In this document: in pieces, positions 1-59,416 of the stretch
How positions within the stretch are numbered: the first letter of the stretch is position 1
How the letters are laid out: each line of letters starts with the position of its first letter
Source of the DNA: Candidatus Geocrenenecus huangii
GTDB lineage: Archaea; Thermoproteota; Nitrososphaeria_A; Caldarchaeales; Wolframiiraptoraceae
Assembly: GCA_023254095.1 (NCBI GenBank)
Contig: JALNLM010000005.1
Coordinates: forward strand, 56,383-115,798
Length of the DNA stretch: 59,416 nucleotides
Direction of reading: 5' to 3'
Program-made: the position numbers and the translations under genes
The notes under the pieces: model-generated
Database searches by the model: none
Seen by the model: the letters and a program-made list of their open reading frames with translations, nothing else
Told to the model about the DNA's origin: nothing

Positions 1-376
1 AGTAGTCTTAACAACCGTAGCGCAGAGAATGTATAAAAAAATGAGACTAAAGCTATTAGCTTAAAAATTTAAGGCGAAACTAACAACTCGACCTATTTTA
101 TGGACGTTGCATAAGATGGCTTGAAGAGCTTTCGCCTGCTTGAAGATTTTCTGGCTATTTGACAGCAAGTCCAGATATGCGTCAATCTTCCATAGGTTGG
201 AGTAATTTCTAGATACTCTGTGATTGAGCATTGAATGTATATATTGGGAGACATCTTTATTATTTGCTGGGCCGCCGGCTAGCGTAAACTTTAAAATAAA
301 GAATACCATCTCACATATGAAGACTTGGAGATTAAGAGTGTTTATATTTTGAGAAAAACGTTTATCTTAAAAGTTA

Positions 377-3300
377 ATGGAGGGAATGCAAAATATGTTA
401 AAGCAGATTGAATTAACAAAGGATGATTTATGGGAAGTCATGAGAGCGTTTATCGAAGAGGAAGGATTAGTGGAGCATCACATGAAGTCATACAACTATT
501 TTGTGAGAGAAGGATTAAGAGAATTAGTTCAGTCTCTCGGAGACCTTGAAGTAAAAACAAGATACGGTACTCTAATACTTAAGTTGAGCAACCCGGAGGT
601 TGGGGCTCCTAGGCTTGTCGAGATGGATGGGACAGTAATAGAGAATGTTAAACCGATGGAATGCAGGTTAAGAAATCTAACTTATGCTGCACCTCTTTAT
701 GTTAGAGTAAGCCTGTATCTAGATGGTAAACCTATTTCAAGCGACCGGATAGAAGTAGGGATCTTACCTGTAATGGTGAAGTCTGAGATATGCCCATTAT
801 CAAAGATGACCGACGAAGAATTGATAGAAATAGGTGAGGATCCGAAAGATCCTGGAGGATACTTTATTATAAATGGTTCGGAGAGAGTGATAGTAGCTAT
901 CGAGGACCTCGCACCTAATAGGATACTTGTAACAGAGAAAGATTTAGAGGGTGGGCAGCTAAGCGCCATAGTCTTGTCTACTATACATGGCAGGCAGTCC
1001 AGAGTGGAGGTAACATATAAACATGGTGGACCACTAAAAGTATTCTTCTCAAGAATCTACAAAGGCATACCTGCCATCATAATGCTTAGAGCATTGGGAA
1101 TGGTAAATGATAAAGACATAGTTAACATGGTTTCAAGCTTGAGAGAAGTTCAGGAGCTTCTAGCTTCATCATTCCAAGAGGCCGAAGGAGTAGATAGTGA
1201 GGCGGAAGCATTAAGATATATTGGTAACAGGATAGCCTTCGGATACGCTGAAGAATATCGTGTACAGAGAGCTGAACAACTAATAGATACTGTCTTCCTT
1301 CCACATATTGGTACGTCTAAAGCTGCCAGATACCAGAAGGCAATCTTCCTCTGCGAGATGATCGGCAAACTATTAGAGACGAGTCTTAAGATTAGAAAGA
1401 CAAGCGATAGAGACCATTACGCTAATAAGAGAGTGAAGCTCGCTGGACCATTATTGATGGAGCTTTATAGAATGGCCTTCATGAAGCTTCTCAGAGATGT
1501 AAGATATCAGCTTGAGAGGCTGGCCTCCTCCCGGTATCCTGTAAACGTATCAACATTCGTTAGACCTGGAATAGTAACGGATTTTGTAAAACATGCTTTC
1601 GCCACAGGCAATTGGCCTGGAGGAAGAGTAGGGGTAACGCAGCTATTGAATAGAACAAACTACCTAGCTACATTAAGCCATCTAAGGAGAGTCCAGTCCT
1701 CACTAAGTAGAAGCCAGCCACACTTCGAGGCAAGGGATCTGCATGGAACACATTTTGGGAGGATCTGTCCAGCGGAAACACCTGAAGGGTCAAACTGTGG
1801 TTTAGTTAAGAACCTTGCATTAAGCGCTACTGTAAGCCGTCAAGCTAAGAAGAGAGAACTCTTAGAGAAGCTCTACTCTGCTGGAGTACTCCCATTTACA
1901 GAGATGTGGTCTAGGAAGAGAGCATACCCAACTAAAGTATTCGTTGACGGGTTACTCGTAGGTTTCCATACAAATGGGAGAGAGCTTGTCAAAACGCTTA
2001 GAGAGCTTAGGAGAAGAAATGAGATAAGCAGTGAGGTGAGCATCGTACTCTATAGTTACGAGCATGTACAAGAGGTCTGGGTAAACACTGATGAAGGGAG
2101 AGTTATGAGACCATTAATAATCGTGGAGAATGGTAAGCCCCTACTTACGAAATCTGATATAGAAAACTTGAAGAATAAGACTCTAAGATTCAGAGACTTG
2201 GTGGCTCAGGGAAAAATAGAGTTCGTAGATGCTGAAGAAGAAGAAAACGCGTATGTAGCTTTATCGCCTGAAACTGTTACCCACGAGCATACTCATCTAG
2301 AGATATGCCCCTACGCGATGTTCGGAGTCGTTGCAGCAACCATACCTTACGCAGAACATAATCAATCTCCGAGGAACGTCTATCAAGGAGCTATGGGTAA
2401 GCAGGCTCTCGGAATGTTTGCTATCAACTATGAGCTTAGAGTAGATTCTAGAATGCATATCCTAGTCTATCCTCAGAAACCTCTTGTAACCACCAAGGCT
2501 ATAAACCTGCTTGGAATGAATGAGAGACCCGTAGGTCAAAACATGGTTGTAGCAGTCTTAACCGGGCAAGGATACAACATGGAGGACGCAATAGTCTTAA
2601 ACAAGTCGGCTATTGAGAGAGGCCTAGGATTATCACTAAGCTATAGAACATACGAGATCGAGGCAAGAACATACATTGGGGGACAGAGAGATAGAATAGA
2701 GGTACCAGACCCATCCGTCAGAGGCTACAGGGGAGAACAAGCTTACAGAGTCTTAGATGATGATGGGTTAGCGCACATCGAGTCAGAAGTTACTGGAGGG
2801 ACTGTAATAATAGGTGTAAAGAGCCCACCTAGATTCATGGAAGAATATCAGAGAGCTCCGGCTAGAGAAATGGTTTGGCGTGATGCATCCGAGACTGTTA
2901 GACCGTCAGAGGCTGGAGTAGTCGAAGACATATTCATTACGAGGACCGATGAAGGAAACAAGCTTATCAAAGCAAAGGTTAGAACATTCTGTTTCGCTGA
3001 GATAGGTGATAAATTCTCTTCAAGACATGGACAGAAGGGAGTAATAGGGATGGTCTTCTCTCAGGAAGACATGCCCTACACCGAAAGCGGAATAGTACCT
3101 GACCTGATAATTAACCCGCATGCTTTCCCAAGCAGGATGACCGTGGGTCAGCTCATAGAGAGTATGGCTGGAAAATTAGCAGCACTGAGAGGAGAATTCA
3201 TAGATGGAACACCTTTCATGGGTAAACCTCTCGAAGAACTTAGAAGAGAGCTAGAGGCATTAGGGTTCAAGAACACTGGTAAAGAGATAATGTATGATGG

Positions 3301-3742
3301 CCTGTCAGGTAAAAAGTTTGAGGCAGAGATCTTCGTGGGGGTAGTATATTATCAGAGACTACACCACCTCGTAAGAGACAAGATCCATGCAAGAGCACGT
3401 GGACAAGTTCAGATACTTACAAGACAGCCTACCGAGGGTAGAAGCAGAGGTGGAGGATTAAAGTTTGGGGAGATGGAGAGGGATTGCCTCATAGCTCATG
3501 GTGCAAGCTACCTTCTACTAGATAGGCTCTTAGAACAGAGCGATAAGTATACCGCATACTTCTGCCAGGAATGCGGTCTTCCAGCATACTACGACTTGAA
3601 GCAGGAGAGATTCATATGCCCCGTTCATGGGAAGGACGTCAAGGTTAAGCCTGTAACAATGTCTTATGCATTCTATCTACTACTTGAAGAGATGATAAGC
3701 ATGGGCATCATGCCTAAGCTCATATTCGAGGAGGTGATGTAG
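377..3742 (+). CDS. rpoB: DNA-directed RNA polymerase subunit B (unsplit Rpo2)
   Basis: Motifs GGYFIINGSERV, GRICPAETPEG, GDKFSSRHGQKG, GGLKFGEMERD and a C-terminal Zn ribbon; 1121 aa. Confidence 0.99.
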   Translation: MEGMQNMLKQIELTKDDLWEVMRAFIEEEGLVEHHMKSYNYFVREGLRELVQSLGDLEVKTRYGTLILKLSNPEVGAPRLVEMDGTVIENVKPMECRLRNLTYAAPLYVRVSLYLDGKPISSDRIEVGILPVMVKSEICPLSKMTDEELIEIGEDPKDPGGYFIINGSERVIVAIEDLAPNRILVTEKDLEGGQLSAIVLSTIHGRQSRVEVTYKHGGPLKVFFSRIYKGIPAIIMLRALGMVNDKDIVNMVSSLREVQELLASSFQEAEGVDSEAEALRYIGNRIAFGYAEEYRVQRAEQLIDTVFLPHIGTSKAARYQKAIFLCEMIGKLLETSLKIRKTSDRDHYANKRVKLAGPLLMELYRMAFMKLLRDVRYQLERLASSRYPVNVSTFVRPGIVTDFVKHAFATGNWPGGRVGVTQLLNRTNYLATLSHLRRVQSSLSRSQPHFEARDLHGTHFGRICPAETPEGSNCGLVKNLALSATVSRQAKKRELLEKLYSAGVLPFTEMWSRKRAYPTKVFVDGLLVGFHTNGRELVKTLRELRRRNEISSEVSIVLYSYEHVQEVWVNTDEGRVMRPLIIVENGKPLLTKSDIENLKNKTLRFRDLVAQGKIEFVDAEEEENAYVALSPETVTHEHTHLEICPYAMFGVVAATIPYAEHNQSPRNVYQGAMGKQALGMFAINYELRVDSRMHILVYPQKPLVTTKAINLLGMNERPVGQNMVVAVLTGQGYNMEDAIVLNKSAIERGLGLSLSYRTYEIEARTYIGGQRDRIEVPDPSVRGYRGEQAYRVLDDDGLAHIESEVTGGTVIIGVKSPPRFMEEYQRAPAREMVWRDASETVRPSEAGVVEDIFITRTDEGNKLIKAKVRTFCFAEIGDKFSSRHGQKGVIGMVFSQEDMPYTESGIVPDLIINPHAFPSRMTVGQLIESMAGKLAALRGEFIDGTPFMGKPLEELRRELEALGFKNTGKEIMYDGLSGKKFEAEIFVGVVYYQRLHHLVRDKIHARARGQVQILTRQPTEGRSRGGGLKFGEMERDCLIAHGASYLLLDRLLEQSDKYTAYFCQECGLPAYYDLKQERFICPVHGKDVKVKPVTMSYAFYLLLEEMISMGIMPKLIFEEVM

Positions 3743-3743
3743 A

Positions 3744-6700
3744 ACGTCATATATTGGGACTGTATCAGCAATAAAGTTTGGAATACTTTCTCCAGACTTG
3801 ATAAGAGAGATGAGTGTAGCAGAAATACAGAACCCCGATACATATGATGAGGACGGCATGCCTGTGCCCGGCGGAGTAATGGATCCAAGGCTTGGAACAC
3901 TGGAGCCGGGGCAGAGATGTAAGACGTGTGGTAACACCTATCTAAACTGTCCAGGCCATTTCGGTCACATAGAGCTTCCAGTCCCGGTAATACATGTAGG
4001 ATTCGTAAAGCAGATCTATAACCTGCTTAAATCAACATGTAGAAGTTGTGGAAGAATCCTGCTATCGGACGAGGATGTCTTACACTATAAAGCTAAGATA
4101 GAGGAAATGAAGAAGGCTGGAAAGATAAGTAGAGAAATCTTCTACAAGATTCTCCAGAAGGCGATGTCTACGACTACCTGCCCACATTGTGATGAACGCC
4201 AGCTGAAGATCGAGTTGGAGAAGCCGACGACCTTCATAGAAATAACGGATGAAGGACCTAGAAGGCTTACACCTCACGCTGTTAGAGCGAGACTTGAGAG
4301 AATTCCTGACGAAGACCTAGAGCTGCTGGACGTAGACCCGAAGGTTGCTAGACCAGAGTGGATGGTTCTAACGGTACTTCCTGTCCCGCCCGTATACGTG
4401 AGACCCAGTATAACCCTTGAATCGGGATTCAGGAGTGAAGACGACCTAACCCATAAGCTGGTCGACATACTTAGAGTAGCCCAAAGACTTAAAGAGAATA
4501 TTAATGCAGGTTCACCTTCACCCGTGATAGTCGAGCTTGCAGACCTCCTCCAATACCATGTAACAACATATCTGAATAATGAGGTGCCTGGAGTAGCTCC
4601 AGCAACCCATAGAAGCGGTAGACCATTGAAGACGTTAGCACAACGTCTAAAAGGGAAGGAGGGGAGATTTAGATTAAATCTAAGCGGTAAGAGGGTGGAC
4701 TTCTCTGCTAGAACCGTCATCTCTCCCGATCCAAAAATTAGCATAGATGAAGTAGGAGTACCTCTAGATGTCTCCATGCAGTTAACTGTTCCAGAAAGAG
4801 TAACAGAATGGAACATTGAGAGGCTTAGACAATATGTTAGGAATGGTCCAGAAAAGTATCCGGGTGCGAAATACGTGACTAGACCTGATGGTAAGAGGAT
4901 AAGATTAAAATTCGCACAGGACTTGGATGAGGTTGCAAACGCTCTTGAGCCAGGCTACATTGTTGAAAGACACTTGATAGATGGAGACATAGTTCTCTTT
5001 AACCGTCAACCAAGTCTTCACAGGATGTCTATAATGGCTCACAGAGTTAAGGTCTTGCCATACAAGACTTTTAGATTAAATCTTTGTGTATGCACACCAT
5101 ATAATGCGGACTTTGACGGAGATGAGATGAATCTACATGTACCTCAAAGTGAAGAGGCACAGACAGAGGCGAGACTTCTCCTCATAGTTCAAAACAACAT
5201 ACTCTCACCGAGGTACGGCGCACCAATCATAGGGGCCATAAGAGATTTCATTACGGCCTTATATCTTCTCACGAAGCCAGGCACATACCTAAACAAAAAG
5301 GAGCTATCATACCTCTTATCTCAGATATCGTATATTGGAGAACTTCCCGAGCCTGAGATTAAAGAGCCTGAGCCTAAGTGGAGTGGAAGACAGGTCTTCA
5401 GCCTTCTACTACCGAAAGGATTCAATCATAGGTTTAAAGCATCTTTCTCTCCAGATATCGAGGTTGTCATAGAAGATGGAAAACTAGTTAAAGGTGTGAT
5501 AGACAAAGGTGCGATAGGAGTTGAGAAAGCTAACAGTATACTTCACAGGATAGCCATGGAGTATGGCTCTGAGGCAGCTAAAGAATTCATCAACAATATT
5601 GTTAGGATAGCTAACACCTATTTGAATCTTAGAGGCTTCAGTTTCGGAATAGACGACCTATACGTCCCTGAAGAAGCCTACAAAGAAATAGAGAACATAT
5701 TCAAGAAGATGGACGAGGCGTTCAATACGCTTAAATCAGAGTATGAGAAGGGTAGGATAGAGATTAAACCTGGAGAAACATCTGAACAAGCTTTTGAATC
5801 GAATATTCTGACTATACTCGCTGAGGCGAGAGACGCTGCAGGTAAAGTCGTTAGGAGACACATATCTCCGGAGAGCAGCGCAGTAGTAATGACTAGGACG
5901 GGGGCCAGAGGGTCACTACTAAACATAGACCAGATGGTTGGGGTAGTAGGTCAGCAAGCAGTTAGGAGAGAAAGAGTAAAGAGAGGATTCACAGACAGAG
6001 TATTACCATTCTTCAAGCCTGGAGATGCTTCACCGAAAGCCAGAGGATTCGTATATCACTCATTCATCCAAGGATTAGATCCTATAGAAACATTCTTCCA
6101 CATGGCGGGAGGAAGAGACGGACTGGTAGATACAGCTGTAAGAACACAGCAAAGCGGATACATGCAGAGAAGATTGATCAATGCATTAGAATCTCTTTAC
6201 GTCGAGTATGATGGAACGGTCAGGATGATGGATCACAAGAAGATCGTCCAGTTCCTCTACGGTGAAGATGGGATAGATCCCTCTAAAAGCTATCATGGGG
6301 AAGCCGTAAACCTGGACATAATAATAAGTAGGCTAGGACTAAGGCCTGGTCGAGAACAACTTCCCATAGAAGAAGTAGAGCAGCTAACCTCAAAATACAC
6401 CGATAGACTTCCGAGGCTTGTATTAGGGAAAATTAAGAAGAAGATAACGGATATGAAGTTTAGCAGAGAGGATGCGGAGAAGTTTATCAAAGAAGTCTAC
6501 AGAGAGTATTTGAAGAATAGGGTAGAGCCTGGTGAAGCTATAGGAATAGTCACAGCCCAATCGATTGGAGAACCTAGCACGCAGTTAACCCTTAGAACAT
6601 TTCACTTTGCGGGAGTTAGAGAGCAGAGTATACTCTTAGGGCTTCCAAGACTTATAGAGATAGTTGATGCGCGAAAAACCCCCTCAACACCTATTATGAG

Positions 6701-7544
6701 GATACCGCTTGAGCCAGAATACGCACAGAATAAAGCTAAAGCTCAAAAGCTAGTTAAACAGATCCAGTCCACTTACTTTGAGGATATCGTATCAAGTGTG
6801 GGATTCAACTTGAAGAAGAACGCGTTGATCCTCCAACTAGATGAGCAGGCAATGAAAGAACATAACGTAACACTTAGCGATATCGAGGAGGCAGTGAAAC
6901 AGATGAAGTACAGCTATGAATATAAAGAGGACAAGTTGACGATCTACGCTCCTGAAGAAAGTACTCTAAGCCTCGATCAGCTGAAAGAAAAAATACTTTC
7001 TTCAAGAGTTAAAGGAGTAAGGAAAATAACGAAAGCTATACTAAAGTATGAGAAGGGAGAATACGTTATTCTCACGGAAGGCTCTAACCTGAGAGAGATA
7101 ATGACTCTTCCAGGAGTAGATAATAGACGAGTATGGACGAACAACATACATGAGATAGCAGAGGTCCTTGGAATAGAAGCAGCGAGAGAAGCAATAGTTA
7201 GAGAGTTAAAACATGTTCTCGAAGAGCAAGGCCTAGACGTAGATGTAAGGCATCTTCTACTCCTAGCAGATGTAATGACCCTAAACGGCTCGGTCAAGCA
7301 AGTAGGCAGACATGGAGTAGTTAGGTTAAAGAGTAGCCCGCTAGCTAGAGCGGCCTTCGAGATAAGCGTCCAGACACTACTAGACGCTGCTGTGAGAGGA
7401 GAAGTGGATACTTTGAGAGGAAACGTTGAACGTATATTAATAGGTAGAGAGATACTGGTGGGAACAGGGCAGGTAACATTACTAATGAAGCATCCAAGAG
7501 TCGCAAATATGTTGGAGGAGGAATCTACGGATAGCAATCTCTAG
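3744..7544 (+). CDS. rpoA: DNA-directed RNA polymerase subunit A, fused A'+A'' (Rpo1)
   Basis: NADFDGD catalytic motif, CPGHFGH, and the A'' region (GEPSTQLTLRTFHFAG) in one ORF. The conserved N-terminal SAIKFGILSPD lies upstream of the ORF-track TTG (3798); start placed at an in-frame ACG (3744) after a GGAGGTGA SD. Confidence 0.97.
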   Translation, partial: TSYIGTVSAIKFGILSPDLIREMSVAEIQNPDTYDEDGMPVPGGVMDPRLGTLEPGQRCKTCGNTYLNCPGHFGHIELPVPVIHVGFVKQIYNLLKSTCRSCGRILLSDEDVLHYKAKIEEMKKAGKISREIFYKILQKAMSTTTCPHCDERQLKIELEKPTTFIEITDEGPRRLTPHAVRARLERIPDEDLELLDVDPKVARPEWMVLTVLPVPPVYVRPSITLESGFRSEDDLTHKLVDILRVAQRLKENINAGSPSPVIVELADLLQYHVTTYLNNEVPGVAPATHRSGRPLKTLAQRLKGKEGRFRLNLSGKRVDFSARTVISPDPKISIDEVGVPLDVSMQLTVPERVTEWNIERLRQYVRNGPEKYPGAKYVTRPDGKRIRLKFAQDLDEVANALEPGYIVERHLIDGDIVLFNRQPSLHRMSIMAHRVKVLPYKTFRLNLCVCTPYNADFDGDEMNLHVPQSEEAQTEARLLLIVQNNILSPRYGAPIIGAIRDFITALYLLTKPGTYLNKKELSYLLSQISYIGELPEPEIKEPEPKWSGRQVFSLLLPKGFNHRFKASFSPDIEVVIEDGKLVKGVIDKGAIGVEKANSILHRIAMEYGSEAAKEFINNIVRIANTYLNLRGFSFGIDDLYVPEEAYKEIENIFKKMDEAFNTLKSEYEKGRIEIKPGETSEQAFESNILTILAEARDAAGKVVRRHISPESSAVVMTRTGARGSLLNIDQMVGVVGQQAVRRERVKRGFTDRVLPFFKPGDASPKARGFVYHSFIQGLDPIETFFHMAGGRDGLVDTAVRTQQSGYMQRRLINALESLYVEYDGTVRMMDHKKIVQFLYGEDGIDPSKSYHGEAVNLDIIISRLGLRPGREQLPIEEVEQLTSKYTDRLPRLVLGKIKKKITDMKFSREDAEKFIKEVYREYLKNRVEPGEAIGIVTAQSIGEPSTQLTLRTFHFAGVREQSILLGLPRLIEIVDARKTPSTPIMRIPLEPEYAQNKAKAQKLVKQIQSTYFEDIVSSVGFNLKKNALILQLDEQAMKEHNVTLSDIEEAVKQMKYSYEYKEDKLTIYAPEESTLSLDQLKEKILSSRVKGVRKITKAILKYEKGEYVILTEGSNLREIMTLPGVDNRRVWTNNIHEIAEVLGIEAAREAIVRELKHVLEEQGLDVDVRHLLLLADVMTLNGSVKQVGRHGVVRLKSSPLARAAFEISVQTLLDAAVRGEVDTLRGNVERILIGREILVGTGQVTLLMKHPRVANMLEEESTDSNL

Positions 7545-7673
7545 GGGAAAAAGAATCAGCTAGCCATAGAAGATAACAGGTAAAAACTGGACCATTGCAT
7601 TAGAGCGGGATAGCTATGGTTATACCTGAATTTTATTTTATCTTTAATTAAGTATTTATTGTTCCTTTAACGT

Positions 7674-8042
7674 ATGGTCAATGAGATGTCTATACTGTCC
7701 TCTACAGAGCCGATCGAAATAGAGCTGAAAGACCTCAAGAGACATCTAGAGGTAATAAGTAGAACAGGTAAGATAATCTTTGGATTCAGGCAGAGTAAAC
7801 TCGCCGTATTGAATAGGAAAGCGAAGCTCGTCATCTTATCGAGAGACTGCCCACCGAGTCTTGAAAGAGAGATAAAGATCGTTTGCAAAATGTCAGCAAC
7901 ACCCTACTTGAAATCTAACGCCTCGAGTAGAGAGCTAAGCTACATGGCGGGGAAGCCTTTTACCTCAGCAGTCATCTCAATAGTAGATTTCGGCTCATCC
8001 AATCTCCTAGAACAAATTACAGGAACACAAGAACAGTTCTAA
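7674..8042 (+). CDS. rpl30e: 50S ribosomal protein L30e
   Basis: TGKIIFG...AKLVILSRDCP...ELSYMAGKPF motif; canonical position after rpoA. Confidence 0.9.
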   Translation: MVNEMSILSSTEPIEIELKDLKRHLEVISRTGKIIFGFRQSKLAVLNRKAKLVILSRDCPPSLEREIKIVCKMSATPYLKSNASSRELSYMAGKPFTSAVISIVDFGSSNLLEQITGTQEQF

Positions 8043-8135
8043 AATCTGGTTGATATAACATTATGCTGATAATGTATTAAATGTTCTGGAAACTATTTAT
8101 GAGACCTAGCAGAAAAATCAGCGGGAGTAGAAAGT

Positions 8136-9107
8136 ATGGAGTATACAAGTTTAGGTAAGACAGATGTAAAAGTTTCTAGGATAGGGCTTGGAGCATGGCA
8201 GTTCAGTGAAGATTGGGGGCTGACAGAATACCAGGAAGCTAGAAAAATAGTTAGTAAAGCCGTAGAACACGGTATAAATTTCTTTGATACGGCGATGGTG
8301 TATGGACAAGGGGTTAGTGAAAACATTCTTGGAAAAGCATTAAACGAGATAGGGGTGAAGAGAGACCAGATCATCGTATCTACGAAGATCCCTGGAGAGT
8401 TCTTAAACCCTGAAGATGTCTATAAGTCGGTCAATAAATCTTTAGAGATACTTGGCCTAAAGTATATTGATGTGCTTCTAGCTCATTGGCCTCCATGCTG
8501 GCACAATTACCCAACATACAAGTATGCTAGAGCGATGGAGAAACTGGTAAAGATGGGTTTAGTAAATTATCTAGGTCTAAGCGATTATCCTGTAGAATTG
8601 GTTGAAAGTTTTAGAAGTAGCCTCGCCTCTACAGACATCGAAGTCTTTCAGATTAGGTATAACTTGGTGGAAAGGTGGGCTGAAGAAGAATTGATACCGT
8701 ATGCAGAGGCATGTAAAATAACTGTTCAGGCCTGGAGCCCTATCGCTAAAGGAGCATTGACTGGGAAATATACATTAGACAATCTTCCAAGATTCGAGGA
8801 TGTTAGAGCTGGAGAGCCAATATTTCATCCAGATAATTTCACGAGGATATGGCCTGTCATCGTTAAACTGAAAGAGATAGCTGAAAAGTATGGGAAGAAG
8901 CCTATCCAAGTCGCTTTAAACTGGTTGATAATGTCTAGTCATGTCATAGTCCCAATACCTGGAGCAAAGAATACTCAGCAGGTTGAAGAGTTGGTAGACT
9001 CGGTTGGGTGGAGGATGAATTACACAGACTGGCTTGAGCTTGAAGAACTCAGCAGCAGGATAAACATTCTTCATTCAGTCTTCTACTTGAAATATCAGAA
9101 GTTTTAG
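8136..9107 (+). CDS. Aldo/keto reductase
   Basis: IGLGAWQF, GINFFDTAMVYG, STK, HWP, AWSPIAKGALTGK, IPGAK motifs. Confidence 0.95.
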   Translation: MEYTSLGKTDVKVSRIGLGAWQFSEDWGLTEYQEARKIVSKAVEHGINFFDTAMVYGQGVSENILGKALNEIGVKRDQIIVSTKIPGEFLNPEDVYKSVNKSLEILGLKYIDVLLAHWPPCWHNYPTYKYARAMEKLVKMGLVNYLGLSDYPVELVESFRSSLASTDIEVFQIRYNLVERWAEEELIPYAEACKITVQAWSPIAKGALTGKYTLDNLPRFEDVRAGEPIFHPDNFTRIWPVIVKLKEIAEKYGKKPIQVALNWLIMSSHVIVPIPGAKNTQQVEELVDSVGWRMNYTDWLELEELSSRINILHSVFYLKYQKF

Positions 9108-9210
9108 CAAGCCCTGATAAATAGAGCTACCTTAAACCTAAAAATACATTAAATGTATCCATAGATAACCTAGCAAACAATTATTAACTAACGTAGAGAG
9201 GTTTCTAGAG

Positions 9211-10530
9211 ATGTTGCTGGAGCCTCCTAGAGGGATGGACGACCTCCTCCCTGAAGAATATGCGTTGAAACAATTCATAGTAGACACTATAAGGCATGTT
9301 TACAGTGATTACGGGTACCTAGAAGTTGAAACGCCTACAGTAGAATATTACGAGCTCTTCGAAGCCAAATCGGGAGAAGAGATTAGAGATAGGATGTTCG
9401 ACTTCCATGATAAAGCTGGTAGAAGATGCGTTCTGAGACCTGAAGTGACCGCATCAATAGCTAGGCTTGTATCTACTAAGTTAAAAGCAGTTGCTCCACC
9501 TATAAGACTGGGATACATTGCTGACTGCTATAGATATGATGAGCCTCAATGGGGTAGAAGGCGTAGATTTTGGCAAGGAGGATTCGAGGTCTTCGGGTCA
9601 AGCAACCCACTCTCGGATGCAGAGATACTACAAGTGAGTTATCAAGTCTTCAAGAAGATAGGATTAGGAGAACAATATTTCAAGATCGGTCACGCAGGCA
9701 TACTTAGAAGCATACTAGAGTCATATAAGGTAGATGAGAAGACACAAGATAGAATTCTGACATCAATAGATAGGGGGAGAGTCGAGGAAGCATACAGTAT
9801 GATGAGAAGCTCGCATGTAGAGGACGAAGCCATAAAAACAATCAAGGAATTAGTAGAGTCACCGCCTATTGCTTGGGGAGTAGACTCAATGGATAAAAAT
9901 ATTCTTAACAGGATAAAAGGTATACTCTCTTCCTGGAGGGGAGCCTTACAAGCTTTCGAGAATCTACTAGAGATAGTAGAACTAGCTAATACGAGTGGTG
10001 TAGATTCACCGATGTATCTAATGCCCGGTATGGCTAGAGGGCTAGAATACTATACAGGCTTCATATTCGAGCAGTCAGTACCAGACGCAGAAGTCTCGCT
10101 TAATGGAGGGGGAAGATATGATAAGCTTGTTGAGTTATTCGGTGGGAAACCAACACCTGCAGTGGGATGCGCCATTGGAATATCTAGAATAATGCAGTAC
10201 ATGGTAGAGAAGAGAGGTATTAGAGTGAGACCAAAGAGACCTAGAATATTCTTAGCATATCTGCAGGATGTGGATAAGAGGTATATAGCTAAGGTTTTAA
10301 ACATCTTGAGGAGAGAGAACATCCCTCTAGAAGTGGACTTGATAGAGAGGAGGATAACCTCTGCACTAGAATACGCTGTAAAGAATGACTTCAAGTATCT
10401 GCTGATAATCGGTAAATCTGAAGAAGAATCAAACGAAGTCAGTATAAGGGATTTGGAGAAGAAGATCCAGACGAGGTTCAAGATAGAAGAGGTGGGCAGG
10501 ATCAAGAAGATGCTGGAAGAAGTGAATTAG
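9211..10530 (+). CDS. hisS: Histidine--tRNA ligase
   Basis: PRGMDD, LRPEVTAS, YRYDEPQWGR, RGLEYYTG, GGGRYD and C-terminal anticodon-binding domain. Confidence 0.97.
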   Translation: MLLEPPRGMDDLLPEEYALKQFIVDTIRHVYSDYGYLEVETPTVEYYELFEAKSGEEIRDRMFDFHDKAGRRCVLRPEVTASIARLVSTKLKAVAPPIRLGYIADCYRYDEPQWGRRRRFWQGGFEVFGSSNPLSDAEILQVSYQVFKKIGLGEQYFKIGHAGILRSILESYKVDEKTQDRILTSIDRGRVEEAYSMMRSSHVEDEAIKTIKELVESPPIAWGVDSMDKNILNRIKGILSSWRGALQAFENLLEIVELANTSGVDSPMYLMPGMARGLEYYTGFIFEQSVPDAEVSLNGGGRYDKLVELFGGKPTPAVGCAIGISRIMQYMVEKRGIRVRPKRPRIFLAYLQDVDKRYIAKVLNILRRENIPLEVDLIERRITSALEYAVKNDFKYLLIIGKSEEESNEVSIRDLEKKIQTRFKIEEVGRIKKMLEEVN

Positions 10531-10531
10531 G

Positions 10532-11347
10532 TTGAGCTACCTTGACCCTCTCACGCATCTTGAGGCAATAACCATTCTAGCCATCATCTTCCTACTCTCC
10601 ATAAAGTTCAAGTTTGTCGACGTCGGAGGAGTGACTGCATCGTTCGTAGTTGGATACGTGATATACGTCTTTGGTGGAAGAAACTATTTCCTAGCATTAA
10701 TCGCTTTCTACCTAGTCTCAGTAGTCTTCACGAAGATTCGAGTTAGAAAGGTAAGAGAAGTGGAAAATAAGGAGTCTGGAATTAGAGGTTGGCGGAATGT
10801 CGTCGCAAATGGTATCACAGCAACCATCGCGGCCATAGCTTCCGGGCTATCAGGGGAGGAAAAGATATTCTATGCCGCGTATCTTGGAGCATTATCTTCT
10901 GCGTTTGCAGATACTTTAGCAACGGAGATAGGCTTACTCTATCCTAAAATGCCTAGGCTGATAACGAGTATGAGGAAGGTTAAGCCGGGCACACCTGGAG
11001 CGGTAACCACGCTAGGATATCTTGGCGGATTAATAGGTATGACTATCCTAGCACTCATAAGCTCTACGATAGATAGAAAGTTTACAATACATGAAGTATT
11101 AGCGATAATATATTCATCAGGGCTGGTTGGAATGACTGTTGACAGCTTACTTGGGGCAACAGTCCAAGCAAAGTACAGATGTAGGATATGTGGGAAGAAG
11201 ACTGAGTCACCCATTCACTGCGGTCTTAGAGCTGAGCAGGTAGAAGGTATAGAATACATTAATACTCATACGGTGAACTTTGTAGCAACAGTTATAGGTG
11301 CAGTCACTGCGAGCATAGTAACAACGTTCCTCACCACAACAAGATAA
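10532..11347 (+). CDS. DUF92/TMEM19-family membrane protein
   Basis: RGWRNVVANG, ADTLATEIG, PGTPGAVT, DSLLGATVQA motifs; multiple TM segments. Confidence 0.88.
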   Translation: MSYLDPLTHLEAITILAIIFLLSIKFKFVDVGGVTASFVVGYVIYVFGGRNYFLALIAFYLVSVVFTKIRVRKVREVENKESGIRGWRNVVANGITATIAAIASGLSGEEKIFYAAYLGALSSAFADTLATEIGLLYPKMPRLITSMRKVKPGTPGAVTTLGYLGGLIGMTILALISSTIDRKFTIHEVLAIIYSSGLVGMTVDSLLGATVQAKYRCRICGKKTESPIHCGLRAEQVEGIEYINTHTVNFVATVIGAVTASIVTTFLTTTR

Positions 11348-11402
11348 AGAGGCCATGTTTCTCAGAGGAGAAGCCACGAAAAGGCTACCTGAAATCCTCC
11401 AA

Positions 11403-12089
11403 TTATTCTTCGATATACTTTTGTCTAAGGTTCTTCAATATCTCGATTACCCCCTCACCGTCTTCTCTCGAAGAAAGATAGTCCACTACTTCTTTGACGG
11501 ATCCGTCCGCATTTGACGGGGCAGCCTTTAGATCAGCGTTCTTAAGAATCCCAATATCCATCTCCGAGTCGCCTACCGCAACTAGATATCCATGAAAATC
11601 TATTGATCTCAATAATTCATTTAACCCCGTAGATTTATCAGTATTCCTGGGAAGTAGTAATAGCGAACCCTTATTATTCAATACCTTATATTCTACACCG
11701 ATTCTAGAAGCGATCTCATCGATTTCTTCCAAGCATCTTTTAGATAATAGGTTCACTGTGTTCTCTTTAAAGATTACATATTCTACTTTCTTCTTTACTT
11801 CACTGATAAACTGAAGCCAACGTTCATCAACCAAGATTCTATATTCGTTTGTTGAAGGAATGTATATCGAGATGCCTGCTTCGCAAACCCATCCATCAAA
11901 TAAGTTTCTTAAATCATCTCTAGACTCAAGATATCTTCTATCTCTCCCAGTAGCCAATATAAGTAGCCATCCCGCTTTCTTAAACTGCTCTAGCATGTTT
12001 CTCAACTCTGGAGTTACCCTATCTTCTCCGCCTTTCGTCAGTGTTCCGTCAAGGTCCAATACGAGTGCTTTACTCGATCTCAATCTCAA
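11403..12089 (-). CDS. HAD-superfamily (Cof/SPP-like) phosphatase
   Basis: DLDGTLT, ATGR, DKSTGL, VGDSEMD motifs. Confidence 0.9.
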   Translation of the reverse strand: MRLRSSKALVLDLDGTLTKGGEDRVTPELRNMLEQFKKAGWLLILATGRDRRYLESRDDLRNLFDGWVCEAGISIYIPSTNEYRILVDERWLQFISEVKKKVEYVIFKENTVNLLSKRCLEEIDEIASRIGVEYKVLNNKGSLLLLPRNTDKSTGLNELLRSIDFHGYLVAVGDSEMDIGILKNADLKAAPSNADGSVKEVVDYLSSREDGEGVIEILKNLRQKYIEE

Positions 12090-12807
12090 CTCCTCTTTTA
12101 TGAAACTCGCTGGAGAGTTTGTTTACTACCCATTTCATCTTCCGCTGGTTTACTATGTGGAGCAGTAGATCAACCTCGATTCTATCATCTGTCTGATTGA
12201 TTGAGATTATTCTTGGATCCTCGAAGAGCTCCGGTCTGATCTCGTTTAATGCCTCCATAATGGTTTCTTCAGTTTTATCAAGTTCTAATCCCTTGAAAAC
12301 TATCTTCAACTCTATCGATGTAGGAATGGTTGATGATTTGTTTATTACTGGATGCTTAAGAAAGAATTGGTTTGGGATTATTATCTTCTCTCCTTCAAGA
12401 GATACAATCTCTACATCTTGACTATTTATCGATAATATCCTGCCAGAGATCTTTCCAATTTTTATGAAGTCTCCCTCACCAAATGGTCTCCTAACTCTTA
12501 GATAGATTTCTCCCGCGTAATTTGAAAATATGTCTCTCATGCTTATCAATACAAATATGAATATCCCGATGGATACACCCGTCAGAACCACTATATCCAG
12601 ACTGAGTATGCTGAATGCTATGACCGCTCCTAATATTATAAGAAAGTATCTTAAGACTTCGGCGAACTTAGAAGCAAATGCTTGACCAAACTTGCTTAGA
12701 TTCTTCGTTATTATCTTTCTCAACCCTGAGCCTAGGAAGATCGAGAGAATTATAGATAATACTGCGAGGATTATTCTTATCATGAGAGAATATTCCTCTG
12801 GAGTCAT
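12070..12807 (-). CDS. Small-conductance mechanosensitive channel (MscS family)
   Basis: N-terminal TM helices, then RPFGEGDFIKIGKISGRI...IIPN beta domain. Confidence 0.85.
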   Translation of the reverse strand: MTPEEYSLMIRIILAVLSIILSIFLGSGLRKIITKNLSKFGQAFASKFAEVLRYFLIILGAVIAFSILSLDIVVLTGVSIGIFIFVLISMRDIFSNYAGEIYLRVRRPFGEGDFIKIGKISGRILSINSQDVEIVSLEGEKIIIPNQFFLKHPVINKSSTIPTSIELKIVFKGLELDKTEETIMEALNEIRPELFEDPRIISINQTDDRIEVDLLLHIVNQRKMKWVVNKLSSEFHKRGVEIEIE

Positions 12808-13466
12808 TTTCCACCTTCCTTGATCTTCTCTAGAAGATCTTTAATATCTTTATCTAGGCATGCGACGTACACTACATCTCCGACTTCAATATTCTCTGCA
12901 GAGCTGGTTCTTACTCTACTGTCAACTGATGTTGAAAAGAATGGAGGATCGTTCTTTAGTATGAAATTCCGGACTTTGCGTAGAATTCTCGCATCCTCGA
13001 TTTTAAGAGCATAGATTCCTCCATTAATTCTAGAAAACTCGTATATCGTGTTGGCCAAAAACTTATTTACTATTTCCTTTACTTTAGATGTAATTGTCTT
13101 GTATGGGTTGATTAGATATTTTATGTTTTCTCTTCTGAATATCGGTTCATTGAGAGGATTGTTCAATACAGCGATTACGATGGGTATCTCATTCCTAACC
13201 GAGTGTTTAGCATATCTTAGGTTGAGAGCGTCAGAGTCTGTTGCAGATATAAGGATATCTATTAGAGAACGATTTTTAACAATATATTCCTCTACCTTGT
13301 CTACACTTTGTTGTATGGCTTCCGCATATGGGAAAGTCTTCTTAAGCATTTCAATTTTCTCAGATGTAAATTCGATGATTACTATTCTTCCCTTCGAGTC
13401 TATCTCTCTAAGAGTTGTAACTGCAAAATATGCTAGATGACCTCCGCCTATCACTATAGATCTCAT
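12804..13466 (-). CDS. TrkA-N/RCK NAD-binding domain protein
   Basis: IVIGGGHLA Rossmann start; ISATDSDALNL; INPY. Confidence 0.8.
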   Translation of the reverse strand: MRSIVIGGGHLAYFAVTTLREIDSKGRIVIIEFTSEKIEMLKKTFPYAEAIQQSVDKVEEYIVKNRSLIDILISATDSDALNLRYAKHSVRNEIPIVIAVLNNPLNEPIFRRENIKYLINPYKTITSKVKEIVNKFLANTIYEFSRINGGIYALKIEDARILRKVRNFILKNDPPFFSTSVDSRVRTSSAENIEVGDVVYVACLDKDIKDLLEKIKEGGK

Positions 13467-14197
13467 ACGTATCCCTCCACACCTAGATCTATTTCACTTA
13501 TAGTTGAAATATATTTTTTCGCCCAGACCTCGTCTATTTTTTTATCCCTGAGAGCTCTTTTCAATATTGCTTCAGCTACTTGATAAGCCATATCTGTAAG
13601 AGAGTGGAGAGGCTTCATTTCATGTTCTTTAAATCCTAGATTTTCTTCAACAATCTTCACACCTTGGATGTATAAGTCTATCAATAGACCTACATCCACC
13701 CCCCATCCACTTTCGAACTCTACCTGGTAGAAGATTTTCCTCAATCCAGCAATCTCCCCACTCAATGGCTGTTTAAACTTAGCTAACTCAGGGTAAAACA
13801 TTCTTAGAAGAGGTTTAGCTACGAGTTCTGTGACCCTGCCTGCAGCTCTCTCAAAACATCCTTTGACAAATTCTGCCTTCTCCCTCATTATCGGCATGTA
13901 TAGTTTCTCAATAAATTGTGGTGTAAGATTAGTGACATCAATATCTACAAAGACTACTATGTCTCCAGATGAAAGATAAACCCCATCCCTCATAGCTACA
14001 CCCTTGCCAGGATAAACCAAGTCGCTTTGAATAATTACCCTGGCCCCCTCTTTTAAAGCAATATTTACCGTATTGTCAGAGCTCCCACCATCGACAACTA
14101 TAACTTCATGGACATGCTTAGCCTTAAAAGCTGTACGTACAGCTTTTGCAACATACTTCTCCCGATTCCTAGAAGGAAAAACGACGCTGACATTCAT
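13463..14197 (-). CDS. GT2-fold glycosyltransferase, glucosyl-3-phosphoglycerate synthase-like
   Basis: VVDGGSSDNT, GKGVAM, FVDID, GRVTELVAKPLL, QPLSGEIA, GWGVDVGLLID. Confidence 0.82.
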   Translation of the reverse strand: MNVSVVFPSRNREKYVAKAVRTAFKAKHVHEVIVVDGGSSDNTVNIALKEGARVIIQSDLVYPGKGVAMRDGVYLSSGDIVVFVDIDVTNLTPQFIEKLYMPIMREKAEFVKGCFERAAGRVTELVAKPLLRMFYPELAKFKQPLSGEIAGLRKIFYQVEFESGWGVDVGLLIDLYIQGVKIVEENLGFKEHEMKPLHSLTDMAYQVAEAILKRALRDKKIDEVWAKKYISTISEIDLGVEGYV

Positions 14198-14316
14198 AGA
14201 AATCCTGAACCTATAGAATCATAGAATCAACTAGTTTAATAAGCTAAGCAATTAATAATCAGGAACAAATAAATACTAAGAAAGATATAAATGGATAACG
14301 CATCTTTGTTAGCAGT

Positions 14317-14419
14317 GGGCCCGTGGCCTAGCACGGATATGGCGCCGGCCTCCTAAATCCTACCAGCATAATCGATGTGAGAAAGCCGGGGGTCGTGGGT
14401 TCGAGTCCCACCGGGCCCG
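14317..14419 (+). tRNA. tRNA-Arg(CCT) with 28-nt intron at 37/38 (14356-14383)
   Basis: Acceptor GGGCCCG/CGGGCCC, anticodon stem CCGGC/GCCGG around CT-CCT-A|A, T-loop GGTTCGAGTCC; TATA-like GATATAAA at ~14284. Confidence 0.93.
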
Positions 14420-14636
14420 CAGTTTCACGCACCATCTATGCTGCCGATGTAGACAATACTTTGATTCGAGTAAATGTAGAGATAACATAGAAACAATATC
14501 TCCTTAACAGCAATATGTAGCTGATACTTCAGTCTTAGGAATCTGGTTTAGATGATACTAATGGGTGGACTAACGTAAACAGGGTAAAAGATATATAGTT
14601 TATTAGTAGCTTTGTTTCTTTTCCATGTGGTCTATT

Positions 14637-14924
14637 ATGTCGAAGAGTAGGAAGAAGGAGACGCCATCGAAGAAGGCTGAGCTCCGTAGAATGTCAATCC
14701 TTGAACATGAGCTTGTCCCGCAACATAGAATACTTAGCCCAGAAGAAGCAAAAGAGATACTTGCCCGTTACGGTGTCCAGCCACAGCAGCTACCATACAT
14801 TCTAGTGACAGACCCGGTGGTTAAAGAGCTAGGAGCCAAGCCGGGAGACATAATAGAGATCAGAAGAAGATCTCCAACAGCTGGAGAAGCATTATACTAT
14901 CGCTTGGTAGTCACAGAAGAATGA
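14637..14924 (+). CDS. rpoH: DNA-directed RNA polymerase subunit H (Rpo5)
   Basis: [11 protein letters not shown]...[41 protein letters not shown]. Confidence 0.97.
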
Positions 14925-15198
14925 TAGCTTGATTATGTAGATCGTTTGTAGGACTATCGTTGACCATCCGTAGGGTTATGCATCTAGCAGGATAGGATAT
15001 GGGACCTGGAGATGTAACCATAATGTATCCGATCCATGCAGCTACGAAACATGCTCCAAGAACGATCATCAGTACAGGGATCTTAACTGCAAGCTCTGGG
15101 TCTATTGGAAGAAGACCGAAAAACCATAATACATAGAATACTCCGAAGACCATGGATAAAGACATGACTGTTACGCCTACAAGCTTCCCGACCCTCAT
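14911..15198 (-). CDS. Small two-TM membrane protein
   Basis: Two hydrophobic helices ending in [10 protein letters not shown]; start chosen at MRVGK. Confidence 0.55.
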
Positions 15199-15267
15199 CT
15201 CTAAGATAATTATCACATACAATTACAATTTATTTATTAATGATTTATTCTATCTTTCCTTGGATAG

Positions 15268-15693
15268 ATGATGAGTAGGGAAGAGCTTTACGACCTGAGA
15301 GGCAAGACTCTCCAAGTATATCTACTCCTGCTGAGAAGAGGGAAACCCCTAGGCATTAGAGAAGTCCAGAGAGAATTAGGATTCTCAAGCCCGAGCATAG
15401 CATACCATCATCTCGAGAAACTTAAAGAAATGAAGATAGTTGTAAAAGACGAGCTAGGTAGATACAGTGTTTCAGAGAAAGTGGATGTCGGGATACTTAA
15501 GATGTTTATAGTGGTTGGAGGTAGATTCCTACCCCGATTCCTATTCTATGCAGTATTCTTCACGTCCCTAACTCTACTCTACATACTAAACCATTACCCT
15601 GGCTTAGACGTCTATGCTTTAACATTCTCATCGGCTTCGATGATAATCTCATGGTATGAAACTGCGAGAATCTGGAAACGTAGAGAATGGTGA
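15268..15693 (+). CDS. Membrane-anchored winged-helix transcription regulator
   Basis: N-terminal wHTH (GIREVQRELGFSSPSIAYHHLEKL) followed by two TM helices. Confidence 0.8.
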   Translation: MMSREELYDLRGKTLQVYLLLLRRGKPLGIREVQRELGFSSPSIAYHHLEKLKEMKIVVKDELGRYSVSEKVDVGILKMFIVVGGRFLPRFLFYAVFFTSLTLLYILNHYPGLDVYALTFSSASMIISWYETARIWKRREW

Positions 15694-15892
15694 ACATGGA
15701 GGTTACCTGTAATGAAGAATCATCTCAGCTATTTATCAATGGGGGATAAACTGATTTATGAATACTGTATAGGATATTTTCTAACAATCTATGATAAGAC
15801 TTACTCAGCCATTAGTTCTCTGAGACATAGAATAATAGGCGATCTAATCTCTAGACTTATCAATAAGATGAACGTCTATATGGTGGGCTAAC

Positions 15893-16225
15893 TTGAAGCT
15901 GGTGAAGATAGTAGGGTTAGCAGTAATCTTATCGATAATAGTATATTATATGCCATCATTCTTTATAGGGTTTAGCGTGAGTACGATAGGTATAGAACGT
16001 AAAACTTTGGCCCCCACGGTAGTTGATACTCGGACAGATGTGGGAACCTTAAGATTTTTCGCAGATAACTCGACTCAGAATACCGTGGCTGGATCTACTC
16101 TCGAGAAGGGCTCCGTCCAGGATGGTGCCATGGGTAAGCCTATTCAAATATTTATCTCCAATATCTTCATCTCTATGATTACGGCTATGATGGCTTACAC
16201 CATAGTTAGGAGAATTTATAGATGA
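15893..16225 (+). CDS. Hypothetical membrane protein
   Basis: N- and C-terminal hydrophobic helices; SD-like GGTGGG upstream. Confidence 0.6.
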   Translation: MKLVKIVGLAVILSIIVYYMPSFFIGFSVSTIGIERKTLAPTVVDTRTDVGTLRFFADNSTQNTVAGSTLEKGSVQDGAMGKPIQIFISNIFISMITAMMAYTIVRRIYR

Positions 16226-16317
16226 TGTTGTTGTTCTACCTGGACAGGTTTACGTGAAAATACTTATATGAGACTTGGTCGATTTCCTTACAGTAGTGTT
16301 TAACGAGATTCATCTGG

Positions 16318-17262
16318 ATGGGGGAATCAATGGATATTCTTAGCTTCTTTATTCCTGGAAGACTCGTCCAATCTATTCTATCTAGTAGGAGCGAGCTTAA
16401 GAATAAGCTTATATCCGGTGTGGTTTTCGTAGCAGTATCTATAATCGCATTAACATTTCTCTCCTCATTCTTCATAGAAGAAAAGATCGAGGCAAAATTC
16501 TTGTTAAGCGGGTTCGAGAATGTCGAGCTACCTTATCCAAGTTTCTCTCAAATACTTATAACTAGGATTATCTATACTGGGCTAGCCATATTAATTGTAT
16601 TCATTATATCAAGACTTGCATTGTATTTCATTAAGAGAGAAGATGCGAAGATAAGCGTTCTAGCAACGTTCATCCTTAGTTCTTTCATTGTCATGGTAAT
16701 AGCAACGGCGGTAGTAGCCCCTATACTGGTCGCACAGCCTAAAGCTCCATACGTAATAGTGGAGACAGAGCTTCAAGACGTTACAGTATATAATGGTTCT
16801 TTCACAGGATATGCAGAGCAAGGCATAGTAACAATCACCTCGCCAGTACTAAACATAGGATATCTCAGAGCTTATAGAGTTATGCCAGACATGAAGATGG
16901 TAGATTGGAGAGTTCAAAGTATAGAAGAGATAGAAAAACTAGTCCAGGAATCTAGAACAGTACTCAATATGAGTAGCATCAAGTGGGTTGAAGAAGGGGT
17001 AGAAAAGAACCTGGACAGATTAGAACTTGCTACTGGACAGTGGACGACTATGCGTTACAACATATACGTTAATGCTATGTGGCTTAATGTCGGGCCATCT
17101 ATCTCAACCCAGATCTTCTCGATGTTCTCGCCGATAAGCTGGGGGCTAACACTCCTATTCATAACTAGATGCTTCATGAAAACATATCAAACCTCTATGT
17201 CGGCGGCTGCACTCCTCTGGATATTAACCTACTTCATTTTCTTCATCATGGGATTAATGTAG
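16318..17262 (+). CDS. Hypothetical multi-pass membrane protein with extracellular loop (Yip1-like topology)
   Basis: About five TM segments flanking a soluble insert. Confidence 0.65.
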   Translation: MGESMDILSFFIPGRLVQSILSSRSELKNKLISGVVFVAVSIIALTFLSSFFIEEKIEAKFLLSGFENVELPYPSFSQILITRIIYTGLAILIVFIISRLALYFIKREDAKISVLATFILSSFIVMVIATAVVAPILVAQPKAPYVIVETELQDVTVYNGSFTGYAEQGIVTITSPVLNIGYLRAYRVMPDMKMVDWRVQSIEEIEKLVQESRTVLNMSSIKWVEEGVEKNLDRLELATGQWTTMRYNIYVNAMWLNVGPSISTQIFSMFSPISWGLTLLFITRCFMKTYQTSMSAAALLWILTYFIFFIMGLM

Positions 17263-17383
17263 GATGAAAGAAACAGTAAGAGTATACCTATCTGGTCAAC
17301 CTACCTAGTGAAGTACCGCATCACCCTTTCCGAGTATATCATAGGCGAGCTTTCTCTCAATACTATGATGGAGTAATCACTCT

Positions 17384-18154
17384 TTAGGCTATACGATTAT
17401 CTTGCTTTAAGATTCTTCCAGCATGGTCTATCTCTCTATCCATTATCCTCGTACTAGAGATTGGTTTACCATCGTCTGCTAATACAAGTGGGCATACGAT
17501 AACATCTAGAGGTTTTAAGCCTTTCTTTACTCTAATGTCGTTTATCTCTATAGCTCTCGTATATGTCATAGGGCTTACCACAAGCAACTCTATCGATTCA
17601 TCTTCTATAGTTGGACCATACGCATCTCTTAACATAACTATCTCGCATCTATCAAGCCAGTTCCTGGAGGAGAGTATGGAAGCCAATTTCTCAATTCTTT
17701 CATTATAAGGGCTGACTGGGTGACTCTTAACTAGAGTTTTAACAAATTCATCTCCAGTAACACCTATAACTAGTCTCTCACTATACTTTAAAGCAGTGTA
17801 GACTAACATCAAATGTCCATAATGCACTTCATTGAATGTTCCACCTATAGCCGCCTTACTATATTTTGGATCTGGAAATTCCTTCATGATTTCTTCTTCA
17901 ACATCTTCTCTCCACATCCTAACTTCATCGAGGATAACCATCGCTTCCCCAATAGGTATATTTAGTAATGCTGAAAGCTCCCCAAAAGATATATCTGGGT
18001 CTTCCATCAAGACTACTTCTCTTACATATGCCTTATGTTCACCATAAAGAGGCATGGATTTAACGAGCTCGACTAATATGCTCCATAAAGGATTATTCTT
18101 TAAGTCTCGAGGAACACGTTTCAAGCCTAAGAATGCTTCATACATCTTGATCAC
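17384..18154 (-). CDS. coaD: Archaeal phosphopantetheine adenylyltransferase with extra N-terminal domain
   Basis: GGTFNEVHYGH (HxGH), DAYGPT, LVVSPMT, ISSTRI; ~95-aa N-terminal extension. Confidence 0.85.
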   Translation of the reverse strand: MIKMYEAFLGLKRVPRDLKNNPLWSILVELVKSMPLYGEHKAYVREVVLMEDPDISFGELSALLNIPIGEAMVILDEVRMWREDVEEEIMKEFPDPKYSKAAIGGTFNEVHYGHLMLVYTALKYSERLVIGVTGDEFVKTLVKSHPVSPYNERIEKLASILSSRNWLDRCEIVMLRDAYGPTIEDESIELLVVSPMTYTRAIEINDIRVKKGLKPLDVIVCPLVLADDGKPISSTRIMDREIDHAGRILKQDNRIA

Positions 18155-18444
18155 CCAGATACTGCGTACTGCTCTCTAATTAGTTCTTCCAAATGCAACC
18201 CTCCTCCCGGTTTTATTAATCGTAAACCAGTATTATCAATGGTAAAATAGCTGTTTACTTCTTGGATTATAACAGTTTATAGAGGGAAATAAACCAGGCA
18301 GAGTAAGATTCTTTTAGCAAAGCAGAAGAGAGATTTTGAGTAAACAATGGAATTGGAGACGCCGCATTGGGTAATTCATGTTTGATTATTAAACAAACAA
18401 TGTGTTTATATAAGCTTTATATCACGCAGAAATTGTGTGAAGTT

Positions 18445-18987
18445 ATGTTGTCCCTCGCCGAGATAGTGCCTCCTCAACCCCCTCCATGGCTGGACCCTAC
18501 AGTATATCTTACTAATCTAGGCTGGGTTCTGCTGAGAACCTTTGTAACATTTCTCTTAATTTTCTTCATCGGCATTGGTTCTTTACGTGTACTAGATTAC
18601 ATTACACCTGGAATAAGTGAGATCTCTAAGGTTAGAAGTAACCCTATAGCGGTAGCACTGTTTGCTGCTGGTTTCTTCGTCTATCTTTCCTTCGCGGTTA
18701 TAGCCTCCATGATCTCTCCTCTACCCATTGGAACTACTACGGGATTAGTGTCGGGAGTTAACCCTCTAGTGTTGCTGACGTATAAGTTGATAACGTTATT
18801 CTTTGGGGTATTAATCTCTCTTCTATTCGCATTCATATATTATAGGATCCTTGCAAAGATAGAACCTTATGGAATCGACTTAGACGACGTTGATAAAGAA
18901 CCTATAGCTGTCGGAATATACTTAATGGGATACTTAATATTCTTAGGTGCAATAGTCTATGTTGCGCTGCTTCTACCCGTGGTGTAG
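18445..18987 (+). CDS. Membrane protein with two DUF350-like repeats
   Basis: Internal repeat (DYITPGI...NPIAVAL / KIEPYGID...EPIAVGI); four TM helices. Confidence 0.65.
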   Translation: MLSLAEIVPPQPPPWLDPTVYLTNLGWVLLRTFVTFLLIFFIGIGSLRVLDYITPGISEISKVRSNPIAVALFAAGFFVYLSFAVIASMISPLPIGTTTGLVSGVNPLVLLTYKLITLFFGVLISLLFAFIYYRILAKIEPYGIDLDDVDKEPIAVGIYLMGYLIFLGAIVYVALLLPVV

Positions 18988-19444
18988 AATCTTATGTTGA
19001 GTGAAGAAATACGGATTCAATGTTCGTCTTTAAACCTAAACCCGACGAGGTCTCCAAATAGCGGATGCCTATCAAGAAAGCAAGATACATCCCTTAGAGA
19101 AGTCTGGAGTAGTCTATATGGGCGTCGGCTTGACGATCATTTTAAGCTCACTCTTCATAACATAATTTCTAATGAATACTTAGGAATACTTGCTACAATA
19201 GGTTTATGGGTTGTGCATCTACGTTTTTTCTCAGTAACAATTTTTCACAAAGGGTTAACACACTATTTCGCTAAGATGGTATTGATAGAGATAGCGTTTT
19301 TCTCAATACTGGCTAGATTAGACTCAAACATTGTTCCTGCACATCCATCTATTCAACAAGCTTCTCCACAAGATATTGGATACCGTTCTGCACATGGGTG
19401 TCTAGCATATCTTAGAGACATATCTTGTAGGAGGTGCCGCTACA

Positions 19445-21034
19445 CTGTATAATAAGGCCGCGCTATTAGCTTTCATACTGATATTGTCTTTGACGGTTAC
19501 TTTTATTCTTCCAGCGTGTATTCCTCAAGAAGAATTTGAATGGAATAGGCCTATACATTTCTTGGGGCCTCAAAAAACTTTGGTGGTTATGGTGGAGTTC
19601 ACAGATGTTAGATTGAGAACCTCGATACAGAGATTGGAAGGATTCGTGAATATAGTTAACAACTTCATCAAGACCAGCTCTTACGGTAAAACATGGTTAG
19701 ACTACTACATTTATCCGAGAGTGATAAGGTTGCCGAAGAATATGGCATACTACGGTGGGCCAAGCCCTGGAAGTCAAAGGGGGGACGACCCATTAAGATC
19801 AATAGAGTTCAAGTATCAAACTATCAAGTTATTTAAGGAAAGCTCTGGTATGGATATAACCCAGTTTACACATGTGATAATAGTACATGCAGGTGGAGAT
19901 GAAGCTGTAAGTAGTTCACCTAACGATATATGGAGTAGCTGCATGATGTCTAAAGGCATATACTTCCTTATAGAAAAGTATGGATTCGAAGCCATCTATG
20001 AAGAGCTTGGGAGATCCGACCTAGAATATCAGATGCTTAGAGATACACTTATGCATAGGAAGCCGAATGGAGAGGCATACTTACTCGCTGGAGTGGAAAC
20101 AGTAGCCGAAGAAGATATGCCATCGATTATGATTCATGAGTTTACTCACAGTATGTGGATATATGATTTGTATGCATACTCAAAAGATGGTTACAGCGCA
20201 GGATCTGAAGTAGGAGTATGGACCAACATGGATTCCGGCCCATACCTAGATCCTCCCGTCGACATTGATGGATGGTCTAAATACCTGCTTGGCTGGATAG
20301 AGGTTGTCGAGGTGAAAGTAGACGGTGAATACACTATTAATACTTTAGATAAACCTGTTGAACCTCATGGAATAATAATACCGATAAATGATAAGGAATA
20401 TTACTTCATACATGCAAGAAGACCCGTAGGTCAGGATTCTGCTCTACCTGGCCCAGGCGTGCTGGTATTCAAAGTTAACAAATATAGATCCCGGAATATT
20501 GAGGGAGAACCATATATGGTTAGATTCTTTGATGCAAATCCTGAAACACCTGTAGAATGTAACTCATTTAGAAAGGAAGCAATTAGGCTTTGTGAGACTC
20601 TCGATGCGCCCTACTTCGATCATGAACATTACAGCGGAGAGTGGAGAGACGCTAGTGGAAGAAAATTCGTCATAAATCTCCTGACCGAAGACGTTGCTAC
20701 AGAAGAAGGCTACTACATGAAAGTTACTGAATTTGAAGAAGAGGAAGGGATCGCTAAGATACGTGTTAGTTTAGATGGAGCCGAGACCCCGGCAGAAGCA
20801 ACCATTACTAAGACTATTACAGGAGAATACACGGAGACGGCGTATACTACGGTGGCCACTTATGGAACTGTTACGGAGACTGTCGTAGTAACTGTTACTG
20901 TTAAGCCTCTCCCACCCTCAAATAACATCATGCATTACCTCTCAATAATCATAATAACTATAGCAATAATCTCCGCTTTCTTAATAATGATCTTTAGGAG
21001 AAAGCGTCTTCCACCACCTCCTCGAGAATGGTAG
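19445..21034 (+). CDS. Membrane-anchored M6 (immune inhibitor A)-like zinc metalloprotease
   Basis: IIVHAGGDE, HEFTH (HExxH) followed by YDLY, Thr-rich linker and C-terminal TM. Signal peptide is complete only if started at CTG 19445 after GGAGGTG (ORF-track start 19484). Confidence 0.85.
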   Translation: MYNKAALLAFILILSLTVTFILPACIPQEEFEWNRPIHFLGPQKTLVVMVEFTDVRLRTSIQRLEGFVNIVNNFIKTSSYGKTWLDYYIYPRVIRLPKNMAYYGGPSPGSQRGDDPLRSIEFKYQTIKLFKESSGMDITQFTHVIIVHAGGDEAVSSSPNDIWSSCMMSKGIYFLIEKYGFEAIYEELGRSDLEYQMLRDTLMHRKPNGEAYLLAGVETVAEEDMPSIMIHEFTHSMWIYDLYAYSKDGYSAGSEVGVWTNMDSGPYLDPPVDIDGWSKYLLGWIEVVEVKVDGEYTINTLDKPVEPHGIIIPINDKEYYFIHARRPVGQDSALPGPGVLVFKVNKYRSRNIEGEPYMVRFFDANPETPVECNSFRKEAIRLCETLDAPYFDHEHYSGEWRDASGRKFVINLLTEDVATEEGYYMKVTEFEEEEGIAKIRVSLDGAETPAEATITKTITGEYTETAYTTVATYGTVTETVVVTVTVKPLPPSNNIMHYLSIIIITIAIISAFLIMIFRRKRLPPPPREW

Positions 21035-21493
21035 AAGAGTAAACGCCTAGGCATCCAGCAGCATCGAAAAGATTTATTACATCTTCATGATCTCAGCATT
21101 CATCAACACATACCACATCCATAGAGTTTGTATAATCGAGCGTCGAGAACTCTTAAAATCATCGGCACCTAAGAAGCAAGTTGAAAGTAGAGGGCCAGAG
21201 TCTGCAAAAATATATTTAAGGAAAAAAGGGGAGCCCACTCTTCAAAATGTGGAAAGCTCTCTAACATGTACTAAACAGTGTGATGAACATTATTATCATA
21301 ATTATAGTTGACGAGTTTAATGATTTTCTGAGAATAATCAGCCAGCATCTAGAAAGCTTCAAAACTCATACGAGCCATCCAAGAAGATCATTTGCAACTA
21401 TCTTCGGATCAAGGACTCCGCGTAACAATCTTTCTTAAAGGCTTCAGCATAGATTTTTATTGTAGAGACCCTAAATAATTATGTTGGAGTAAA

Positions 21494-21730
21494 TTGGAGA
21501 AAGACCGATTGATAGCTAAGCTTACCGAAGACCTTAATCTCTGTGAAGGATACTTAAAGAAAGAGGCGAGATTAGACTTAGTCTTAAGGATTTTAGAAGA
21601 ATTAATGAATGAAATAGAAGAAGCGAAGAAGGAAAATATGCCTATGTATGATATAGAGGAAAGAGTGAGGATACTGTACCATAGAGCTTCTGCCCTCGTA
21701 ACCCTTAATGGAGAAAAAGCTAGAAAATAA
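21494..21730 (+). CDS. Small hypothetical helical protein
   Basis: 78-aa charged helical ORF with GGAG SD, upstream of eIF5A. Confidence 0.6.
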   Translation: MEKDRLIAKLTEDLNLCEGYLKKEARLDLVLRILEELMNEIEEAKKENMPMYDIEERVRILYHRASALVTLNGEKARK

Positions 21731-21820
21731 TTTTTAGATACATGTTTGCTGCCCATAAAACTCTTCTACTCTGCTAATCAAGCTTTAAATTAAAGTTAAC
21801 CATACTTGGTAGAGAGGTAT

Positions 21821-22216
21821 ATGAGCAAACCGGTAGATTTAGGTTCTTTGAAGATTGGACATAATGTAGTGATTGACGGAGAACCATGCAGGATCGTAGA
21901 ACTGGAGAAGTCGAAACCTGGAAAACATGGCTCTGCTAAAGTACGCTTAGTCGCTATAGGGATATTCGATGGAGTTAAGAGAACAATGGTTGGGCCAGCT
22001 GATACTAAAGTCGAAGTACCGATAATTGAGAAGAGGAACGGGCAAGTAGTATCAGTAACAGATACAGTAAGCTTGATGGATAATGAAACACTTGAGATTA
22101 TTGAGGTGCCGGTACCTCAGGATGAAACACTTAGATCGAAGCTTGAGCCTGGTACAACCGTAGAGTACTGGAGAGTTATGGGGAGATACATGATAACACA
22201 TGTTAGAGAAGGATAG
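21821..22216 (+). CDS. eif5a: Translation factor aIF5A/eIF5A
   Basis: Hypusine motif KSKPGKHGSAK. Confidence 0.97.
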   Translation: MSKPVDLGSLKIGHNVVIDGEPCRIVELEKSKPGKHGSAKVRLVAIGIFDGVKRTMVGPADTKVEVPIIEKRNGQVVSVTDTVSLMDNETLEIIEVPVPQDETLRSKLEPGTTVEYWRVMGRYMITHVREG

Positions 22217-22886
22217 CCTTTTCTTTCAATCTAGCCTTCTTTATTATGAAGAATCCCCTATCCATCTTCCACTCAATCTCATAATCTAAGATCTCTATCT
22301 TCTCCTTAAATATTGGGCTGTCTAGAACAATCGTCTCCATCTCCCCTCCCTCACCAGATATATTTACACCATATCTTCTACTTATCTCCTTCAATTCATC
22401 GATCTCTTCTTTTGAGAGGATCCTCCCAAGCCATTCTCTACCTAGGCCTAGAGCTGCGACCCCAGTAACAATGACTTGGAAGCCGGACTCAACTATATCT
22501 TCTAGCAGCTTGCTTGGATCCATTCCCCATAGAGGCGTATGCAGATCTAATCCATATTCTCTGCAGAGCTTCTCCACAGCATTCTTTTGAAAAGTGCTTG
22601 AAGATACTCCTAGAACGATCCCGTCTACTTCTCGAGAGATCTTCTCAATCAAGCTTCTAAGAATTTTTAACTCATCATCACCAGCTTTCATGGTAACGTG
22701 TTTCTTTCTCATGGCTTCCGCTTGAAGTTCTGTTAGCTTAATGTTTGGATAATGGAAGTATAGAGAATCGGGGGAACTAGGATAGACTGTTAAGAGAAGA
22801 TCAACTCTAAATCCTGTCTCTTCTACTTTATAGATAGCGTAGGTCGAGTCTTTACCACCACTAAATAACGCCGCCAGGCTCTTCAA
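22203..22886 (-). CDS. Diphthine--ammonia ligase (PP-loop ATPase, Dph6 family)
   Basis: LFSGGKDS, PLWG, GEGGEMET. Confidence 0.88.
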   Translation of the reverse strand: MKSLAALFSGGKDSTYAIYKVEETGFRVDLLLTVYPSSPDSLYFHYPNIKLTELQAEAMRKKHVTMKAGDDELKILRSLIEKISREVDGIVLGVSSSTFQKNAVEKLCREYGLDLHTPLWGMDPSKLLEDIVESGFQVIVTGVAALGLGREWLGRILSKEEIDELKEISRRYGVNISGEGGEMETIVLDSPIFKEKIEILDYEIEWKMDRGFFIIKKARLKEKAILL

Positions 22887-23557
22887 CTCATCTCCACCGG
22901 GAAGGCATCGATCCAAACATCCTGGATGTTTCTCCCCATTAATAGACTTTATTAGATAATATATTGTCAACCAAGTAATACGTCCCTCTTCTGTTGTTTA
23001 TGAATATGCCTATGTATTAAGGCTATGGCTGTGGCTACTTCCCCTCTATGATCTTAAGATCTATCTTGATGAAGACATCTTATACTTTCAAATTATAGAA
23101 CTGCTTTTAAGACTTCTTTTACTTGTTCATCTGTCAGCTTAACCTTTAAACAATTATCTACATATGTATCATCATCTTCTGTAATTCCAATATATTCTCA
23201 GGAGGATGATCTACCATATAAATACCATAGTGTTTCATGGCCTACTTTCTAATCTTATACCATCTATTACGTATCTACTTTATTCTTCTTGTAGGAGTTC
23301 TATGGATGCTTCAGAGTAAAGCTCTGCTAGAAATTCAAGACCTACCATCATAGTCTGCTACGTATTAGAGCTACGGGGCTGCTTAGACAGCTCTTAGAGT
23401 AGGTCCACTACCCTAACTTCTATTTTTAGTTTTAATCTAACATCGTTCAATATTGAATTTGTAAGCATCATAAGGTTTTTAATGCTTCCATTCAAAGTGA
23501 ATCCGGGCACTCCCCGAAGTGAAAAGAAAAAGATATTATAGATAATATGTAGCTTAC

Positions 23558-24379
23558 TTGTCTGGAGAAGCAATGGCTTCACGCTATTTTATAATCTATT
23601 CAGGGAAGAAGCCCACGGTAATAGAAAAAGTCAAAGAAATTGAAGAATTTATTAAGAGTAGAGGCTTCATAGTTGATTCGATCCAAATCGATGAAGTTAT
23701 GGAAAACGGTATTCCAGCAGACATAGAAGCATTAATTGTACTGGGTGGAGATGGAACATTGTTAAAGAGTATTAGTCGTCTACCTAGGTCAAGCATTCCT
23801 ATCTTAACTATAAACTATGGTAGAGGAGGATACCTGATGAATGTCGAGCCTGAAAATTCTATAGAAGCTGTTGAAAAAATCCTCGAAGGAAGATATCTTG
23901 TGGAGAAGACTCTAATGCTTTCATTTAAAGCAGAGGGTAGGAAAATAGGAAACGCACTCAATGAAGCATATATTTCTCCAGCCGTTCCAGGCAAGATAAT
24001 GGAGTTTACGATAATGAAGAAGGGCACGGTATTTTATTCAGGGATATGTGATGCTCTAATAATCTCTACTCCAATAGGGTCAACGGCCTATGCTTTCTCA
24101 GCAGGAGGGCCAGCAGTAGATAATACGTTAGAATCCGCAGTAATAGTCCCTGTCTGCCCACTGACAAATACTAGGCCAGTCGTACTAGCTATTGATGAGA
24201 AATTCATAGTCATGGCCCAGTCGAGATTCAACCTCCAAGTATTGATTGATGGCCACATACAATCCGTCTTCGGCGGAAATATTAAACTAGAAGTTGAGAA
24301 GTCTGAGGATCATGTCTTATTTATAAATTTTGAAGGATACATAAGCTTTGCAAGAAGAATTCAGAAAAGATTCAAGTAG
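23558..24379 (+). CDS. nadK: NAD(+) kinase
   Basis: LGGDGT, ALNE, STPIGSTAYAFSAGGP, IDG. Confidence 0.93.
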   Translation: MSGEAMASRYFIIYSGKKPTVIEKVKEIEEFIKSRGFIVDSIQIDEVMENGIPADIEALIVLGGDGTLLKSISRLPRSSIPILTINYGRGGYLMNVEPENSIEAVEKILEGRYLVEKTLMLSFKAEGRKIGNALNEAYISPAVPGKIMEFTIMKKGTVFYSGICDALIISTPIGSTAYAFSAGGPAVDNTLESAVIVPVCPLTNTRPVVLAIDEKFIVMAQSRFNLQVLIDGHIQSVFGGNIKLEVEKSEDHVLFINFEGYISFARRIQKRFK

Positions 24380-24477
24380 TAGCTTGATAGAAATTTCTCT
24401 CTCCACTGAAAGATAAATACATAAACAAGAACGATTATTCTATAAGCAGTGAGAAGATATAGCAGAGTGTGGAATAG

Positions 24478-25005
24478 GTGGGGAATTCTATAGTTAAAGA
24501 ACAGAAAGTCTACATTCTTGACGCTTCAGCTATCTTATTCGGTTTTACGTTGACAGAAGGGCATCAAGTAACATGTAGGGAGGTAATCGAGGAGGTCAGG
24601 TTTGGTGGAGCTGCACCTTATAGAGCTACACTGATCAAAGAGGAGGCTAGAGCTAAGATAGTTGAACCGAAAGAAAAATATGTCAAGATCGTGGAAAAGA
24701 AGATCAAAGAAGTAGGAGAGATAGGGTTATCGGAAGCAGACATAAAACTCTTAGCGATAGCTCTAGAATTCAAAGATAAAGGATATCAGCCAATAGTAGT
24801 CTCAGCAGATTACTCTGTTCAAAACCTCTCCTTAATCTTCAACATAAATATAGAGAAGATAATACATAGAGGGGTATCTGGGAAAATTAGATGGGTATCC
24901 TACTGTCCTAACTGCAAGTATGCCGGAGGAGTATTCAAGGGTGGTAAATGCCCCGTATGTGGGAGTAGATTGAAGAGACGTCCTGGTAGCCTATCGTTTA
25001 AGTAG
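24478..25005 (+). CDS. nob1: Nob1-family PIN endonuclease with Zn ribbon
   Basis: ILDASA, LSEADIKLLAIA, SADYSVQN, CPNC...CPVCG. Confidence 0.88.
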   Translation: MGNSIVKEQKVYILDASAILFGFTLTEGHQVTCREVIEEVRFGGAAPYRATLIKEEARAKIVEPKEKYVKIVEKKIKEVGEIGLSEADIKLLAIALEFKDKGYQPIVVSADYSVQNLSLIFNINIEKIIHRGVSGKIRWVSYCPNCKYAGGVFKGGKCPVCGSRLKRRPGSLSFK

Positions 25006-26022
25006 TTGTGCTGCTTTCTGAGCTATCGCAGCCGCCATCTCCGATGATTTAGCGTTACCCCTAAGGTCGTACGTCAATACTTTACCTTCGGCTATCACTT
25101 CTTCAACCGCTCTGAATATTGAGTTGGCTTCTTCTTTTTCTCCGAGATATTCAAGCATCCAAGCTGCGGAGAGGATCATTGCTGTTGGGTTTACCTTGTC
25201 TTGACCTTTGTATTTTGGAGCACTTCCATGCGCAGGCTCAAACATCGCATAATTGTCTCCGAAGTTTCCAGAGTATATCATTCCTATACTTGCGACTAGA
25301 CCTGAAGCTTCTTCACTTATTATGTCCATGAAGAGGTTTGTCCCAAGTATTACGTTATGGTTGAATCTATCAGGGTTCTTAACTAGCTGTTGAGCCATAT
25401 TATCTATGAAGTATTCTTCGTAGGTTATTCCTGGAAACTCTTTTGAAACCCTATCTACAGATTCGATAAATATTCCATCACACTCCCTCATGATATTCCT
25501 CTTTGTTACAACGATCACTTTATTCCACTCTCTCTCCTTAGCCATCGAGAAAGCCTTCCTAGCAACTCTCTCCGACTGCCTCCTAGTAATCTTTCTAACA
25601 GCTATGGCGACATCAGGTGCAAGCCTATGCTCTATCCCACTATACAATCCTTCTGTAGTTTCTCTAACACATATGAAGTCTAAGTCTCCATACATGCTTG
25701 GAAGACCTTTGTAAGTTTTGATGGGGCGAATGTTTGCATATAGATCGAACCTCTGCCTGATAGTTACGGCGACGCTTCTGGGAGCGCCTGGGTCAGGTGG
25801 AGTAGTACAAGGAGCTTTAAGAACAGCATTTACTTCTTCGAGGATCTTCCATGTTTCAGGTGGTATGAAAGATGATCCTCCATGTTGAAGCCACCATTCA
25901 TATCCTGCCTCGACAGGCAGGATTTCTACATCAGGGTTTACAGCTTCTAAAACCTTCAAAGCACATGCAGTCAACTCAGGACCTACACCATCTCCTTTAA
26001 TAATAGCTGCCTTCTTACCCAT
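24991..26022 (-). CDS. Isocitrate/isopropylmalate dehydrogenase family protein
   Basis: GDGVGPE, LYANIRP, RETTEGLY, FEPAHGSAP, NPTAMILS. Confidence 0.93.
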   Translation of the reverse strand: MGKKAAIIKGDGVGPELTACALKVLEAVNPDVEILPVEAGYEWWLQHGGSSFIPPETWKILEEVNAVLKAPCTTPPDPGAPRSVAVTIRQRFDLYANIRPIKTYKGLPSMYGDLDFICVRETTEGLYSGIEHRLAPDVAIAVRKITRRQSERVARKAFSMAKEREWNKVIVVTKRNIMRECDGIFIESVDRVSKEFPGITYEEYFIDNMAQQLVKNPDRFNHNVILGTNLFMDIISEEASGLVASIGMIYSGNFGDNYAMFEPAHGSAPKYKGQDKVNPTAMILSAAWMLEYLGEKEEANSIFRAVEEVIAEGKVLTYDLRGNAKSSEMAAAIAQKAAQLLKR

Positions 26023-26176
26023 ACCTCAACACTCACAAAAAACAAGGACGCACCTATTTAAAAGTTAACTTGTTCTCACGATCAAACACTCTCCTTTTTA
26101 TGGAGAGGTATAATTGCTGATTGAGTAATACAGCATAGTTTATATTTGGTTTTTAGATAAATATTCTAAGGGTCTT

Positions 26177-26701
26177 TTGAAGATTAAGATATTTTCCGAG
26201 TTAGATAATCAGGAGGCTTTAGAGACGGTTGCTAAATTATTAGTGGAAACGTATAACTTCGAAGTTGTTGTAGAGTATATTGGAAAAATCTTGGACCACA
26301 ACAGCTTCAATAACAAGAGAAAACAGTATGATGCATGGAAGCTCGTTGAGATATATGGCGAGAAACGTAGAATGAATGAATACCTATTACTTATAGTTGA
26401 AGGAGACATATATGCTTCAGGACTCAACTATATCTTTGGACTAGCATGGCAGGGTGTCGCTGTAGTTTCTACACATAGATTAAGACAGGAATTTTATGGG
26501 CAGTCACCAGACCGACAAATCTTTATCGAGAGATTGGTTAAGGAGGCGGTACATGAAGTCGGGCATTTAAATGGGTTAACCCACTGCAATGATAGAAGAT
26601 GCGTGATGGCCTTTAGTAACTGGATAGGTGATACAGATTACAAGTCTTGGACGCTATGCCAGAAGTGTAAGTCTAAGCTTGGGAAACTCCGAGCTCAGTA
26701 A
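26177..26701 (+). CDS. amzA: Archaemetzincin (M54 Zn protease)
   Basis: KEAVHEVGHLNGLTHC...CVMAFS...LCQKC. Confidence 0.92.
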   Translation: MKIKIFSELDNQEALETVAKLLVETYNFEVVVEYIGKILDHNSFNNKRKQYDAWKLVEIYGEKRRMNEYLLLIVEGDIYASGLNYIFGLAWQGVAVVSTHRLRQEFYGQSPDRQIFIERLVKEAVHEVGHLNGLTHCNDRRCVMAFSNWIGDTDYKSWTLCQKCKSKLGKLRAQ

Positions 26702-27168
26702 TCTAATCCTTCAGGAGGAGATTGACTAAAAGATTCATCGTCGAGATTATTTTTATCTTCGTTCTTTTTTTCTACGGATATTAAGGTAAACTTTTCGAGC
26801 ATCTTCTTTATAGAGCTTCTAGGTAGCACACCCGATTCTATCAGATTCACAATAGAGTTCGGAGATGCTTCACCAACTACTTTCCCGACAACCCCTTTAA
26901 TCTGCCTCCACTTCAAGTCAGTATTTCCACTTTTAGACTTGTAGATTACTCCGAGAACCTCGATGGCTTTAACAAATCGTATATCACGAATCCTCTCTAA
27001 ATCAGTTTTCGAAACAGCCTCAACATATATCAATCCCTGAGAAATATCTCTTTCCGGGAAAATACCCGGATCCTTGAGATACTCTGTGGGGATAAATGAC
27101 TTACAAGTATTCAGAATGATGAACTGTCTAAAACGTTCAAGAGTTGTTTTACACTCTATTTTAACCAT
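26695..27168 (-). CDS. Conserved-looking hypothetical protein divergent from the SMC operon
   Basis: 157-aa ORF with host-like codon use and a GGTGGA SD-like sequence upstream; no motif recognised. Confidence 0.7.
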   Translation of the reverse strand: MVKIECKTTLERFRQFIILNTCKSFIPTEYLKDPGIFPERDISQGLIYVEAVSKTDLERIRDIRFVKAIEVLGVIYKSKSGNTDLKWRQIKGVVGKVVGEASPNSIVNLIESGVLPRSSIKKMLEKFTLISVEKKNEDKNNLDDESFSQSPPEGLDY

Positions 27169-27405
27169 CTATTCTTCCACTTCCACCTAATATAGAGATG
27201 GCCAAGGCTTCTATTTTACCTTCCAACATGCTTATATATTGTGCTCTGAAGACAAAGTAGATTCGAGAAGAGTATCCAAGTATGAAGAAATCAATCTCTG
27301 AATATGTTTTCATAAGAAGCTGGAAGCGCATATTAATTTTAAAGTCTTACTTTTAGAGTTGTTTATATGGATGCTTAATAACTGGTTTTCTGAAGTAGGT
27401 TTAGA

Positions 27406-29148
27406 ATGAAGCAGACGAAGAGTACTGTTGAAGCTTTAGGAGAAGTAACAGCTAGAAGGACGTATATCCGTGAAGTGATATTAGAGAATTTCATGAGCCA
27501 TGAATATTCTAGGATACCTCTTAAGCCTGGAATAAACATCGTCACGGGACCGAACGGTGCAGGAAAATCTAGTATACTTTTAGGCATAGCAGTAGCTCTA
27601 GGACAAACATATACGGAGAGAAGCCAGAAGCTCAGCGACCTTATTAGGAGAGGAGAAGAGGCGGCAAGAGTATCCGTGGTCTTCGATAACAATGAAGTAG
27701 ATGGCTGGAAACCTATACCCTGGATAACTTCAGACCAGCTTGTGATAACTAGATACATAAAGAAGAACGGGGACTACTGGCATTATGTTAATAATAGATT
27801 TAAGACGAAGGCGGAAGTCGACCACCTCCTCCATCAGCTTGGAATAAACCCGAACAACATGCTGATAATAATGCATCAAAACATGATCGAGCAGTTCGCT
27901 GCTAAGAGCAATATCGAGAAGTTGAAGATGGTTGAAGACGCTGTAGGAGCATCACATTTCAGGAGAAGAATAATCGAGGCGGAAGAAAAACTTAGGAACG
28001 TGCAATCTGAGGCTCAAACTCTTAAGAGAGCTCTAGAAGAAGCTAGAGCAGCAGTAGAATATTGGAGAGAGGAATATGAGAAGCTTGTCAAGAAGAAGAT
28101 GATGGAGGAGCAGAAGAAGAAGCTAGAAACTGAACTGGCATGGTCTGAAGTCCAGGAAGTAGAAGAAGACATCAAGAGATTACAAGAAAAGGTTGAAGCG
28201 CTTAAACTTGAACAAGTGAAGCTTAGGGGAGAACTTGCGTACCGTACGGAAGAAGCCGAGAAATTGAAGAAAGAAGTGATAGAATTGTTCATGAATAAGA
28301 ATTCGGTGGAAGAGTTCGAGGAGAGACTTAACTTGATGATTGATGAGTATGCTCAGTCCGCGGTTACGAAATACAAGCTTGAACTAAGTGAAAACACGGT
28401 TAAGAAGCTTACCTCCGAGATCAGCAAACTTGAATTCTTGAGGAATGAGAAGACCGCGAAGGCTGTGAGCCTAGGAGATAGACCTAGATATGTAAGGAAG
28501 TCCTTAGAGATAGTTGAAGACATCAAGACCGTTACTCTGAAGATTGCCTCCCTAGGAGAGGTTTCCGAAGAAGCTGAAGACATGTATCTTGTAGCAGACG
28601 CAAAATATAGAGAGAGTGAGGTTAAAGCTCAGCAAGTAGAAGAAAACTTGAAGAAAGCATTAGAAGAAGTCGAGGTTAGGAAAGAAAATTGGAGAAACTT
28701 TCTGAGAAAGCTAATCGAAGATGTTGAGCCTCGATACAACTCTATACTCTCCTACGCTGATGGTGTGGGGAAAGTTGTCCTGAGAGGCTTAGAGGACCCC
28801 GAAAAAGCGAGCATAGAACTCTACGTAGGGTTCAGAGGAGCCGAGCCTACGTTACTCGATGCTCATACTCACAGCGGTGGAGAAAGAATAGTGGCTACAC
28901 TAGCGTTCCTCCTAGCTCTCCAGAACTATGTTAAGTCTCCGTTCAGAGCTGTCGATGAATTCGACGTCCACCTGGATCCATTGAATAGAGAGAGAATGGT
29001 TAAGCTAATGATAGCCTCCGCTAAAAACTCTCCTGACTCACAATATTTCATCATAACTCCTGGTAAGCTCCCCGTAGGTGATAACGTGAACATTCTCCTC
29101 GTGCAGAATATCAGTGGCCGCTCCGTGGTGGGGAGAGTAAGTGAGTAA
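27406..29148 (+). CDS. Short Smc5/6-like SMC ATPase (580 aa)
   Basis: LENFMSH, Walker A GPNGAGKS, Q-loop MHQN, coiled coils, HSGGER signature, SPFRAVDEFDVHLD Walker B/D-loop, SQYFIITP. Confidence 0.92.
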   Translation: MKQTKSTVEALGEVTARRTYIREVILENFMSHEYSRIPLKPGINIVTGPNGAGKSSILLGIAVALGQTYTERSQKLSDLIRRGEEAARVSVVFDNNEVDGWKPIPWITSDQLVITRYIKKNGDYWHYVNNRFKTKAEVDHLLHQLGINPNNMLIIMHQNMIEQFAAKSNIEKLKMVEDAVGASHFRRRIIEAEEKLRNVQSEAQTLKRALEEARAAVEYWREEYEKLVKKKMMEEQKKKLETELAWSEVQEVEEDIKRLQEKVEALKLEQVKLRGELAYRTEEAEKLKKEVIELFMNKNSVEEFEERLNLMIDEYAQSAVTKYKLELSENTVKKLTSEISKLEFLRNEKTAKAVSLGDRPRYVRKSLEIVEDIKTVTLKIASLGEVSEEAEDMYLVADAKYRESEVKAQQVEENLKKALEEVEVRKENWRNFLRKLIEDVEPRYNSILSYADGVGKVVLRGLEDPEKASIELYVGFRGAEPTLLDAHTHSGGERIVATLAFLLALQNYVKSPFRAVDEFDVHLDPLNRERMVKLMIASAKNSPDSQYFIITPGKLPVGDNVNILLVQNISGRSVVGRVSE

Positions 29149-29908
29149 CAAGTTAGTTAAAAAGTATAGTAGGGAAGAGATTGAGAGGATAATCTCCATA
29201 TGTGAGAATATTGAGAAGAGAGGTCTAGACCCCTTCAGTCTAGATGTTAAAGAGCTATTGGTTAAGCTTCGTAAAATGCTTGAAGAAAACCCTGATTTAG
29301 ACTACTATCTACTAGATGTTGAAACAATCTACAGAATTGCGACTATAATAGCTCTACAACATAAATGGCTAACGGAAAAAGCTAGATCCCTATTCATAGA
29401 TTCTCAGCTTATCTCTTCTAGGGTAACCGTACTTGATAAGAAGTCCATTGTTCAAGCATTCCTTAAAGCTTGGAGACCAATAATATCTATCGACCAGCTC
29501 ACGTCTCAGAGACTACATCATGGTTACGAACATTTCCTAAACCTCCCACCTAGAAGAGATGAAAGAAGATATGGTTGGAAGCTTACAGAGAAGGAAGCTG
29601 AGCTCGCCCAGATATACTTAGAGAAAGAGAGAGAAGAAGTAGAGGAGAAGATGAAGGTACTATATGATGAGCTAGTTGAGAAAGCCAGAGGAAAAAATGA
29701 TGTAGATTATTGGGATTTCGTCTTACGTCCTAGCCTGGAAGAAACATATCATAGAGCCTATGTTCTAAGTTTCTTAATCTCGGAGGGATACGTAGAAGTT
29801 AAGAAGAATCCTTTAGGGGATGAATTGAAGCTCGTACCTAATACTAGAAAGGTTTCGAGAAAGAATGCTGCATCTCTTGTTATAAGCTTAATGGGTAGAT
29901 GGAGATGA
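29141..29908 (+). CDS. Kleisin-like subunit (ScpA/Nse4-type)
   Basis: DPFSLDVKELL resembles the ScpA N-terminus; C-terminal wH (LSFLISEGYVEV); overlaps the SMC stop. Confidence 0.7.
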   Translation: MSNKLVKKYSREEIERIISICENIEKRGLDPFSLDVKELLVKLRKMLEENPDLDYYLLDVETIYRIATIIALQHKWLTEKARSLFIDSQLISSRVTVLDKKSIVQAFLKAWRPIISIDQLTSQRLHHGYEHFLNLPPRRDERRYGWKLTEKEAELAQIYLEKEREEVEEKMKVLYDELVEKARGKNDVDYWDFVLRPSLEETYHRAYVLSFLISEGYVEVKKNPLGDELKLVPNTRKVSRKNAASLVISLMGRWR

Positions 29909-30492
29909 ACAGTGAAGAAAGAATATCTAGAAAACTCATGATAGCTGCGACGATGCTCTTCTTCAAGAGTCATAGAAGCCCTGGTGTAAGAGGATGGGAA
30001 CTGAAGAATAGGCTCGGCAAGAACTATATGAAGGTTTTAGAGCTACTAAACCATAAATTGAATGAACTCGGATTACAGATAAAAACGGTTTTTGAAGATG
30101 AGTCAAGCCAAGACCTTGACAGAGCAAGATTCTACGTAACTCTTACGCATCCTCTAACTATGTCGGATCTAGTGACTTCCGATTATAGGATAGATGAAGT
30201 AGCGGCTCTAGCAGTCGCTTTATCCATAATCTATAGTAGAGGTGGGAAGGCATCGTTAAGAGATGTACTGGATGTTCTAGAAACAAAATTCCCAAAATGG
30301 AAAGCTGAAACATATATTGAGAGAGCTGTAAGAAGAGGATACATCAATAAAACTGAAGATGAAATATTAACAGTAGGCTGGAGAGCGAGAGTAGAACTTG
30401 ACCAGAAGGAACTCTTAAAAGCAATACTAGAAGCCCAGCCACCCCATGAAGACAAAGCTGAAAAAGATATTAAAGAAGATAAAGCTGAATAA
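29899..30492 (+). CDS. Tandem winged-helix KITE-like subunit (ScpB/Nse1-Nse3 type)
   Basis: Two wH-like halves; C-terminal RGYI...VGWRARVEL resembles the Nse1/Nse3 WH2 end; coupled to the kleisin gene. Confidence 0.65.
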   Translation: MEMNSEERISRKLMIAATMLFFKSHRSPGVRGWELKNRLGKNYMKVLELLNHKLNELGLQIKTVFEDESSQDLDRARFYVTLTHPLTMSDLVTSDYRIDEVAALAVALSIIYSRGGKASLRDVLDVLETKFPKWKAETYIERAVRRGYINKTEDEILTVGWRARVELDQKELLKAILEAQPPHEDKAEKDIKEDKAE

Positions 30493-30922
30493 CACAGAAA
30501 GGTAAACATATTCATAAAAATATATTCGACGTTCCGCCAAATTATTTATAGGGGAAATCATCTCCGAAAACTTTGATGCCCAGAACATTCATACGATACT
30601 GAGAAGACCATGATTACGGCTTACTAGACAATCATTATAAAAGCAGATGGAGGTAAACTTTAAAGCTTGATCCGGGATGGAAGAGACCTTTGACCTAAAT
30701 AGGAATATATGAAGACTCTCCAATGAAAAGTATATGGATACAGTATCCATACTAGAATGTTGGATGCATCAAGATTCTATCAACTCGTCGACTTCACCAT
30801 ACAACGAAAGTGAAGACGACTCGAAAACTATCTCGAGAAGCAGCGGCTATTAAAGAAATGACCCACCATGATCCCTCTTTTTCTTCAACCTGCTTAGACT
30901 CACCATAATGGATGTAATTATA

Positions 30923-30996
30923 CGCCGCCGGGTGGATTTGAACCACCGACCAACGGGTTAACAGCCCGCTGCTCTACCAGACTGAGCTACGGCGGC
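30923..30996 (-). tRNA. tRNA-Asn(GTT)
   Basis: Acceptor GCCGCCG/CGGCGGC, anticodon arm GCGGG-CTGTTAA-CCCGT, T-loop GGTTCAAATCC. Confidence 0.96.
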
Positions 30997-31322
30997 ATCA
31001 TGAAGCTATTTTATCTTCCCAGTCTATAAGAATTATTCGTTGGTGTATTTAATTTTTATCTAGTGGGATTCTTTGTCCAATATACGGGTGCTCTATCTTT
31101 CAAGCCTCTTCATATTCTCGGGATAATTTCCCTGTTTGTTTTCTCTGGAATTTTCTTTAAGAAGCTTTTTTGCATCATCGATTTAAGGTGTAGATTTGCG
31201 AACGTTATCTAGTGTATGTCTCTTCACGTATCGGCTTTCTCTATCTTGTTACCCTAAACGACGCCTTCTAAGTTATATTCTCGATTATGTTGTTTATGTA
31301 TGGTTTGCCGAAGAATAAAAGC

Positions 31323-32390
31323 ATGCTCTTCATAATCTACACTACCGGCAGATGTAATTTAAAATGTAGGTATTGTGGCGGTAGCTTCAACCCAGAGATC
31401 GTTCCTTGGAAGATAAAATATAGTTTAAGTGACCTCGAACACTTAATTAAAGATAAAGATATCGTGGGGTTCTATGGTGGTGAGCCTCTCCTCAACCTAG
31501 AACTCATTAAAGATTTCATGGATACGTTTACAGCTAGCAGGTACGTTATACAGACGAATGGTCTTCTACTCCATAAACTAGATAGAAGGATACTTGAGAA
31601 TCTTGATACGATACTTGTATCAGTAGATGGCGTTGAAGATTTAACCGACCGATTTAGAGGTAGAGGTGTCTATAAGAAGGTACTAGAGAATGTTAAGAAG
31701 ATTAGAGGGGAGGGTTTCTGTGGAGACATAGTTGCGAGAATGACCGTAACGGAAGAAAGCAATATACATAGGGATGTTAGGCATCTGCTATCTCTAAGCT
31801 TATTCGACCACATCCATTGGCAGATCAGCTTTGTCTGGGCAGATCCATGGAAAAATCTATGGAGATGGATAAAAGAAAACTACGAGCCTGGCTTATCTAG
31901 ACTCTTTGATGATTGGCTGCGTAAACTAGGTATAGGGATAGTAGAGGGGATAGCACCTTTCCAGGGAGTATTGAAGAGGATCATCGAGGGTGGGCCAGCT
32001 CCACCATGCGGTTCTGGATCAGAGTCATTTACAATACTTACAGATGGCAGGGTCACCTCATGCCCAATAGCGGTCTCTGAGAAGTGGGCTCACGTAGGCT
32101 TCATCAAAGAAGTCTCGAGGGAACGTTTAGAAGAACTTAAGCCGCAGATATCTGAACCCTGTATATCTTGCAGCTACTTCGGGATATGTGGTGCAAGATG
32201 CCTCTATACTCATGTGGAGAGGTTGTGGGGAGAAGAAGGTATGAAAGCAGTATGTGAATGCTCCAAACACTTAATAGACCTAGTCTCGGAGAACATTGAA
32301 CATATTAAAGATTCAGCATCAGATGGAAATCTTACACTTGAAGATATATTGTACCCTGATTATAATAATACCGTTGAGATAATTCCATAA
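31323..32390 (+). CDS. Radical SAM/SPASM protein (AF0577/TIGR04084-like)
   Basis: CNLKCRYC (CxxxCxxC), YGGEPLL, SVDG, SPASM cysteines (CGSG, CPI, CISC...CGARC), C-terminal EIIP. Confidence 0.9.
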   Translation: MLFIIYTTGRCNLKCRYCGGSFNPEIVPWKIKYSLSDLEHLIKDKDIVGFYGGEPLLNLELIKDFMDTFTASRYVIQTNGLLLHKLDRRILENLDTILVSVDGVEDLTDRFRGRGVYKKVLENVKKIRGEGFCGDIVARMTVTEESNIHRDVRHLLSLSLFDHIHWQISFVWADPWKNLWRWIKENYEPGLSRLFDDWLRKLGIGIVEGIAPFQGVLKRIIEGGPAPPCGSGSESFTILTDGRVTSCPIAVSEKWAHVGFIKEVSRERLEELKPQISEPCISCSYFGICGARCLYTHVERLWGEEGMKAVCECSKHLIDLVSENIEHIKDSASDGNLTLEDILYPDYNNTVEIIP

Positions 32391-32433
32391 CCGGAAATTG
32401 ACTTCGAGACTAGTTCTCTTCTCTCTTTTCTCC

Positions 32434-33291
32434 TCATTCGATAAACTTCGAAAGTCGCCTAACAAGTTCTTTCACATCTATACATGGTATTGTGAGCTGA
32501 TCGGTAGAGGAAGTTTTGCTGAGGACCTTGATGACAACATTGTTCCCCACTCTCTCTAGTTGATACATATATCCACTTGATGCTCTAAATATCACAGAGT
32601 AGTCCAGGTCGGATTCAATAATCTTCGAGACTCTTTCTCTGAATTCTTTCAATACTTCCTCCGGCTCCAATTCATAGGATATTTCAACTATCTCGTTCAG
32701 AATATTTGGGAGTTCTCTCTTTATCTTTCCTGCAATCTCTTCTGTTAGAGAAGCTAGTTCGTTAATTAATTCTTCTCTTACAGGCTTCGGCATAGATGCA
32801 AGCGCTTTCCTAGAATCTCTGTTTAGAAGATTCCTCAACCCAGTATTCATCATCGCTGAAGATATTCTTGCTTCCTTTATCCAGTCATATAGTGTGTCTT
32901 TAGAGAATCCTAATGCTCTAGCCGCTTCCTCAACATTTCTCCAAATACCTTCGTTGATGCATCTCAAAATAAACTTTCCTTTCTCCGCTGGAGTCAATTC
33001 TTCACGGTTTGTATGCACTATTGCAGCCATCTCCATAGCTTCTCTACGACTACAATCATATATGATACATGGTGCTTTATCTACGTTGAGAATCTTTAAC
33101 GCCTCTAGCCTCGTTCCACCATCGAATACCTCATATTCTCCATCTCTTTTTTTCCTTACGAGAAGAGGTTTAACGATGTTCCTTGATCTGTATGTCTCGA
33201 TTATGCCTTGAATGATTTCAGGACTTCTAGCTTCTCGGGGATTGTAGTCTGCGATTTTGAGCTGGTTTATCGGAATATATTCTATCTCCAA
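32434..33291 (-). CDS. ParB/Srx-family protein with HTH
   Basis: YNPR, PLLVR, YEVFDGGTRLEAL, REELTPAEKG, HTH (VEEAARALGFSKDTLYDW). Confidence 0.88.
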   Translation of the reverse strand: MEIEYIPINQLKIADYNPREARSPEIIQGIIETYRSRNIVKPLLVRKKRDGEYEVFDGGTRLEALKILNVDKAPCIIYDCSRREAMEMAAIVHTNREELTPAEKGKFILRCINEGIWRNVEEAARALGFSKDTLYDWIKEARISSAMMNTGLRNLLNRDSRKALASMPKPVREELINELASLTEEIAGKIKRELPNILNEIVEISYELEPEEVLKEFRERVSKIIESDLDYSVIFRASSGYMYQLERVGNNVVIKVLSKTSSTDQLTIPCIDVKELVRRLSKFIE

Positions 33292-33575
33292 TTCTTCAAC
33301 CTCCTAATTTTCAATACAGGTTTATTAAAATCTTCGACTATTACCTCTATTTCACCATCAGAATCTAGAAAGTGGTTTACGTTAAATTTCTTCAATGAAA
33401 GTGTGAAAACGTCTTTAAGTCTCTCCCCGTATTTTCCCAATACGTCTTTAAGTTCACCTCTACCGATTACTGCTTCATTCCATTCTCCTAGCTTGCTGTC
33501 CAGATTTTCTCTCAGTATTGTCGCGATCCTTGTGACTTGTCTAACCGCTACGTTCTTATTTTTCAGCTTCGGCAT
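33282..33575 (-). CDS. Hypothetical protein
   Basis: Overlaps both neighbours in the RHH-ParB operon; GGAGAGGAGG SD-like sequence upstream. Confidence 0.65.
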   Translation of the reverse strand: MPKLKNKNVAVRQVTRIATILRENLDSKLGEWNEAVIGRGELKDVLGKYGERLKDVFTLSLKKFNVNHFLDSDGEIEVIVEDFNKPVLKIRRLKNWR

Positions 33576-33792
33576 TCTTCCTCCTCTCCAGATATTTCCT
33601 AACCGCTAACCGTACAAGCTGGGAAATCGTCCTTTCCTCTTCTCTAGCAATCTTCTCTAACTCCCCAAACATTTCTACTGGTAGAAAAACCCCGACGAAT
33701 CTCAGACCTCTCCTTTTACTTGATAAAACCTTGTTTAAAGTTCTTTCGTTCTTCTCCATCTCATGTTCTTTTAAAATTTTTTTATCCGTCAT
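33556..33792 (-). CDS. Ribbon-helix-helix (CopG-like) regulator
   Basis: FVGVFLPVEMFGELEKIAREEERTISQLVRLAVRKYL. Confidence 0.85.
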   Translation of the reverse strand: MTDKKILKEHEMEKNERTLNKVLSSKRRGLRFVGVFLPVEMFGELEKIAREEERTISQLVRLAVRKYLERRKNAEAEK

Positions 33793-33856
33793 TTCTGCAC
33801 CAGTTATTTCACCAATAATATATAAATGTTAATTAACCAGTTCTCGACATATTTAT
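33793..33856. promoter_or_regulatory. Divergent promoter region between two RHH genes
   Basis: 64-bp AT-rich spacer containing TATATAAA and ATTTAT boxes. Confidence 0.55.
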
Positions 33857-34237
33857 ATGGTGAGAATGGGTCGAAAAAGTAGTGGGAGGATCGAGAGGTG
33901 GACTATCAGTTTAAAGCCGGAGATAGACCAGCTTCTAGAAAGGGTTGCGAAAGAGAGAGGGTTAAACAAGACCGACCTTGTTGAATCCATCATAGTGGAG
34001 TGGGCTTATAATCATGGGTACAATAAGATAATACATTTCAATTTTAGGGATGGCTTAATATCTGTATGGGATTACCTGCTGAATGAAACAGTAGACCTAC
34101 GTTATGATTCTATTAAGAAAACTCTCATATGTACGAGATGTAAAGCAACATATTGTGGGCATATAGGTGCAGCATTAAAGATACCTGAAGTAAGAAAGAA
34201 ATTAAAGAAGGGTCAAATAATCATTGAAGATATCTAA
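33857..34237 (+). CDS. RHH regulator with C-terminal Zn-binding (SWIM-like) motif
   Basis: WTISLKPEIDQLLERVAKERGLNKTDLVESII; CTRCKATYCGH. Confidence 0.78.
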   Translation: MVRMGRKSSGRIERWTISLKPEIDQLLERVAKERGLNKTDLVESIIVEWAYNHGYNKIIHFNFRDGLISVWDYLLNETVDLRYDSIKKTLICTRCKATYCGHIGAALKIPEVRKKLKKGQIIIEDI

Positions 34238-34830
34238 GAACAGTTCTTAGGTTCCCCGAGCTTCTTTAATATTTCCGTCAAGTCTTTTTCGTTCTTAACT
34301 TCGTTCTTCAGCTTATTGATAACGTGTAGAGTCTCTCTGATCTCTCCGATTATCTTCCTCCTCTCGCTAATAGATGCAATGTAATCCCTAGCAGTAGGCT
34401 TAGACCTCGAAACATCAATGGATTGTTCATCGAACTTCTCGAGCCTACCGAACAGGAGGTTCAGTCTATCAACCAGCTTCAACAATTCTTCTTGTAGGTC
34501 TATGTATCTTACGAAGCGTCTTTCAAGATATCTATACTGGAGTAAGCGTATTTTTTCAGCTTTGATCACGTGCTGACTAAAGTGCTCAACCAAATCATCT
34601 AATCTGAATCCGTATTCTTCCGCTAATTCTCTAATAGACTGAGCTAGCATTACTTTCCTATCTATTTCGATCCTCTCGGGATGAACGCATACTGGGCAAT
34701 CCCTAGAAATAATCACTACTTCTCCATTGAAGTTTCTCACTATATAGATCTCAGGTCTGAACATTCTAACGAATTTAACGACCAATTTTTTAATTAATCT
34801 CGATGTATTCATCAATGATTGAAGGCGCAA
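34234..34830 (-). CDS. HTH/coiled-coil protein, possible terminase small subunit
   Basis: CPVCVHP...SIRELAEEYG...H..QH HTH, then long helices; downstream of portal. Confidence 0.5.
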   Translation of the reverse strand: MRLQSLMNTSRLIKKLVVKFVRMFRPEIYIVRNFNGEVVIISRDCPVCVHPERIEIDRKVMLAQSIRELAEEYGFRLDDLVEHFSQHVIKAEKIRLLQYRYLERRFVRYIDLQEELLKLVDRLNLLFGRLEKFDEQSIDVSRSKPTARDYIASISERRKIIGEIRETLHVINKLKNEVKNEKDLTEILKKLGEPKNCS

Positions 34831-35003
34831 TCATAGTTTTTGGTTTGATAATTGCAATGCTTAGTATACTTAATCTAGTCGATAAAGACCTAGTTAGAGA
34901 CCTCTTAACTATCATTTCCATACTTCTCCCTCTGATCTACTCTTACAGGAGGAGGGAGGACTTCAGGAAGTTCAAAAGCTTATTCAGTAAGAGGACAAGC
35001 TAG
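34803..35003 (+). CDS. Small two-TM protein
   Basis: Two TM helices and a basic tail. Confidence 0.45.
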   Translation: MYSSMIEGAIIVFGLIIAMLSILNLVDKDLVRDLLTIISILLPLIYSYRRREDFRKFKSLFSKRTS

Positions 35004-35374
35004 TGGGAAAGTAGAAATAATAATAGAAGCGTTATGCATATCATCATCAATGGTATCCTCCTTAAGTGGAGGCTTTCTATGAAGCTTAGGAAGAACAATA
35101 TGAAGTTGATTATATACTCGATGATTGCTACTGGATACGGAGGAGATCTGAAGATAGAGTTGACAATAATGGATAAGACAACGGTTATAGACTGGATTAA
35201 CAAGAGAAACAACATTAACTTGTTTTCTTCCCACTCTTTTCTTTTTATCTTTCTCTTTCTAAATCTATTTAGAAGATTTATTGTAATATATGCCAGCAAC
35301 CCCGACCCTAACATTGATAGAAGAACGATTTGCTCCACAGATAATGGATTCATCTCGGTTTTTAAGAACCTCAC
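35000..35374 (-). CDS. Multi-TM membrane protein
   Basis: Three to four hydrophobic helices; directly after the portal gene. Confidence 0.55.
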   Translation of the reverse strand: MRFLKTEMNPLSVEQIVLLSMLGSGLLAYITINLLNRFRKRKIKRKEWEENKLMLFLLLIQSITVVLSIIVNSIFRSPPYPVAIIEYIINFILFFLSFIESLHLRRIPLMMICITLLLLFLLSH

Positions 35375-35399
35375 AAGAGCATGCTGTTGCTGGAGGGAT

Positions 35400-36659
35400 C
35401 TAATCTTTCTTCTGTAAGCTCTTCTCGGGAATTAATTGTCTAGACTCTTCTACTAGTTGAGTAAGCATATCTCTCACATCTGTTTCAAGTAAGATGTTCT
35501 TGTCAATGGGGTGGATTAATGGGAGAGGCGTATCCGCAATGGGGTGGTCGACTTCTTTAAGTCCTAGAGCCTTCCTCGCTTCATTAATTGTTTCTATGCC
35601 TGACTGGATCCTCATTACATGTATCCTTGTTTCCTGCTCAGGGTTAGTCCACTCCAGTAGCTTAAACTTCAAGTTTACTCTATGTCTTCTTCTCAATGCT
35701 TCGGTTACTGCCGCAGATATAGCTTGCTGAATACTTTTAACCTTCATGGTGAAAGCATTTATCTGGTTCCGTGAAGTCTCGAGTGTGGCCGCCTTCGTTA
35801 CTCCGAGCATTATCTCTGGTACACCTGTTACAGTAACTATCTTCTGTCTATACTCATTCAAGATGTCTAGTACTTGTAGTTCTCGGAATGGATGTCCCAG
35901 GTCTTGGATATTTATGTCTCCCTTAAGTATGAAGCTTGAGCCGGGTTTGGATTGTTCAGCTACTTTGACAAGCCTCTCGAAGTCTGCTTCCGTACCGCTC
36001 TTCATTATGAAGACTTTGCTTAGAACACCTTTCCTCATGAATGCATCCCTAACAAGCAGTTCTGCATGCATCTGACCTTCTAAGACTCTTCTAAGCGATG
36101 AGATTATCGGAGACCCGTACGCTCTCGTGCCTAAGGGGTGGAGTACGATGTGGACTATTTCTTCAGGCTTGAATAAGACCTCCATTCCATGTATCTTTTG
36201 AACATACCCTTTTATCCTTCCATGCTCGTCTCTAATTACCTCCATAGTGTAGGTATCAAGTATCTTGAAGACTGGGGTTGTGTAGACTTCAATATACGAT
36301 TCGCCGAATATTACTGAAGACATTACTAGGTTTCTCAAGAACATTATGAAGTCGTTCTCGTTTTGGTTAATCCATTCTTCAACCTTCTTAACATCATCCT
36401 CTTCTCCTATAATCATCCATCCGTTAACTATCGAAGCGTTGACAAGTACTTCGACAGCCGCCCTCAGATCTGGATTTCCCTCAACAAGCTCAAGTAACTG
36501 TCTCTGGTCGAGAGGTTTAGGTTCACCCCACCTCCATCCATGGATCGTCTCAGCCAGCCCTTTCTCCTCTTTCCTAGATTTAAAGAAGTTTTCGAAGAAC
36601 CTCATACATATACTACTATTCTCAAACACTATAATCTCTGAGAATACTTCTTTAGACAT
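35400..36659 (-). CDS. Phage portal protein
   Basis: Follows terminase; IFGESYIEV, GYVQ...FKPEEIVHI...YGSPI, TGVPEIMLG, TINEARKALGL. Confidence 0.9.
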   Translation of the reverse strand: MSKEVFSEIIVFENSSICMRFFENFFKSRKEEKGLAETIHGWRWGEPKPLDQRQLLELVEGNPDLRAAVEVLVNASIVNGWMIIGEEDDVKKVEEWINQNENDFIMFLRNLVMSSVIFGESYIEVYTTPVFKILDTYTMEVIRDEHGRIKGYVQKIHGMEVLFKPEEIVHIVLHPLGTRAYGSPIISSLRRVLEGQMHAELLVRDAFMRKGVLSKVFIMKSGTEADFERLVKVAEQSKPGSSFILKGDINIQDLGHPFRELQVLDILNEYRQKIVTVTGVPEIMLGVTKAATLETSRNQINAFTMKVKSIQQAISAAVTEALRRRHRVNLKFKLLEWTNPEQETRIHVMRIQSGIETINEARKALGLKEVDHPIADTPLPLIHPIDKNILLETDVRDMLTQLVEESRQLIPEKSLQKKD

Positions 36660-36705
36660 GTAGTAAAGCCTAGTAAGGTAAATGAGCCCTTCTACATATG
36701 CCGTT

Positions 36706-38007
36706 TCACCATCTCCATATTTCCGTTATCTTCACTTGTTGCGGTGGGGCTGACGCTGCGTAGACTGCTAGAGCTAGAGCAATTACATAATCGTCGTGGC
36801 CTCCTGAAGGCGCTTCATATCTAGTTCTTCCACTCTTATCTTGTATTCTCTGAAATTGCTGTAGCTGTCTTACTAGTTTCTCGCAGTCTACCGGTATCTT
36901 GACCCGTCGAGCCCTCATATGATTGTATAGATTGAGGATTAATGCTTCTTTCATATTCTGAGTTATGGTTAGTCCTTCGACATTTACGTGATTTCTCGTT
37001 AAGAAGTCATAAATCGGTATGCCCATCCCGGTCTTGTCTATTATTACTCTTACTGGAGATAGGTCGTCTATAAGCTTGGATATATAATCTCTCTGGTAAT
37101 TCATGTCTACCTCGGTGAATTCTTTGACGAAGACTATTCTTAGAAGGTCTTCTGTCGTCTTCTCGAGGACTATTATTACGGTTGAGTCTCTATATCTTCC
37201 TAAATCGATTCCAACGTATAGAGGATTAGAAGTCTTGACCTCTGTATAGTCAGCGTATTGATAATCTTCTAGACATGAAAATATTAATTCTGTTGGGAAT
37301 AAACTGTTTAATTCTTCGAGGAACTCCATCTCCATCTCCTGCATCCATGCTATGTGGGATAAGGTCTTCCTCAATCCTTCGAGGTCTTCGCTTGTAATGT
37401 GAGGTGAGTCGGTATAATGTATTCTATGTTTTGAGTAGACTCCGCTGACCCATGCTTCATAGAACCAACCCCTCCTGCCTTTAGGAGTCGATATCAATGA
37501 TAATCTACCCGATTTTCCAGCGATGATCGGTATGACAGCCGCTTTGATCTCCATATCGTTCCTGAACATGGCCACCTCATCTACGTATACGTGGTCAGCT
37601 CTAAACCCTCGTATCGTGTCTGGGTTATTCGGCAAACATACGATCCTGCTTCCATTCTTGAATGTTATCTCAGTTTTAGACTCAGATTCAACGATGTTTG
37701 TAGAGTATGTATGTTCTCCTATCCTTACTTTCCTACCTTTCAGTATTGATAGGGATTCTTTAATCTTCTTGAATAGCTCCATGCTCTGTCTTAACGAGTA
37801 GCTGAGAAGAAGGATTGTATGGAGTGGTTTTATGAGGCTCCACGTTAATGATTCTAAAGCGATCGTAAAGCTTCCACCTACCGCCCTAGACTTCAACATT
37901 ACTCTAAACCTACTTTTATCGTCAAGCCATCTTCTCTGCCAATCATATAGCTTTATCCCTACATCAGCGATATCTAGAAGAAGCTGAGCTAACTCGCTTA
38001 TCTCCAT
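36706..38007 (-). CDS. terL: Terminase large subunit
   Basis: LYDWQ adenine-binding motif, KSRAVGGS Walker A-like, VYVDEVA Walker B, ISTPKG, nuclease GIDLG and HDDYVIALALA. Confidence 0.95.
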   Translation of the reverse strand: MEISELAQLLLDIADVGIKLYDWQRRWLDDKSRFRVMLKSRAVGGSFTIALESLTWSLIKPLHTILLLSYSLRQSMELFKKIKESLSILKGRKVRIGEHTYSTNIVESESKTEITFKNGSRIVCLPNNPDTIRGFRADHVYVDEVAMFRNDMEIKAAVIPIIAGKSGRLSLISTPKGRRGWFYEAWVSGVYSKHRIHYTDSPHITSEDLEGLRKTLSHIAWMQEMEMEFLEELNSLFPTELIFSCLEDYQYADYTEVKTSNPLYVGIDLGRYRDSTVIIVLEKTTEDLLRIVFVKEFTEVDMNYQRDYISKLIDDLSPVRVIIDKTGMGIPIYDFLTRNHVNVEGLTITQNMKEALILNLYNHMRARRVKIPVDCEKLVRQLQQFQRIQDKSGRTRYEAPSGGHDDYVIALALAVYAASAPPQQVKITEIWRW

Positions 38008-38206
38008 ATCCTCTAATCATCTCGCTTAGGATTTCCTCGGCTAAACGTTTAAGACGTATGATATCGTTTAGCGTCCTCGCTTTACCTTCAATAACTATGT
38101 CTTCTCCGACCTTCTTAACGGCAAGGCTTACCCCATACAATACTTCACTAGTCTTAGGTGGGTACTCTTCTTTACGACTATGGAGTAGCCAGCTCACAGA
38201 ACTCAT
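37964..38206 (-). CDS. Small hypothetical protein upstream of terL
   Basis: 80-aa ORF overlapping the terL start. Confidence 0.55.
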   Translation of the reverse strand: MSSVSWLLHSRKEEYPPKTSEVLYGVSLAVKKVGEDIVIEGKARTLNDIIRLKRLAEEILSEMIRGYGDKRVSSASSRYR

Positions 38207-38307
38207 CGACTAATAGCACATTAAGAATCTGAAACACTGTACTTTGAAATCCTAGATGATCCATATCCTGTATCCTTATATTTTGTTGCATGGTTGTTTA
38301 ATCAGGT

Positions 38308-38832
38308 ATGGCGGATCCCAGGATGGTGAAGTTTACGTTTAATCCGATAGGCGTCGTTAGAGTTGACCTCGAGGATGAATTAGTCAAAGATTCTTTTGAA
38401 GGTGTTGATGGGAGACTAGAGATATTTGAAGAATATGCGGAGGGACTTGAGGGCATAGATGGCTTTACTCATCTCATAGTCATAGCTTATTTACACAAGG
38501 TAACCGGTGAACAAAGAAGTGTTCTTAAAGTAAAGCATAAGAGATTAGTGAGACTCGGTTTCAATGAGAAAGACCTTCCAGAGGTTGGAGTCTTTTGTAC
38601 AGACTCACCTCATCGTCCAAACCCGGTAGCTCTGACAATAGTTCAACTCGTGAAGAGAGAGGAAAACATACTATACGTGAAGAAACTAGACTTGTTCGAT
38701 GGTACACCAATAATAGATATCAAGCCATATACGCTTGATAGAGCGGTAATGGATTTGGGTTTCCCTGGATGGTACATCCAACTGAGAAAGAAGGTTGAAG
38801 GAGAAAGTGGGAAGAGAATACCAGATCTATGA
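38308..38832 (+). CDS. tsaA: tRNA m6t6A37 methyltransferase TsaA/TrmO family
   Basis: PIGVV, GLEGIDGFTHL, GVFCTDSPHRPNPVALT, LDLFDGTPIIDIKPY. Confidence 0.92.
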   Translation: MADPRMVKFTFNPIGVVRVDLEDELVKDSFEGVDGRLEIFEEYAEGLEGIDGFTHLIVIAYLHKVTGEQRSVLKVKHKRLVRLGFNEKDLPEVGVFCTDSPHRPNPVALTIVQLVKREENILYVKKLDLFDGTPIIDIKPYTLDRAVMDLGFPGWYIQLRKKVEGESGKRIPDL

Positions 38833-38848
38833 TCTACAACCCATGTAT

Positions 38849-39430
38849 TCATCTTGTATTGTTTTTGTTTAGCTTCTCTTCTAGCCTGGATATTTTCCAG
38901 ACAAGTATGGCTATTAGGGCTTTTAGGTCGTATCCATTCTCCCTCCTTACGATTTCAGGTAGCTCTTCCGCTATGAACCCTATCTCCTCTCTGCTCTGCC
39001 CTATCTTCCGCTTATATTTCTTAGGTTTCGGAAAAACGATCTTTTCCAATTCCGCCTCATTTAGTTCCCTTATCTCAGTCTTGTCATCTACGCTAGACCC
39101 AATCGTTATATTCGCGGTAACCACATCATTCAGATAAGCATCTAAGTCGCCGATCTTCAGTATATTTCGATCTGGAGGTTTCAGTACTCCTTCTAACGTT
39201 AGTCGTATCGTTAATTCTTCCGAAGGAGAAAACTCTATCCCACCTCCACGCTCATCGCTTATTCTTCTGACCCCTAATGACCCATTCTCGATCTCAGCGA
39301 TCTTTCTTTCAAGAAAAATATTTTGATTTTTTAATTTTAAGTCTTCCTCTTCAAGTGCCTCGAGCCAGACCTTAAGCTTCTCAGCGGCCTCAATCGGTAG
39401 GCCTGTTCCAGTATCTATTCTCCGCATCAT
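38849..39430 (-). CDS. Short tail fibre/spike protein with C-terminal intramolecular chaperone (peptidase S74-like)
   Basis: SSVDDK...PKKY...GFIAEELPE...LVWKISRLEEKL. Confidence 0.8.
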   Translation of the reverse strand: MMRRIDTGTGLPIEAAEKLKVWLEALEEEDLKLKNQNIFLERKIAEIENGSLGVRRISDERGGGIEFSPSEELTIRLTLEGVLKPPDRNILKIGDLDAYLNDVVTANITIGSSVDDKTEIRELNEAELEKIVFPKPKKYKRKIGQSREEIGFIAEELPEIVRRENGYDLKALIAILVWKISRLEEKLNKNNTR

Positions 39431-39431
39431 G

Positions 39432-40487
39432 TTACTCTACACCTAATATCATTACTTCTCCATTGCCTGACACCCACTCAAGTTTTCTGAAAGGTACAAT
39501 AACGTCAATGAATACTATTTTCTCGTTTGCTTGGCCTACCAGGTCTGCGGATGGATCATCATCAATCCTTAATACTCCTCCAGTTGACCCAAACAATATT
39601 TCCTGCACGTATGCTTCGGATACGTTCAAATGTTCGAGCGTGCAGGATGTGGATGAATAGTATAGCCATCTCTGGATAGTGAGGTTCACGTAGCCTGAGG
39701 ACTGAGCTGTGTTCTCCGTGTAGTTCACGGTTAATGTGTAGATGTTTGACTGCGGTATATCGGTTTCTCTGGTTATCGAAGTGAAGGTTTGACTGTTAAG
39801 CGTGTAGTTGTTTATCGTGGTGTTGGATACGGACGCTGAAACATCCAGCCTTTTCGTTACGGGGCCATCGTATATGAAGTCTATGTTCAACGTGTTGGGG
39901 TTTTCATAGCAGAATATCCGCATCTTGTAGTCATATGTTCGCTGAGTCCAATTACTACCATAACTATCTGCCGAGTATAGTGAAGTGTTATAGTCTGTGC
40001 TGGATAAATAAAGCGATGGATATTGACTAGTATTTGTTGTTGGTCTCTCCACGACCACCCAGTATTTCGTGTTTGCTTGAAGTGTTGGTACACTGCCCGT
40101 GAATGTTAGCTGTGTCTCACTCGTCCCAACATCACTTCCCGTGAACGTGCCTATAGTGGCAATAACATTGTTCACGTCTGGCATATTGCTGCCGTTGTCA
40201 GGGCATATCCTAACATAAACGGTATCAGTGAAATTCGCATTTTTCACTACGTGTAGAACAACCTTCACAATCTTAACCGTAAAGTTCGGCGTTATGAACT
40301 GCTGGCATCTATACCTTTCATAGTTTCCGCCTCCGAGACGAACCGTATTGTATGATGCTCCAGTAAGATTTGTCTGGCTCCAGCTTATTGTATGACTTAT
40401 AGGCGTTGAATACTGTTTGTAAACACCACCCCCAATCCACTTAAATATACGGGTTCTAGGCTTAGTTATTATCACAAGCTCGGTCAT
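39432..40487 (-). CDS. Putative tail receptor-binding/adhesin protein
   Basis: Beta-rich Thr/Asn/Ser/Tyr protein at the tail-tip position; LQANTKYWVVV motif. Confidence 0.6.
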   Translation of the reverse strand: MTELVIITKPRTRIFKWIGGGVYKQYSTPISHTISWSQTNLTGASYNTVRLGGGNYERYRCQQFITPNFTVKIVKVVLHVVKNANFTDTVYVRICPDNGSNMPDVNNVIATIGTFTGSDVGTSETQLTFTGSVPTLQANTKYWVVVERPTTNTSQYPSLYLSSTDYNTSLYSADSYGSNWTQRTYDYKMRIFCYENPNTLNIDFIYDGPVTKRLDVSASVSNTTINNYTLNSQTFTSITRETDIPQSNIYTLTVNYTENTAQSSGYVNLTIQRWLYYSSTSCTLEHLNVSEAYVQEILFGSTGGVLRIDDDPSADLVGQANEKIVFIDVIVPFRKLEWVSGNGEVMILGVE

Positions 40488-42388
40488 GCCTGATAGTCTC
40501 CCTCCCGCCAAATAATCTTGACTAACTTCACTCTAGGAGAACTCATACTGGGTGAGTCGCGTCTTAGAGTAAATTTTAATCTTAAAACCTCACGTAAAAA
40601 TGGTAATAAGATGTAATCGCTATCGATCAGGAGACTGTATGGAGAAATAATGCTTATCCAGTTTAGTGTTAATGGGTCTCCAACTTTCCTAAACGTTGAT
40701 ATGAAGCTCTCGTACTTCTCCCATTTGCCCGCTTTAATGGTAATATTTCCCTCAAGGTAATTATTATTGTCTTGGCATAGTCTGACCTTGATTGAGAAGT
40801 TTGAAATGTAGTCTCCGTAAAGATATAGTCTTACATACTTGAATCTACTGAGAAGTATATTCAAGTCCTTTGTGCTTGGATAATATATTTCTCCGTCTTG
40901 GCCTTGCGTTGAAGTCGTGAGCTTTAAGCAGTACTTGTTAAGTAAGCCGAAAGGTATATCTGAGACTGATGCGTTCACTGTTCCATAATTTGAGGCATTT
41001 TTACATGTAAAACTGCCAAACCCTTTAGGCCATCTGGAAACATATACGAATTGAGAATCACATGCATCATAGACGCTTTCCACAACTCTATCATCAACAT
41101 CTAGTATATGGGCAGATATCGAGCCATCACCCTTATCGGTTATCCATTCGCATTTAGTGAATATTGTGAACTTTCTTGATTCAGGCAAGATTGAAACCTC
41201 GAAGCTACCTTGAGTTGCACCTGAGGCTAATACGGCATACCCATCCGAATCCAATACAATATTCTGCGAATTGTAAAGTGTTAAAGGAGGTTTATTCACG
41301 TATACTGGATATTTTACTTCTCCGATATATTTTAATACTTGAGCTATTTCTTCAGTCGTTATTGTGATCGTTGAAAGCATCTCGGGAATCTTAATGGCTT
41401 GACCGAATCGGGCGGCCACATCCCCTTTTACAGCCTCCTCAAAAAATTCCTCAAAGATTTCTAGTTTCCCTCCTAAGGTCAAAGTATATCGTAGCTTTTC
41501 CGGGTCGTACTCTATCTCCATGAGATGCATGTCAACGTTGTTTAGTCCTAGTGAAGCTAGACTAACTCTAACGGTATCGCCTAAATCGATGTTCATGGCC
41601 TCGAAATCCACTTGATGCATTTCTACCCTAAGTTGTCTCCCATACTCACGATTCAAAGCCAATCTAATGTTTGCTCGTCTCAAAGCTTCACTCCTATCTG
41701 TCAGGAAAGGATCATGAACAACGAGTGGCATATCCCCGGACCCCTCACTGACGTCCGCCAAAACTTCACCGTTCGCGCCAACATAGATCACCCTGTTTCT
41801 CAGCTTCCACTTATCTTCCGAATATTCGGCTGAGAGGATCATGCTATCATTAATTACGGATAAGTATGGTCCGATGGACTTTGGTTTAAAGTATAGTTTC
41901 TTCCCAGGTTTCATTCTCAGCCAATAGTTTGTACCTCTCGCTACTGCCTGCATTATCTTCAACGCTACCTCATTCTCTATCTCCCAAGGCGATAAGAGCT
42001 CAGGAGTACCATCTTCATCCACATTCGATAGGTCCACATCATTCTCCAGACTCGCAAGATCTTTTACGATCGTTCCTGCCTTGGTTCCCGTATTGTAAAC
42101 TCTGTAAACGACGAGCCTGTCATATTGGATTAAGTCTGTGTAAGCCGTTATCCTACATCTCGCGATGTCGCCACCCCTGTGAGTCTTGCTAGACTCATAA
42201 ACCACGCCTTCAAATAGTACGATAGAGTCTCTCCTAAGCCTAACCCTTGCTCCGGTGGGGATGGGTTCCAAAAAGACTGCCTCAAACGTTTCAAGACTTC
42301 TCATAGATATGCTTCTTCTAAAGCTTACACATTTTGACGTCTTATCGATCCACGTCGTTCCATCAAAAACCTCGAAGTATATTGTCAT
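40484..42388 (-). CDS. Tail tip / baseplate hub protein with C-terminal carbohydrate-binding-like domain
   Basis: Follows tape measure; LFEGVV, LRNRVIYVG, LGDTVRV hub-like motifs. Confidence 0.72.
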   Translation of the reverse strand: MTIYFEVFDGTTWIDKTSKCVSFRRSISMRSLETFEAVFLEPIPTGARVRLRRDSIVLFEGVVYESSKTHRGGDIARCRITAYTDLIQYDRLVVYRVYNTGTKAGTIVKDLASLENDVDLSNVDEDGTPELLSPWEIENEVALKIMQAVARGTNYWLRMKPGKKLYFKPKSIGPYLSVINDSMILSAEYSEDKWKLRNRVIYVGANGEVLADVSEGSGDMPLVVHDPFLTDRSEALRRANIRLALNREYGRQLRVEMHQVDFEAMNIDLGDTVRVSLASLGLNNVDMHLMEIEYDPEKLRYTLTLGGKLEIFEEFFEEAVKGDVAARFGQAIKIPEMLSTITITTEEIAQVLKYIGEVKYPVYVNKPPLTLYNSQNIVLDSDGYAVLASGATQGSFEVSILPESRKFTIFTKCEWITDKGDGSISAHILDVDDRVVESVYDACDSQFVYVSRWPKGFGSFTCKNASNYGTVNASVSDIPFGLLNKYCLKLTTSTQGQDGEIYYPSTKDLNILLSRFKYVRLYLYGDYISNFSIKVRLCQDNNNYLEGNITIKAGKWEKYESFISTFRKVGDPLTLNWISIISPYSLLIDSDYILLPFLREVLRLKFTLRRDSPSMSSPRVKLVKIIWREGDYQA

Positions 42389-44730
42389 GCACCCATACAC
42401 CTCAGATTTCTAACTATCTGCCTCGAGAGAATCTCTGCCAGTTCATGTGGATCGGCTACTCCACCTGCGTTTACGTTTACGCTTACGCTTATGTTTCTAG
42501 TTACCGTAGTAGGGCCATAGTTTCTAAACCATTCAGCAACATGTCTAGGCAGAATCATCTCTCCACGATGTAGATAGTATGCTCCCTCTGAGGTGAACCA
42601 TGCTCCAGACTGCGCCTTCGGCAAATACCTCCACAGCCTCTCCACTCCCTTCCTCGTCTCCTCTCCACCTGGATACAAAGTCTGTCCAGCACTCTCACTT
42701 TTCTTTCCTCCACCTTCAACCGTAATGATATGATGGTAATGGTATGTGTGGACGGTCAAGCCGTCCAGAACTTTCAACACATCTATGAAGTTCCTCGCAG
42801 TTTCTATGTTGCCCTGTATCGCGTCTCTAGTAGCATTCAAGGCTTGAATCAGAATGTTATGTAGTGAGCCAGCAACGTTTTGAGCATCGACCCCCATTTG
42901 CCTCAGAATGCTTATGAACTCCTCATGTGTTACTATCCCATCTTCAAGCGATGATGTCAACGCTGTCAGACCGTTAAGCAACATGTTCGAGGCGTCTGTG
43001 GCCCCCATAATGCTTAACTGTAAAGCTTGTTGGACAAGAGAGCCGGCTTGAGTGGCGTAGTTCAGTACTTTTTGAGCTGCCGCTAATCTCTCCTTACTAG
43101 CCTTAGCCTCCTCTGATAATTGAACGTCTTCACCAAGTGCCTCCATGATAGATATTGTAACGTCGTAAAGGTTTTCTCCTAAACTGATGCTCTTCCCTAG
43201 AATATCGAATGATGATGATAGAATCTTTAACTCACTCTGCAGACTCTTAATCTGCTCCTCAACCATTTTTATCGAGTTTGCTGTCTGCTGAGAAGATATT
43301 GTGGCTGCTGAGGCCATGGCCTGAAAGCCTTCAGGAACGGAGACACCCATCTCCACAGCTCTATCTATTAGTTCTTGAATCGTCTCGTTGTAGACTCCTA
43401 TGCTTTCAGCAATCTTGAGACCCTCGGCCACAGTTATCTCGCCCATGTCAACCCATGCCTTAATGTATTGTGCCGCTTTTTCCTCGGAGACTCTGCCCAT
43501 CACTCTAACCTCAAACTCCAAATATCCTAGATAGCGTTCAAGATCCGATTTCGTGATCGCCCCCATGATGCTTCTCCAAGCAGACATCACAGCGTCTACA
43601 GCCTTCAGGAATGAGGGTGCAACCATCGTCAAGATCGCTGAGGCCCCTTCACCTATGCTTCTCATCAACCTATCATTCTCTGCCTTCAATCTCGCCATCT
43701 TCCCCTCTGTAGTCTCAAGATAACGCATGTAGGTCTCCCACGCGGAGCCGCTCCTAGAAACCTCTTCAGCCAATTCCGCTATACTTTCATTCATCTGCGT
43801 AAACGTGAACAAGGCCTTCAAGGCTCTAATGTCGACACCTTTAAGCTTCTCCTGTAACTCGTCGAAGCTCATGCCGCCCATCTTCACAATATTTACTACA
43901 TCAAGCATGACCTTGGTCGTGGACCTGAGACTCCCATCCAAGTCATGTATTGGTACACCAAGTTTTCCAGCTATCTCATAGAGTTCTAGGAGGAAACGGT
44001 TTAGATGTGTTCCAGCTTCCTGCGCTGACCCGAACCTACGTTCCAGAACGATAAGCCATGAAGTCGTTTCTTCCAAACTCATACCCATGGCTCTGGCCGT
44101 TGCACCCACGTTAGCCAATCCCTGAGCGAAATCATTCGCAGAACCTATACCGAGACGTGAAGCATTAACCAACGCGTCGACAACCCTCTTTGCTTCACTT
44201 CCAGCTACGCCGAATTGGGCCATGACTTGGACGAGGTTTGCTGAAGCGGTAGCAAAATCAACGTTCTCGATCTTGGCGAGCATGATAGCGTCTTTCAATG
44301 CGAGTGCAGCTTCACGACCGCTCAAGCCGGCTTTAACGAGGTTTCCAAGAGCGGTTACAGCCTCTTTTCCAGAGACTGCGAGTTCTCGTGCTGCAGCAGA
44401 GGCCACAACCCTGAGTCCAGCAGCCAATCCCTCAATGCTTTGACCTGCTTCTCTGGATAATGAGGCAAGCCTCAGCGATTCAGCCTCAAATACACTAAAT
44501 GCATTCACGCTTTCTCTCACCCAACTACTTACTTGAGAAAATATGTTGAAGCCTATGAATCCTGAGATTACTCCTAGGCTGATTTTACCAACTTCTTTAA
44601 TAGAGCTGCCCAACCTGTTAGATTCGTCCCTTAACTGGTTAAGAGAATCAACCGCTTTTCTTACAGCGTTAGATATGTTTTCTTGTGCTTTTAGCAGGAT
44701 GGATACCGTGTATGTTCCAATCTCAGCCAT
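42385..44730 (-). CDS. Tail tape measure protein
   Basis: 781-aa Ala/Gly-rich helical protein with TMP-type repeats (LANVGATARAMGMSLEET, AGTHL) and C-terminal LHRGEMILP. Confidence 0.93.
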   Translation of the reverse strand: MAEIGTYTVSILLKAQENISNAVRKAVDSLNQLRDESNRLGSSIKEVGKISLGVISGFIGFNIFSQVSSWVRESVNAFSVFEAESLRLASLSREAGQSIEGLAAGLRVVASAAARELAVSGKEAVTALGNLVKAGLSGREAALALKDAIMLAKIENVDFATASANLVQVMAQFGVAGSEAKRVVDALVNASRLGIGSANDFAQGLANVGATARAMGMSLEETTSWLIVLERRFGSAQEAGTHLNRFLLELYEIAGKLGVPIHDLDGSLRSTTKVMLDVVNIVKMGGMSFDELQEKLKGVDIRALKALFTFTQMNESIAELAEEVSRSGSAWETYMRYLETTEGKMARLKAENDRLMRSIGEGASAILTMVAPSFLKAVDAVMSAWRSIMGAITKSDLERYLGYLEFEVRVMGRVSEEKAAQYIKAWVDMGEITVAEGLKIAESIGVYNETIQELIDRAVEMGVSVPEGFQAMASAATISSQQTANSIKMVEEQIKSLQSELKILSSSFDILGKSISLGENLYDVTISIMEALGEDVQLSEEAKASKERLAAAQKVLNYATQAGSLVQQALQLSIMGATDASNMLLNGLTALTSSLEDGIVTHEEFISILRQMGVDAQNVAGSLHNILIQALNATRDAIQGNIETARNFIDVLKVLDGLTVHTYHYHHIITVEGGGKKSESAGQTLYPGGEETRKGVERLWRYLPKAQSGAWFTSEGAYYLHRGEMILPRHVAEWFRNYGPTTVTRNISVSVNVNAGGVADPHELAEILSRQIVRNLRCMGA

Positions 44731-44732
44731 CT

Positions 44733-44957
44733 CTATGTAGTCCCCCGACCTTTTTTAAATTTCTTAGAAGAGGCTTTCTTAGCATACTCGAGGTCATGTA
44801 TAATCAACGTAGCGAGATAGTATGTTATCTCTCCATCTGTAAGATTCATTATATCTTGATGCGTCCAGTGATAGTGTTCAGCGATAATGTGTTCTATGAA
44901 GTATCCTGCATCAAGTTTTCCCGCAATCTCCGCTGCCTTAATAATTCTTGAAAAGGG
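44733..44957 (-). CDS. -1 frameshift extension of tail assembly chaperone (lambda gpGT-like)
   Basis: Overlapping -1 frame ORF entered at slippery C CCT TTT (44951-44957); ends just before tape measure. Confidence 0.7.
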   Translation of the reverse strand, partial: PFSRIIKAAEIAGKLDAGYFIEHIIAEHYHWTHQDIMNLTDGEITYYLATLIIHDLEYAKKASSKKFKKGRGTT

Positions 44958-45325
44958 GCCATGAATACGAAGTCGTTGACCTCCGAGAACAAGGTATACC
45001 ATTCGCTGTACTCTAGCTTATTCATTTCATCTTCACTTAATCCTTTAACGCAGAGATGGAGAAGCCTCTTCTCAAATTCGTACTGGACCTTCTCTTTCTC
45101 TTCTATAAGCTTCTTCTTTTTCTCGAAGTCTTCCTCACTCATTATCTGGCGTTCGAGAATAGAAAGTAAAGTAGAGAGCTGGCTTATACCCGTACAGTAC
45201 ATCTCTCCACGGGTTGGTCGACGGATAGTATACCTTCTTCCCCCAACCTCCACTTCTTTGATTTTCTGGAAAAGCTTCTCCCGGCTAGCCTCACCTGCGA
45301 ATTCTCTAAGCTTCTCAACGCTCAT
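44894..45325 (-). CDS. Tail assembly chaperone
   Basis: Upstream of tape measure; EVGGRRYTIRRPT motif; overlapping frameshift ORF. Confidence 0.75.
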   Translation of the reverse strand: MSVEKLREFAGEASREKLFQKIKEVEVGGRRYTIRRPTRGEMYCTGISQLSTLLSILERQIMSEEDFEKKKKLIEEKEKVQYEFEKRLLHLCVKGLSEDEMNKLEYSEWYTLFSEVNDFVFMAPFQELLRQRRLRENLMQDTS

Positions 45326-45345
45326 ATTCTATCAACCCTCAGACA

Positions 45346-45711
45346 TCATGATCTTAAGAGATTGAAAGAGGACTTTACCCTAGCTATAGCTTTCTCTGCA
45401 GCAGGCTTCATGAATGGTCTAGGAGGCATCCTCCTAGTTCCGAACTCGACGAAAGGAGCATAATATGGTTTACCCTTCTCCCTAGATGGGTATCCAGCAA
45501 CTATTCTAAACTCGAAGTCTCCACGTCTCTCTAGATTTATGGAGCTGCGAAGTCTACCAGTCCTTACATGCACCGTCTCCCTGGCAGTATTGTATGCTTC
45601 TATAGATGCTTCTAGGAGCGTGTCTGATGTTTTCCTGCGTATCTTCTCATAGATCTTCATCAAGGAATCTTTCAGGTTCTCCTCTTCTTTCAAGATTACC
45701 TCAAACATCAT
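45346..45711 (-). CDS. HK97 gp10-like tail completion protein
   Basis: HVRTGRLRSSI...YAPFVEFGTRRMPPRPFMKPA. Confidence 0.92.
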   Translation of the reverse strand: MMFEVILKEEENLKDSLMKIYEKIRRKTSDTLLEASIEAYNTARETVHVRTGRLRSSINLERRGDFEFRIVAGYPSREKGKPYYAPFVEFGTRRMPPRPFMKPAAEKAIARVKSSFNLLRS

Positions 45712-45717
45712 CTATCC

Positions 45718-46614
45718 CTAATATTCTTCGATGTCGTCTTTTACCTCGACGTTTATCTTCTTAGGGTAGAGTCTAATAGTCTGCATAAGTACCTCCGCCT
45801 CGAAGGGTACTTCTGCCTCGGCCTCTATTAAGCAATCCTGGAGATTGAAGTGTATGTAGTCATCACTGGAGCGGGTCAACCTCAACTCGATATCAACGAT
45901 GCTTCTTGATAGAAACTTATCCAGCAATATAGCATCTTCGAAGATTAGGTCTAATTCTCCTTCGCATTCAGCTTTCGTCAACTTGAAACCTGATACGTGG
46001 TCCCCGACCCTAGGCATCTCTTCTAGATTGTTGCTTATGGATAGGCTCGCACTAACTATAGATGCATATTCTACCCCCTCAATATACAATTTCATATCGT
46101 TGAATCTATAAGGCTTCTTGTTCGGTAAGCTTATGGCTGGGTCGGTGTATGGGGAGACTATAGATACTGACTTAGCTCTACACTCTAGAGAGACTGTAAC
46201 GAGTCCATCAGATTCTATAGAGATGTCGGCTGAGTCGACTAAAACCCCAGTAGCTCTTTCAGCGATCGACGTCTCACCGATCCTGGCAGCCTCCACCGTG
46301 ATAGACTTTAAGCTGTTCCCAAACTCAATAAGATGAGTGTATGGGGAGCTTGAACCACTACTAACTACTTTTCCAAAAACGTATTTTAAGAATTTTCCAG
46401 AGATGGGTAGGAACTCTATAGTTGGAGAGAAGTTCAACCCTATGGGTATTCTATCATAGTTTTCTCTTTCGCCCACCCTGACATCCTGATATACTAGCTC
46501 TCCTCCAGAATTCCATCTCCTAGCTATCCCTAGAACATCTAGCATAGATGCTGGCTCACCATACTCTTCTTCCTCACCGTAATACAGCTTCCTGATCATG
46601 TATCCCGACAGCAT
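45718..46614 (-). CDS. Tail tube (major tail) protein
   Basis: YGEEEEYGEP N-terminus, LKYVFG, YTH, SLSISNNLE; position in the module. Confidence 0.78.
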   Translation of the reverse strand: MLSGYMIRKLYYGEEEEYGEPASMLDVLGIARRWNSGGELVYQDVRVGERENYDRIPIGLNFSPTIEFLPISGKFLKYVFGKVVSSGSSSPYTHLIEFGNSLKSITVEAARIGETSIAERATGVLVDSADISIESDGLVTVSLECRAKSVSIVSPYTDPAISLPNKKPYRFNDMKLYIEGVEYASIVSASLSISNNLEEMPRVGDHVSGFKLTKAECEGELDLIFEDAILLDKFLSRSIVDIELRLTRSSDDYIHFNLQDCLIEAEAEVPFEAEVLMQTIRLYPKKINVEVKDDIEEY

Positions 46615-46626
46615 GGTTTAAACATT

Positions 46627-47838
46627 CTATGAAATACTTTTAATCTCTGAGAAGAGTTCATTCTTCATATCGATAGCTGACTTAACGTCTAGCAGACCTG
46701 CTCCAAATAAGTTTCTAGGATCTAGAATCAGGGGAAGTTGTTCAGAGAATACCATAGATAGCTTCCTAACATTCTTGGGTTTCTTCTCTTTGAAGAGGAG
46801 TATTCTATCTGCTTGATAGTCTAACGGGAGAGGTCTAGAAGAAAGATGTAGAATACGTCTAGTAGCTATTGCAGAGTTCAAGTCTCTGTTTATTATAGAT
46901 GCGGTAGCTGTAACCCATGGAGCTGCAAAACTTGTGCCCTTCAAAGATACATCGTTCAAGATGAATAAACCTGGAGCAACTAAGTCTGGCTTAAATCTTC
47001 CATCGAGTGTGGGGCCACGGCTTGAGTATTTCCACAACTTGCCTTTAGTATCGGTTGCGCCTACAGTTATAGCATGTCTGGCCGCTCCGGGTGAACCTAC
47101 AGACATCATTCTAGGTCCACCATTTCCCGCCGCCACCACCACTGCTATCTTCTTCTCTTGTGAAAGATAGTTTACGTATAAGCTTAGGGGATCACATCCA
47201 TCACTCCATGTCTCGCTCTGGATACTTAGATTGACAGCGTGAACTCTCAATTCTATACAGTTTTTCAAAGCCGTTATTACTACGTAGTCTGGGATAGCCC
47301 CTTCTTCTTCGAAAACCTGTATAACGTGGATGTTTGCTTCGGGGATAAGCTTATGGATTATCGAGTGTATGTATCTTCCATGGCCTTCACCATCTATTAT
47401 CGATGCCTCGTATATTGATATCTTAGCTTTGCTCGGAGTATCTTCTGACGCTCCAGAATCTATTATTGCTACCTCGCATCCTTTTCCTCTCTCTTCTTCT
47501 AAATGTATATCTATGAATCGTGTTAATCTCAGGGCTTCTTCGAATCCGCCGTCTTTCTGATTTTTGTAACTGCTTAAAAACCTGTATCTTAAGCCTCTGC
47601 AAACATGGGCTCCCTCCCCCCTCCTAACTCTCTCTATAGCTGATTCTGCATCTTCTACTTTCTCGATTTCTCCAGACAGCCTGCAGACCCAGTAATGTCT
47701 TGAAGTATCCCCTCTATCTTTAGATACCAGCATCCTCCACTTGCTTGGGCCGAAGGGACAGACGTTTTCACAGCATTGTAGAGGAAGCCTTTTCCCACAT
47801 ACGTATCTTGAGGAAAACTTAATTCTGTAGATGCACAT
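46627..47838 (-). CDS. Subtilisin-like S8 serine protease with Cys-rich N-terminus
   Basis: Catalytic triad AIIDSG / GHGRYI / GTSFAAP; AAGNGG; SSRGP...KPDLVAPG. Confidence 0.93.
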   Translation of the reverse strand: MCIYRIKFSSRYVCGKRLPLQCCENVCPFGPSKWRMLVSKDRGDTSRHYWVCRLSGEIEKVEDAESAIERVRRGEGAHVCRGLRYRFLSSYKNQKDGGFEEALRLTRFIDIHLEEERGKGCEVAIIDSGASEDTPSKAKISIYEASIIDGEGHGRYIHSIIHKLIPEANIHVIQVFEEEGAIPDYVVITALKNCIELRVHAVNLSIQSETWSDGCDPLSLYVNYLSQEKKIAVVVAAGNGGPRMMSVGSPGAARHAITVGATDTKGKLWKYSSRGPTLDGRFKPDLVAPGLFILNDVSLKGTSFAAPWVTATASIINRDLNSAIATRRILHLSSRPLPLDYQADRILLFKEKKPKNVRKLSMVFSEQLPLILDPRNLFGAGLLDVKSAIDMKNELFSEIKSIS

Positions 47839-48219
47839 CTATCTTGAAACCTCCTTTAACACGAGTATCATGCTTTTCCGATGAATTCCCCCCTCCTCAA
47901 TATCTATGATCCTGTAGAAACGTATTGGGTACCATCCATATCTTAGATAGTTTTCAGAAGATCTGCTGAGAAGACTTCCCAGTATCTTCTCAACTATCTC
48001 ATCACGTTGTTTAGCGGATATTGCCCATACGTCAATCTGGAATTCATAGACTCTATACTGAAGATTTGTTAATGCTATCGGTTCTGATGAACCATTATTC
48101 TGGATTATCGTGATTAGCGGGATTAAGTCGTTGTTAGATATCCATGCAGTCTTAACGGGTATGCCTACGATCTGCTTAATCTCTTCTGCGAGTTTCTCTA
48201 GAATTCCAGGTATAGGCAT
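47839..48219 (-). CDS. Tail terminator/completion protein
   Basis: PLITI...FQIDVWA motif; position after the adaptor. Confidence 0.7.
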   Translation of the reverse strand: MPIPGILEKLAEEIKQIVGIPVKTAWISNNDLIPLITIIQNNGSSEPIALTNLQYRVYEFQIDVWAISAKQRDEIVEKILGSLLSRSSENYLRYGWYPIRFYRIIDIEEGGIHRKSMILVLKEVSR

Positions 48220-48220
48220 G

Positions 48221-49063
48221 CTACAGCACCTTAACCTGTCTAGGAAGATTCTTCTTGATTCGTTCAACTTCTTTCCTGAGAAACTCTAATCTGCTGAATA
48301 TTTCTCCAGGCTTCTTGAACACCATAGATATTCTTCCCTGGTATTCTGGCTCAGTAGTGTACAGCATGCTTATCCTAGAGAGGACATGATAGGATGATAA
48401 TAGTAAGGCAGCTTGCTTAACTATTCCAGGTACCTCAGAGTATCCTGAAAGATATCTCACCCTTACATAGAATGCAGTAGGGACATACCAGGGTGGAAGG
48501 ACCACCCCTGCACAATATTTTTTCAACCTGATTACTCCAAGCTCAGGGTAACATTCATACATGCTTGGTTTGAGCTCTTCCAATACTTCACCATTATGCG
48601 ATTCAACGATTATTGACTCGATCCTGATGACTGGAGTATTGAGGAGAGATATAGTGTTCCCGTGAGACAGGTATACTCGTTCTTCATGTAGTGATTCTTT
48701 AAAGCTTCTTCCACATTCTGAGTCTATTTCTCCTTCTGCTGCATCTATGGCTACTTTAAGTTCATGGTCACTTACTGGATGCCATGAATAAGATGCTGTA
48801 ACATCTAGGCCTGGAGGTGGAGACTCAAGCAAACTTATACATCCCTCATCACAATCTACGCTAGATACTTGAACGGGCAGTCCACCGACTTTAACTTCTA
48901 CATCATCTATTACTACTCCATCGTAATCTGGGTCTACTATCGGTTTAAACAATGTATGAAATTCTTTCGTCACCCCGTCGCCTACTCCGATCTTCTCGTC
49001 TGTGACTCTTATCGGAGTAAATTGTAGAAACCTTCTAAGATCCCCTACACTACAGTAACTCAT
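48221..49063 (-). CDS. Head-tail adaptor (gp6/gp15-like) with inserted beta domain
   Basis: MSYCSVGDL start; AIDAAEGEIDSECGRSF; VRYLSGYSEVPGIVKQA. Confidence 0.8.
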   Translation of the reverse strand: MSYCSVGDLRRFLQFTPIRVTDEKIGVGDGVTKEFHTLFKPIVDPDYDGVVIDDVEVKVGGLPVQVSSVDCDEGCISLLESPPPGLDVTASYSWHPVSDHELKVAIDAAEGEIDSECGRSFKESLHEERVYLSHGNTISLLNTPVIRIESIIVESHNGEVLEELKPSMYECYPELGVIRLKKYCAGVVLPPWYVPTAFYVRVRYLSGYSEVPGIVKQAALLLSSYHVLSRISMLYTTEPEYQGRISMVFKKPGEIFSRLEFLRKEVERIKKNLPRQVKVL

Positions 49064-49087
49064 CAGGAAATGATGTTGCTTGGATAT

Positions 49088-50551
49088 CTAATTTTTCTGA
49101 GAATTCAGATTCTGTGGGTCGGGGTACTCTTTGTATACTGGGTTCTTCCAGACATAGTATACTGTAGGGATAGGAGTTTTCTTCAAGGCTTCAGCCATTG
49201 CCTCAATATCTCCGTAAACTACTTTCTTTAGTAGCTTGGCATCTCTCTTAAACTTCGGATTATACGTCTTCAACATGATCTTCTTCAACCTCTTCAAGAC
49301 AGGCTTATCTAATGTCTTCAATACCTCCAAGTTGTGTTTTTTCGATTGTATCATATCCAGTCTGAATCCCATCTCCTCCAGTCTCCTATAGATGTACTCG
49401 ATCATTTCCGAAGGCCTAGTATCTATTCTCATCATCCCGGCTTTCTCGAGGAATGGGTGGTACCTGGCCATTGCTGCAAGGCACTCAATATACGGGACAC
49501 CTAGCAAAGGCATAGTCTCTCTAATTAGCTTGACCGAAAGCCCTATACCTCTATACTTAGGGTGAACTATTATTCTCGCAAGCCTCCTAAAACATCTATT
49601 AACATAGTCTAGATAACTTTTTCTAGATTTTCTACTTAATTCTCTTAGATGTGTAAAGGCCTCATATCTCGCCTTCAAGTATGCATGCGGGTATGTGTAT
49701 AGAATTACGCCGACTACTTTCCCTCCTAGCTTTGCACGGTAGATCTTCGACCCCCATCCTCTAAACCCACCTTTATAATGCCAAAATTCTAAGCTTTTGA
49801 GATCTCTCATATCACCTTGCTCAATAACAATGTTTTTCATTAAACTACATTCTCTAGGTTCAGGCTTGAAGTATTCTATCTCGACTTCTGGGCCTAAACC
49901 TTTTCTTATCAAGATGTTTGGGTTCGCATCATAGATCAAATCTTCATGGGTAGTGGCCACAACTAGAGTTATCCCCATCTTACGGCATATCTTCTGGATT
50001 AGGTAAGCTACAACCTTCGCCGTCTCTCTATCAAGGGTTGCGCAGAATTCATCAAACACTAAGGTCTTGGCATTCTTATCTAAGGCTTTAGCAAGCTTAT
50101 ACCTATATTTTTGCCCATCACTTAGCTCTTCATATCTTCTCAAGTAAATGTAGGCGTCGCTGAGACCAGTATAGTTAAGTATCTCTAGAGCCTGCTGAAA
50201 TGATTCACCAACACCATGTATCACCAACTCGTTTCTTCTTATGGCGATGTTTCTCTCGGTTACGATCGGCATAAATTCTTTATGTTTACTCATTTCCTCA
50301 GCAAGCATTAATAGGAGAGTTGTTTTCCCTCCCCCGCTCTCCCCCGTAACATATACGATGTCGCCGGGGTTGATGTCTACCTCAAATTCTCTGAACAACG
50401 TGAATGCTTTCTCCTCATCTATCCCTAAACCGAATGCTCTAGCAACTTCCACCGTCCTTCTAGTTACAGGAGCAATAACTCTAAACTCTTTATCTACTCG
50501 GAAAAGTTTCTGGAATCTATAGCTGGGCCTATACTTGATCTTGAGCTTCAC
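49088..50551 (-). CDS. ABC-type ATPase fused to GNAT (Mom-like) acetyltransferase
   Basis: GESGGGKT, LSDGQ, LVFDEF, ATTH; then WHY and RLARIIVHPKYRGIGLS acetyl-CoA motif; no TM domain. Confidence 0.85.
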   Translation of the reverse strand: MKLKIKYRPSYRFQKLFRVDKEFRVIAPVTRRTVEVARAFGLGIDEEKAFTLFREFEVDINPGDIVYVTGESGGGKTTLLLMLAEEMSKHKEFMPIVTERNIAIRRNELVIHGVGESFQQALEILNYTGLSDAYIYLRRYEELSDGQKYRYKLAKALDKNAKTLVFDEFCATLDRETAKVVAYLIQKICRKMGITLVVATTHEDLIYDANPNILIRKGLGPEVEIEYFKPEPRECSLMKNIVIEQGDMRDLKSLEFWHYKGGFRGWGSKIYRAKLGGKVVGVILYTYPHAYLKARYEAFTHLRELSRKSRKSYLDYVNRCFRRLARIIVHPKYRGIGLSVKLIRETMPLLGVPYIECLAAMARYHPFLEKAGMMRIDTRPSEMIEYIYRRLEEMGFRLDMIQSKKHNLEVLKTLDKPVLKRLKKIMLKTYNPKFKRDAKLLKKVVYGDIEAMAEALKKTPIPTVYYVWKNPVYKEYPDPQNLNSQKN

Positions 50552-50569
50552 GCCAAAGATATGTGTAAT

Positions 50570-50576
50570 AAAAAAA
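50570..50576 (-). terminator. Oligo-T terminator candidate after capsid gene
   Basis: T7 tract ~30 nt downstream of the MCP stop on the minus strand. Confidence 0.4.
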
Positions 50577-50606
50577 TATTGGTGTGAGAATCGGATAGTC
50601 GAGGTT

Positions 50607-51560
50607 CTACTGGCTTAGGGTATTCTTGATTATGTAGACTGCGTCTGGTCTAAGTATTCTCCACGCAAACCTCTCGGAGGCCACGATTATTGTTAATCCT
50701 TTCTTCACATCTCTATCTCTCTCGATAAGAATCCTTCTTCTATCTCCACCAACAGCTGCTAGGCTTGGATTACATATTATCACATCGCTAACTAGGGTCT
50801 GGTCAGCTGCTGAGTAATTTCTCCGAGACAGATAGCTTGTCTCAATAATCTTCACACCGTATATCGTTGGTAATTCTCCAGACGAGATAACTTGAGATGA
50901 GAGAGTATCTAAGCCTTTATCTGAGAGGTCTTTTCTAAGATAGGAGGCTGCAAACGGATTCAGGAAACAGACTAAATTATCAGCATATCCTTGTTCTTCA
51001 AAGTATGATAAAGCATTACTGATATCATTTAATGTTAGAGCGTTTTTCTCTAAGTCTACTATCTTAGCTTCATCTGAAGCTGTTAGCCTCGATAAACCCG
51101 TGAATAGATTATAGGCGTCAGACCCTGACCCGTCGCCTGTTAAGGCATTTCTTTCTTCACATTCTGCGAATTTCTTACCTAGATGAAGTACACTTCTAGC
51201 GATTACATCTATCTTGGCTTCCTCTGACGCTACGTCCGTAATCGATGTCCATGCACGTATCTCTTTAGCTATGAGCTCCACAGGTGTACCGAACAATATC
51301 TTGCTCTCCTCGATCTCCGCTCCTTCTGAAGATGGAGAGTACACCTCCACCGTTCCTGACTCGACATACCATTTTACTATATCTGAATCCATCGTTATCC
51401 AGGGGAATAGCTGTCTAACGTATGTCTTCTTCCATACATATTCTATGATATCTCTTGCAACTACCTCCGGGATTTCCGGAAAACCTGTATCTCCGCTTGT
51501 CAAAGCTTTATAGAATTCTAGGTATGCTTCAAAGCTTTTACCGATATCTAACTTATTCAT
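50607..51560 (-). CDS. Major capsid protein (HK97-like fold)
   Basis: After the protease; IPEVVARDII, SEGAEIEES, EERNALTGDG, LPTIYGVKI, ERFAWRILRPDA. Confidence 0.9.
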   Translation of the reverse strand: MNKLDIGKSFEAYLEFYKALTSGDTGFPEIPEVVARDIIEYVWKKTYVRQLFPWITMDSDIVKWYVESGTVEVYSPSSEGAEIEESKILFGTPVELIAKEIRAWTSITDVASEEAKIDVIARSVLHLGKKFAECEERNALTGDGSGSDAYNLFTGLSRLTASDEAKIVDLEKNALTLNDISNALSYFEEQGYADNLVCFLNPFAASYLRKDLSDKGLDTLSSQVISSGELPTIYGVKIIETSYLSRRNYSAADQTLVSDVIICNPSLAAVGGDRRRILIERDRDVKKGLTIIVASERFAWRILRPDAVYIIKNTLSQ

Positions 51561-51586
51561 GTATGCTATACCCTACAGAAGATTAT

Positions 51587-52771
51587 TTAGTCTGAGAATT
51601 CATCGTAAATCTCCCTGTAGAGTTTAACCAGCATAGATGACTTATCCAATCTATGGTCTCTACTATTATTCTTAGAGACCAGTTCATCTTTTACAATGAG
51701 CCCTTTCTCAGTATTCTCAGAGTCGGTCTGAATACTCTTATACATTACATGTTTCTCCAACTTCTCCAATCTATTGTGTATGTCTTCAATTACTCTTACA
51801 TCAACTGTTCCGAGATAGCATGCTCCTAGAGATTTCTCAGACCTCTTCCATGGGACGATATAGTTTTCAGTTAGAAAACCTTCTTCAATCATACGGTTAA
51901 CAAGTTTCTCTAATGCTTCCTTAACTTCAGCTGGAGGGCTAACCCCCCTCGCTCCACTGGCATACTTGACCGCCGTCATTATGCCACTCGTAACTAACAC
52001 GGGTTTCCCATCAACGATGTCGCCTACCGGCCATGAGTAATCACTTCTATTCTTTCCGTCGCCTTCGACTACCAGAAATAGCTTAGAAGCTTTCTCTCTA
52101 TCAATCGTCCCATCTTCTCTCTCAGCCCAATCGAGTATTCTTTTAGCTGCTTCTCTACCATCCCATTCCCCCCTCTCAACAATTTTTAAGTCGTAGTCTA
52201 CTTTCTCAAGCCGTAAAGGTTCATTCATGTATTCTTCAGGATCTGTACTAGTTATTTCTCTGAGAAAACCATTTGAGATACTGTAGGATTTACCAAGTAT
52301 CCTTATTATTTTAGCTGAAGGATTTACTCCTCTAGGTGTAAGGCTTACCTCACGTATCTCTGCTTCCTCGATAATGTTTATATCTCCAACACGCTTGAGC
52401 TTCTTCACAACCCCTCCTATGCTTAATGCTTTCAATACTCCCTTCTTTACATAATCCCAGATTTCGCTAAATGCACGGTATATCCCCGCTTTAATCTTTA
52501 ATGCTTTATCCTCTATCCATGCATCAATTATTCTGCCGACCGGCTTACCGCCTATACCGCTCTCTCTACCATGTAGTAGCAGTATAGGTTTACCCTTAAG
52601 ATTCCGAGCATTCTCTATCAACACCTCTGGCATTATCTTATCACCTTCAAGATCGACGTCCGCCGTTGACGCGATACCTTCAAAGAATCCGATAAATTCT
52701 TCTTCTGCAATATCTTCTTTGACCATCACTGGTTCTAGGAACAATATCGTTTGGAATGCTTTTTCAGACAT
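51587..52771 (-). CDS. HK97-type prohead protease with C-terminal extension
   Basis: FEGIAST..VDLEGD, LLLH, PVG, ALSIGG, EVSLTPRGVNPSA. Confidence 0.9.
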   Translation of the reverse strand: MSEKAFQTILFLEPVMVKEDIAEEEFIGFFEGIASTADVDLEGDKIMPEVLIENARNLKGKPILLLHGRESGIGGKPVGRIIDAWIEDKALKIKAGIYRAFSEIWDYVKKGVLKALSIGGVVKKLKRVGDINIIEEAEIREVSLTPRGVNPSAKIIRILGKSYSISNGFLREITSTDPEEYMNEPLRLEKVDYDLKIVERGEWDGREAAKRILDWAEREDGTIDREKASKLFLVVEGDGKNRSDYSWPVGDIVDGKPVLVTSGIMTAVKYASGARGVSPPAEVKEALEKLVNRMIEEGFLTENYIVPWKRSEKSLGACYLGTVDVRVIEDIHNRLEKLEKHVMYKSIQTDSENTEKGLIVKDELVSKNNSRDHRLDKSSMLVKLYREIYDEFSD

Positions 52772-52797
52772 TTCTGAGAACCCATAGTAGGCTAAGA

Positions 52798-53205
52798 TTA
52801 TCTTTTTGAGAATTTGACCATCTTTTTAGTAGTATTATTCACTATTGTTACAGCTTTCCTCGTAGTTGTGATAAGCCCTAGCTGAGATATGAGTGAAACA
52901 GCAGAATCCAACGGTAAGTTTAGGAAGCCCATCAAGATGCCTATAGCTAATCCATGAATCACCGTCTTCAAGAATTCTCCCCAATTGAAATATAGTTTCT
53001 CCCCGTAGATCTTACTCCATATAATCAAGCTGACTAAGTATGCGGTCTCCTCTACTTTTTCATATTCATTTTTTTCATCAAGTATCTTCTCAGCGATCTC
53101 TCTTGGATCTATTTCAAAGCTTCCAACAGTATTCTTAAGATATCCGAGGATAGAGTAGATCGTGCCTGCTATCAAACCTAGAATTACGTGGGTATAGTTC
53201 ATCAC
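52798..53205 (-). CDS. Small membrane protein, holin-like candidate
   Basis: Two to three hydrophobic segments and a basic C-terminus; first gene of the structural operon. Confidence 0.5.
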   Translation of the reverse strand: MMNYTHVILGLIAGTIYSILGYLKNTVGSFEIDPREIAEKILDEKNEYEKVEETAYLVSLIIWSKIYGEKLYFNWGEFLKTVIHGLAIGILMGFLNLPLDSAVSLISQLGLITTTRKAVTIVNNTTKKMVKFSKR

Positions 53206-53447
53206 AGAAAAACGAAGCCTGATCCCTTAATCATCTGAGAAAATGATCTATCCTATTTTAAATCATGTTAAATATTTCTAGATGTTTTATGGATTGAACG
53301 ACGTTTACATTATTTGAAAACTCTTTATCATCGTGAAAACAGGAGCAAAAACCTGTTCAACTATGTCTCACCCTACACTTTTCCTTTACTTTTCAAAAGA
53401 CTTATATCCATCTACATTGATGGTTAGTGAGGTAACTTGGTGAGAGA

Positions 53448-54461
53448 TTGGAGAAGAAGTTTAAGGTCTTGTTCCTCTTCGTATTGTTACTAGGTTTCTT
53501 AACAACGGGGATAGCTCAACAAGTTATAACGACTACGACTACTACCGTCTTAACTATTCCCGGAACAACGTATGTTACGACATTTGAGGGTGGAGAAAGT
53601 ATAGTGACCATGATTGTTCCAAGATACACCATGATAATTGTAGAAAAATATCCGGATAAAACATGCACTATAGTAGTGAAGCCCCTAAAACCTGAAGATG
53701 GGGTGATAGAGATCCCCGGTACAACTATAACTGTCCCGGGCGCAACTATGCAAACAGTAATAACCGAGCCTACGATAAAATATTCTACAATCTATGAAGA
53801 AGATGGAGTCACAACCACGACAGGATATACAGTTATAGAGTTCGCTACTACGATGTATGGCCAGACATTCTCTATGCCTTTCCCTATCTACGCAGAAATA
53901 GTGTCAAGCTGTCAGACAATACAAGTATTAGAAGAAGTAACAATTATTATGGGAAGTGTTCCTGCTACACTATATTATGCATATCCTGAGATGACGTACT
54001 CGTTTGAGGGGACGACAATCACTCTTGAAGGTGTGGAAGAAATACCGTTATCAACGCTAACAACCATAACTATCACGCCTGGAACAACGTATACTGAGAC
54101 AACATTATTCCCTGGAACAACGATATCCACTGTTGTAACTTTACCGGCCGGAGCCCGCACAATAACTGAGCCTGAGAAAACAATAACATCCACGATAACC
54201 TATGTAACAACGCTTCCTGAATCAACCCCGAAGACAGTTACTACGACACCCACGACTACCACTAAGTCAGAGACCAGCCCAACAAGCATAGCCACAACTA
54301 CGTCGGCAGCCACCTCGATTAAGACTGAGACAACCAAGCCTAGTGTAGAGGCTGCTGGACTGCCTCTCGAAATGATTGTTGGGGTAGTGGTTGTAGTAGC
54401 AATTGTAATAATTGGGGTAGCTGTATTACTCTTTAGGAGAAGCGTGAGCAGAATCAGATAG
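53448..54461 (+). CDS. Thr-rich membrane-anchored cell-surface protein
   Basis: Signal peptide, repeated PGTT motifs, Thr/Ser linker, C-terminal TM and RR tail. Confidence 0.85.
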   Translation: MEKKFKVLFLFVLLLGFLTTGIAQQVITTTTTTVLTIPGTTYVTTFEGGESIVTMIVPRYTMIIVEKYPDKTCTIVVKPLKPEDGVIEIPGTTITVPGATMQTVITEPTIKYSTIYEEDGVTTTTGYTVIEFATTMYGQTFSMPFPIYAEIVSSCQTIQVLEEVTIIMGSVPATLYYAYPEMTYSFEGTTITLEGVEEIPLSTLTTITITPGTTYTETTLFPGTTISTVVTLPAGARTITEPEKTITSTITYVTTLPESTPKTVTTTPTTTTKSETSPTSIATTTSAATSIKTETTKPSVEAAGLPLEMIVGVVVVVAIVIIGVAVLLFRRSVSRIR

Positions 54462-54744
54462 AAGAACAAGTTCAACATGAAAGAAAAACCCATACCTACA
54501 GTTACTTGTGGATACAATAAGCTGGTCTAGTTCACAATATCCGACTCATATGATGTGCTAACCTGATAAAGCATAGTATATCTGGGGCATTAAACTATAC
54601 CAGTGAAAACCTCAACAACAGTTCTCCAGGAACGAGTGTAAGGATCATCTGGGGTCCTTCCTAACCCTTAACAATTCTAAAGATTCACTACCTTTTCCTC
54701 CTAGGAGATGGTGACCGTTATGGATGCAGGCATGTAGATCTATG

Positions 54745-54829
54745 TGCGGGGGGTGGGATTTGAACCCACGAACCCCTATGGGACAGGAGCCTCAGTCCTG
54801 CGCCTTTGACCAGGCTTGGCTACCCCCGC
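54745..54829 (-). tRNA. tRNA-Leu(GAG), integration target
   Basis: Acceptor GCGGGGG/CCCCCGC, anticodon arm CAGGA-CTGAGGC-TCCTG, long variable arm, GGTTCAAATCC. Confidence 0.96.
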
Positions 54830-55006
54830 ATCCATTATCAGAAATTCCTCCATCTCTGGGAAGGCCTGTATAAGAAGCTTGATGTCCGCAACAGCCTGTA
54901 GAAGGCGTTTCTTTGCCCGGCATTTTGCAAGCCTCAAGTTTTCAGGCTTAATGGTTTCTCCAGCCACATAACCCGTTAAAACCTTCTTTTCCCACCTGCT
55001 CAGCAT
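54776..55006 (-). pseudogene. Integrase N-terminal fragment int(N)
   Basis: Reads into the att repeat in the same frame (FLIMDAGVAKPGQRRRTEAP) as int(C). Confidence 0.85.
54786..54846. repeat. att direct repeat, copy 1 (5' half of tRNA-Leu plus 17 nt upstream)
   Basis: Identical to 59290-59350 (GGAGCCTCAG...ATCAGAAATT). Confidence 0.97.
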
Positions 55007-55280
55007 ATCTTATTAATGTGGCGGCCAGGGTAAAAACGTTTCAGGCCGTTGAAGCTAGGCGTTTCCATCCATAGAAACATGAAAAAATAGAAAAAAGCCT
55101 GGATTTTAAGGTTTTACACCGTGATATTTAAACTTTTCTGCATAAATCATTTATGTAGAAAGACACGCCTTTATCTATGTGCCAAAATATTATTAATAAT
55201 AGATGAAAGGCATGAAAATTATTATAATAACATCTCACACCTTTAATCATATACAAATGTATATTAGAATCTAGAGGCAA

Positions 55281-55640
55281 AAAATTAACATAAACATGTT
55301 AATTTTCACATGTTTAAGATAAAAAATTAACACGTTCATGTTAAGTTTTGTACCGTTTGTTTCTAAGCCCAAAACAAAGGTTTCAAGCCAAAATAAGCTC
55401 AATCTGAGCTTTTCAGGCAAAAAGAAGCTTTTTCCAAGCTTAGAAACAACCGGGACAAAGCTACGGAATCCGTAACAAAACATTATAATTCTTTAGCCAG
55501 TATTTAAACCCCATTAAAGAATTATAATCTAAAATGCACAATTTTGTACATTATAATACCCGTCTAAAAGAGAAAACTTTATATACTATTGCATCATAGT
55601 ATTTAAACTTTTCTTTTTTACACTTCTATATAAAGTTTTC
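55281..55640. repeat. Cluster of inverted repeats in an AT-rich non-coding region (candidate origin/operators)
   Basis: AAAATTAACA-N6-TGTTAATTTT at 55281 and a near-copy at 55323; IR 55347-55368/55438-55459; perfect 14-bp IRs at 55482/55515 and 55572/55627. Confidence 0.75.
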
Positions 55641-55852
55641 ATAGCTTAAAAACACACCTTCCTCAAAATCTGATAAAATACTAGGATGTGGCCACAATTT
55701 GAGTTATTTTTTAGCTTTTTAGTCCTAGGGGTAAAGGGGAAAAGTGCTCCTTAAACAATAAAAATTAAATATAAAAAAATTTAACTAGGATGGCTTCACC
55801 TATATTTAAAAATAACGTAAGGTTTATAAATAACCTAATATATATTTTATGT

Positions 55853-56035
55853 ATGAAATTGAGTTTAAAGCACAGAAAAAATAATAAAGGAGAAAAGGTA
55901 GAGTTTAGAAAAGCATTTAACTTATACCGCAGTATAGTTATTACTCTCCCCAAAGACTTCTGCAAAAGTGGAGACTATATTATCTTGAAGAAGATTGGGG
56001 AAAAAATAGTTTTAAAAAGGGTTGATTATTCATGA
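55853..56035 (+). CDS. AbrB/SpoVT-like small DNA-binding protein
   Basis: RKAFNLYRSIVITLPKDF..GDYIILKKIGEKIVLKR. Confidence 0.65.
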   Translation: MKLSLKHRKNNKGEKVEFRKAFNLYRSIVITLPKDFCKSGDYIILKKIGEKIVLKRVDYS

Positions 56036-56196
56036 CTGAATATGTTTCTCAAACATTCAGAGTAAGAAAGAGGCCTGCAGTATTTCTGCCAAAAGGTTTC
56101 TCTACTGGAGAATTAGTCAGGGTTAAGGTTCTGCAAAACGGTAAAGTAATCATTGAACCAATTAGCCTGTCCAAGGCAGATTTATATGAATATTGA
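56032..56196 (+). CDS. Second AbrB-like small protein (54 aa, not in ORF track)
   Basis: MTEYVSQTFRVRKRPAVFLPKGFSTGELVRVKVLQNGKVIIEPISLSKADLYEY; ATGA overlap with the previous gene. Confidence 0.62.
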   Translation: MTEYVSQTFRVRKRPAVFLPKGFSTGELVRVKVLQNGKVIIEPISLSKADLYEY

Positions 56197-56229
56197 TTTG
56201 GGGGTGAGGAAACGTGAACTCTATGAGAG

Positions 56230-58068
56230 GTGATTTTCACGGCCACGTTTCCTCAAGAATATAGTGGTAGAAGGGGGGATAAAAGTCTTTCCCCATTATT
56301 AGAGACAGCGCTCACACCTTTCTACCTAAATTTTATTGTCTGCCCATTCAAACTAAAGCATGATGGTGGAAAAGTAAAGAAGACGCCTTTAATGAGGCCT
56401 GGAGACCTTGATAGATGGAGAAAAGAGGGGCAGAGTATAGAAGAGAAGAAAAATCTAGAATGGAGAAATGCTGACGGTCTAGGAATTTTCCTGGAAAAGA
56501 TAACTTTGAATAATGAGACCTTCTACCCAATTGCTATAGACGTTGATGCTGGAGAAGATTTCTGGAGACCATATCTAAAACATCTGCCCATAACACATCT
56601 TGAGAAGACGCCAAGAGGCGGCCTACATGCATTTTATCTCTCAAAGCATCCGCCAGAGAGATCCATGTCCATTGATCTTGGCGGCGGGAAAAGGGTTGAG
56701 TTTCTTTACGGAAAATGGGTAATAATCTATCCATCAAGCGGGTATCAAAAACTAAATGATTCATCATGGCGGGTTGTAGAAGATGCCTACAGCATATTCC
56801 TCAGGTTTACTGCTGAAGTAGGTGGAAGCATTGAGGCTGATGGGCCACGGCTAGAAGAAGATGACTCCCTTAAACATTTGAAGAAGAAGTTTCTTGACAT
56901 CATCAATGATAGGATAGCGTACAGGGGGAGCGGCTACCTCCTTATCCATTGCCCACTACATGCTCCAGATAAGAATCCAAGCATGGTCTTCTACAATAAT
57001 ACAAACCTGATCATAGATTTCCATGATGGAAGAAAGTATCTGTTGAAGGATTTCCTGGAAAAATATTTTGAAGTAGTTGGTGGGCGGGAAGAAGATGGAA
57101 AAAGTGAATGCTTATCCGTTAAAAGTTTAAGGGAATACGTTGAAGGGGCGGAAGAGATAGAATATATTGTTGAGAACCTTCTTCCTAAAGGATCCTTAAT
57201 CTTATTGTATGGCCCTCCAGGTTCTGGAAAATCTTTCCTAACCCTTGATCTCCTAGCAAAAGTATCTGAAAATAAAAAGGTGTTTGATTACTTTAATGCT
57301 TCTCAAGCGGCCACACTCTTAATTGACGCTGAGAATTCACCTAGTTTATTGAGGGATAGATTGAGGTTTCTGAAGGGTTCAGGTGAAAATATCTTATTTA
57401 TGTCCACTCCCTTCAGTATTACGTCAAAGAAAAATCTAGACTTTCTAGAAAATGTTATAATGGAGAAAGGTGTGAAATTAATTGTTCTGGATAACTTTTC
57501 ATCTCTGAATCCAAAAATTGATGAGAGAGACTCAATCAGAGTATATCACCTACTCAATAATTTGAGGAAGATTGCTTTAAAAACACATTCATGCATTATA
57601 CTCATCCACCACGTGAGGAAAAACCAGCCCTTCAGCATTTCACCATTAGAAGAAATTAGGGGATCAACAGTTCTCTCAGCCGTCCCAGACATAGTTATAA
57701 AGATGGAGAAGCTGAGGGATTTTTTCCAGTTCACGGTTGTTAAGAATAGGATAAGTAACAATTTTCAGAGCTTACTACTGGAGCTTGAGGAAGGAGGGTT
57801 CAGGTTTCTGCAGAATGTTGAAGGCGGCGTTGATGAAAATATGTCCGCATGCATCCGTTACGTTGAGGAATTTGCAAAAACGGCCACAGGCAACGTCTTC
57901 TCACCTAAAGAGATTGCTGAAAGCTCACATTATTCACGTAACTTAATCTATAAGGCTATATCACTTCTCCAAGCAACTGGGAAGATAAGAAAGATTAAGC
58001 GGGGCTTCTACAAGTATGTTCTACAAACAACTCTATCTAATCCAGGTGATGAAGAAGAATATGAATAA
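56230..58068 (+). CDS. Replication protein: primase-polymerase + Zn motif + RecA-type (AAA_25) helicase + wHTH
   Basis: AIDVD and TPRGGLH (AEP prim-pol), CPLHAPDKNPS, GPPGSGKS, IVLDN, LIHHVRK, IRGS. Confidence 0.9.
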   Translation: MIFTATFPQEYSGRRGDKSLSPLLETALTPFYLNFIVCPFKLKHDGGKVKKTPLMRPGDLDRWRKEGQSIEEKKNLEWRNADGLGIFLEKITLNNETFYPIAIDVDAGEDFWRPYLKHLPITHLEKTPRGGLHAFYLSKHPPERSMSIDLGGGKRVEFLYGKWVIIYPSSGYQKLNDSSWRVVEDAYSIFLRFTAEVGGSIEADGPRLEEDDSLKHLKKKFLDIINDRIAYRGSGYLLIHCPLHAPDKNPSMVFYNNTNLIIDFHDGRKYLLKDFLEKYFEVVGGREEDGKSECLSVKSLREYVEGAEEIEYIVENLLPKGSLILLYGPPGSGKSFLTLDLLAKVSENKKVFDYFNASQAATLLIDAENSPSLLRDRLRFLKGSGENILFMSTPFSITSKKNLDFLENVIMEKGVKLIVLDNFSSLNPKIDERDSIRVYHLLNNLRKIALKTHSCIILIHHVRKNQPFSISPLEEIRGSTVLSAVPDIVIKMEKLRDFFQFTVVKNRISNNFQSLLLELEEGGFRFLQNVEGGVDENMSACIRYVEEFAKTATGNVFSPKEIAESSHYSRNLIYKAISLLQATGKIRKIKRGFYKYVLQTTLSNPGDEEEYE

Positions 58069-58432
58069 TTTGAAGAATTTCATCATGTCTGAAAAAACAA
58101 AAATTGCCTTCAAGTGTAGAAGATGTGGAAAAAAGTCAAGTTTTGAGATTAATGGGGTGTTAAAATGTAGTTACTGTAATGAGGTTTACACCTACAACTG
58201 CTTGTTCTGTGGCCATGTCTTCAGGGTGGGGGAAAGAGTTGAATACTGTGTAGTGTGTGGATGGTTCAAGTGTCCAAGGTGTGGAAAATGTGGATGCATT
58301 ATTAAATTTATTTTAGACTTCTATAAGAAGAATAGGAAAAAAATAATTAGGGAGCTTCAGCAGAAGCGTCTTGCAAGGTATAAGGGGACGGCTGTTGAAA
58401 AACTCCTCACACTCTTTAGACTGATTGAGTAG
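58061..58432 (+). CDS. Multi-Cys zinc-finger protein
   Basis: Five CxxC pairs plus CGC; overlaps the rep stop. Confidence 0.72.
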   Translation: MNNLKNFIMSEKTKIAFKCRRCGKKSSFEINGVLKCSYCNEVYTYNCLFCGHVFRVGERVEYCVVCGWFKCPRCGKCGCIIKFILDFYKKNRKKIIRELQQKRLARYKGTAVEKLLTLFRLIE

Positions 58433-59339
58433 TGTCTGCATCAATGTCTTCAATAAGCTTAAACAGCTCCTTTACCCCCCTACTAACTCTCTCTTTTAAG
58501 TCTAAAATATAGTTTAAAATGAGATAGTTTTTCATGAAGATGCTCTTGCCTATTCTGCCCTGCAGGAAGTTTATTTCAGGCTCCGTCAAGTATTTTACCA
58601 TAAAAGTTGCCCACAATTTTCTAACATGCTTTAATCTACACTTGTTTTTTCTCAATCTCCATCTGATAGCCTTAATGGTTACTGGGGTTGAAGAGGCCAC
58701 GGCCTGGATAATGTTTTCAGGGCAGAAACTAACATAGACGTTTTTGCTTCTTCTGCAGAATATTTCTTGAAATCTGAAGTGTTCAAGCCACCCATCTCTA
58801 TAATAACTATTGAGTTTGTTTTCATTTTTTAATCTTATTATGAGGTTGAAGCTTTCAACTGCCTCAAGAGGCCTCATGCCTGAGGCTAGAAGCAAGTCAA
58901 TATATGGAGAAAGACTGCCTAGGCTTTTTCTAGCATTTTTTATCCAGAATAAAATGTCTCCAAATGCATCTTCATCAAGGTTAAGGTTCAAACTAAAATT
59001 ATGGGTAAACTTTATTCCGTATCTCTCCCTCATTCTTCTAAATTCTTCATAAGTGCCAGTAAATCTGCATAAACATGCAAGAGCTGATAATATATGCCTC
59101 TGTTTCCCGCATCCATAATGTAGAATTTCTGAGAGATCTCCAGATGAAAGGAGGCTGTGAAATTTTCTAGCATAGTTTAATATGCTGTTTGCGTGGACCC
59201 TGCTGTATTTCACCTCAACAAACTTCCTGAATCTATCCCAATCAATGTTTTCAGGTAAAAGGTTTACCTTTCTACTTTGATGATGGCTTGGAGCCTCAGT
59301 CCTGCGCCTTTGACCAGGCTTGGCTACCCCCGCATCCAT
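58416..59339 (-). CDS. Tyrosine integrase C-terminal fragment int(C), SSV/pTN3-type
   Basis: SGMRPLEA (Arg I), RSK, HVRK (Arg II), LQGR, KNYL (Tyr); N-terminus encoded by the att repeat. Confidence 0.92.
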   Translation of the reverse strand: MDAGVAKPGQRRRTEAPSHHQSRKVNLLPENIDWDRFRKFVEVKYSRVHANSILNYARKFHSLLSSGDLSEILHYGCGKQRHILSALACLCRFTGTYEEFRRMRERYGIKFTHNFSLNLNLDEDAFGDILFWIKNARKSLGSLSPYIDLLLASGMRPLEAVESFNLIIRLKNENKLNSYYRDGWLEHFRFQEIFCRRSKNVYVSFCPENIIQAVASSTPVTIKAIRWRLRKNKCRLKHVRKLWATFMVKYLTEPEINFLQGRIGKSIFMKNYLILNYILDLKERVSRGVKELFKLIEDIDADTTQSV

Positions 59340-59350
59340 TATCAGAAATT
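59290..59350. repeat. att direct repeat, copy 2 (truncated tRNA-Leu 5' half)
   Basis: Identical to 54786-54846. Confidence 0.97.
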
Positions 59351-59416
59351 TTTCTTCTTCGTATTTACTCTTTTATTCTCTACATAAATTTTATGGTTTA
59401 ATCATGCTTTTTGCGG

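What the first reader, a model, noticed from the sequence alone, without database searches (positions are those of the whole stretch)
27406..30492. Miniature, apparently hinge-less Smc5/6-like complex operon (SMC + kleisin + KITE)
Seen: three overlapping genes. The ATPase C-terminus (LDAHTHSGGER...LLALQNYVKSPFRAVDEFDVHLDPLN...SQYFIITP) and Q-loop region (NPNNMLIIMHQNMIEQFA) match the pattern of eukaryotic Smc5/Smc6 better than canonical prokaryotic Smc. At 580 aa it is about half the usual length, and the middle is continuous coiled coil with no evident globular hinge or Rad50 CxxC hook. Downstream are a kleisin-like gene and a tandem-wH gene ending in VGWRARVEL (Nse1/Nse3-like). Known: Smc5/6-related proteins have been reported in TACK/Asgard archaea (arcadin-4-like), so the family may not be new. 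Inference: a minimal three-component Smc5/6 relative that must dimerise differently; it could act in chromosome organisation or in restricting extrachromosomal DNA.
Basis: partly seen in the sequence, partly recalled or inferred. Interest (0 to 1): 0.8.

Follow-up and report, generated by a model that had tools for sequence, protein, structure and literature searches.

The report
Hinge-less archaeal Smc5/6-like operon
Three overlapping genes in a hot-spring archaeon encode a half-size relative of the eukaryotic Smc5/6 genome-maintenance complex whose ATPase has short arms and no hinge; the gene family is already published, but its hinge-less build seems not to have been described.

Summary
Three overlapping + strand genes (580, 255 and 197 aa) encode an SMC ATPase, a kleisin and a tandem winged-helix KITE.

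- **Smc5/6 affinity.** A profile of the ATPase scores highest on Smc5 and Smc6 in the PDB. In my tree the family is sister to eukaryotic SMC5+SMC6 (100/96). Forcing it together with canonical SMC is rejected (p-AU 0.02).
- **Partners.** Kleisin relatives hit Pfam Nse4_C in 24 of 36 cases. The folded KITE matches Nse1 and Nse3/MAGE best.
- **No hinge.** The AlphaFold2 model (pLDDT 86) has a head plus a coiled coil of about 17 nm closed by a 4-residue loop. There is no hinge and the protein has no cysteine.
- **Spread.** The short operon is in 154 of 301 sampled genomes of the phylum.
- **Already published.** This is the "SMC5/6-related" archaeal operon (Yoshinaga & Inagaki 2021; van Hooff et al. 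preprint). Their main texts, as far as I read them, do not mention the missing hinge. Earlier agents of this scan reported the same on seven other genomes.

The parts
27406..29148 (+). Short SMC5/6-related SMC ATPase, 580 aa
   Evidence: ORF. Pfam SMC_N 3.4e-36. Profile scores highest on Smc5/Smc6 in the PDB. Sister to SMC5+SMC6 in the tree. AF2 mean pLDDT 86.4. Best Foldseek match is 5xei, the Pyrococcus Smc head with coiled coil and joint, TMq 0.66.
27547..27570 (+). Walker A, GPNGAGKS (residues 48-55)
   Evidence: Invariant columns G48 P49 N50 G51 G53 K54 S55 in alignment A1; motif table.
27952..28293 (+). Outgoing arm helix, residues 183-296 (114 residues, about 17 nm)
   Evidence: DSSP helix H183-296 in the AF2 model. 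Pro/Gly fraction at most 0.04 with heptad periodicity.
28294..28305 (+). Arm apex: 4-residue loop (residues 297-300, NKNS) where a hinge or hook would sit
   Evidence: AF2 loop 297-300; the 10-residue blocks around it have pLDDT 76 and 83. This is the least conserved and most length-variable part of A1. The protein has no Cys.
28306..28752 (+). Returning arm, residues 301-449, with two conserved breaks (357-365 and 383-389) that resemble the SMC 'joint'
   Evidence: Helices H301-356, H366-382 and H390-449. Conserved G357 and G384. The whole chain aligns with the Smc head-coiled coil-joint structure 5xei.
28873..28884 (+). ABC signature motif SGGE (residues 490-493)
   Evidence: Invariant S490 G491 G492 E493.
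28939..28965 (+). Walker B and D-loop, PFRAVDEFD (residues 512-520)
   Evidence: Invariant R514 D517 E518. 'PFR..DE' is shared with SMC5/SMC6, whereas canonical SMC has 'PFY..DE'.
29056..29061 (+). Thr-Pro (residues 551-552) at the H-loop position, a signature shared with SMC5/6
   Evidence: Pro at this column in the window protein, 18/18 short relatives, 9/9 SMC5 and 9/9 SMC6. The 16 canonical SMC have Leu (9) or His (7); Rad50 has His.
29141..29908 (+). Nse4-like kleisin, 255 aa (GTG start, overlaps the SMC gene by 8 nt)
   Evidence: ORF. Nse4_C in 24 of 36 family members (best 5.6e-9) and 0 with SMC_ScpA. Family profile against the PDB: yeast Nse4 2.9e-5, human EID3 4.1e-5, ScpA 0.26. hhalign to this genome's own ScpA over 180 columns, E 5.2e-5, probability 67%.
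29702..29842 (+). C-terminal winged-helix part of the kleisin (residues 188-234)
   Evidence: Weak Pfam Nse4_C stretch 188-234, E 0.046 for this protein. The same region aligns to Nse4 in the profile search.
29899..30492 (+). Nse1/Nse3 (MAGE)-like KITE, 197 aa, two winged-helix domains, no RING
   Evidence: ORF. AF2 pLDDT 86.0 with two helix-helix-helix-strand-strand units, residues 5-82 and 98-159. Top Foldseek hits are the MAGE-G1/NSE1 complex 5hvq (3e-6), MAGEA4 and Nse1-Nse3-Nse4 7dg2, followed by JetB, ScpB and MukE. Pfam SMC_Nse1 in 8 and MAGE in 7 of 35 members, 0 with SMC_ScpB.

Best explanation
This is the Caldarchaeales (Aigarchaeota) copy of the archaeal 'SMC5/6-related' SMC-kleisin-KITE operon. 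It is a second SMC system, carried beside the genome's canonical Smc-ScpA-ScpB operon.

Its ATPase keeps a complete head, neck and joint. The arms are only about 17 nm long and each is closed by a simple hairpin loop. There is no hinge and no zinc hook.

Most likely mode of action (inferred, not shown):

- Two SMC subunits are held together by one Nse4-like kleisin, which binds the neck of one SMC and the cap of the other. ATP-driven head engagement adds a second link.
- A KITE dimer sits on the kleisin.
- The complex then clamps DNA on top of the engaged heads inside the kleisin compartment, as Smc5/6 and MukBEF do. It does not hold DNA in a long arm-and-hinge ring.
- Its role is probably in chromosome maintenance or repair.

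Hinge loss looks secondary, because the deepest relatives still carry a hinge or a hinge-like middle.
For: **Shown**

- Three co-oriented, overlapping genes.
- All ATPase motifs are intact and invariant in 36 relatives.
- PDB profile ranking: Smc5 222.8, Smc6 222.1, archaeal Smc 167, Smc2 152, Rad50 48 bits.
- Careful ML tree of 64 rows x 377 head columns: canonical SMC 98/97; SMC5+SMC6 100/98; archaeal family 99/91; family plus SMC5/6 100/96.
- The constraint 'family with canonical SMC' is rejected, delta lnL 23.2, p-AU 0.0197.
- In a search of 1.84 billion representatives, the next tier after the family itself was 52 long proteins. By BLAST, 24 are SMC6-like, 20 SMC5-like, 6 canonical and 2 Asgard. 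Three were named SMC5 or SMC6 by their sources.
- The cluster of the long relative P0282, which lies inside the family clade, contains RLI38935.1. That accession is on Yoshinaga & Inagaki's list of 80 'SMC5/6-related aSMC'.
- Kleisin. KITE.
- No hinge.
- The own genome also has canonical SMC (1135 aa) with ScpA and ScpB, and Mre11 with a Rad50-like gene, at other loci.
- Distribution fits a core gene. 154 of 301 sampled genomes of the phylum have a family-level match (my count from the table; 63 more match only at the canonical-SMC level, 84 not at all).
- The neighbourhood is housekeeping: NAD kinase, a dehydrogenase and archaemetzincin.
- In 3 of 3 genomes tested of family f12, two of them single-contig, a canonical-SMC query found only the short SMC.
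- Hinge loss is secondary. Basal Freyarchaeum P0338 has Pfam SMC_hinge at 4.6e-11, and basal P0313 and P0326 have Pro/Gly-rich middles.

**Inferred**

- The 2:1:2 stoichiometry.
- Neck and cap binding of the kleisin.
- DNA clamping.
- The cellular role.
Against: - Dimerisation through the arm tips or along the arms is therefore not excluded.
- The AF2 model is a monomer.
- The KITE family profile found nothing in the PDB by sequence. hhalign to this genome's own ScpB was null, probability 0.4%. The KITE call therefore rests on the fold match and on weak Pfam hits (8 and 7 of 35).
- For the window proteins themselves, Nse4_C (E 0.046) and MAGE (E 0.013) are below Pfam's cut-offs.
- My tree has no SMC1-4 sequences and only one Rad50 outgroup on a long branch.
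- Six canonical SMCs score as high as SMC5/6 in the large profile search.
- Evidence of expression is only a 209-nt exact contig in one metatranscriptome, which could be DNA carry-over.
- A defence-type role against extrachromosomal DNA is not excluded.
Confidence: 0.72

Rival explanations
1. It works mainly as a defence or restriction system against extrachromosomal DNA such as viruses and plasmids. It would act like Wadjet or Lamassu, or like the antiviral role of human Smc5/6, and not as a chromosome-maintenance complex.
For: The SMC head hits PADLOC models of SMC-like defence ATPases: mad3 1e-32, LmuB 1.9e-18, AriA 1e-15. The folded KITE also resembles Wadjet JetB, 8dk1_E at 1.4e-4. Short-armed SMC-like ATPases are typical of Lamassu (recalled, not tested). 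A head-tail provirus-like block lies 2 kb downstream in this window.
Against: The kleisin and the KITE have no PADLOC hit at E 0.01. The head hits are at superfamily level. The operon is single-copy and found in 154 of 301 sampled genomes across many families. Within the order it has conserved neighbours: the upstream 157-aa gene is present in 18 loci. It is the only SMC-type match in 3 of 3 tested f12 genomes. This is the pattern of a core gene, not of a patchy defence island. The ParB-like gene of the provirus block is not found near the operon in the 50 related loci.
Confidence: 0.15
2. It is hinge-less in sequence but still forms a closed SMC ring. The two hairpin tips, or the whole arms, would associate into a stable dimer. 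It would then entrap or extrude DNA much as a normal, only smaller, SMC complex does.
For: Related ATPases without a hinge do dimerise through arm tips (the Rad50 hook and the RecN coiled-coil tip; recalled, not tested). Long-armed members nested within this family carry a CxxCG...W..H motif at mid-arm, which suggests that tip-to-tip joining matters in the family.
Against: The apex is the least conserved part of the protein (mean column conservation 0.32-0.34). It varies in length among 36 relatives and has no conserved motif. 28 of 36 relatives have no Cys in the middle. The AF2 monomer shows only a 4-residue loop. No dimer could be folded.
Confidence: 0.25
3. It is a shortened paralogue of the canonical archaeal Smc-ScpAB system, or a Rad50/ASRP/arcadin-type protein, and the Smc5/6 likeness is a long-branch artefact.
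For: The best NCBIfam hit is SMC_prok_A at 199.7 bits, and ASRP gives 77 bits. Six canonical SMCs score 234-242 bits with the family profile, the same range as SMC5/6. The quick tree warned that long branches meet.
Against: Both NCBIfam hits are far below their cut-offs of 729 and 300 bits, and NCBIfam holds no Smc5/6 model. The careful tree gives 100/96 for family plus SMC5/6, and the AU test rejects the union with canonical SMC, p 0.0197. Pro at the H-loop position and 'PFR' in Walker B are shared with SMC5/6 and not with canonical SMC or Rad50. The partners hit Nse4_C, Nse1 and MAGE, and never ScpA or ScpB. There is no zinc hook. Mre11 and the Rad50-like gene lie elsewhere in the genome.
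Confidence: 0.04

Closest known systems
Archaeal 'SMC5/6-related' SMC + Nse4-related kleisin + Nse1/3-like kite operons of TACK and Asgard archaea (Yoshinaga & Inagaki 2021, PMC8665677; van Hooff et al., bioRxiv 10.1101/2024.01.07.573240)
   Same: The same three-gene operon, the same phylogenetic position as sister of SMC5+SMC6, and the same co-occurrence with a separate canonical operon. A published member, RLI38935.1, falls inside the same clade.
   Different: Nothing in kind: this is a member. The parts of those papers that I read do not mention the short arms or the missing hinge. Term searches for 'shorter' and 'truncated' found nothing, and 'hinge' appears only in general introductions.
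Eukaryotic Smc5/6-Nse1-Nse3-Nse4 core complex
   Same: The head sequence signature, an Nse4-type kleisin and a MAGE/Nse1-type tandem winged-helix KITE.
   Different: One SMC gene instead of an Smc5/Smc6 pair. Arms of about 114 residues per strand, against more than 300 in 1040-1170-aa SMC5/6. No hinge. One KITE gene. The KITE has no RING (197 aa, no Cys in the translation). No Nse2 or Nse5/6 were looked for or seen in the operon.
Prokaryotic Smc-ScpA-ScpB (condensin-like), present in the same genome
   Same: The gene order SMC-kleisin-KITE and the expected 2:1:2 build. The kleisin is distantly alignable to this genome's ScpA.
   Different: The short SMC is about half the size (580 aa against 1135 aa). 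It fails TIGR02169 (199.7 bits against a cut-off of 729.4). Its partners never hit the ScpA or ScpB Pfam models.
Rad50 and archaea-specific SMC-related proteins (ASRP: ClsN/coalescin, Sph1/2), arcadin-4
   Same: An SMC-superfamily head with a coiled coil and no SMC hinge, and a similar size of about 600-900 aa.
   Different: Those families carry a zinc hook (PMC9389158, section read) and have no kleisin or KITE partners. Here there is no Cys, and the scores are far below their models: ASRP 77/300, arcadin-4 33.6/860, Rad50 about 75/1000 bits.
Wadjet JetABC and Lamassu LmuB-type defence SMCs
   Same: An SMC-like ATPase with kleisin and KITE partners in Wadjet. The KITE fold resembles JetB. Lamassu has short arms (recalled).
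   Different: The partners have no PADLOC hits. JetC models match only coiled coil, at 1e-6. The operon has a core-gene distribution.

Membership tests
Archaeal SMC5/6-related SMC-kleisin-kite operon | The SMC head groups with eukaryotic SMC5/SMC6 and not with canonical SMC | tested here: met
   Careful tree: family plus SMC5/6 at 100/96, canonical SMC as a separate clade at 98/97. AU test rejects family plus canonical, p 0.0197.
Archaeal SMC5/6-related SMC-kleisin-kite operon | Lies in the same clade as a sequence the authors listed as SMC5/6-related aSMC | tested here: met
   RLI38935.1 is on the published list. It is a member of the 90% cluster of P0282, which lies in the 98/98 crown clade together with the window protein.
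Archaeal SMC5/6-related SMC-kleisin-kite operon | An Nse4-related kleisin is encoded next to the SMC | tested here: met
   24 of 36 members hit Nse4_C (best 5.6e-9) and none hit ScpA. Profile against the PDB: Nse4 2.9e-5.
Archaeal SMC5/6-related SMC-kleisin-kite operon | An Nse1/3-like kite is encoded next to the kleisin | tested here: met
   Best Foldseek hits are NSE1 and MAGE-G1, E 3e-6. Pfam SMC_Nse1 in 8/35 and MAGE in 7/35, ScpB in 0/35. Sequence-only PDB search was null.
Eukaryotic Smc5/6 holocomplex | A heterodimer of two distinct SMCs (Smc5 and Smc6) | tested here: not met
   One SMC gene in the operon. In the own genome the family query matched only the gene itself and the canonical SMC.
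Eukaryotic Smc5/6 holocomplex | A hinge domain that dimerises long arms | tested here: not met
   The AF2 model has a 4-residue loop at the arm tip. No Pfam SMC_hinge hit.
Eukaryotic Smc5/6 holocomplex | Nse1 RING finger, Nse2 SUMO ligase, Nse5/6 | tested here: not met
   The single KITE is 197 aa with no Cys (translation). No further genes are in the operon. Nse2 and Nse5/6 were not searched for genome-wide.
Eukaryotic Smc5/6 holocomplex | Head sequence signatures (Pro at the H-loop position, PFR in Walker B) | tested here: met
   Pro in the window protein, 18/18 short relatives, 9/9 SMC5 and 9/9 SMC6; 0/16 canonical.
Canonical prokaryotic Smc-ScpAB | Passes the SMC equivalog model, has a hinge, and has ScpA/ScpB partners | tested here: not met
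   TIGR02169 gives 199.7 bits against a cut-off of 729.4. No hinge. ScpA 0/36 and ScpB 0/35.
Rad50 / ASRP (ClsN, Sph) / arcadin-4 | A zinc hook CxxC at the arm tip, and scores above the family models | tested here: not met
   0 Cys. ASRP 77/300, arcadin-4 33.6/860 and Rad50 74.7/1000 bits. Rad50 scores 48 bits against Smc5 at 222.8 in the PDB profile search.
Wadjet / Lamassu defence systems | Partner proteins JetA/JetB/JetD or LmuA/LmuC | tested here: not met
   No PADLOC hit for the kleisin or the KITE at E 0.01. The SMC hits are generic.

The most novel reading that the evidence does not exclude
The crown group of the archaeal sister family of Smc5/6 has discarded the SMC hinge altogether and works as a compact ATP-gated DNA clamp: heads, kleisin and a KITE dimer, with 17-nm arms that are not joined at their tips. 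In some lineages it is the only SMC complex in the cell. If so, the hinge and a closed arm compartment are dispensable for the core cellular job of an SMC-kleisin-KITE machine. The family would also have tried three arm-tip solutions: a hinge in the deepest branches, nothing in most, and a Rad50-like zinc hook in one long-armed subclade.
Probability: 0.3. Interest if true: 0.8.

Novelty: new member of a known kind. Interest (0 to 1): 0.5.

Why it matters
Smc5/6 is the least understood eukaryotic SMC complex, and its archaeal sister is the obvious simple model for it. Models of SMC action assign key roles to the hinge and to the compartment enclosed by the arms.

A natural, widespread, thermostable SMC-kleisin-KITE complex without a hinge is a ready-made test of which of these functions need a hinge. 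It is about 1,870 residues for a 2:1:2 assembly, small enough for easy reconstitution and cryo-EM.

For this particular window the finding is one more member of a published family. The added value lies in the architecture and in its evolutionary polarity.

Tried and rejected
- **Complex prediction** on two copies of the arm (residues 175-440) was not available, so no dimer test was made.
It worked.
- **KITE by sequence** gave nothing. The profile against the PDB found no hit, and hhalign against this genome's own ScpB gave probability 0.4%.
- **Pfam SMC_hinge** found nothing anywhere in the own genome, not even in the 1135-aa canonical SMC. A missing Pfam hinge hit is therefore no evidence by itself, and I relied on the fold.
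- **Matching accession numbers** of close relatives to Yoshinaga's list failed. GBC68864.1, GBC71795.1, HDD42849.1 and RLG04884.1 are not on it. Their list holds 60%-identity representatives only. The link came later through RLI38935.1.
- **First tree attempts** were too slow with 875 columns. I then cut the alignment to head columns.
- **Lhr helicase neighbour.** Earlier scan notes mention a conserved one. There is no ORF of 900 aa or more within 14-46 kb of this window.
- **ParB-like gene** at 32434-33291 as a possible loader. It is not near the operon in 50 related loci, and it belongs to a provirus-like block.
- **Long hook-bearing forms.** None was found among 401 sampled genomes of the phylum at E 1e-100.
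- **RNA run X17** covers only 7 of 30 bins, mostly with other organisms' conserved Q-loop region. This is no proof of transcription.


Full report
**What is there**

One search lists three + strand ORFs that overlap by 8 and 10 nt: 27406..29148 (580 aa), 29141..29908 (255 aa, GTG start) and 29899..30492 (197 aa).

Names given by sources to close homologues place the organism in the Aigarchaeota/Caldarchaeales. The nearest named KITE locus is Candidatus Geocrenenecus, at 87% identity. The stretch recurs in hot-spring metagenomes of several studies.

The neighbours are housekeeping genes: NAD kinase, a PIN-domain protein, an isocitrate/isopropylmalate-type dehydrogenase and archaemetzincin.

**The ATPase is an SMC of the Smc5/6 type**

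Pfam gives SMC_N at 3.4e-36. NCBIfam gives only sub-threshold hits: SMC_prok_A 199.7 against a cut-off of 729.4, ASRP 77 against 300, arcadin-4 33.6 against 860.

Against all PDB sequences the single protein scores best on yeast Smc5, at 129 bits. A profile of 36 relatives gives this ranking:

| PDB protein | Bits |
|---|---|
| Smc5 | 222.8 |
| Smc6 | 222.1 and 219.5 |
| Pyrococcus Smc construct | 167 |
| Smc2 | 152 |
| Smc3 | 124 |
| Smc1 | 119 |
| Smc4 | 117 |
| Rad50 | 48 |

The same profile, run over 1.84 billion representatives, found the family itself first. The next tier was 52 long proteins at 230-249 bits. By BLAST to reference sequences, 24 are SMC6-like, 20 SMC5-like, 6 canonical SMC and 2 Asgard. 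Sources name P0355 and P0361 as SMC5 and P0354 as SMC6. P0181 and P0185 are SMC6 by PDB search.

I built a careful maximum-likelihood tree of 64 rows x 377 head columns under LG+C20+F+G4 PMSF, rooted on this genome's Rad50-like protein. Supports are ultrafast bootstrap / SH-aLRT:

| Clade | Support |
|---|---|
| Canonical SMC | 98/97 |
| SMC5+SMC6 | 100/98 |
| Archaeal family | 99/91 |
| Archaeal family + SMC5/6 | 100/96 |

Forcing the family and canonical SMC into one clade costs 23.2 log-likelihood units, p-AU 0.0197.

Two caveats apply to the tree. It contains no SMC1-4 sequences. The single outgroup sits on a long branch.

Motif columns agree with the tree. At the H-loop position Pro is found in the window protein, 18/18 short relatives, 9/9 SMC5 and 9/9 SMC6. 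The 16 canonical SMCs have Leu or His there, and Rad50 has His. The Walker B context 'PFR..DE' is likewise shared with SMC5/6, against 'PFY..DE' in canonical SMC.

**The partners**

*Kleisin.*
- The window protein alone gives only Nse4_C at E 0.046.
- 24 of 36 family members hit Nse4_C (best 5.6e-9) and none hits SMC_ScpA.
- The family profile finds yeast Nse4 (2.9e-5) and human EID3 (4.1e-5) in the PDB, ahead of ScpA at 0.26.
- hhalign aligns 180 columns with this genome's own ScpA, E 5.2e-5, probability 67%.
- The ESM Atlas lists a eukaryotic Nse4_C cluster at 0.91.

*KITE.*
- Sequence evidence is weak. The window protein hits MAGE at E 0.013. SMC_Nse1 hits 8 and MAGE 7 of 35 members, and ScpB none.
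- The profile search of the PDB was null, and so was hhalign to the own ScpB.
- The AlphaFold2 model (pLDDT 86.0) has two winged-helix units.
- Its best Foldseek matches are the NSE1/MAGE-G1 complex (3e-6), MAGEA4 and Nse1-Nse3-Nse4. JetB, ScpB and MukE follow. That list is the KITE superfamily, with Nse1/Nse3 first.
- The translation has no cysteine, so there is no RING.

**No hinge**

- The protein has no cysteine. Residues 183-350 are almost free of Pro and Gly and show heptad periodicity. The middle is the least conserved and most length-variable part of the alignment.
- The AlphaFold2 model (mean pLDDT 86.4, pTM 0.64) has one helix of 114 residues (183-296), a loop at 297-300, and a return through helices 301-356, 366-382 and 390-449.
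- The two conserved breaks (G357, G384) look like the SMC 'joint'.
- The best Foldseek match of the whole chain is the Pyrococcus 'Smc head with coiled coil and joint' construct 5xei, TMq 0.66.
- At about 0.15 nm per residue, the arm is about 17 nm long.
- The lack of a Pfam hinge hit is no evidence on its own, because the 1135-aa canonical SMC of the same genome has none either.

**A second system in the same genome**

On other contigs the genome carries canonical SMC (1135 aa) followed by ScpA (218 aa) and ScpB (203 aa, PF04079 at 1.9e-36). It also carries Mre11 next to a 659-aa Rad50-like gene.

**How common it is**

- 217 of 301 sampled genomes of the phylum match at E 1e-10. By my count of that table, 154 match at family level (best E of 7e-60 or lower), 63 only at the canonical-SMC level, and 84 not at all.
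- All 50 loci that I cut out carry the three genes in order, with SMC ORFs of 578-756 aa; one further ORF, of 521 aa, is cut by the end of its contig. These are 30 from the same order and 20 from other families.
- A scan of species genomes with the KITE found 560 relatives among 596 candidate stretches. Of the 80 best loci (Caldarchaeales and Bathyarchaeia), 66 have an SMC frame of 521-684 aa upstream.
- Of 80 metagenome loci found with a long relative, 63 have the kleisin next to the SMC.
- In 3 of 3 tested genomes of family f12, two of them single-contig, a canonical-SMC query found only the short SMC. In 2 of 2 genomes of family f10 a canonical SMC is also present.

**Evolution of the arm tip**

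- Candidatus Freyarchaeum P0338 (835 aa) sits at the base of the SMC5/6 + family clade and has Pfam SMC_hinge at 4.6e-11.
- The two deepest family members, P0326 (928 aa) and P0313 (982 aa), have Pro/Gly-rich middles.
- The 98/98 crown clade holds the window protein, 18 short forms and 5 long forms (795-1047 aa).
- Those long forms carry CxxCG...W..H at mid-arm, which resembles a Rad50 zinc hook.
- The simplest reading is that the hinge was lost once at the base of the crown, and that one Bathyarchaeia subclade later lengthened its arms and gained a hook. This is an inference from one tree.

**What is known**

- Yoshinaga & Inagaki 2021 defined 'SMC5/6-related aSMC', mostly from TACK archaea. 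I read passages, section 10, Methods passages, and supplement parts 1 and 3.
- Yoshinaga et al. 2022 separate these from the hook-bearing ASRPs and place arcadin-4 with Rad50. I read the outline and section 7 part 1.
- van Hooff et al. (bioRxiv) describe operons of SMC5/6-related SMC, Nse4-related kleisin and Nse1/3-like kite in TACK and Asgard archaea, beside the canonical operon. I read the outline, sections 8 and 13, and a term search.
- RLI38935.1, from the published list, is in the cluster of P0282, inside the crown clade with the window protein.
- None of the text I read mentions short arms or a missing hinge.
- Full-text searches found nothing further: 'SMC, archaea, hingeless' (1 unrelated plant paper), 'archaea, Nse4, Nse3, operon, SMC' from 2022 on (only the preprint) and 'SMC5 6-related, archaeal' (0 papers).
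- The preprint's supplement was closed and may bear on this point.
- Earlier agents of this scan reached the same reading on seven other genomes.

**How it most likely works**

Shown: intact ATPase motifs, the kleisin and KITE partners, and the monomer architecture.

Inferred: a 2 SMC : 1 kleisin : 2 KITE complex. The kleisin bridges the neck of one head and the cap of the other. ATP engages the heads, and DNA is clamped on them within the kleisin compartment. Because the arm tips carry no conserved joining element, a closed arm compartment is unlikely but not excluded.

The core-gene distribution favours chromosome maintenance or repair over defence. A defence-like role is a live rival: PADLOC hits exist only for the generic head.

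**Verdict**

It is a further member of a published family. The hinge-less, short-armed build and its apparent secondary origin are the parts that I could not find in print.

Noticed in passing
window 32434-44730, minus strand: A head-tail provirus-like block lies 2 kb downstream of the operon. It holds a ParB_N+HTH gene (32434-33291), an RHH gene (33556-33792), a portal (35400-36659, PF04860 at 1.7e-22), a large terminase (36706-38007, 3.2e-13) and a tape-measure-like gene (42385-44730, PF10145 at 6.8e-28). GC rises to 0.45-0.47 at 42-46 kb. I did not look for its ends or an integrase.
   Followed up: partly
P0121-P0127, P0282, P0289, P0324; locus L146:2111-5230: Long-armed members (795-1071 aa) nested inside the short family carry a mid-arm CxxCG...W..H motif like a Rad50 zinc hook. 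On P0121's own contig, no kleisin or KITE was detected in the 700 nt downstream of the gene. None was found among 401 sampled genomes of the phylum at E 1e-100.
   Followed up: partly
G016:C1:417539-419266, G008:C1:252858-254585, G136:C1:29472-31205: In three genomes of family f12, two of them single-contig at 97% completeness, a canonical-SMC query matched only the short SMC5/6-like gene. This short complex may therefore be their only SMC.
   Followed up: partly
L107:5953-6567, L116:5953-6567, L130:5941-6567: KITE-like genes with no SMC or kleisin of this family within 6 kb, in Calditenuaceae and other Caldarchaeales MAGs. These may be orphan or second KITE copies.
   Followed up: no
L072:2652-5149 and L073:669-3212: In two Nitrososphaeria MAG contigs, about 2.5 kb with unrelated ORFs (134 and 370 aa; 355 aa) lies between the short SMC and its kleisin.
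   Followed up: no
L061:1137-4541 (G000 contig C23): This genome's canonical 1135-aa SMC gives no Pfam SMC_hinge hit at E 0.01, although it sits in a normal SMC-ScpA-ScpB operon. Its hinge must be divergent.
   Followed up: no
L062:2683-4659 (G000 contig C6): The Rad50-like gene next to Mre11 is only 659 aa, shorter than the profile lengths of 872-895 positions of the NCBIfam Rad50 models listed.
   Followed up: no
P0393 (Thorarchaeota, 1126 aa) and P0375 (1117 aa): Two Asgard-type long SMCs share the SMC5/6-type Pro at the H-loop position, and P0375 has a Pfam hinge at 1.6e-6. My tree nevertheless places them outside both the SMC5/6 and the canonical clades.
   Followed up: no
window 28316-28524 and 28935-29074: A sediment metatranscriptome run (X17) holds a 209-nt exact contig and a 140-nt contig with 4 differences inside the SMC gene. 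This is only a weak hint of transcription, because DNA carry-over is possible.
   Followed up: partly
window 26695-27168, minus strand: A 157-aa protein with no Pfam hit is divergently oriented upstream of the operon. It is conserved at that position in 18 related Caldarchaeales loci.
   Followed up: no

What the first reader, a model, noticed from the sequence alone, without database searches (positions are those of the whole stretch)
32434..53205. Complete tailed-particle gene set with no integrase, replication genes or att sites: candidate archaeal gene transfer agent
Seen: a ~21 kb cluster with apparently intact terminase, portal, protease, capsid, adaptor, terminator, gp10, tube, chaperone, tape measure and tail-tip ORFs. 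No integrase, polymerase, primase or helicase was recognised and no flanking repeat was found. The flanks are ordinary genes (radical SAM, surface protein). By eye the cluster shares the host's frequent CTAG/TCGA words, unlike the nearby 4.56-kb element. Known: GTAs such as RcGTA are replication-less, host-ameliorated head-tail clusters; the archaeal precedent is the Methanococcus voltae VTA. Inference: this may be a domesticated DNA-packaging particle system in a thermophilic TACK archaeon rather than an active provirus.
Basis: partly seen in the sequence, partly recalled or inferred. Interest (0 to 1): 0.9.

Follow-up and report, generated by a model that had tools for sequence, protein, structure and literature searches.

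The report
Inherited, immobilised tailed-virus gene cluster
A hot-spring archaeon carries a 21-kb set of virus head, tail and DNA-packaging genes that can no longer move or copy itself, yet has been inherited with its host and kept intact by selection, which makes it a good but unproven candidate for a host-owned particle such as a gene transfer agent.

Summary
Window 32434-53205 carries 25 tightly packed ORFs with a full head-tail-packaging set. I found no integrase, replication gene, flanking repeat or tRNA target.

The genes are not in the canonical order, and the host's only TrmO gene sits inside the cluster.

All 7 other genomes of the genus hold the cluster or its remnants at the same site (record titles: Candidatus Geocrenenecus). 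One is complete. One has lost its tail genes. One is cut by a contig end. Four are deletion or frameshift wrecks.

The element tree matches the host tree. Synonymous divergence of cluster genes (most about 0.9-1.6) is close to that of host genes (0.9-1.7). dN/dS is 0.05-0.26. A Caldarchaeum pair at another fixed site shows the same pattern without saturation. Composition is host-like.

Two IMG/VR relatives carry an integrase or its remnant plus extra genes. One is matched by 68 CRISPR spacers.

So this is an old, immobilised and selected provirus derivative. Particle production and gene transfer are untested. A GTA-like reading was already printed for the related CalSub-Pro (PMC6563490).

The parts
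32434..33291 (-). ParB-like protein with HTH (285 aa); last gene of the cluster, 43 bp from the stop of the convergent radical SAM gene
   Evidence: PF02195 1.8e-12; TIGR00180 78.4 bits, over its cut-off of 58.45; excisionase-type HTH 27.4 bits, just under its cut-off of 28.8. Homologues sit in all related clusters and in both IMG/VR contigs.
33282..33575 (-). 97-aa conserved hypothetical, always upstream of the ParB-like gene
   Evidence: No family hit. Homologues next to ParB in relatives and in both IMG/VR contigs.
33556..33792 (-). Ribbon-helix-helix (CopG-type) DNA-binding protein, 78 aa
   Evidence: PF01402 1.2e-6.
33857..34237 (+). 126-aa ORF, weak Arc-like repressor match; one of two + strand ORFs
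   Evidence: phrog_582 6.9e-4. 27-84% identical homologues in chromosomal clusters of three genera; none found in the IMG/VR contigs.
34234..34830 (-). 198-aa viral hypothetical, downstream of the portal gene in all relatives
   Evidence: No Pfam or PHROG hit. Nearest Atlas clusters are all Uroviricota hypotheticals, with no recombinase family. The IMG/VR homologue has weak HTH hits.
35000..35374 (-). 124-aa ORF of unknown function
   Evidence: No meaningful family hit. 42-55% identical orthologues in G007, G005 and G001.
35400..36659 (-). Portal protein (419 aa)
   Evidence: PF04860 1.7e-22. dN/dS 0.058 against G007.
36706..38007 (-). Large terminase subunit (433 aa)
   Evidence: PF03237 3.2e-13. 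118 invariant columns across 9 relatives of 44-82% identity. dN/dS 0.076.
37964..38206 (-). 80-aa ORF overlapping the TerL start; small-terminase position (inferred from position only)
   Evidence: No family hit. Conserved directly upstream of TerL in relatives of three genera.
38308..38832 (+). TrmO tRNA methyltransferase: a host gene embedded between the two viral blocks
   Evidence: PF01980 1.4e-28. Single copy in G000. Found in 28 of 41 relatives and 8 of 8 in the genus, and elsewhere in the genome in other genera. Kept in G006 and G002 where neighbouring viral genes are deleted.
38849..39430 (-). Tail fibre with C-terminal intramolecular chaperone domain (193 aa)
   Evidence: PF13884 2.4e-5; phrog_1980.
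39432..40511 (-). 359-aa distal tail protein; replaced by an unrelated 858-aa ORF in G007
   Evidence: NF041539 choice-of-anchor R domain 2.3e-11. No orthologue in G007.
40484..42400 (-). Tail tip / distal tail protein (638 aa)
   Evidence: phrog_1887 1.7e-6. 41-58% identical in other genera.
42385..44730 (-). Tape measure protein (781 aa)
   Evidence: PF10145 6.8e-28.
44733..45325 (-). Two overlapping ORFs (89 and 143 aa) in the tail-assembly-chaperone position
   Evidence: Position between gp10/tube and TMP. The ORFs overlap at 44894-45002. No informative family hit.
45346..45711 (-). HK97 gp10-like tail completion / Neck1 protein
   Evidence: PF04883 2.5e-6; phrog_5 5.8e-18.
45718..46614 (-). 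Tail tube protein (298 aa)
   Evidence: PF18906 8.6e-24.
46627..47838 (-). S8 subtilisin-like serine protease (403 aa) inside the tail module; conserved in all relatives
   Evidence: PF00082 7.4e-28. Homologues at the same position in all related clusters.
47839..48267 (-). Tail terminator-like protein (142 aa)
   Evidence: phrog_78 2.8e-4, weak; position.
48221..49063 (-). Head-tail adaptor (280 aa)
   Evidence: phrog_442 6.4e-12. A DUF2460 hit of 24.5 bits is below its cut-off.
49088..50551 (-). ABC-type ATPase (487 aa) of unknown role. Present in the chromosomal clusters of all three genera; not found in the two IMG/VR contigs.
   Evidence: PF00005 5.2e-13; phrog_293 9.3e-34. Only generic NCBIfam ABC hits, all far below their cut-offs..
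50607..51560 (-). HK97-fold major capsid protein (317 aa)
   Evidence: PF05065 1.1e-18. dN/dS 0.055 against G007.
51587..52771 (-). Prohead protease with C-terminal extension (394 aa)
   Evidence: phrog_80 1.3e-11. TIGR01543 1.8e-4, below its cut-off.
52798..53205 (-). 135-aa predicted membrane protein; first gene of the cluster
   Evidence: Hydrophobic stretches in the translation. Weak spanin-like hit, phrog_739 3.8e-4. A 29% identical homologue lies beside TerL in the second IMG/VR contig.

Best explanation
This is a domesticated derivative of a temperate tailed virus of Caldarchaeales.

Shown:
- An ancestor of the genus (titled Candidatus Geocrenenecus in public records) acquired the provirus between a radical SAM gene and a surface-protein gene.
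- The present cluster has no recognisable integrase, att site or replication gene.
- It has been passed on vertically at that one site.
- Its head, tail and packaging genes have stayed under purifying selection for as long as the species have diverged.

Inferred:
- The integrase-proximal end was lost. The two host junctions (ParB-like gene and 135-aa gene) are the two genes that flank the integrase remnant and a phosphoesterase gene in a related IMG/VR contig.
- The 23 co-directional genes still build head-tail particles. The 80-aa ORF plus TerL fill them through the portal with whatever DNA is at hand.
- Because the element cannot copy or integrate itself, the selected benefit is the host's. 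It would work like a gene transfer agent or a PBSX-type defective-prophage particle.
- The function is dispensable, since most sister species have recently deleted parts of the cluster.
For: 1. Full morphogenesis and packaging set, with no integrase or replication family among 25 ORFs and no flanking repeat.

2. Same locus in 7 of 7 other genus genomes.

3. The element tree (portal, TerL and two small ORFs; 6 genus taxa plus a viral outgroup) and the host tree (4 proteins, 8 taxa) agree on every supported node: (G001,G005) and (G004,G007).

4. G000 against G007, NG86.
- Host genes: dS 0.87, 0.96 and 1.74; dN/dS 0.04-0.10.
- 21 cluster genes: dS 0.44-2.8, most between 0.86 and 1.6; dN/dS 0.055-0.256.
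- Two genes (TMP, tip) were too saturated to estimate. One gene has no orthologue.
- At this divergence, unselected DNA could not keep about 6,900 codons open (inference).

5. The same pattern appears in a second genus at another fixed site, between aconitase and aldo-keto reductase, without saturation. For G030 against G036, flanks have dS 0.25-0.31 and dN/dS 0.04-0.08. Cluster genes have dS 0.19-0.44 and dN/dS 0.06-0.17.

6. Composition is like the host's, at the 85th percentile of genome windows.

7. Wild relatives exist. IMGVR_UViG_3300005573_000237 (MCP 72%, TerL 62%) adds a tyrosine integrase (PF00589, 1e-21), a RecA/KaiC-like ATPase, a 515-aa protein, a phosphoesterase and a PLD nuclease. 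None of these has a homologue in the cluster. That contig is matched by 68 of 2,776 unique metagenome CRISPR spacers. The second contig, IMGVR_UViG_3300005860_000042, places an integrase remnant between homologues of the cluster's two end genes.

8. G007 has intact replacement ORFs in the distal tail, as expected of a receptor-binding module still in use (inference).
Against: Only 2 of 8 species keep the full set.
- G004 lost the tail module.
- G001, G002, G003 and G006 are deletion or frameshift remnants.
- G005 is unresolved: a contig ends inside the cluster, and MCP and TMP were not found in its assembly.
- G038 in the other genus is also a wreck.
A function this easily lost may be weak or conditional.

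No call shows expression, particles, packaging or transfer.

Purifying selection could also come from selfish spread that I cannot see.

Contigs of hot-spring runs that hold this organism contain about 40-nt pieces flanked by the genus's CRISPR repeat that match the cluster. Two of the three sites I could check have the YCN motif seen upstream of 64-65 of 68 viral protospacers. So this DNA, or a near relative, is treated as foreign by some array. That fits a particle or virus carrying the element's own DNA better than strictly random host packaging. There was no control on host DNA.

The dS values between G000 and G007 are near saturation.
Confidence: 0.55

Rival explanations
1. A defective provirus in slow decay with no present function. 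It happens still to be intact in this species and in G007, and will go the way of its sister copies.
For: At least 5 of 8 genus genomes, and G038 in the other genus, show large deletions or frameshifts at the same site. In run X14 a related lineage with a 4.8-kb deletion (33145 to 37941) is the deepest contig laid, at depth 58. There is no integrase or replication module.
Against: dN/dS is 0.05-0.26 over dS of about 1 for 21 genes, and 0.06-0.17 in the unsaturated Caldarchaeum pair. That is incompatible with long neutral decay. All ORFs are open in both G000 and G007, so every internal lineage joining them must have kept the set. On the tree the losses lie on terminal branches; for example, G006 is the sister of intact G007.
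Confidence: 0.2
2. Still a virus: an inducible provirus, possibly dependent on a helper, that packages its own DNA and spreads. It would use unrecognised or host-supplied replication and recombination functions, or re-enter the same site by homologous recombination.
For: Spacer-sized pieces flanked by the genus's CRISPR repeat match the cluster in 4 of 4 runs laid, including two sites in the ABC ATPase gene, which the two known viral relatives lack. Two of three sites carry the YCN motif. Close relatives are real CRISPR-targeted viruses with an integrase. Nine ORFs have no assigned function. The ParB-like protein has an excisionase-type HTH just under its cut-off.
Against: - No integrase, att or replication family.
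- One fixed locus in 8 of 8 species, a congruent tree, and dS equal to the host's. There is no sign of horizontal movement since the genus diverged.
- Host-like composition.
- 0 of 2,776 JGI spacers and 0 of 140 spacers from genus assemblies match the cluster.
- No contig joint skipping the cluster in the G000-like contigs (contigs only, so weak).
Confidence: 0.12
3. Domesticated for a use other than gene transfer. It could be a killer particle (PBSX-like), or a resident structural module that interferes with or exploits infection by the related integrase-bearing viruses of the same hosts.
For: The evidence for selection and immobility is the same as for the best explanation. Related viruses do attack hosts with the same CRISPR repeat. 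In G004 the head and packaging genes keep dN/dS of 0.06-0.17 although the tail module is gone.
Against: Nothing in the sequence points to killing or interference specifically. No defence-system model matched beyond generic ATPase or protease similarity.
Confidence: 0.13

Closest known systems
CalSub-Pro of Ca. Caldiarchaeum subterraneum, with Nvie-Pro1 and NCAV2-Pro1 (PMC6563490, Proviruses section read; PMC5797428, passages read)
   Same: - A head-tail morphogenesis cluster in a Nitrososphaeria or Caldarchaeales chromosome with no att sites and no replication genes.
- An S78-type protease directly upstream of the MCP, plus a serine protease gene.
- The authors already raised GTA-like domestication.
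- Records titled Caldarchaeum hold a cluster with 44-46% MCP identity and shared ParB, ABC, S8, TMP and TerL genes.
   Different: - This copy is in another family and genus, at another chromosomal site, with an inverted structural block and an embedded host TrmO gene.
- I did not have the CalSub-Pro sequence itself, so identity with the Caldarchaeum loci is inferred from organism titles and the described gene content.
- The held text of those papers gives no locus-conservation, dN/dS or decay analysis. Their supplements were not seen.
RcGTA-type gene transfer agents of Alphaproteobacteria (recalled knowledge)
   Same: A head-tail cluster of about 15-20 kb without replication or integration genes. 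It is vertically inherited, under purifying selection, ameliorated in composition, lost or truncated in many lineages, and has all genes co-directional.
   Different: No homology beyond the shared HK97-type fold families. Packaging of random sub-genomic host DNA, host regulation and transfer are shown for RcGTA and untested here. Conservation here is shallower: genus level, with 2 of 8 intact.
VTA of Methanococcus voltae (recalled; cited in PMC5797428 passages)
   Same: The archaeal precedent for a tailed-particle gene transfer agent.
   Different: It is from a euryarchaeal methanogen. I made no sequence comparison, and none of my searches returned it.
PBSX-type defective prophages and pervasive domestication of defective prophages (recalled; Bobay et al. 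2014 is cited in PMC5797428 passages)
   Same: An immobile prophage remnant at a fixed locus, under purifying selection, making DNA-filled particles that cannot propagate.
   Different: PBSX acts as a killer particle in Bacillus. No lysis or killing function could be recognised here.
IMGVR_UViG_3300005573_000237 and IMGVR_UViG_3300005860_000042 (viral contigs)
   Same: These are the closest sequence relatives outside the genus (MCP 72%, TerL 57-62%, portal 63%). They share the ParB-like, 97-aa, 198-aa, S8, tube and TMP genes.
   Different: They add a tyrosine integrase or its remnant, a RecA/KaiC-like ATPase, a 515-aa protein, a phosphoesterase and a PLD nuclease. They lack the ABC ATPase. The first is matched by 68 CRISPR spacers, whereas the window's cluster is matched by none of the same 2,776.

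Membership tests
Gene transfer agent (working definition recalled from reviews cited in PMC6563490) | Complete head, tail and DNA-packaging gene set | tested here: met
   Portal, TerL, protease, MCP, adaptor, terminator, gp10, tube, TMP, tip and fibre all recognised. All ORFs are open.
Gene transfer agent (working definition recalled from reviews cited in PMC6563490) | No means of its own replication, integration or excision | tested here: met
   No such family in Pfam, PHROGs or NCBIfam for 25 ORFs. No flanking repeat. The Atlas shows no recombinase relative for the 198-aa ORF. Limit: nine ORFs have no assigned function.
Gene transfer agent (working definition recalled from reviews cited in PMC6563490) | Vertical inheritance with the host at a fixed locus | tested here: met
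   Same site in 8 of 8 genus genomes. Congruent trees. dS of cluster genes close to that of host genes.
Gene transfer agent (working definition recalled from reviews cited in PMC6563490) | Purifying selection on the structural genes | tested here: met
   dN/dS 0.055-0.256 for 21 genes against G007. 0.06-0.17 in the Caldarchaeum pair.
Gene transfer agent (working definition recalled from reviews cited in PMC6563490) | Retention of the intact cluster across the host clade | tested here: not met
   Intact in 2 of 8 genus genomes. One lacks the tail module, one is unresolved, and four are remnants. G038 in the other genus is a remnant.
Gene transfer agent (working definition recalled from reviews cited in PMC6563490) | Particles carry random pieces of host DNA, shorter than the cluster, and deliver them to recipients | not testable with these tools
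   This needs particle DNA sequencing and transfer assays. The only related lead is cluster-matching CRISPR spacers in community contigs, which have no control.
Active integrated temperate provirus | Integrase gene and att repeats at the borders | tested here: not met
   None found. The PF00589 genome search is insensitive here, because it missed the SSV-type integrase at 58416-59339. But all cluster ORFs were also scanned directly.
Active integrated temperate provirus | Patchy occurrence at varying sites, with clean empty sites in relatives | tested here: not met
   One site per genus. Relatives without the genes show deletion remnants, not empty sites.
CalSub-Pro-like provirus-derived elements of Caldarchaeales (PMC6563490) | Homologous head-tail module with the S78 protease upstream of the MCP, a serine protease gene, no att sites and no replication genes | tested here: met
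   Homology and synteny with clusters in Caldarchaeum-titled records. Their flanks are aconitase and aldo-keto reductase, with no integrase or tRNA. A direct comparison with the published CalSub-Pro sequence was not possible.
Tailocin / phage tail-like bacteriocin | Tail genes only, with no capsid, portal or terminase | tested here: not met
   Capsid, portal and terminase are present and conserved.

The most novel reading that the evidence does not exclude
This cluster and its Caldarchaeum and Calditenuaceae counterparts may be working gene transfer agents of thermophilic Thermoproteota. That would make them the first in the TACK archaea. They would have arisen when integrase-bearing tailed viruses were immobilised, and would have been kept by host-level selection in at least two genera. 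The ABC-type ATPase, shared by the chromosomal clusters but not found in the two viral contigs, would be a domestication-specific component.
Probability: 0.3. Interest if true: 0.85.

Novelty: new member of a known kind. Interest (0 to 1): 0.65.

Why it matters
Only one archaeal gene transfer agent has been studied, in a methanogen (recalled). For Nitrososphaeria and Caldarchaeales the idea exists in print only as a remark about single genomes (PMC6563490, PMC5797428).

This locus turns the remark into a comparative case.
- The same element sits at the same site in eight species.
- It has co-diverged with the host and been held under purifying selection.
- It has wild relatives that still carry an integrase and are targeted by CRISPR.
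- A second genus shows the same pattern independently.

That gives concrete material for asking how and why archaea keep virus particles of their own. It also identifies candidate genes (ABC ATPase, S8 protease, ParB-HTH) to test.

If the particles move DNA between cells at 70-80 C, they would be a route of gene exchange in hot-spring archaea that is not currently counted.

Tried and rejected
- **Integrase family search.** PF00589 over the whole genome found nothing. It also missed the SSV-type integrase at 58416-59339, so I do not use it as evidence of absence. In five other genomes its hits lie far from the clusters.
- **tRNA or att targets.** The only two tRNAs in the window (Asn at 30922-30997, Leu at 54744-54829) lie outside the cluster. 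The Leu gene is the target of the 4.5-kb element. No tRNA lies near the related clusters.
- **Missing genes in five genus genomes.** Searches for TMP and for 14.4 kb of cluster DNA in G001, G002, G003, G005 and G006 returned only fragments. For G005 this cannot distinguish loss from an assembly gap.
- **YN00 estimates.** These failed (nan) for many genes, so I report NG86 only. NG86 gave no dS for TMP and tip.
- **Spurious ORF rows.** In one search, six rows (o434, o8796, o12551, o15247, o15598, o27477) had dN/dS from 0.95 to 7 with very low dS. I treated them as spurious. Two visibly overlap real genes in another frame or strand (portal, terminator/S8). For the other four, overlap was assumed from the pattern and not checked. 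I recomputed portal, terminator, gp10 and the small ORFs.
- **Spacers from genus assemblies.** 15 from G000 and 125 from five relatives gave only 14-23-nt matches to the clusters.
- **JGI metagenome arrays.** 0 of 2,776 unique spacers matched the G000 genome at 80% or more coverage and 85% or more identity. 133 short matches at E of 0.01 or less look like chance.
- **Sequencing runs.** No RNA holder was listed. All runs laid were contigs, so depth, ends and excision could not be judged. Parts without cover are not interpreted.
- **Defence models.** PADLOC gave only generic ATPase or protease similarity.
- **Extra ORFs in G007.** I considered that the two extra ORFs beside TrmO might be an integrase. 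They are a methyltransferase fragment and an LPG_synthase_TM-like protein.
- **Wider provirus boundaries.** I considered tRNA-Asn to tRNA-Leu as the true borders and rejected it. The radical SAM and surface-protein genes persist where the viral genes are gone, and no repeat links the tRNAs.
- **Not used.** Structure prediction, fold search, complex prediction, the search for homologous proteins and the search of protein representatives were not called.
- **Supplements.** Supplementary files of the papers were not seen. Dataset 2 of 10.1101/2025.08.23.671958 and data file 1 of PMC6563490 may list these loci.

Full report
**What is there.** Window 32434-53205 holds 25 closely packed ORFs, 23 of them on the minus strand. 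Family searches identify the following, reading along the minus strand from 53205:
- a 135-aa membrane protein
- prohead protease
- HK97-type major capsid protein
- an ABC-type ATPase
- head-tail adaptor
- a weak tail-terminator match
- an S8 subtilase
- tail tube
- gp10/Neck1
- two overlapping small ORFs in the chaperone position
- tape measure
- tip
- a 359-aa tail protein
- a fibre with an S74 chaperone domain
- TrmO, on the plus strand
- an 80-aa ORF overlapping the start of TerL
- TerL
- portal
- two small ORFs
- an Arc-like ORF on the plus strand
- an RHH protein
- a 97-aa ORF
- a ParB-like protein with an HTH

None of the 25 ORFs hits an integrase, polymerase, primase or helicase family. 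The largest unassigned ORF outside the tail module (198 aa) has only tailed-virus hypotheticals as neighbours in the protein Atlas. No direct repeat brackets the cluster, although the same scan found the 61-nt repeat of the adjacent 4.5-kb element. The corrections are that the gene order is not canonical and that TrmO is a host gene. TrmO is the only copy in this genome and is present in 28 of 41 relatives.

**Composition.** The genome is 1.61 Mb in 32 contigs with 40.7% G+C; the cluster has 42.0%. Its tetranucleotide distance from the genome is at the 85th percentile of 229 windows of 20 kb. The 4.5-kb element is at the 99.7th percentile of 4.5-kb windows. Only the tape-measure and tip block stands out, at the 98th percentile. 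CTAG and TCGA are as frequent in the cluster as in the host.

**The same locus throughout the genus.** A capsid search of 41 relatives gave close matches in only 2 of 7 other genus members, which looked patchy. Reading the DNA downstream of the radical SAM orthologue in every genus member changed that picture.

| Genome | State of the cluster |
|---|---|
| G007 | Whole cluster |
| G004 | Clean deletion from adaptor residue 27 to fibre residue 93; head and packaging genes kept |
| G005 | ParB to tip, then the contig ends; capsid and tape measure not found elsewhere in its 95%-complete assembly |
| G001 | Lacks the ParB end; apparent frameshifts in TerL and the 80-aa ORF; the fibre joins straight to the first 68 codons of the protease |
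| G002 | Partial ParB, broken portal and broken TerL; TrmO lies directly beside the surface-protein gene |
| G003 | Only a ParB fragment |
| G006 | A ParB tail, TrmO, a protease stub and a frameshifted 135-aa gene |

All 8 species therefore carry the element or its wreck at one site, and 2 of 8 carry it whole. Record titles returned for the same-genus loci name the genus Candidatus Geocrenenecus. The one held paper on that genus does not mention viruses (term search of PMC9246946).

**Co-divergence and selection.** A host tree (four proteins, 8 taxa) and an element tree (portal, TerL and two small ORFs; 6 taxa plus a viral outgroup) agree on all supported groupings: (G001,G005) and (G004,G007). 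On the host tree G006, a wreck, is the sister of G007, which is intact, so the losses are recent and independent.

Between G000 and G007 (NG86):
- Three host genes have dS of 0.87, 0.96 and 1.74, with dN/dS of 0.04-0.10.
- Twenty-one cluster genes have dS of 0.44-2.8, most of them 0.86-1.6, with dN/dS of 0.055 (capsid) to 0.256.
- Tape measure and tip were too saturated to estimate.
- One tail gene has no orthologue. G007 has an intact 858-aa ORF in its place.

These dS values are near saturation. I therefore repeated the test on a closer pair in another genus, G030 and G036, where loci bear Caldarchaeum titles. There the homologous cluster lies between aconitase and an aldo-keto reductase, again with no integrase or tRNA. 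Flanking genes have dS of 0.25-0.31 and dN/dS of 0.04-0.08. Cluster genes have dS of 0.19-0.44 and dN/dS of 0.06-0.17. A third species of that genus, G038, has only remnants at the same site.

Both genera thus show the same three things: a fixed locus, host-like synonymous divergence with strong constraint, and occasional wreckage.

**Wild relatives.** Two IMG/VR contigs are the nearest relatives outside the genus.
- IMGVR_UViG_3300005573_000237 (28.9 kb; capsid 72%, TerL 62%, portal 63%) carries extra genes beyond the portal. These are a 515-aa protein, a RecA/KaiC-like ATPase, a ParB-like gene, a phosphoesterase, a PLD nuclease, an RHH protein and, at the contig end, a tyrosine integrase (PF00589, 1e-21).
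- IMGVR_UViG_3300005860_000042 shares this accessory set. It places an integrase remnant and the phosphoesterase between homologues of the 135-aa gene and the ParB-like gene.

Those two genes are exactly the two ends of the window's cluster. The simplest history is therefore integration through an att site beside the integrase, followed by loss of that end (inference). Compared with that layout the structural block is also inverted here, so that all viral genes but one read one way. None of the accessory genes has a homologue in the window's cluster or elsewhere in G000. They are also absent from the chromosomal clusters of other genera, except for fragments in L056. Conversely, the ABC ATPase is shared by the chromosomal clusters of three genera and was not found in either viral contig. 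Both contigs are fragments.

**CRISPR evidence.** Contigs of four hot-spring runs that hold this organism were laid on 31400-51399.
- The G000-like contigs show no joint that skips the cluster.
- A deeper related lineage in X14 has a 4.8-kb deletion, from 33145 to 37941.
- Unexpectedly, several pieces of about 40 nt that match the cluster are flanked by a repeat. They lie at 40316-40355, 42574-42618 and 49755-49797, with further starts at 40150, 43317 and 49818.

The repeat proved to be the CRISPR repeat of G000 itself, of all 8 genus genomes and of 14 of 24 other family members.

The 140 spacers assembled in genus genomes do not match the cluster. Eighty JGI metagenome arrays with this repeat gave 2,776 unique spacers:
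- None matches the G000 genome.
- 68, from 15 arrays, match the first IMG/VR contig at 90% identity or more over 90% or more of their length.
- One matches the second contig over its full length.

Those 68 protospacers have a YCN motif upstream: 65 have T or C at position -3 and 64 have C at position -2. Two of the three window sites whose ends I could place have the motif (TCT, TCA) and one does not.

The viral contig is therefore a real target of hosts with this repeat. Something at least 90% like the window's cluster, including its ABC gene, has also been sampled by such arrays in the organism's home springs. This is a lead, not a result.

**Interpretation.**
- Shown: the cluster is an ancient provirus derivative. 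It has no recognisable means of moving or copying itself, is fixed at one site, has co-diverged with its host, is ameliorated, and was under purifying selection along the lineages that join G000 and G007.
- Inferred: it still makes particles, and the selection is for a host benefit. A gene transfer agent or a PBSX-like particle are the known models.
- Against a strong, general benefit: most sister species have recently lost it.
- Against strictly random packaging: the spacer lead.

Published speculation already covers the GTA idea for the related CalSub-Pro and for Nvie-Pro1 and NCAV2-Pro1 (PMC6563490, Proviruses section read; PMC5797428, passages). A 2025 preprint on Caldarchaeales viruses (10.1101/2025.08.23.671958, passages) reports viral structural genes in these hosts as horizontal transfers. 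A term search of its text found neither 'gene transfer agent' nor 'domesticat'. Searches for 'CalSub-Pro', for 'Geocrenenecus', and for GTA with archaeal Caudoviricetes found nothing further.

I therefore file it as a new member of a kind already proposed. The comparative evidence here (locus fixity, congruence, dS parity, dN/dS, decay series, integrase-bearing relatives) was not found in the held text of those papers.

**Limits.**
- All genomes but one are draft assemblies from metagenomes or single cells. Frameshifts in remnants could be assembly errors, although the deletions lie inside contigs.
- dS between G000 and G007 is near saturation.
- Nine ORFs have no assigned function.
- No expression or particle data exist.

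Noticed in passing
window 54786-59350: A 4.5-kb integrated element at tRNA-Leu(GAG), bounded by a perfect 61-nt direct repeat (54786-54846 and 59290-59350). It carries a 612-aa protein with an AAA_25 (RecA/DnaB-like) ATPase domain and an AbiEi-type HTH. Its N-terminal half may be a primase, judged by eye only. It also carries a 307-aa SSV-type integrase whose first 17 residues are encoded by the repeat. Its composition is foreign: 99.7th percentile, no TCGA, GGCC three times over expectation. The Pfam integrase model does not detect this integrase.
   Followed up: partly
window 38308-38832; L013 17829-19831: The host's only TrmO gene lies between the two viral blocks in every genus member that reaches it. 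It survives where the viral genes around it are deleted (G002, G006). In G007 a methyltransferase fragment and an LPG_synthase_TM-like gene lie beside it. In G003, TrmO is on another contig with no viral genes within 1.5 kb.
   Followed up: partly
window about 40150, 40316-40355, 42574-42618, 43317, 49755-49797, 49818: Short contigs from four hot-spring metagenome runs consist of a piece of about 40 nt matching the cluster, flanked by the CRISPR repeat GAATCTCA[A/T]AAAGAGAATTGAAAG. That repeat also occurs in G000 (contigs C12, C20, C21, C28, C32). Two of three sites have the YCN motif found at viral protospacers. The owner of the arrays is unknown and there was no host-DNA control.
   Followed up: partly
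L059/L060 (IMGVR_UViG_3300005573_000237): 68 of 2,776 unique spacers, from 15 of 80 JGI metagenome CRISPR arrays with the family's repeat, match this viral contig. The upstream motif is YCN. This ties the virus to hosts carrying that repeat, which include all 8 genus genomes and 14 of 24 other family members.
   Followed up: yes
window 33145-37941, run X14: The deepest contig laid (depth 58) comes from a related lineage in which ParB is joined to the 80-aa ORF, a 4.8-kb deletion with 49 other letters between. It resembles the G006 arrangement.
   Followed up: no
window 49088-50551; L013 4285-5751: The second half of the ABC-type ATPase matches phrog_886. In the G007 orthologue's translation it shows a stretch that looks, from memory, like the acetyl-CoA-binding motif of GNAT acetyltransferases. 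I did not test this. In other genera the gene sits where the viral contigs have a RecA-like ATPase and a 515-aa gene.
   Followed up: no
window 27406-30492: An SMC-like ATPase (580 aa; PF02463 3.4e-36; PADLOC mad3 1e-32, LmuB 1.9e-18) is followed by 255-aa and 197-aa ORFs with no family. The trio is conserved at this place in four other genus genomes. It may be a defence or repair trio.
   Followed up: no
L015 13053-14151 and the same gene in other non-Geocrenenecus clusters: The S8 protease gene, one 403-aa ORF here, matches as two pieces (residues 1-86 and about 98-400) in the other genera. The two pieces are in different frames in the two loci I checked by coordinates (L015, L017). This could be a split gene, a programmed frameshift or two genes.
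   Followed up: no
G009, G013, G017 (genus g3): Weak capsid matches (23-24% identity, E about 1e-4) suggest a different tailed provirus in another genus of the family.
   Followed up: no

What the first reader, a model, noticed from the sequence alone, without database searches (positions are those of the whole stretch)
54786..59350. Integrated element lacks the trinucleotide TCG/CGA
Seen: in a manual scan of the 4.56 kb I counted roughly 65-70 CG dinucleotides, and none is preceded by T or followed by A, in coding or non-coding DNA. The motif reappears immediately outside both ends (CGA at 54769, TCG at 59359) and is common in the host genes and the head-tail cluster. Inference: strong selection or mutation against a 3-bp motif, broader than avoidance of one 4-cutter such as TCGA. 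This suggests an unknown TCG-directed restriction, modification or deamination system in this or a previous host, and recent arrival of the element.
Basis: partly seen in the sequence, partly recalled or inferred. Interest (0 to 1): 0.72.

Follow-up and report, generated by a model that had tools for sequence, protein, structure and literature searches.

The report
Archaeal plasmid family lacking all TCG
A 4.5 kb plasmid integrated in a hot-spring archaeon, and its distant relatives from other samples, contain no TCG/CGA trinucleotide at all, which suggests an unidentified DNA-targeting activity that reads this three-base motif.

Summary
Window 54786-59350 has 68 CG, 0 TCG and 0 CGA. About 44 are expected. 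The 4590-bp TCG/CGA-free gap is the longest in the 1.6 Mb genome; the next is 788 bp. No other trinucleotide class has a gap over 1192 bp.

The tract is a 4504-bp integrative plasmid in tRNA-Leu. It has 61-bp att repeats, a split SSV-type integrase, a Prim-Pol/RepA-like helicase Rep and a zinc-ribbon ORF.

Codon bias does not explain the depletion. Synonymous shuffles that keep the element's own codon usage give 42.9 +/- 6.0 sites, minimum 22 of 2000.

The depletion is shared by the family. Three metagenome relatives, with Rep 42-47% identical and DNA at most 73% identical, are also free of TCG/CGA. Pooled, that is 9356 bp and 173 CG. A decayed chromosomal copy has regained 11 sites.

Relatives that share only the integrase, the Prim-Pol domain or the helicase are not depleted. 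Neither is the host genome or the neighbouring provirus.

Best reading: continuing DNA-level selection against TCG during the plasmid's mobile phase, most likely from a restriction-like nuclease. The agent was not identified. "Recent arrival" does not follow from the signature.

The parts
54770..59358 (.). TCG/CGA-free tract, from the last CGA at 54769 to the first TCG at 59359
   Evidence: gap of 4590 bp, 68 CG, unique in the genome
54786..54846 (.). attL, the left copy of a perfect 61-bp direct repeat
   Evidence: 100% identical to 59290-59350, spacing 4504 bp
59290..59350 (.). attR, the right copy of the 61-bp direct repeat. The contig ends 66 bp further on.
54744..54829 (-). tRNA-Leu(GAG), the integration target. 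Its 5' 44 nt lie inside attL.
   Evidence: ARAGORN; overlap with att
54776..55006 (-). Int(N): N-terminal fragment of the split integrase. It ends in the att-encoded peptide that also begins Int(C).
   Evidence: both ORFs carry MDAGVAKPGQRRRTEAP. No Pfam or PHROG hit of its own.
55007..55789 (.). A+T-rich intergenic region with short imperfect repeats. Putative origin or regulatory region (inference only).
   Evidence: G+C 0.296 for 55001-56000; repeats D4, D5. Only short ORFs.
55790..56035 (+). ORF of 81 aa, no family match
56032..56196 (+). ORF of 54 aa. Weak, sub-threshold MazE/AbrB-like match; a possible small DNA-binding regulator.
   Evidence: PF04014, 16.4 bits against a cut-off of 24.7
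56230..58068 (+). Rep, 612 aa. Prim-Pol-like N-terminal domain, a Cys/His stretch, and a RepA/DnaB-like (AAA_25) helicase domain.
   Evidence: AAA_25, 1.6e-26; RSF1010 RepA 1g8y, 5e-8; Atlas feature score 0.96 and TM 0.63-0.66 to PF09250 clusters; a lead, because Pfam itself is silent on residues 1-300; invariant D104, D106, H133
58016..58432 (+). Zinc-ribbon ORF of up to 138 aa with several CxxC pairs. Conserved in the depleted family; function unknown.
   Evidence: sequence; tblastn hits in L002, L003 and the G029 copy; no family
58416..59339 (-). Int(C): C-terminal catalytic part of the SSV-type tyrosine integrase. It starts inside attR.
   Evidence: PF16795, 28.7 bits against a cut-off of 27; phrog_5127 integrase, 1.4e-11

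Best explanation
The tract is an intact 4.5-kb integrative plasmid in tRNA-Leu. It carries an SSV-type integrase split by integration, a Prim-Pol plus RepA-like helicase Rep, and a zinc-ribbon protein. It belongs to a small plasmid clade of hot-spring archaea.

The clade is kept free of 5'-TCG-3' on both strands by continuing purifying selection on the DNA itself. This costs nothing at the protein level, because every TCG/CGA can be avoided by synonymous codon choice.

The selection acts while the plasmid is mobile, that is, episomal or entering new cells. It lapses once a copy is dead in the chromosome.

The most likely agent is a restriction-like nuclease in the host range, with or without a partner methylase, for which a bare TCG is enough to mark DNA as a target. 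A 4.5-kb replicon can escape by having no target. Large elements cannot, and must rely on other protection.

Shown: the depletion, its family-wide maintenance, its independence from codon usage, and its decay in a dead copy. Inferred: that the agent is a nuclease, and that it acts on transfer.
For: 1. Zero TCG/CGA among 68 CG, against about 44 expected. It is the only such tract in the genome.
2. The edges coincide with the element.
   - Window: att 54786-54846 and 59290-59350, nearest motifs at 54769 and 59359.
   - L001: the free run ends inside the target tRNA-Ala.
   - G029 copy: the low-TCG region is bounded by its degenerate att repeats at tRNA-Arg.
3. It is not codon usage. Shuffling synonymous codons within genes, keeping the element's own usage, gives 42.9 +/- 6.0 sites, minimum 22 in 2000 shuffles; observed 0. 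In Rep, 0 of 83 codons before Asp/Glu end in C, although 114 of 612 codons do. None of the 43 codons ending in TC is followed by G.
4. The constraint is family-wide and maintained.
   - L001 has 2541 bp, 71 CG and 0 sites, next to a flank with 41 of 67 CG in TCG/CGA context.
   - L002 has 1079 bp, 18 CG and 0 sites. L003 has 1171 bp, 17 CG and 0 sites.
   - Pooled: 9356 bp, 173 CG, 0 sites, P about 7e-64.
   - The members come from other metagenome records, differ by 53-58% in Rep, and share at most 73% DNA identity.
5. The constraint relaxes after death. The G029 copy has many stop codons in Rep and an att pair only 83% identical. It has 11 of 176 CG in TCG/CGA context, against 193 of 326 and 29 of 62 in its flanks.
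6. The host does not purge TCG. Genome observed/expected is 0.96.
7. The family is also poor in classic 4-bp restriction palindromes relative to the host rate: GATC 0.31, CCGG 0.34, GTAC 0.35. This is the usual mark of restriction avoidance.
8. Small plasmids are reported to adapt to R-M systems by sequence composition, and large ones by carrying protective genes (PMC10359461; abstract and passages read).
9. 0 of 36 listed population variants of the element create TCG/CGA. 2.24 were expected, P = 0.096, which is only weakly supportive.
Against: - No enzyme with a bare TCG specificity turned up. A review table of archaeal R-M systems lists only longer motifs containing TCG (PMC11033074, passages read). 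Four literature searches found no TCG-free plasmid and no TCG-specific nuclease.
- No candidate in the host could be tied to TCG. The host has four DNA methylases that I examined: a 311-aa type II enzyme, a 415-aa enzyme, an orphan C5 enzyme among ribosomal genes, and a 983-aa IIG-like protein. A fifth N6_N4 match on C25 is cut by the contig end and was left unexamined. Their specificities cannot be read from sequence.
- Other mobile DNA in the same or related hosts is not depleted at all. This covers the adjacent head-tail provirus, eight loci with integrases 28-51% identical or a fragment, and elements sharing the helicase (G025) or the Prim-Pol domain (G077, G192). A general host barrier might be expected to leave at least a partial mark on them.
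- The G029 member carried one TCG in its att, inside the tRNA-derived part. Tolerance is therefore not strictly zero.
- The depletion follows one narrow Rep clade that also shares a zinc-ribbon ORF. A cause intrinsic to the plasmid is not excluded.
Confidence: 0.5

Rival explanations
1. Plasmid-intrinsic cause. A plasmid product acts on or binds TCG-containing DNA, so the plasmid must lack the motif to spare itself. Candidates are the conserved zinc-ribbon protein and the Prim-Pol domain of Rep. Possible actions include ectopic priming, nicking, or an attack on competing DNA.
For: - The depletion follows one narrow Rep clade, not the host and not the integrase family.
- The zinc-ribbon ORF is found in all 4 family members where the region is available: the window, L002, L003 and the G029 copy. 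tblastn did not find it in the 3 non-depleted relatives L017, L123 and L124.
- Recalled, not tested here: primases, including the Prim-Pol of plasmid pRN1, recognise template trinucleotides.
Against: - A primase that needs TCG would have no site on its own plasmid.
- The zinc-ribbon protein has no nuclease or methylase signature and no informative relatives.
- The host chromosome carrying the plasmid holds 33,326 TCG/CGA. A plasmid-borne TCG nuclease would need a protection mechanism that was not seen.
- Closer relatives of the Prim-Pol domain (G077, G192) sit in TCG-rich DNA.
- The non-depleted loci are short, so failure to find the zinc-ribbon ORF there is weak evidence.
Confidence: 0.15
2. 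Context-specific mutation instead of selection. In the episomal, possibly single-stranded, state a deaminase or the decay of methylated cytosine converts TCG so fast that none survives.
For: - The constraint is lost in a chromosomal dead copy. That would also fit a process acting only on the episome.
- The host has a C5 cytosine methylase.
- The hosts live in hot springs, where deamination is fast (general knowledge).
Against: - The expected product TTG/CAA is under-represented in the element, not enriched: observed/expected 0.78, against 0.985 in the host.
- The density of CG outside TCG/CGA contexts is the same as in the host: 68 per 4565 bp against 736 per 54785 bp (derived).
- An exact zero in four very divergent lineages, with the adjustment made through codon-pair choice, looks like purifying selection.
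- Host TCG is at expectation.
Confidence: 0.1
3. CRISPR or other guide-nuclease motif evasion. TCG is the PAM (or TAM) that the hosts' type I system needs, and a plasmid without it can neither be sampled nor cut.
For: - The host has CRISPR arrays and a Cas3 gene.
- PAMs of type I systems are 2-3 nt and are read on either strand, which would give a strand-symmetric depletion.
- None of 155 spacers from this genome and relatives matches the element.
Against: - No protospacer was found, so the PAM could not be derived.
- Type I-A subfamilies of Sulfolobales use CCN, TCN or GTN with no bias at the third base, and interference tolerates several motifs (PMC4390879, passages read). That the host's repeat resembles theirs is my recollection, not a test.
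- The element still carries 190 TCA, 127 TCC and 242 TCT on the two strands.
- Cas1 was not found in this 96%-complete assembly.
Confidence: 0.08
4. Chance, codon bias or an assembly artefact.
For: TCG and CGA are unused as codons in the element: 0 of 84 Ser codons and 0 of 88 Arg codons.
Against: - P is about 1e-25 for the element and about 7e-64 for the family.
- Shuffles that keep codon usage never fall below 22 sites.
- Non-coding DNA is also free of the motif.
- The same tract is recovered in runs of a second study (X4 and X6, study P2), and the relatives come from separate metagenome records.
Confidence: 0.01

Closest known systems
Restriction-site avoidance in small plasmids and phages (Shaw et al. 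2023, PMC10359461; passages read)
   Same: A small replicon purges a short DNA motif on both strands by synonymous change. Large elements in the same hosts do not. Classic palindromes (GATC, GTAC, CCGG) are also low.
   Different: Known cases concern 4-8 bp targets, mostly palindromes, of identified R-M systems, and are usually partial. Here the motif is a non-palindromic 3-mer, the avoidance is total across a diverged family, and no cognate system is known.
Integrative plasmids and viruses with SSV-type (suicidal) integrases, such as the pTN3, pT26-2 and pSSVi kinds (names recalled; PMC7253208 and PMC8371274 seen only in a search listing)
   Same: attP lies inside the integrase gene, so integration into a tRNA gene splits it into Int(N) and Int(C), flanked by direct repeats.
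   Different: The Rep type and the hosts differ, and the element is very small (4.5 kb). Relatives with integrases 28-51% identical, or a fragment, in the same class show no TCG depletion.
Prim-Pol/helicase replication proteins of small archaeal and bacterial plasmids and phages (pRN1 ORF904 type; RSF1010 RepA helicase)
   Same: One polypeptide has a Prim-Pol-like N-terminal domain and a P-loop helicase. Recalled: the pRN1 primase needs a template trinucleotide.
   Different: The helicase is RepA/DnaB-like (AAA_25). Recalled: pRN1 has a superfamily-3 helicase instead. The Prim-Pol domain is too divergent for Pfam. No priming specificity is known for this Rep.
Nucleases with 3-nt specificity that spare DNA lacking or masking the motif (chlorella-virus Nt.CviPII at CCD, phage T4 endonuclease IV at TCA; both recalled, not checked here)
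   Same: They show that a 3-nt motif can be enough to direct DNA cutting or nicking, which is what the depletion implies.
   Different: They are viral enzymes used against host DNA. None reads TCG and none is known from archaea. No homologue was sought or found here.
PAM depletion or escape from CRISPR-Cas
   Same: A 2-3 nt motif is read on either strand, and losing it gives immunity to targeting.
   Different: Known type I-A PAMs of related repeat families are dinucleotides plus N. The element keeps TCA, TCC and TCT.

Membership tests
SSV-type integrase integrative element | The attachment site lies inside the integrase ORF, so integration splits the gene into Int(N) and Int(C) at opposite ends | tested here: met
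   ORFs 54776-55006(-) and 58416-59339(-) share the att-encoded peptide. The 61-bp repeats lie at both ends.
SSV-type integrase integrative element | Archaeal tyrosine-recombinase catalytic domain | tested here: met
   PF16795 at 28.7 bits (cut-off 27) and phrog_5127 integrase at 1.4e-11. Individual catalytic residues were not checked.
SSV-type integrase integrative element | Integration into a tRNA gene, with the gene regenerated | tested here: met
   An intact tRNA-Leu(GAG) overlaps attL. Relatives sit at tRNA-Ala and tRNA-Arg.
Prim-Pol/helicase Rep plasmids | AEP Prim-Pol domain (PF09250) with DxD and H motifs | tested here: inconclusive
   Pfam gave no hit on residues 1-300, and hhalign to a PF09250-bearing protein aligned only from residue 234. 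The Atlas feature score is 0.96 and TM is 0.63-0.66 to PF09250 clusters. D104, D106 and H133 are invariant. My own AF2 model was poor, pLDDT 51.6.
Prim-Pol/helicase Rep plasmids | P-loop replicative helicase domain | tested here: met
   AAA_25 at 1.6e-26. RSF1010 RepA 1g8y at 5e-8 and T7 gp4 at about 5e-6.
pRN1-type plasmid family | Superfamily-3 helicase fused to the Prim-Pol domain (recalled definition) | tested here: not met
   The helicase matches are RepA/DnaB/RecA-like only.
Restriction-site avoidance | Motif strongly under-represented against composition- and codon-aware expectation | tested here: met
   0 against 44.4 (Markov-1) and 0 against 42.9 +/- 6.0 (synonymous shuffles)
Restriction-site avoidance | A cognate restriction or modification system with that specificity exists in the host range | not testable with these tools
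   Methylases are present but their specificity cannot be read. No TCG-only enzyme appears in the review passages read.
Restriction-site avoidance | The target is a typical 4-8 bp, usually palindromic, site | tested here: not met
   All eight NTCG/TCGN contexts are absent, while ACGT, GCGC and the other remaining CG contexts are still present (CCGG is present but reduced). The avoided unit is the 3-mer.
CRISPR PAM evasion | The host has a PAM-dependent (type I, II or V) effector | tested here: met
   Cas3 core helicase at 238 bits, over the cut-off, at C1:83897-84943, plus arrays. Cas1 was not found.
CRISPR PAM evasion | The avoided motif equals the system's PAM | tested here: inconclusive
   None of the 155 spacers gave a protospacer in the data held. 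Literature on similar systems gives CCN, TCN and GTN.

The most novel reading that the evidence does not exclude
Hot-spring archaea of this group, or something that travels with them, have an undescribed DNA-targeting system whose recognition element is only three bases, TCG. A whole plasmid clade has become invisible to it by purging every site. The zero-TCG signature would then work as a sequence-only detector for that system and for its evaders.
Probability: 0.4. Interest if true: 0.85.

Novelty: new variant of a known kind. Interest (0 to 1): 0.74.

Why it matters
Motif avoidance is one of the few ways to infer an unseen defence system from sequence alone. The signal here is total, it concerns a 3-base motif that no described archaeal restriction, modification or CRISPR system uses, and it is conserved across a plasmid clade whose synonymous sites are saturated.

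If a TCG-reading nuclease exists, it would be among the shortest specificities known. Host DNA would carry a site about every 48 bp (33,326 in 1.6 Mb). That raises the question of how the host protects itself.

The plasmid is small, self-replicating and integrative. It would also be a natural backbone for genetic tools in uncultured or hard-to-transform hot-spring archaea, because it already evades that barrier.

The dead copy that is regaining TCG gives an internal clock and a control.

Tried and rejected
- Megablast of the element against PLSDB plasmids gave no match.
- Scans for Rep relatives in genome contigs and viral contigs found none. The metagenome scan gave 3 loci.
- The genome search with Rep or its profile:
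  - In 61 relatives, 76 genomes of the class and 401 of the phylum, the only close copy besides the window was the decayed one in G029.
  - There were partial relatives in G025, G077 and G192, and a weak one in G056.
- PAM derivation failed.
  - 155 unique spacers from G000 and 17 fetched array loci had no protospacer in G000 or any held locus. The only hit was a 17-nt chance match.
  - A DNA search with a 34-spacer array against 76 genomes returned array-to-array matches and no protospacer.
  - I did not scan viral contigs with single spacers.
- The structure of Rep from the 5-sequence alignment was poor (pLDDT 51.6, pTM 0.37), so I ran no fold search.
- hhalign of the Rep profile against a Prim-Pol-bearing protein aligned only the Cys/His stretch and the helicase part.
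- Candidate R-M genes:
  - The 'N6_N4' match on C13 is a THUMP/UPF0020 RNA methylase.
  - The 370-aa ORF overlapping the C5 contig methylase looked like a possible endonuclease. It is a core gene, found in 65 of 76 genomes of the class with identity falling with distance, so it is not a mobile R-M partner.
  - No cas genes lie beside the C12 array.
- Reads:
  - No RNA holder was listed.
  - Joints that skip about 4505-4530 bp at the tRNA were seen in contigs. They have short sides (21-35 nt), were called at 90% likeness and lie in a conserved tRNA, so I do not count them as evidence of an empty site or a circle.
  - The element's 4503-bp unitig has a lower depth than the flanks: 76 against 127-129 in X1, about 17 against 43 in X4, and about 7.5 against 26 in X6. 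This is only a hint of presence/absence polymorphism, because contig depth is not a copy number.
- Literature searches found no report of a TCG-free replicon or a TCG-specific nuclease.
  - PMC7962313 (k-mers in archaeal mobile elements) mentions TCG only within halophile 5-mers.
  - PMC12141716 was opened at outline level and is irrelevant.
  - I requested no supplementary files.
- The host organism could not be named. I rely on 'hot springs metagenome' and on the label 'Nitrososphaerota archaeon' that NCBI gives one Rep homologue.

Full report
**Observation.** The count is exact. Window 54786-59350 (4565 bp, G+C 0.375) has 68 CG and no TCG, CGA or TCGA. The other 54,785 bp of the window have 1657 CG, 583 TCG and 564 CGA. 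The motif returns at 54769 (CGA) and 59359 (TCG).

A first-order Markov expectation is 44.4 TCG+CGA. The next most depleted trinucleotide in the element has an observed/expected ratio of 0.73.

The window lies at the end of contig C2 of a genome of 1,609,249 bp in 32 contigs. In that genome:
- The 4590-bp TCG/CGA-free gap is the longest. The next is 788 bp.
- No other trinucleotide class has a gap above 1192 bp anywhere.
- In 1497 windows of 4 kb, the share of CG lying in a TCG or CGA context is 0.569 +/- 0.053. The only outlier, at 0.03, is this tract.
- The host is not depleted. TCG/CGA observed/expected is 0.96.

**What the tract is.** Perfect 61-bp direct repeats sit at 54786-54846 and 59290-59350, 4504 bp apart. 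The left one overlaps the 5' 44 nt of tRNA-Leu(GAG), which lies at 54744-54829 on the minus strand.

Two minus-strand ORFs at the two ends share the repeat-encoded peptide: 54776-55006 and 58416-59339. The larger one matches the archaeal phage integrase family (PF16795 and phrog_5127). This is the signature of an SSV-type integrase, whose attP lies inside its own gene and which is split on integration.

Between the ends lie:
- an A+T-rich region (G+C 0.30);
- two small ORFs of 81 and 54 aa, the second with a sub-threshold MazE/AbrB-like match;
- a 612-aa Rep;
- a zinc-ribbon ORF of up to 138 aa.

The C-terminal half of Rep is a RepA/DnaB-like helicase (AAA_25 at 1.6e-26; RSF1010 RepA 1g8y at 5e-8). 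Its first 290 residues are not recognised by Pfam. They resemble Prim-Pol domains in the ESM Atlas, with a feature score of 0.96 and TM of 0.63-0.66 to clusters carrying PF09250. I treat that as a lead. My own AlphaFold model was too poor to use.

The element is therefore a small integrative plasmid. The genome comes from hot-spring metagenomes. The window also holds a head-tail provirus with portal, terminase, major head protein, protease and tape measure genes. That provirus has normal TCG content: 238 TCG and 177 CGA in 608 CG.

**Not codon bias.** The element uses no TCG or CGA codons, but that is a small part of the effect. I shuffled synonymous codons within each gene, which keeps the element's own codon usage and its proteins. 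This creates 42.9 +/- 6.0 TCG/CGA at codon junctions, and never fewer than 22 in 2000 shuffles. The observed count is 0.

In Rep:
- None of the 83 codons that precede an Asp or Glu codon ends in C, although 114 of 612 codons do.
- None of the 43 codons ending in TC is followed by G.
- No CGN codon follows a T.
- No NCG codon precedes an A.

The 827 non-coding bases, with 13 CG, are also free of the motif. Every TCG/CGA can be avoided by synonymous choice, so the purge costs nothing at the protein level. Both TCG and CGA are absent whichever strand a gene lies on, so the constraint acts on DNA, not on RNA.

**A family trait.** Rep has only four close homologues in 5.8 billion proteins, at 41-44% identity. 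One is labelled 'Nitrososphaerota archaeon'.

A scan of metagenome contigs returned three loci from other records:
- L001 has 71 CG and no TCG/CGA over its first 2541 bp, which hold Rep and the integrase. The run ends inside a tRNA-Ala. Beyond it, 41 of 67 CG are in TCG/CGA context.
- L002 (1079 bp, 18 CG) and L003 (1171 bp, 17 CG) have none.

These are separate lineages. L001 matches homologue P0003 at 98%. L002 and L003 are 73% identical to each other in DNA. All are 42-47% identical to the window's Rep.

Pooled, 9356 bp with 173 CG have no TCG/CGA, with P about 7e-64 at the host's rate. At this divergence synonymous sites are saturated, so the zero must be actively maintained. It cannot simply be inherited.

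The density of CG in the permitted contexts matches the host. The family is also low in GATC, CCGG and GTAC, at 0.31-0.35 of the host rate.

**A natural control.** Genome G029, from another genus of the same family, holds a dead copy. Its Rep has many stop codons. Its att pair is degenerate, 41 nt at 83% identity, at tRNA-Arg(TCT). It still has zinc-ribbon and integrase remnants.

Inside its att sites, 11 of 176 CG are in TCG/CGA context. The flanks have 193 of 326 and 29 of 62. The copy was once TCG-free and is regaining sites in the chromosome. So residence in the chromosome does not purge TCG, and the constraint belongs to the active life of the plasmid. This member's att carried one TCG in its tRNA-derived part.

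**Who is not depleted.**
- Eight loci in other genomes of the class with integrases 28-51% identical, or a fragment.
- An element in G025 whose helicase is 33-36% identical.
- Two contigs in other families, G077 and G192, whose ORFs share the Prim-Pol-like domain.

The trait therefore tracks one narrow clade: a 612-aa Rep, a zinc-ribbon ORF, and a size of about 4.5 kb.

Element G+C follows the host's in each case (0.375 against 0.407, 0.388 against about 0.37, and 0.462 against 0.47-0.48). This argues against a foreign donor signature and against reading the depletion as a sign of recent arrival.

**State of the element.** The element looks intact, with perfect repeats and open ORFs. In Logan contigs of four hot-spring runs from three studies it appears as its own 4503-bp unitig. 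Its depth is below that of both flanks in the three runs that cover it well (X1, X4, X6). That hints that only part of the host population carries it. Contig depth is not a copy number, and the joints at the tRNA are ambiguous.

Thirty-six listed variants in the other study's runs create no TCG/CGA. 2.24 were expected, P = 0.096.

**Mechanism.** The data show strong, continuing selection at the DNA level against TCG on either strand during the mobile phase. The simplest agent is a nuclease met on entry or during episomal replication, for which TCG is a sufficient target.

This fits the accompanying depletion of classic restriction palindromes. It also fits the published pattern that small plasmids escape R-M systems by composition, whereas large elements carry protective genes (PMC10359461, passages read). 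That pattern would also explain why the provirus is unaffected.

Against this reading:
- No TCG-only enzyme is known to me, and none appears in the passages I read of a review of archaeal R-M systems (PMC11033074).
- The host's methylases cannot be assigned a specificity.
- No other mobile element examined shows even partial depletion.

**Rivals.**
- A plasmid-intrinsic cause, through the Prim-Pol domain or the zinc-ribbon protein, is suggested by the clade-specific distribution. It lacks a workable mechanism, and the host chromosome carries 33,326 sites.
- A mutational cause, such as a deaminase or methyl-cytosine decay acting on the episome, is disfavoured. TTG/CAA is low (0.78), not high.
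- PAM evasion is possible in principle, because the host has Cas3 and arrays. It is unlikely. Related type I-A systems use CCN, TCN or GTN without a third-base preference (PMC4390879, passages read). The element keeps 559 TCA, TCC and TCT on the two strands. I could not derive the PAM.

**Verdict.**
Selection against a 3-base motif holds, recent arrival does not, and the agent is unknown.
- The element is a new member of known kinds: an SSV-type integrative plasmid with a Prim-Pol/helicase Rep.
- Total avoidance of a 3-mer is a new variant of restriction-type motif avoidance. It points to an undescribed TCG-reading activity.

Noticed in passing
window 35400-52771: Head-tail provirus-like cluster on the minus strand: portal (35400-36659), large terminase (36706-38007), tail protein, tape measure (42385-44730), major head protein (50607-51560) and head protease (51587-52771). 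Its TCG content is normal.
   Followed up: partly
window 54744-54846: The att repeat covers the 5' half of tRNA-Leu plus 17 nt upstream. After integration the intact tRNA is preceded by plasmid DNA, and its original upstream region now lies beyond attR. The plasmid may have to supply the tRNA promoter.
   Followed up: no
window 59351-59416 (end of contig C2): The contig stops 66 bp after attR. In Logan contigs the element is a separate 4503-bp unitig at lower depth than both flanks (76 against 127-129, about 17 against 43, and about 7.5 against 26). This suggests presence/absence polymorphism in the population.
   Followed up: partly
L002 13-243, L003 398-700, L016 10939-11100, against window 58016-58432: The zinc-ribbon ORF lies upstream of Rep in three relatives but downstream of Rep in the window's element. 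Gene order has been rearranged within the clade.
   Followed up: partly
whole genome G000: The host genome under-represents GTAC (0.62), GATC (0.68), CGCG (0.69) and GCGC (0.71) by second-order Markov expectation, and GGGCCC (0.59) and CTCGAG (0.68) among 6-mers. These are likely marks of past or present R-M systems.
   Followed up: no
G000 C1:43966-44907 (L037 3966-4907, minus strand): A full-length C5 cytosine DNA methylase (313 aa, aligning end to end with M.HaeIII and M.HhaI) sits alone among ribosomal-protein and Mrp/Nuo genes. It looks like an orphan methylase in a hot-spring organism.
   Followed up: partly
G000 C12:1-801, with array fragments at the ends of C20, C21, C28 and C32: CRISPR arrays with a 24-nt repeat ending in the ATTGAAAG-type handle on the complementary strand sit at contig ends. 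Cas3 is at C1:83897-84943, but Cas1 was not found in this 96%-complete assembly. A congener (G001) has 292 repeat copies.
   Followed up: partly
window 53448-54461: A 337-aa ORF that is very rich in threonine, with a signal-like N-terminus and a C-terminal membrane anchor. It lies between the provirus and the tRNA and is probably a surface protein.
   Followed up: no
L016 8813-10663 (G029:C8): In the dead copy, 10 of the 11 regained TCG/CGA sites lie in the 1.85-kb Rep remnant. The integrase remnant and 1.5 kb on the other side have almost none. The decay is uneven, or part of the copy was replaced.
   Followed up: no
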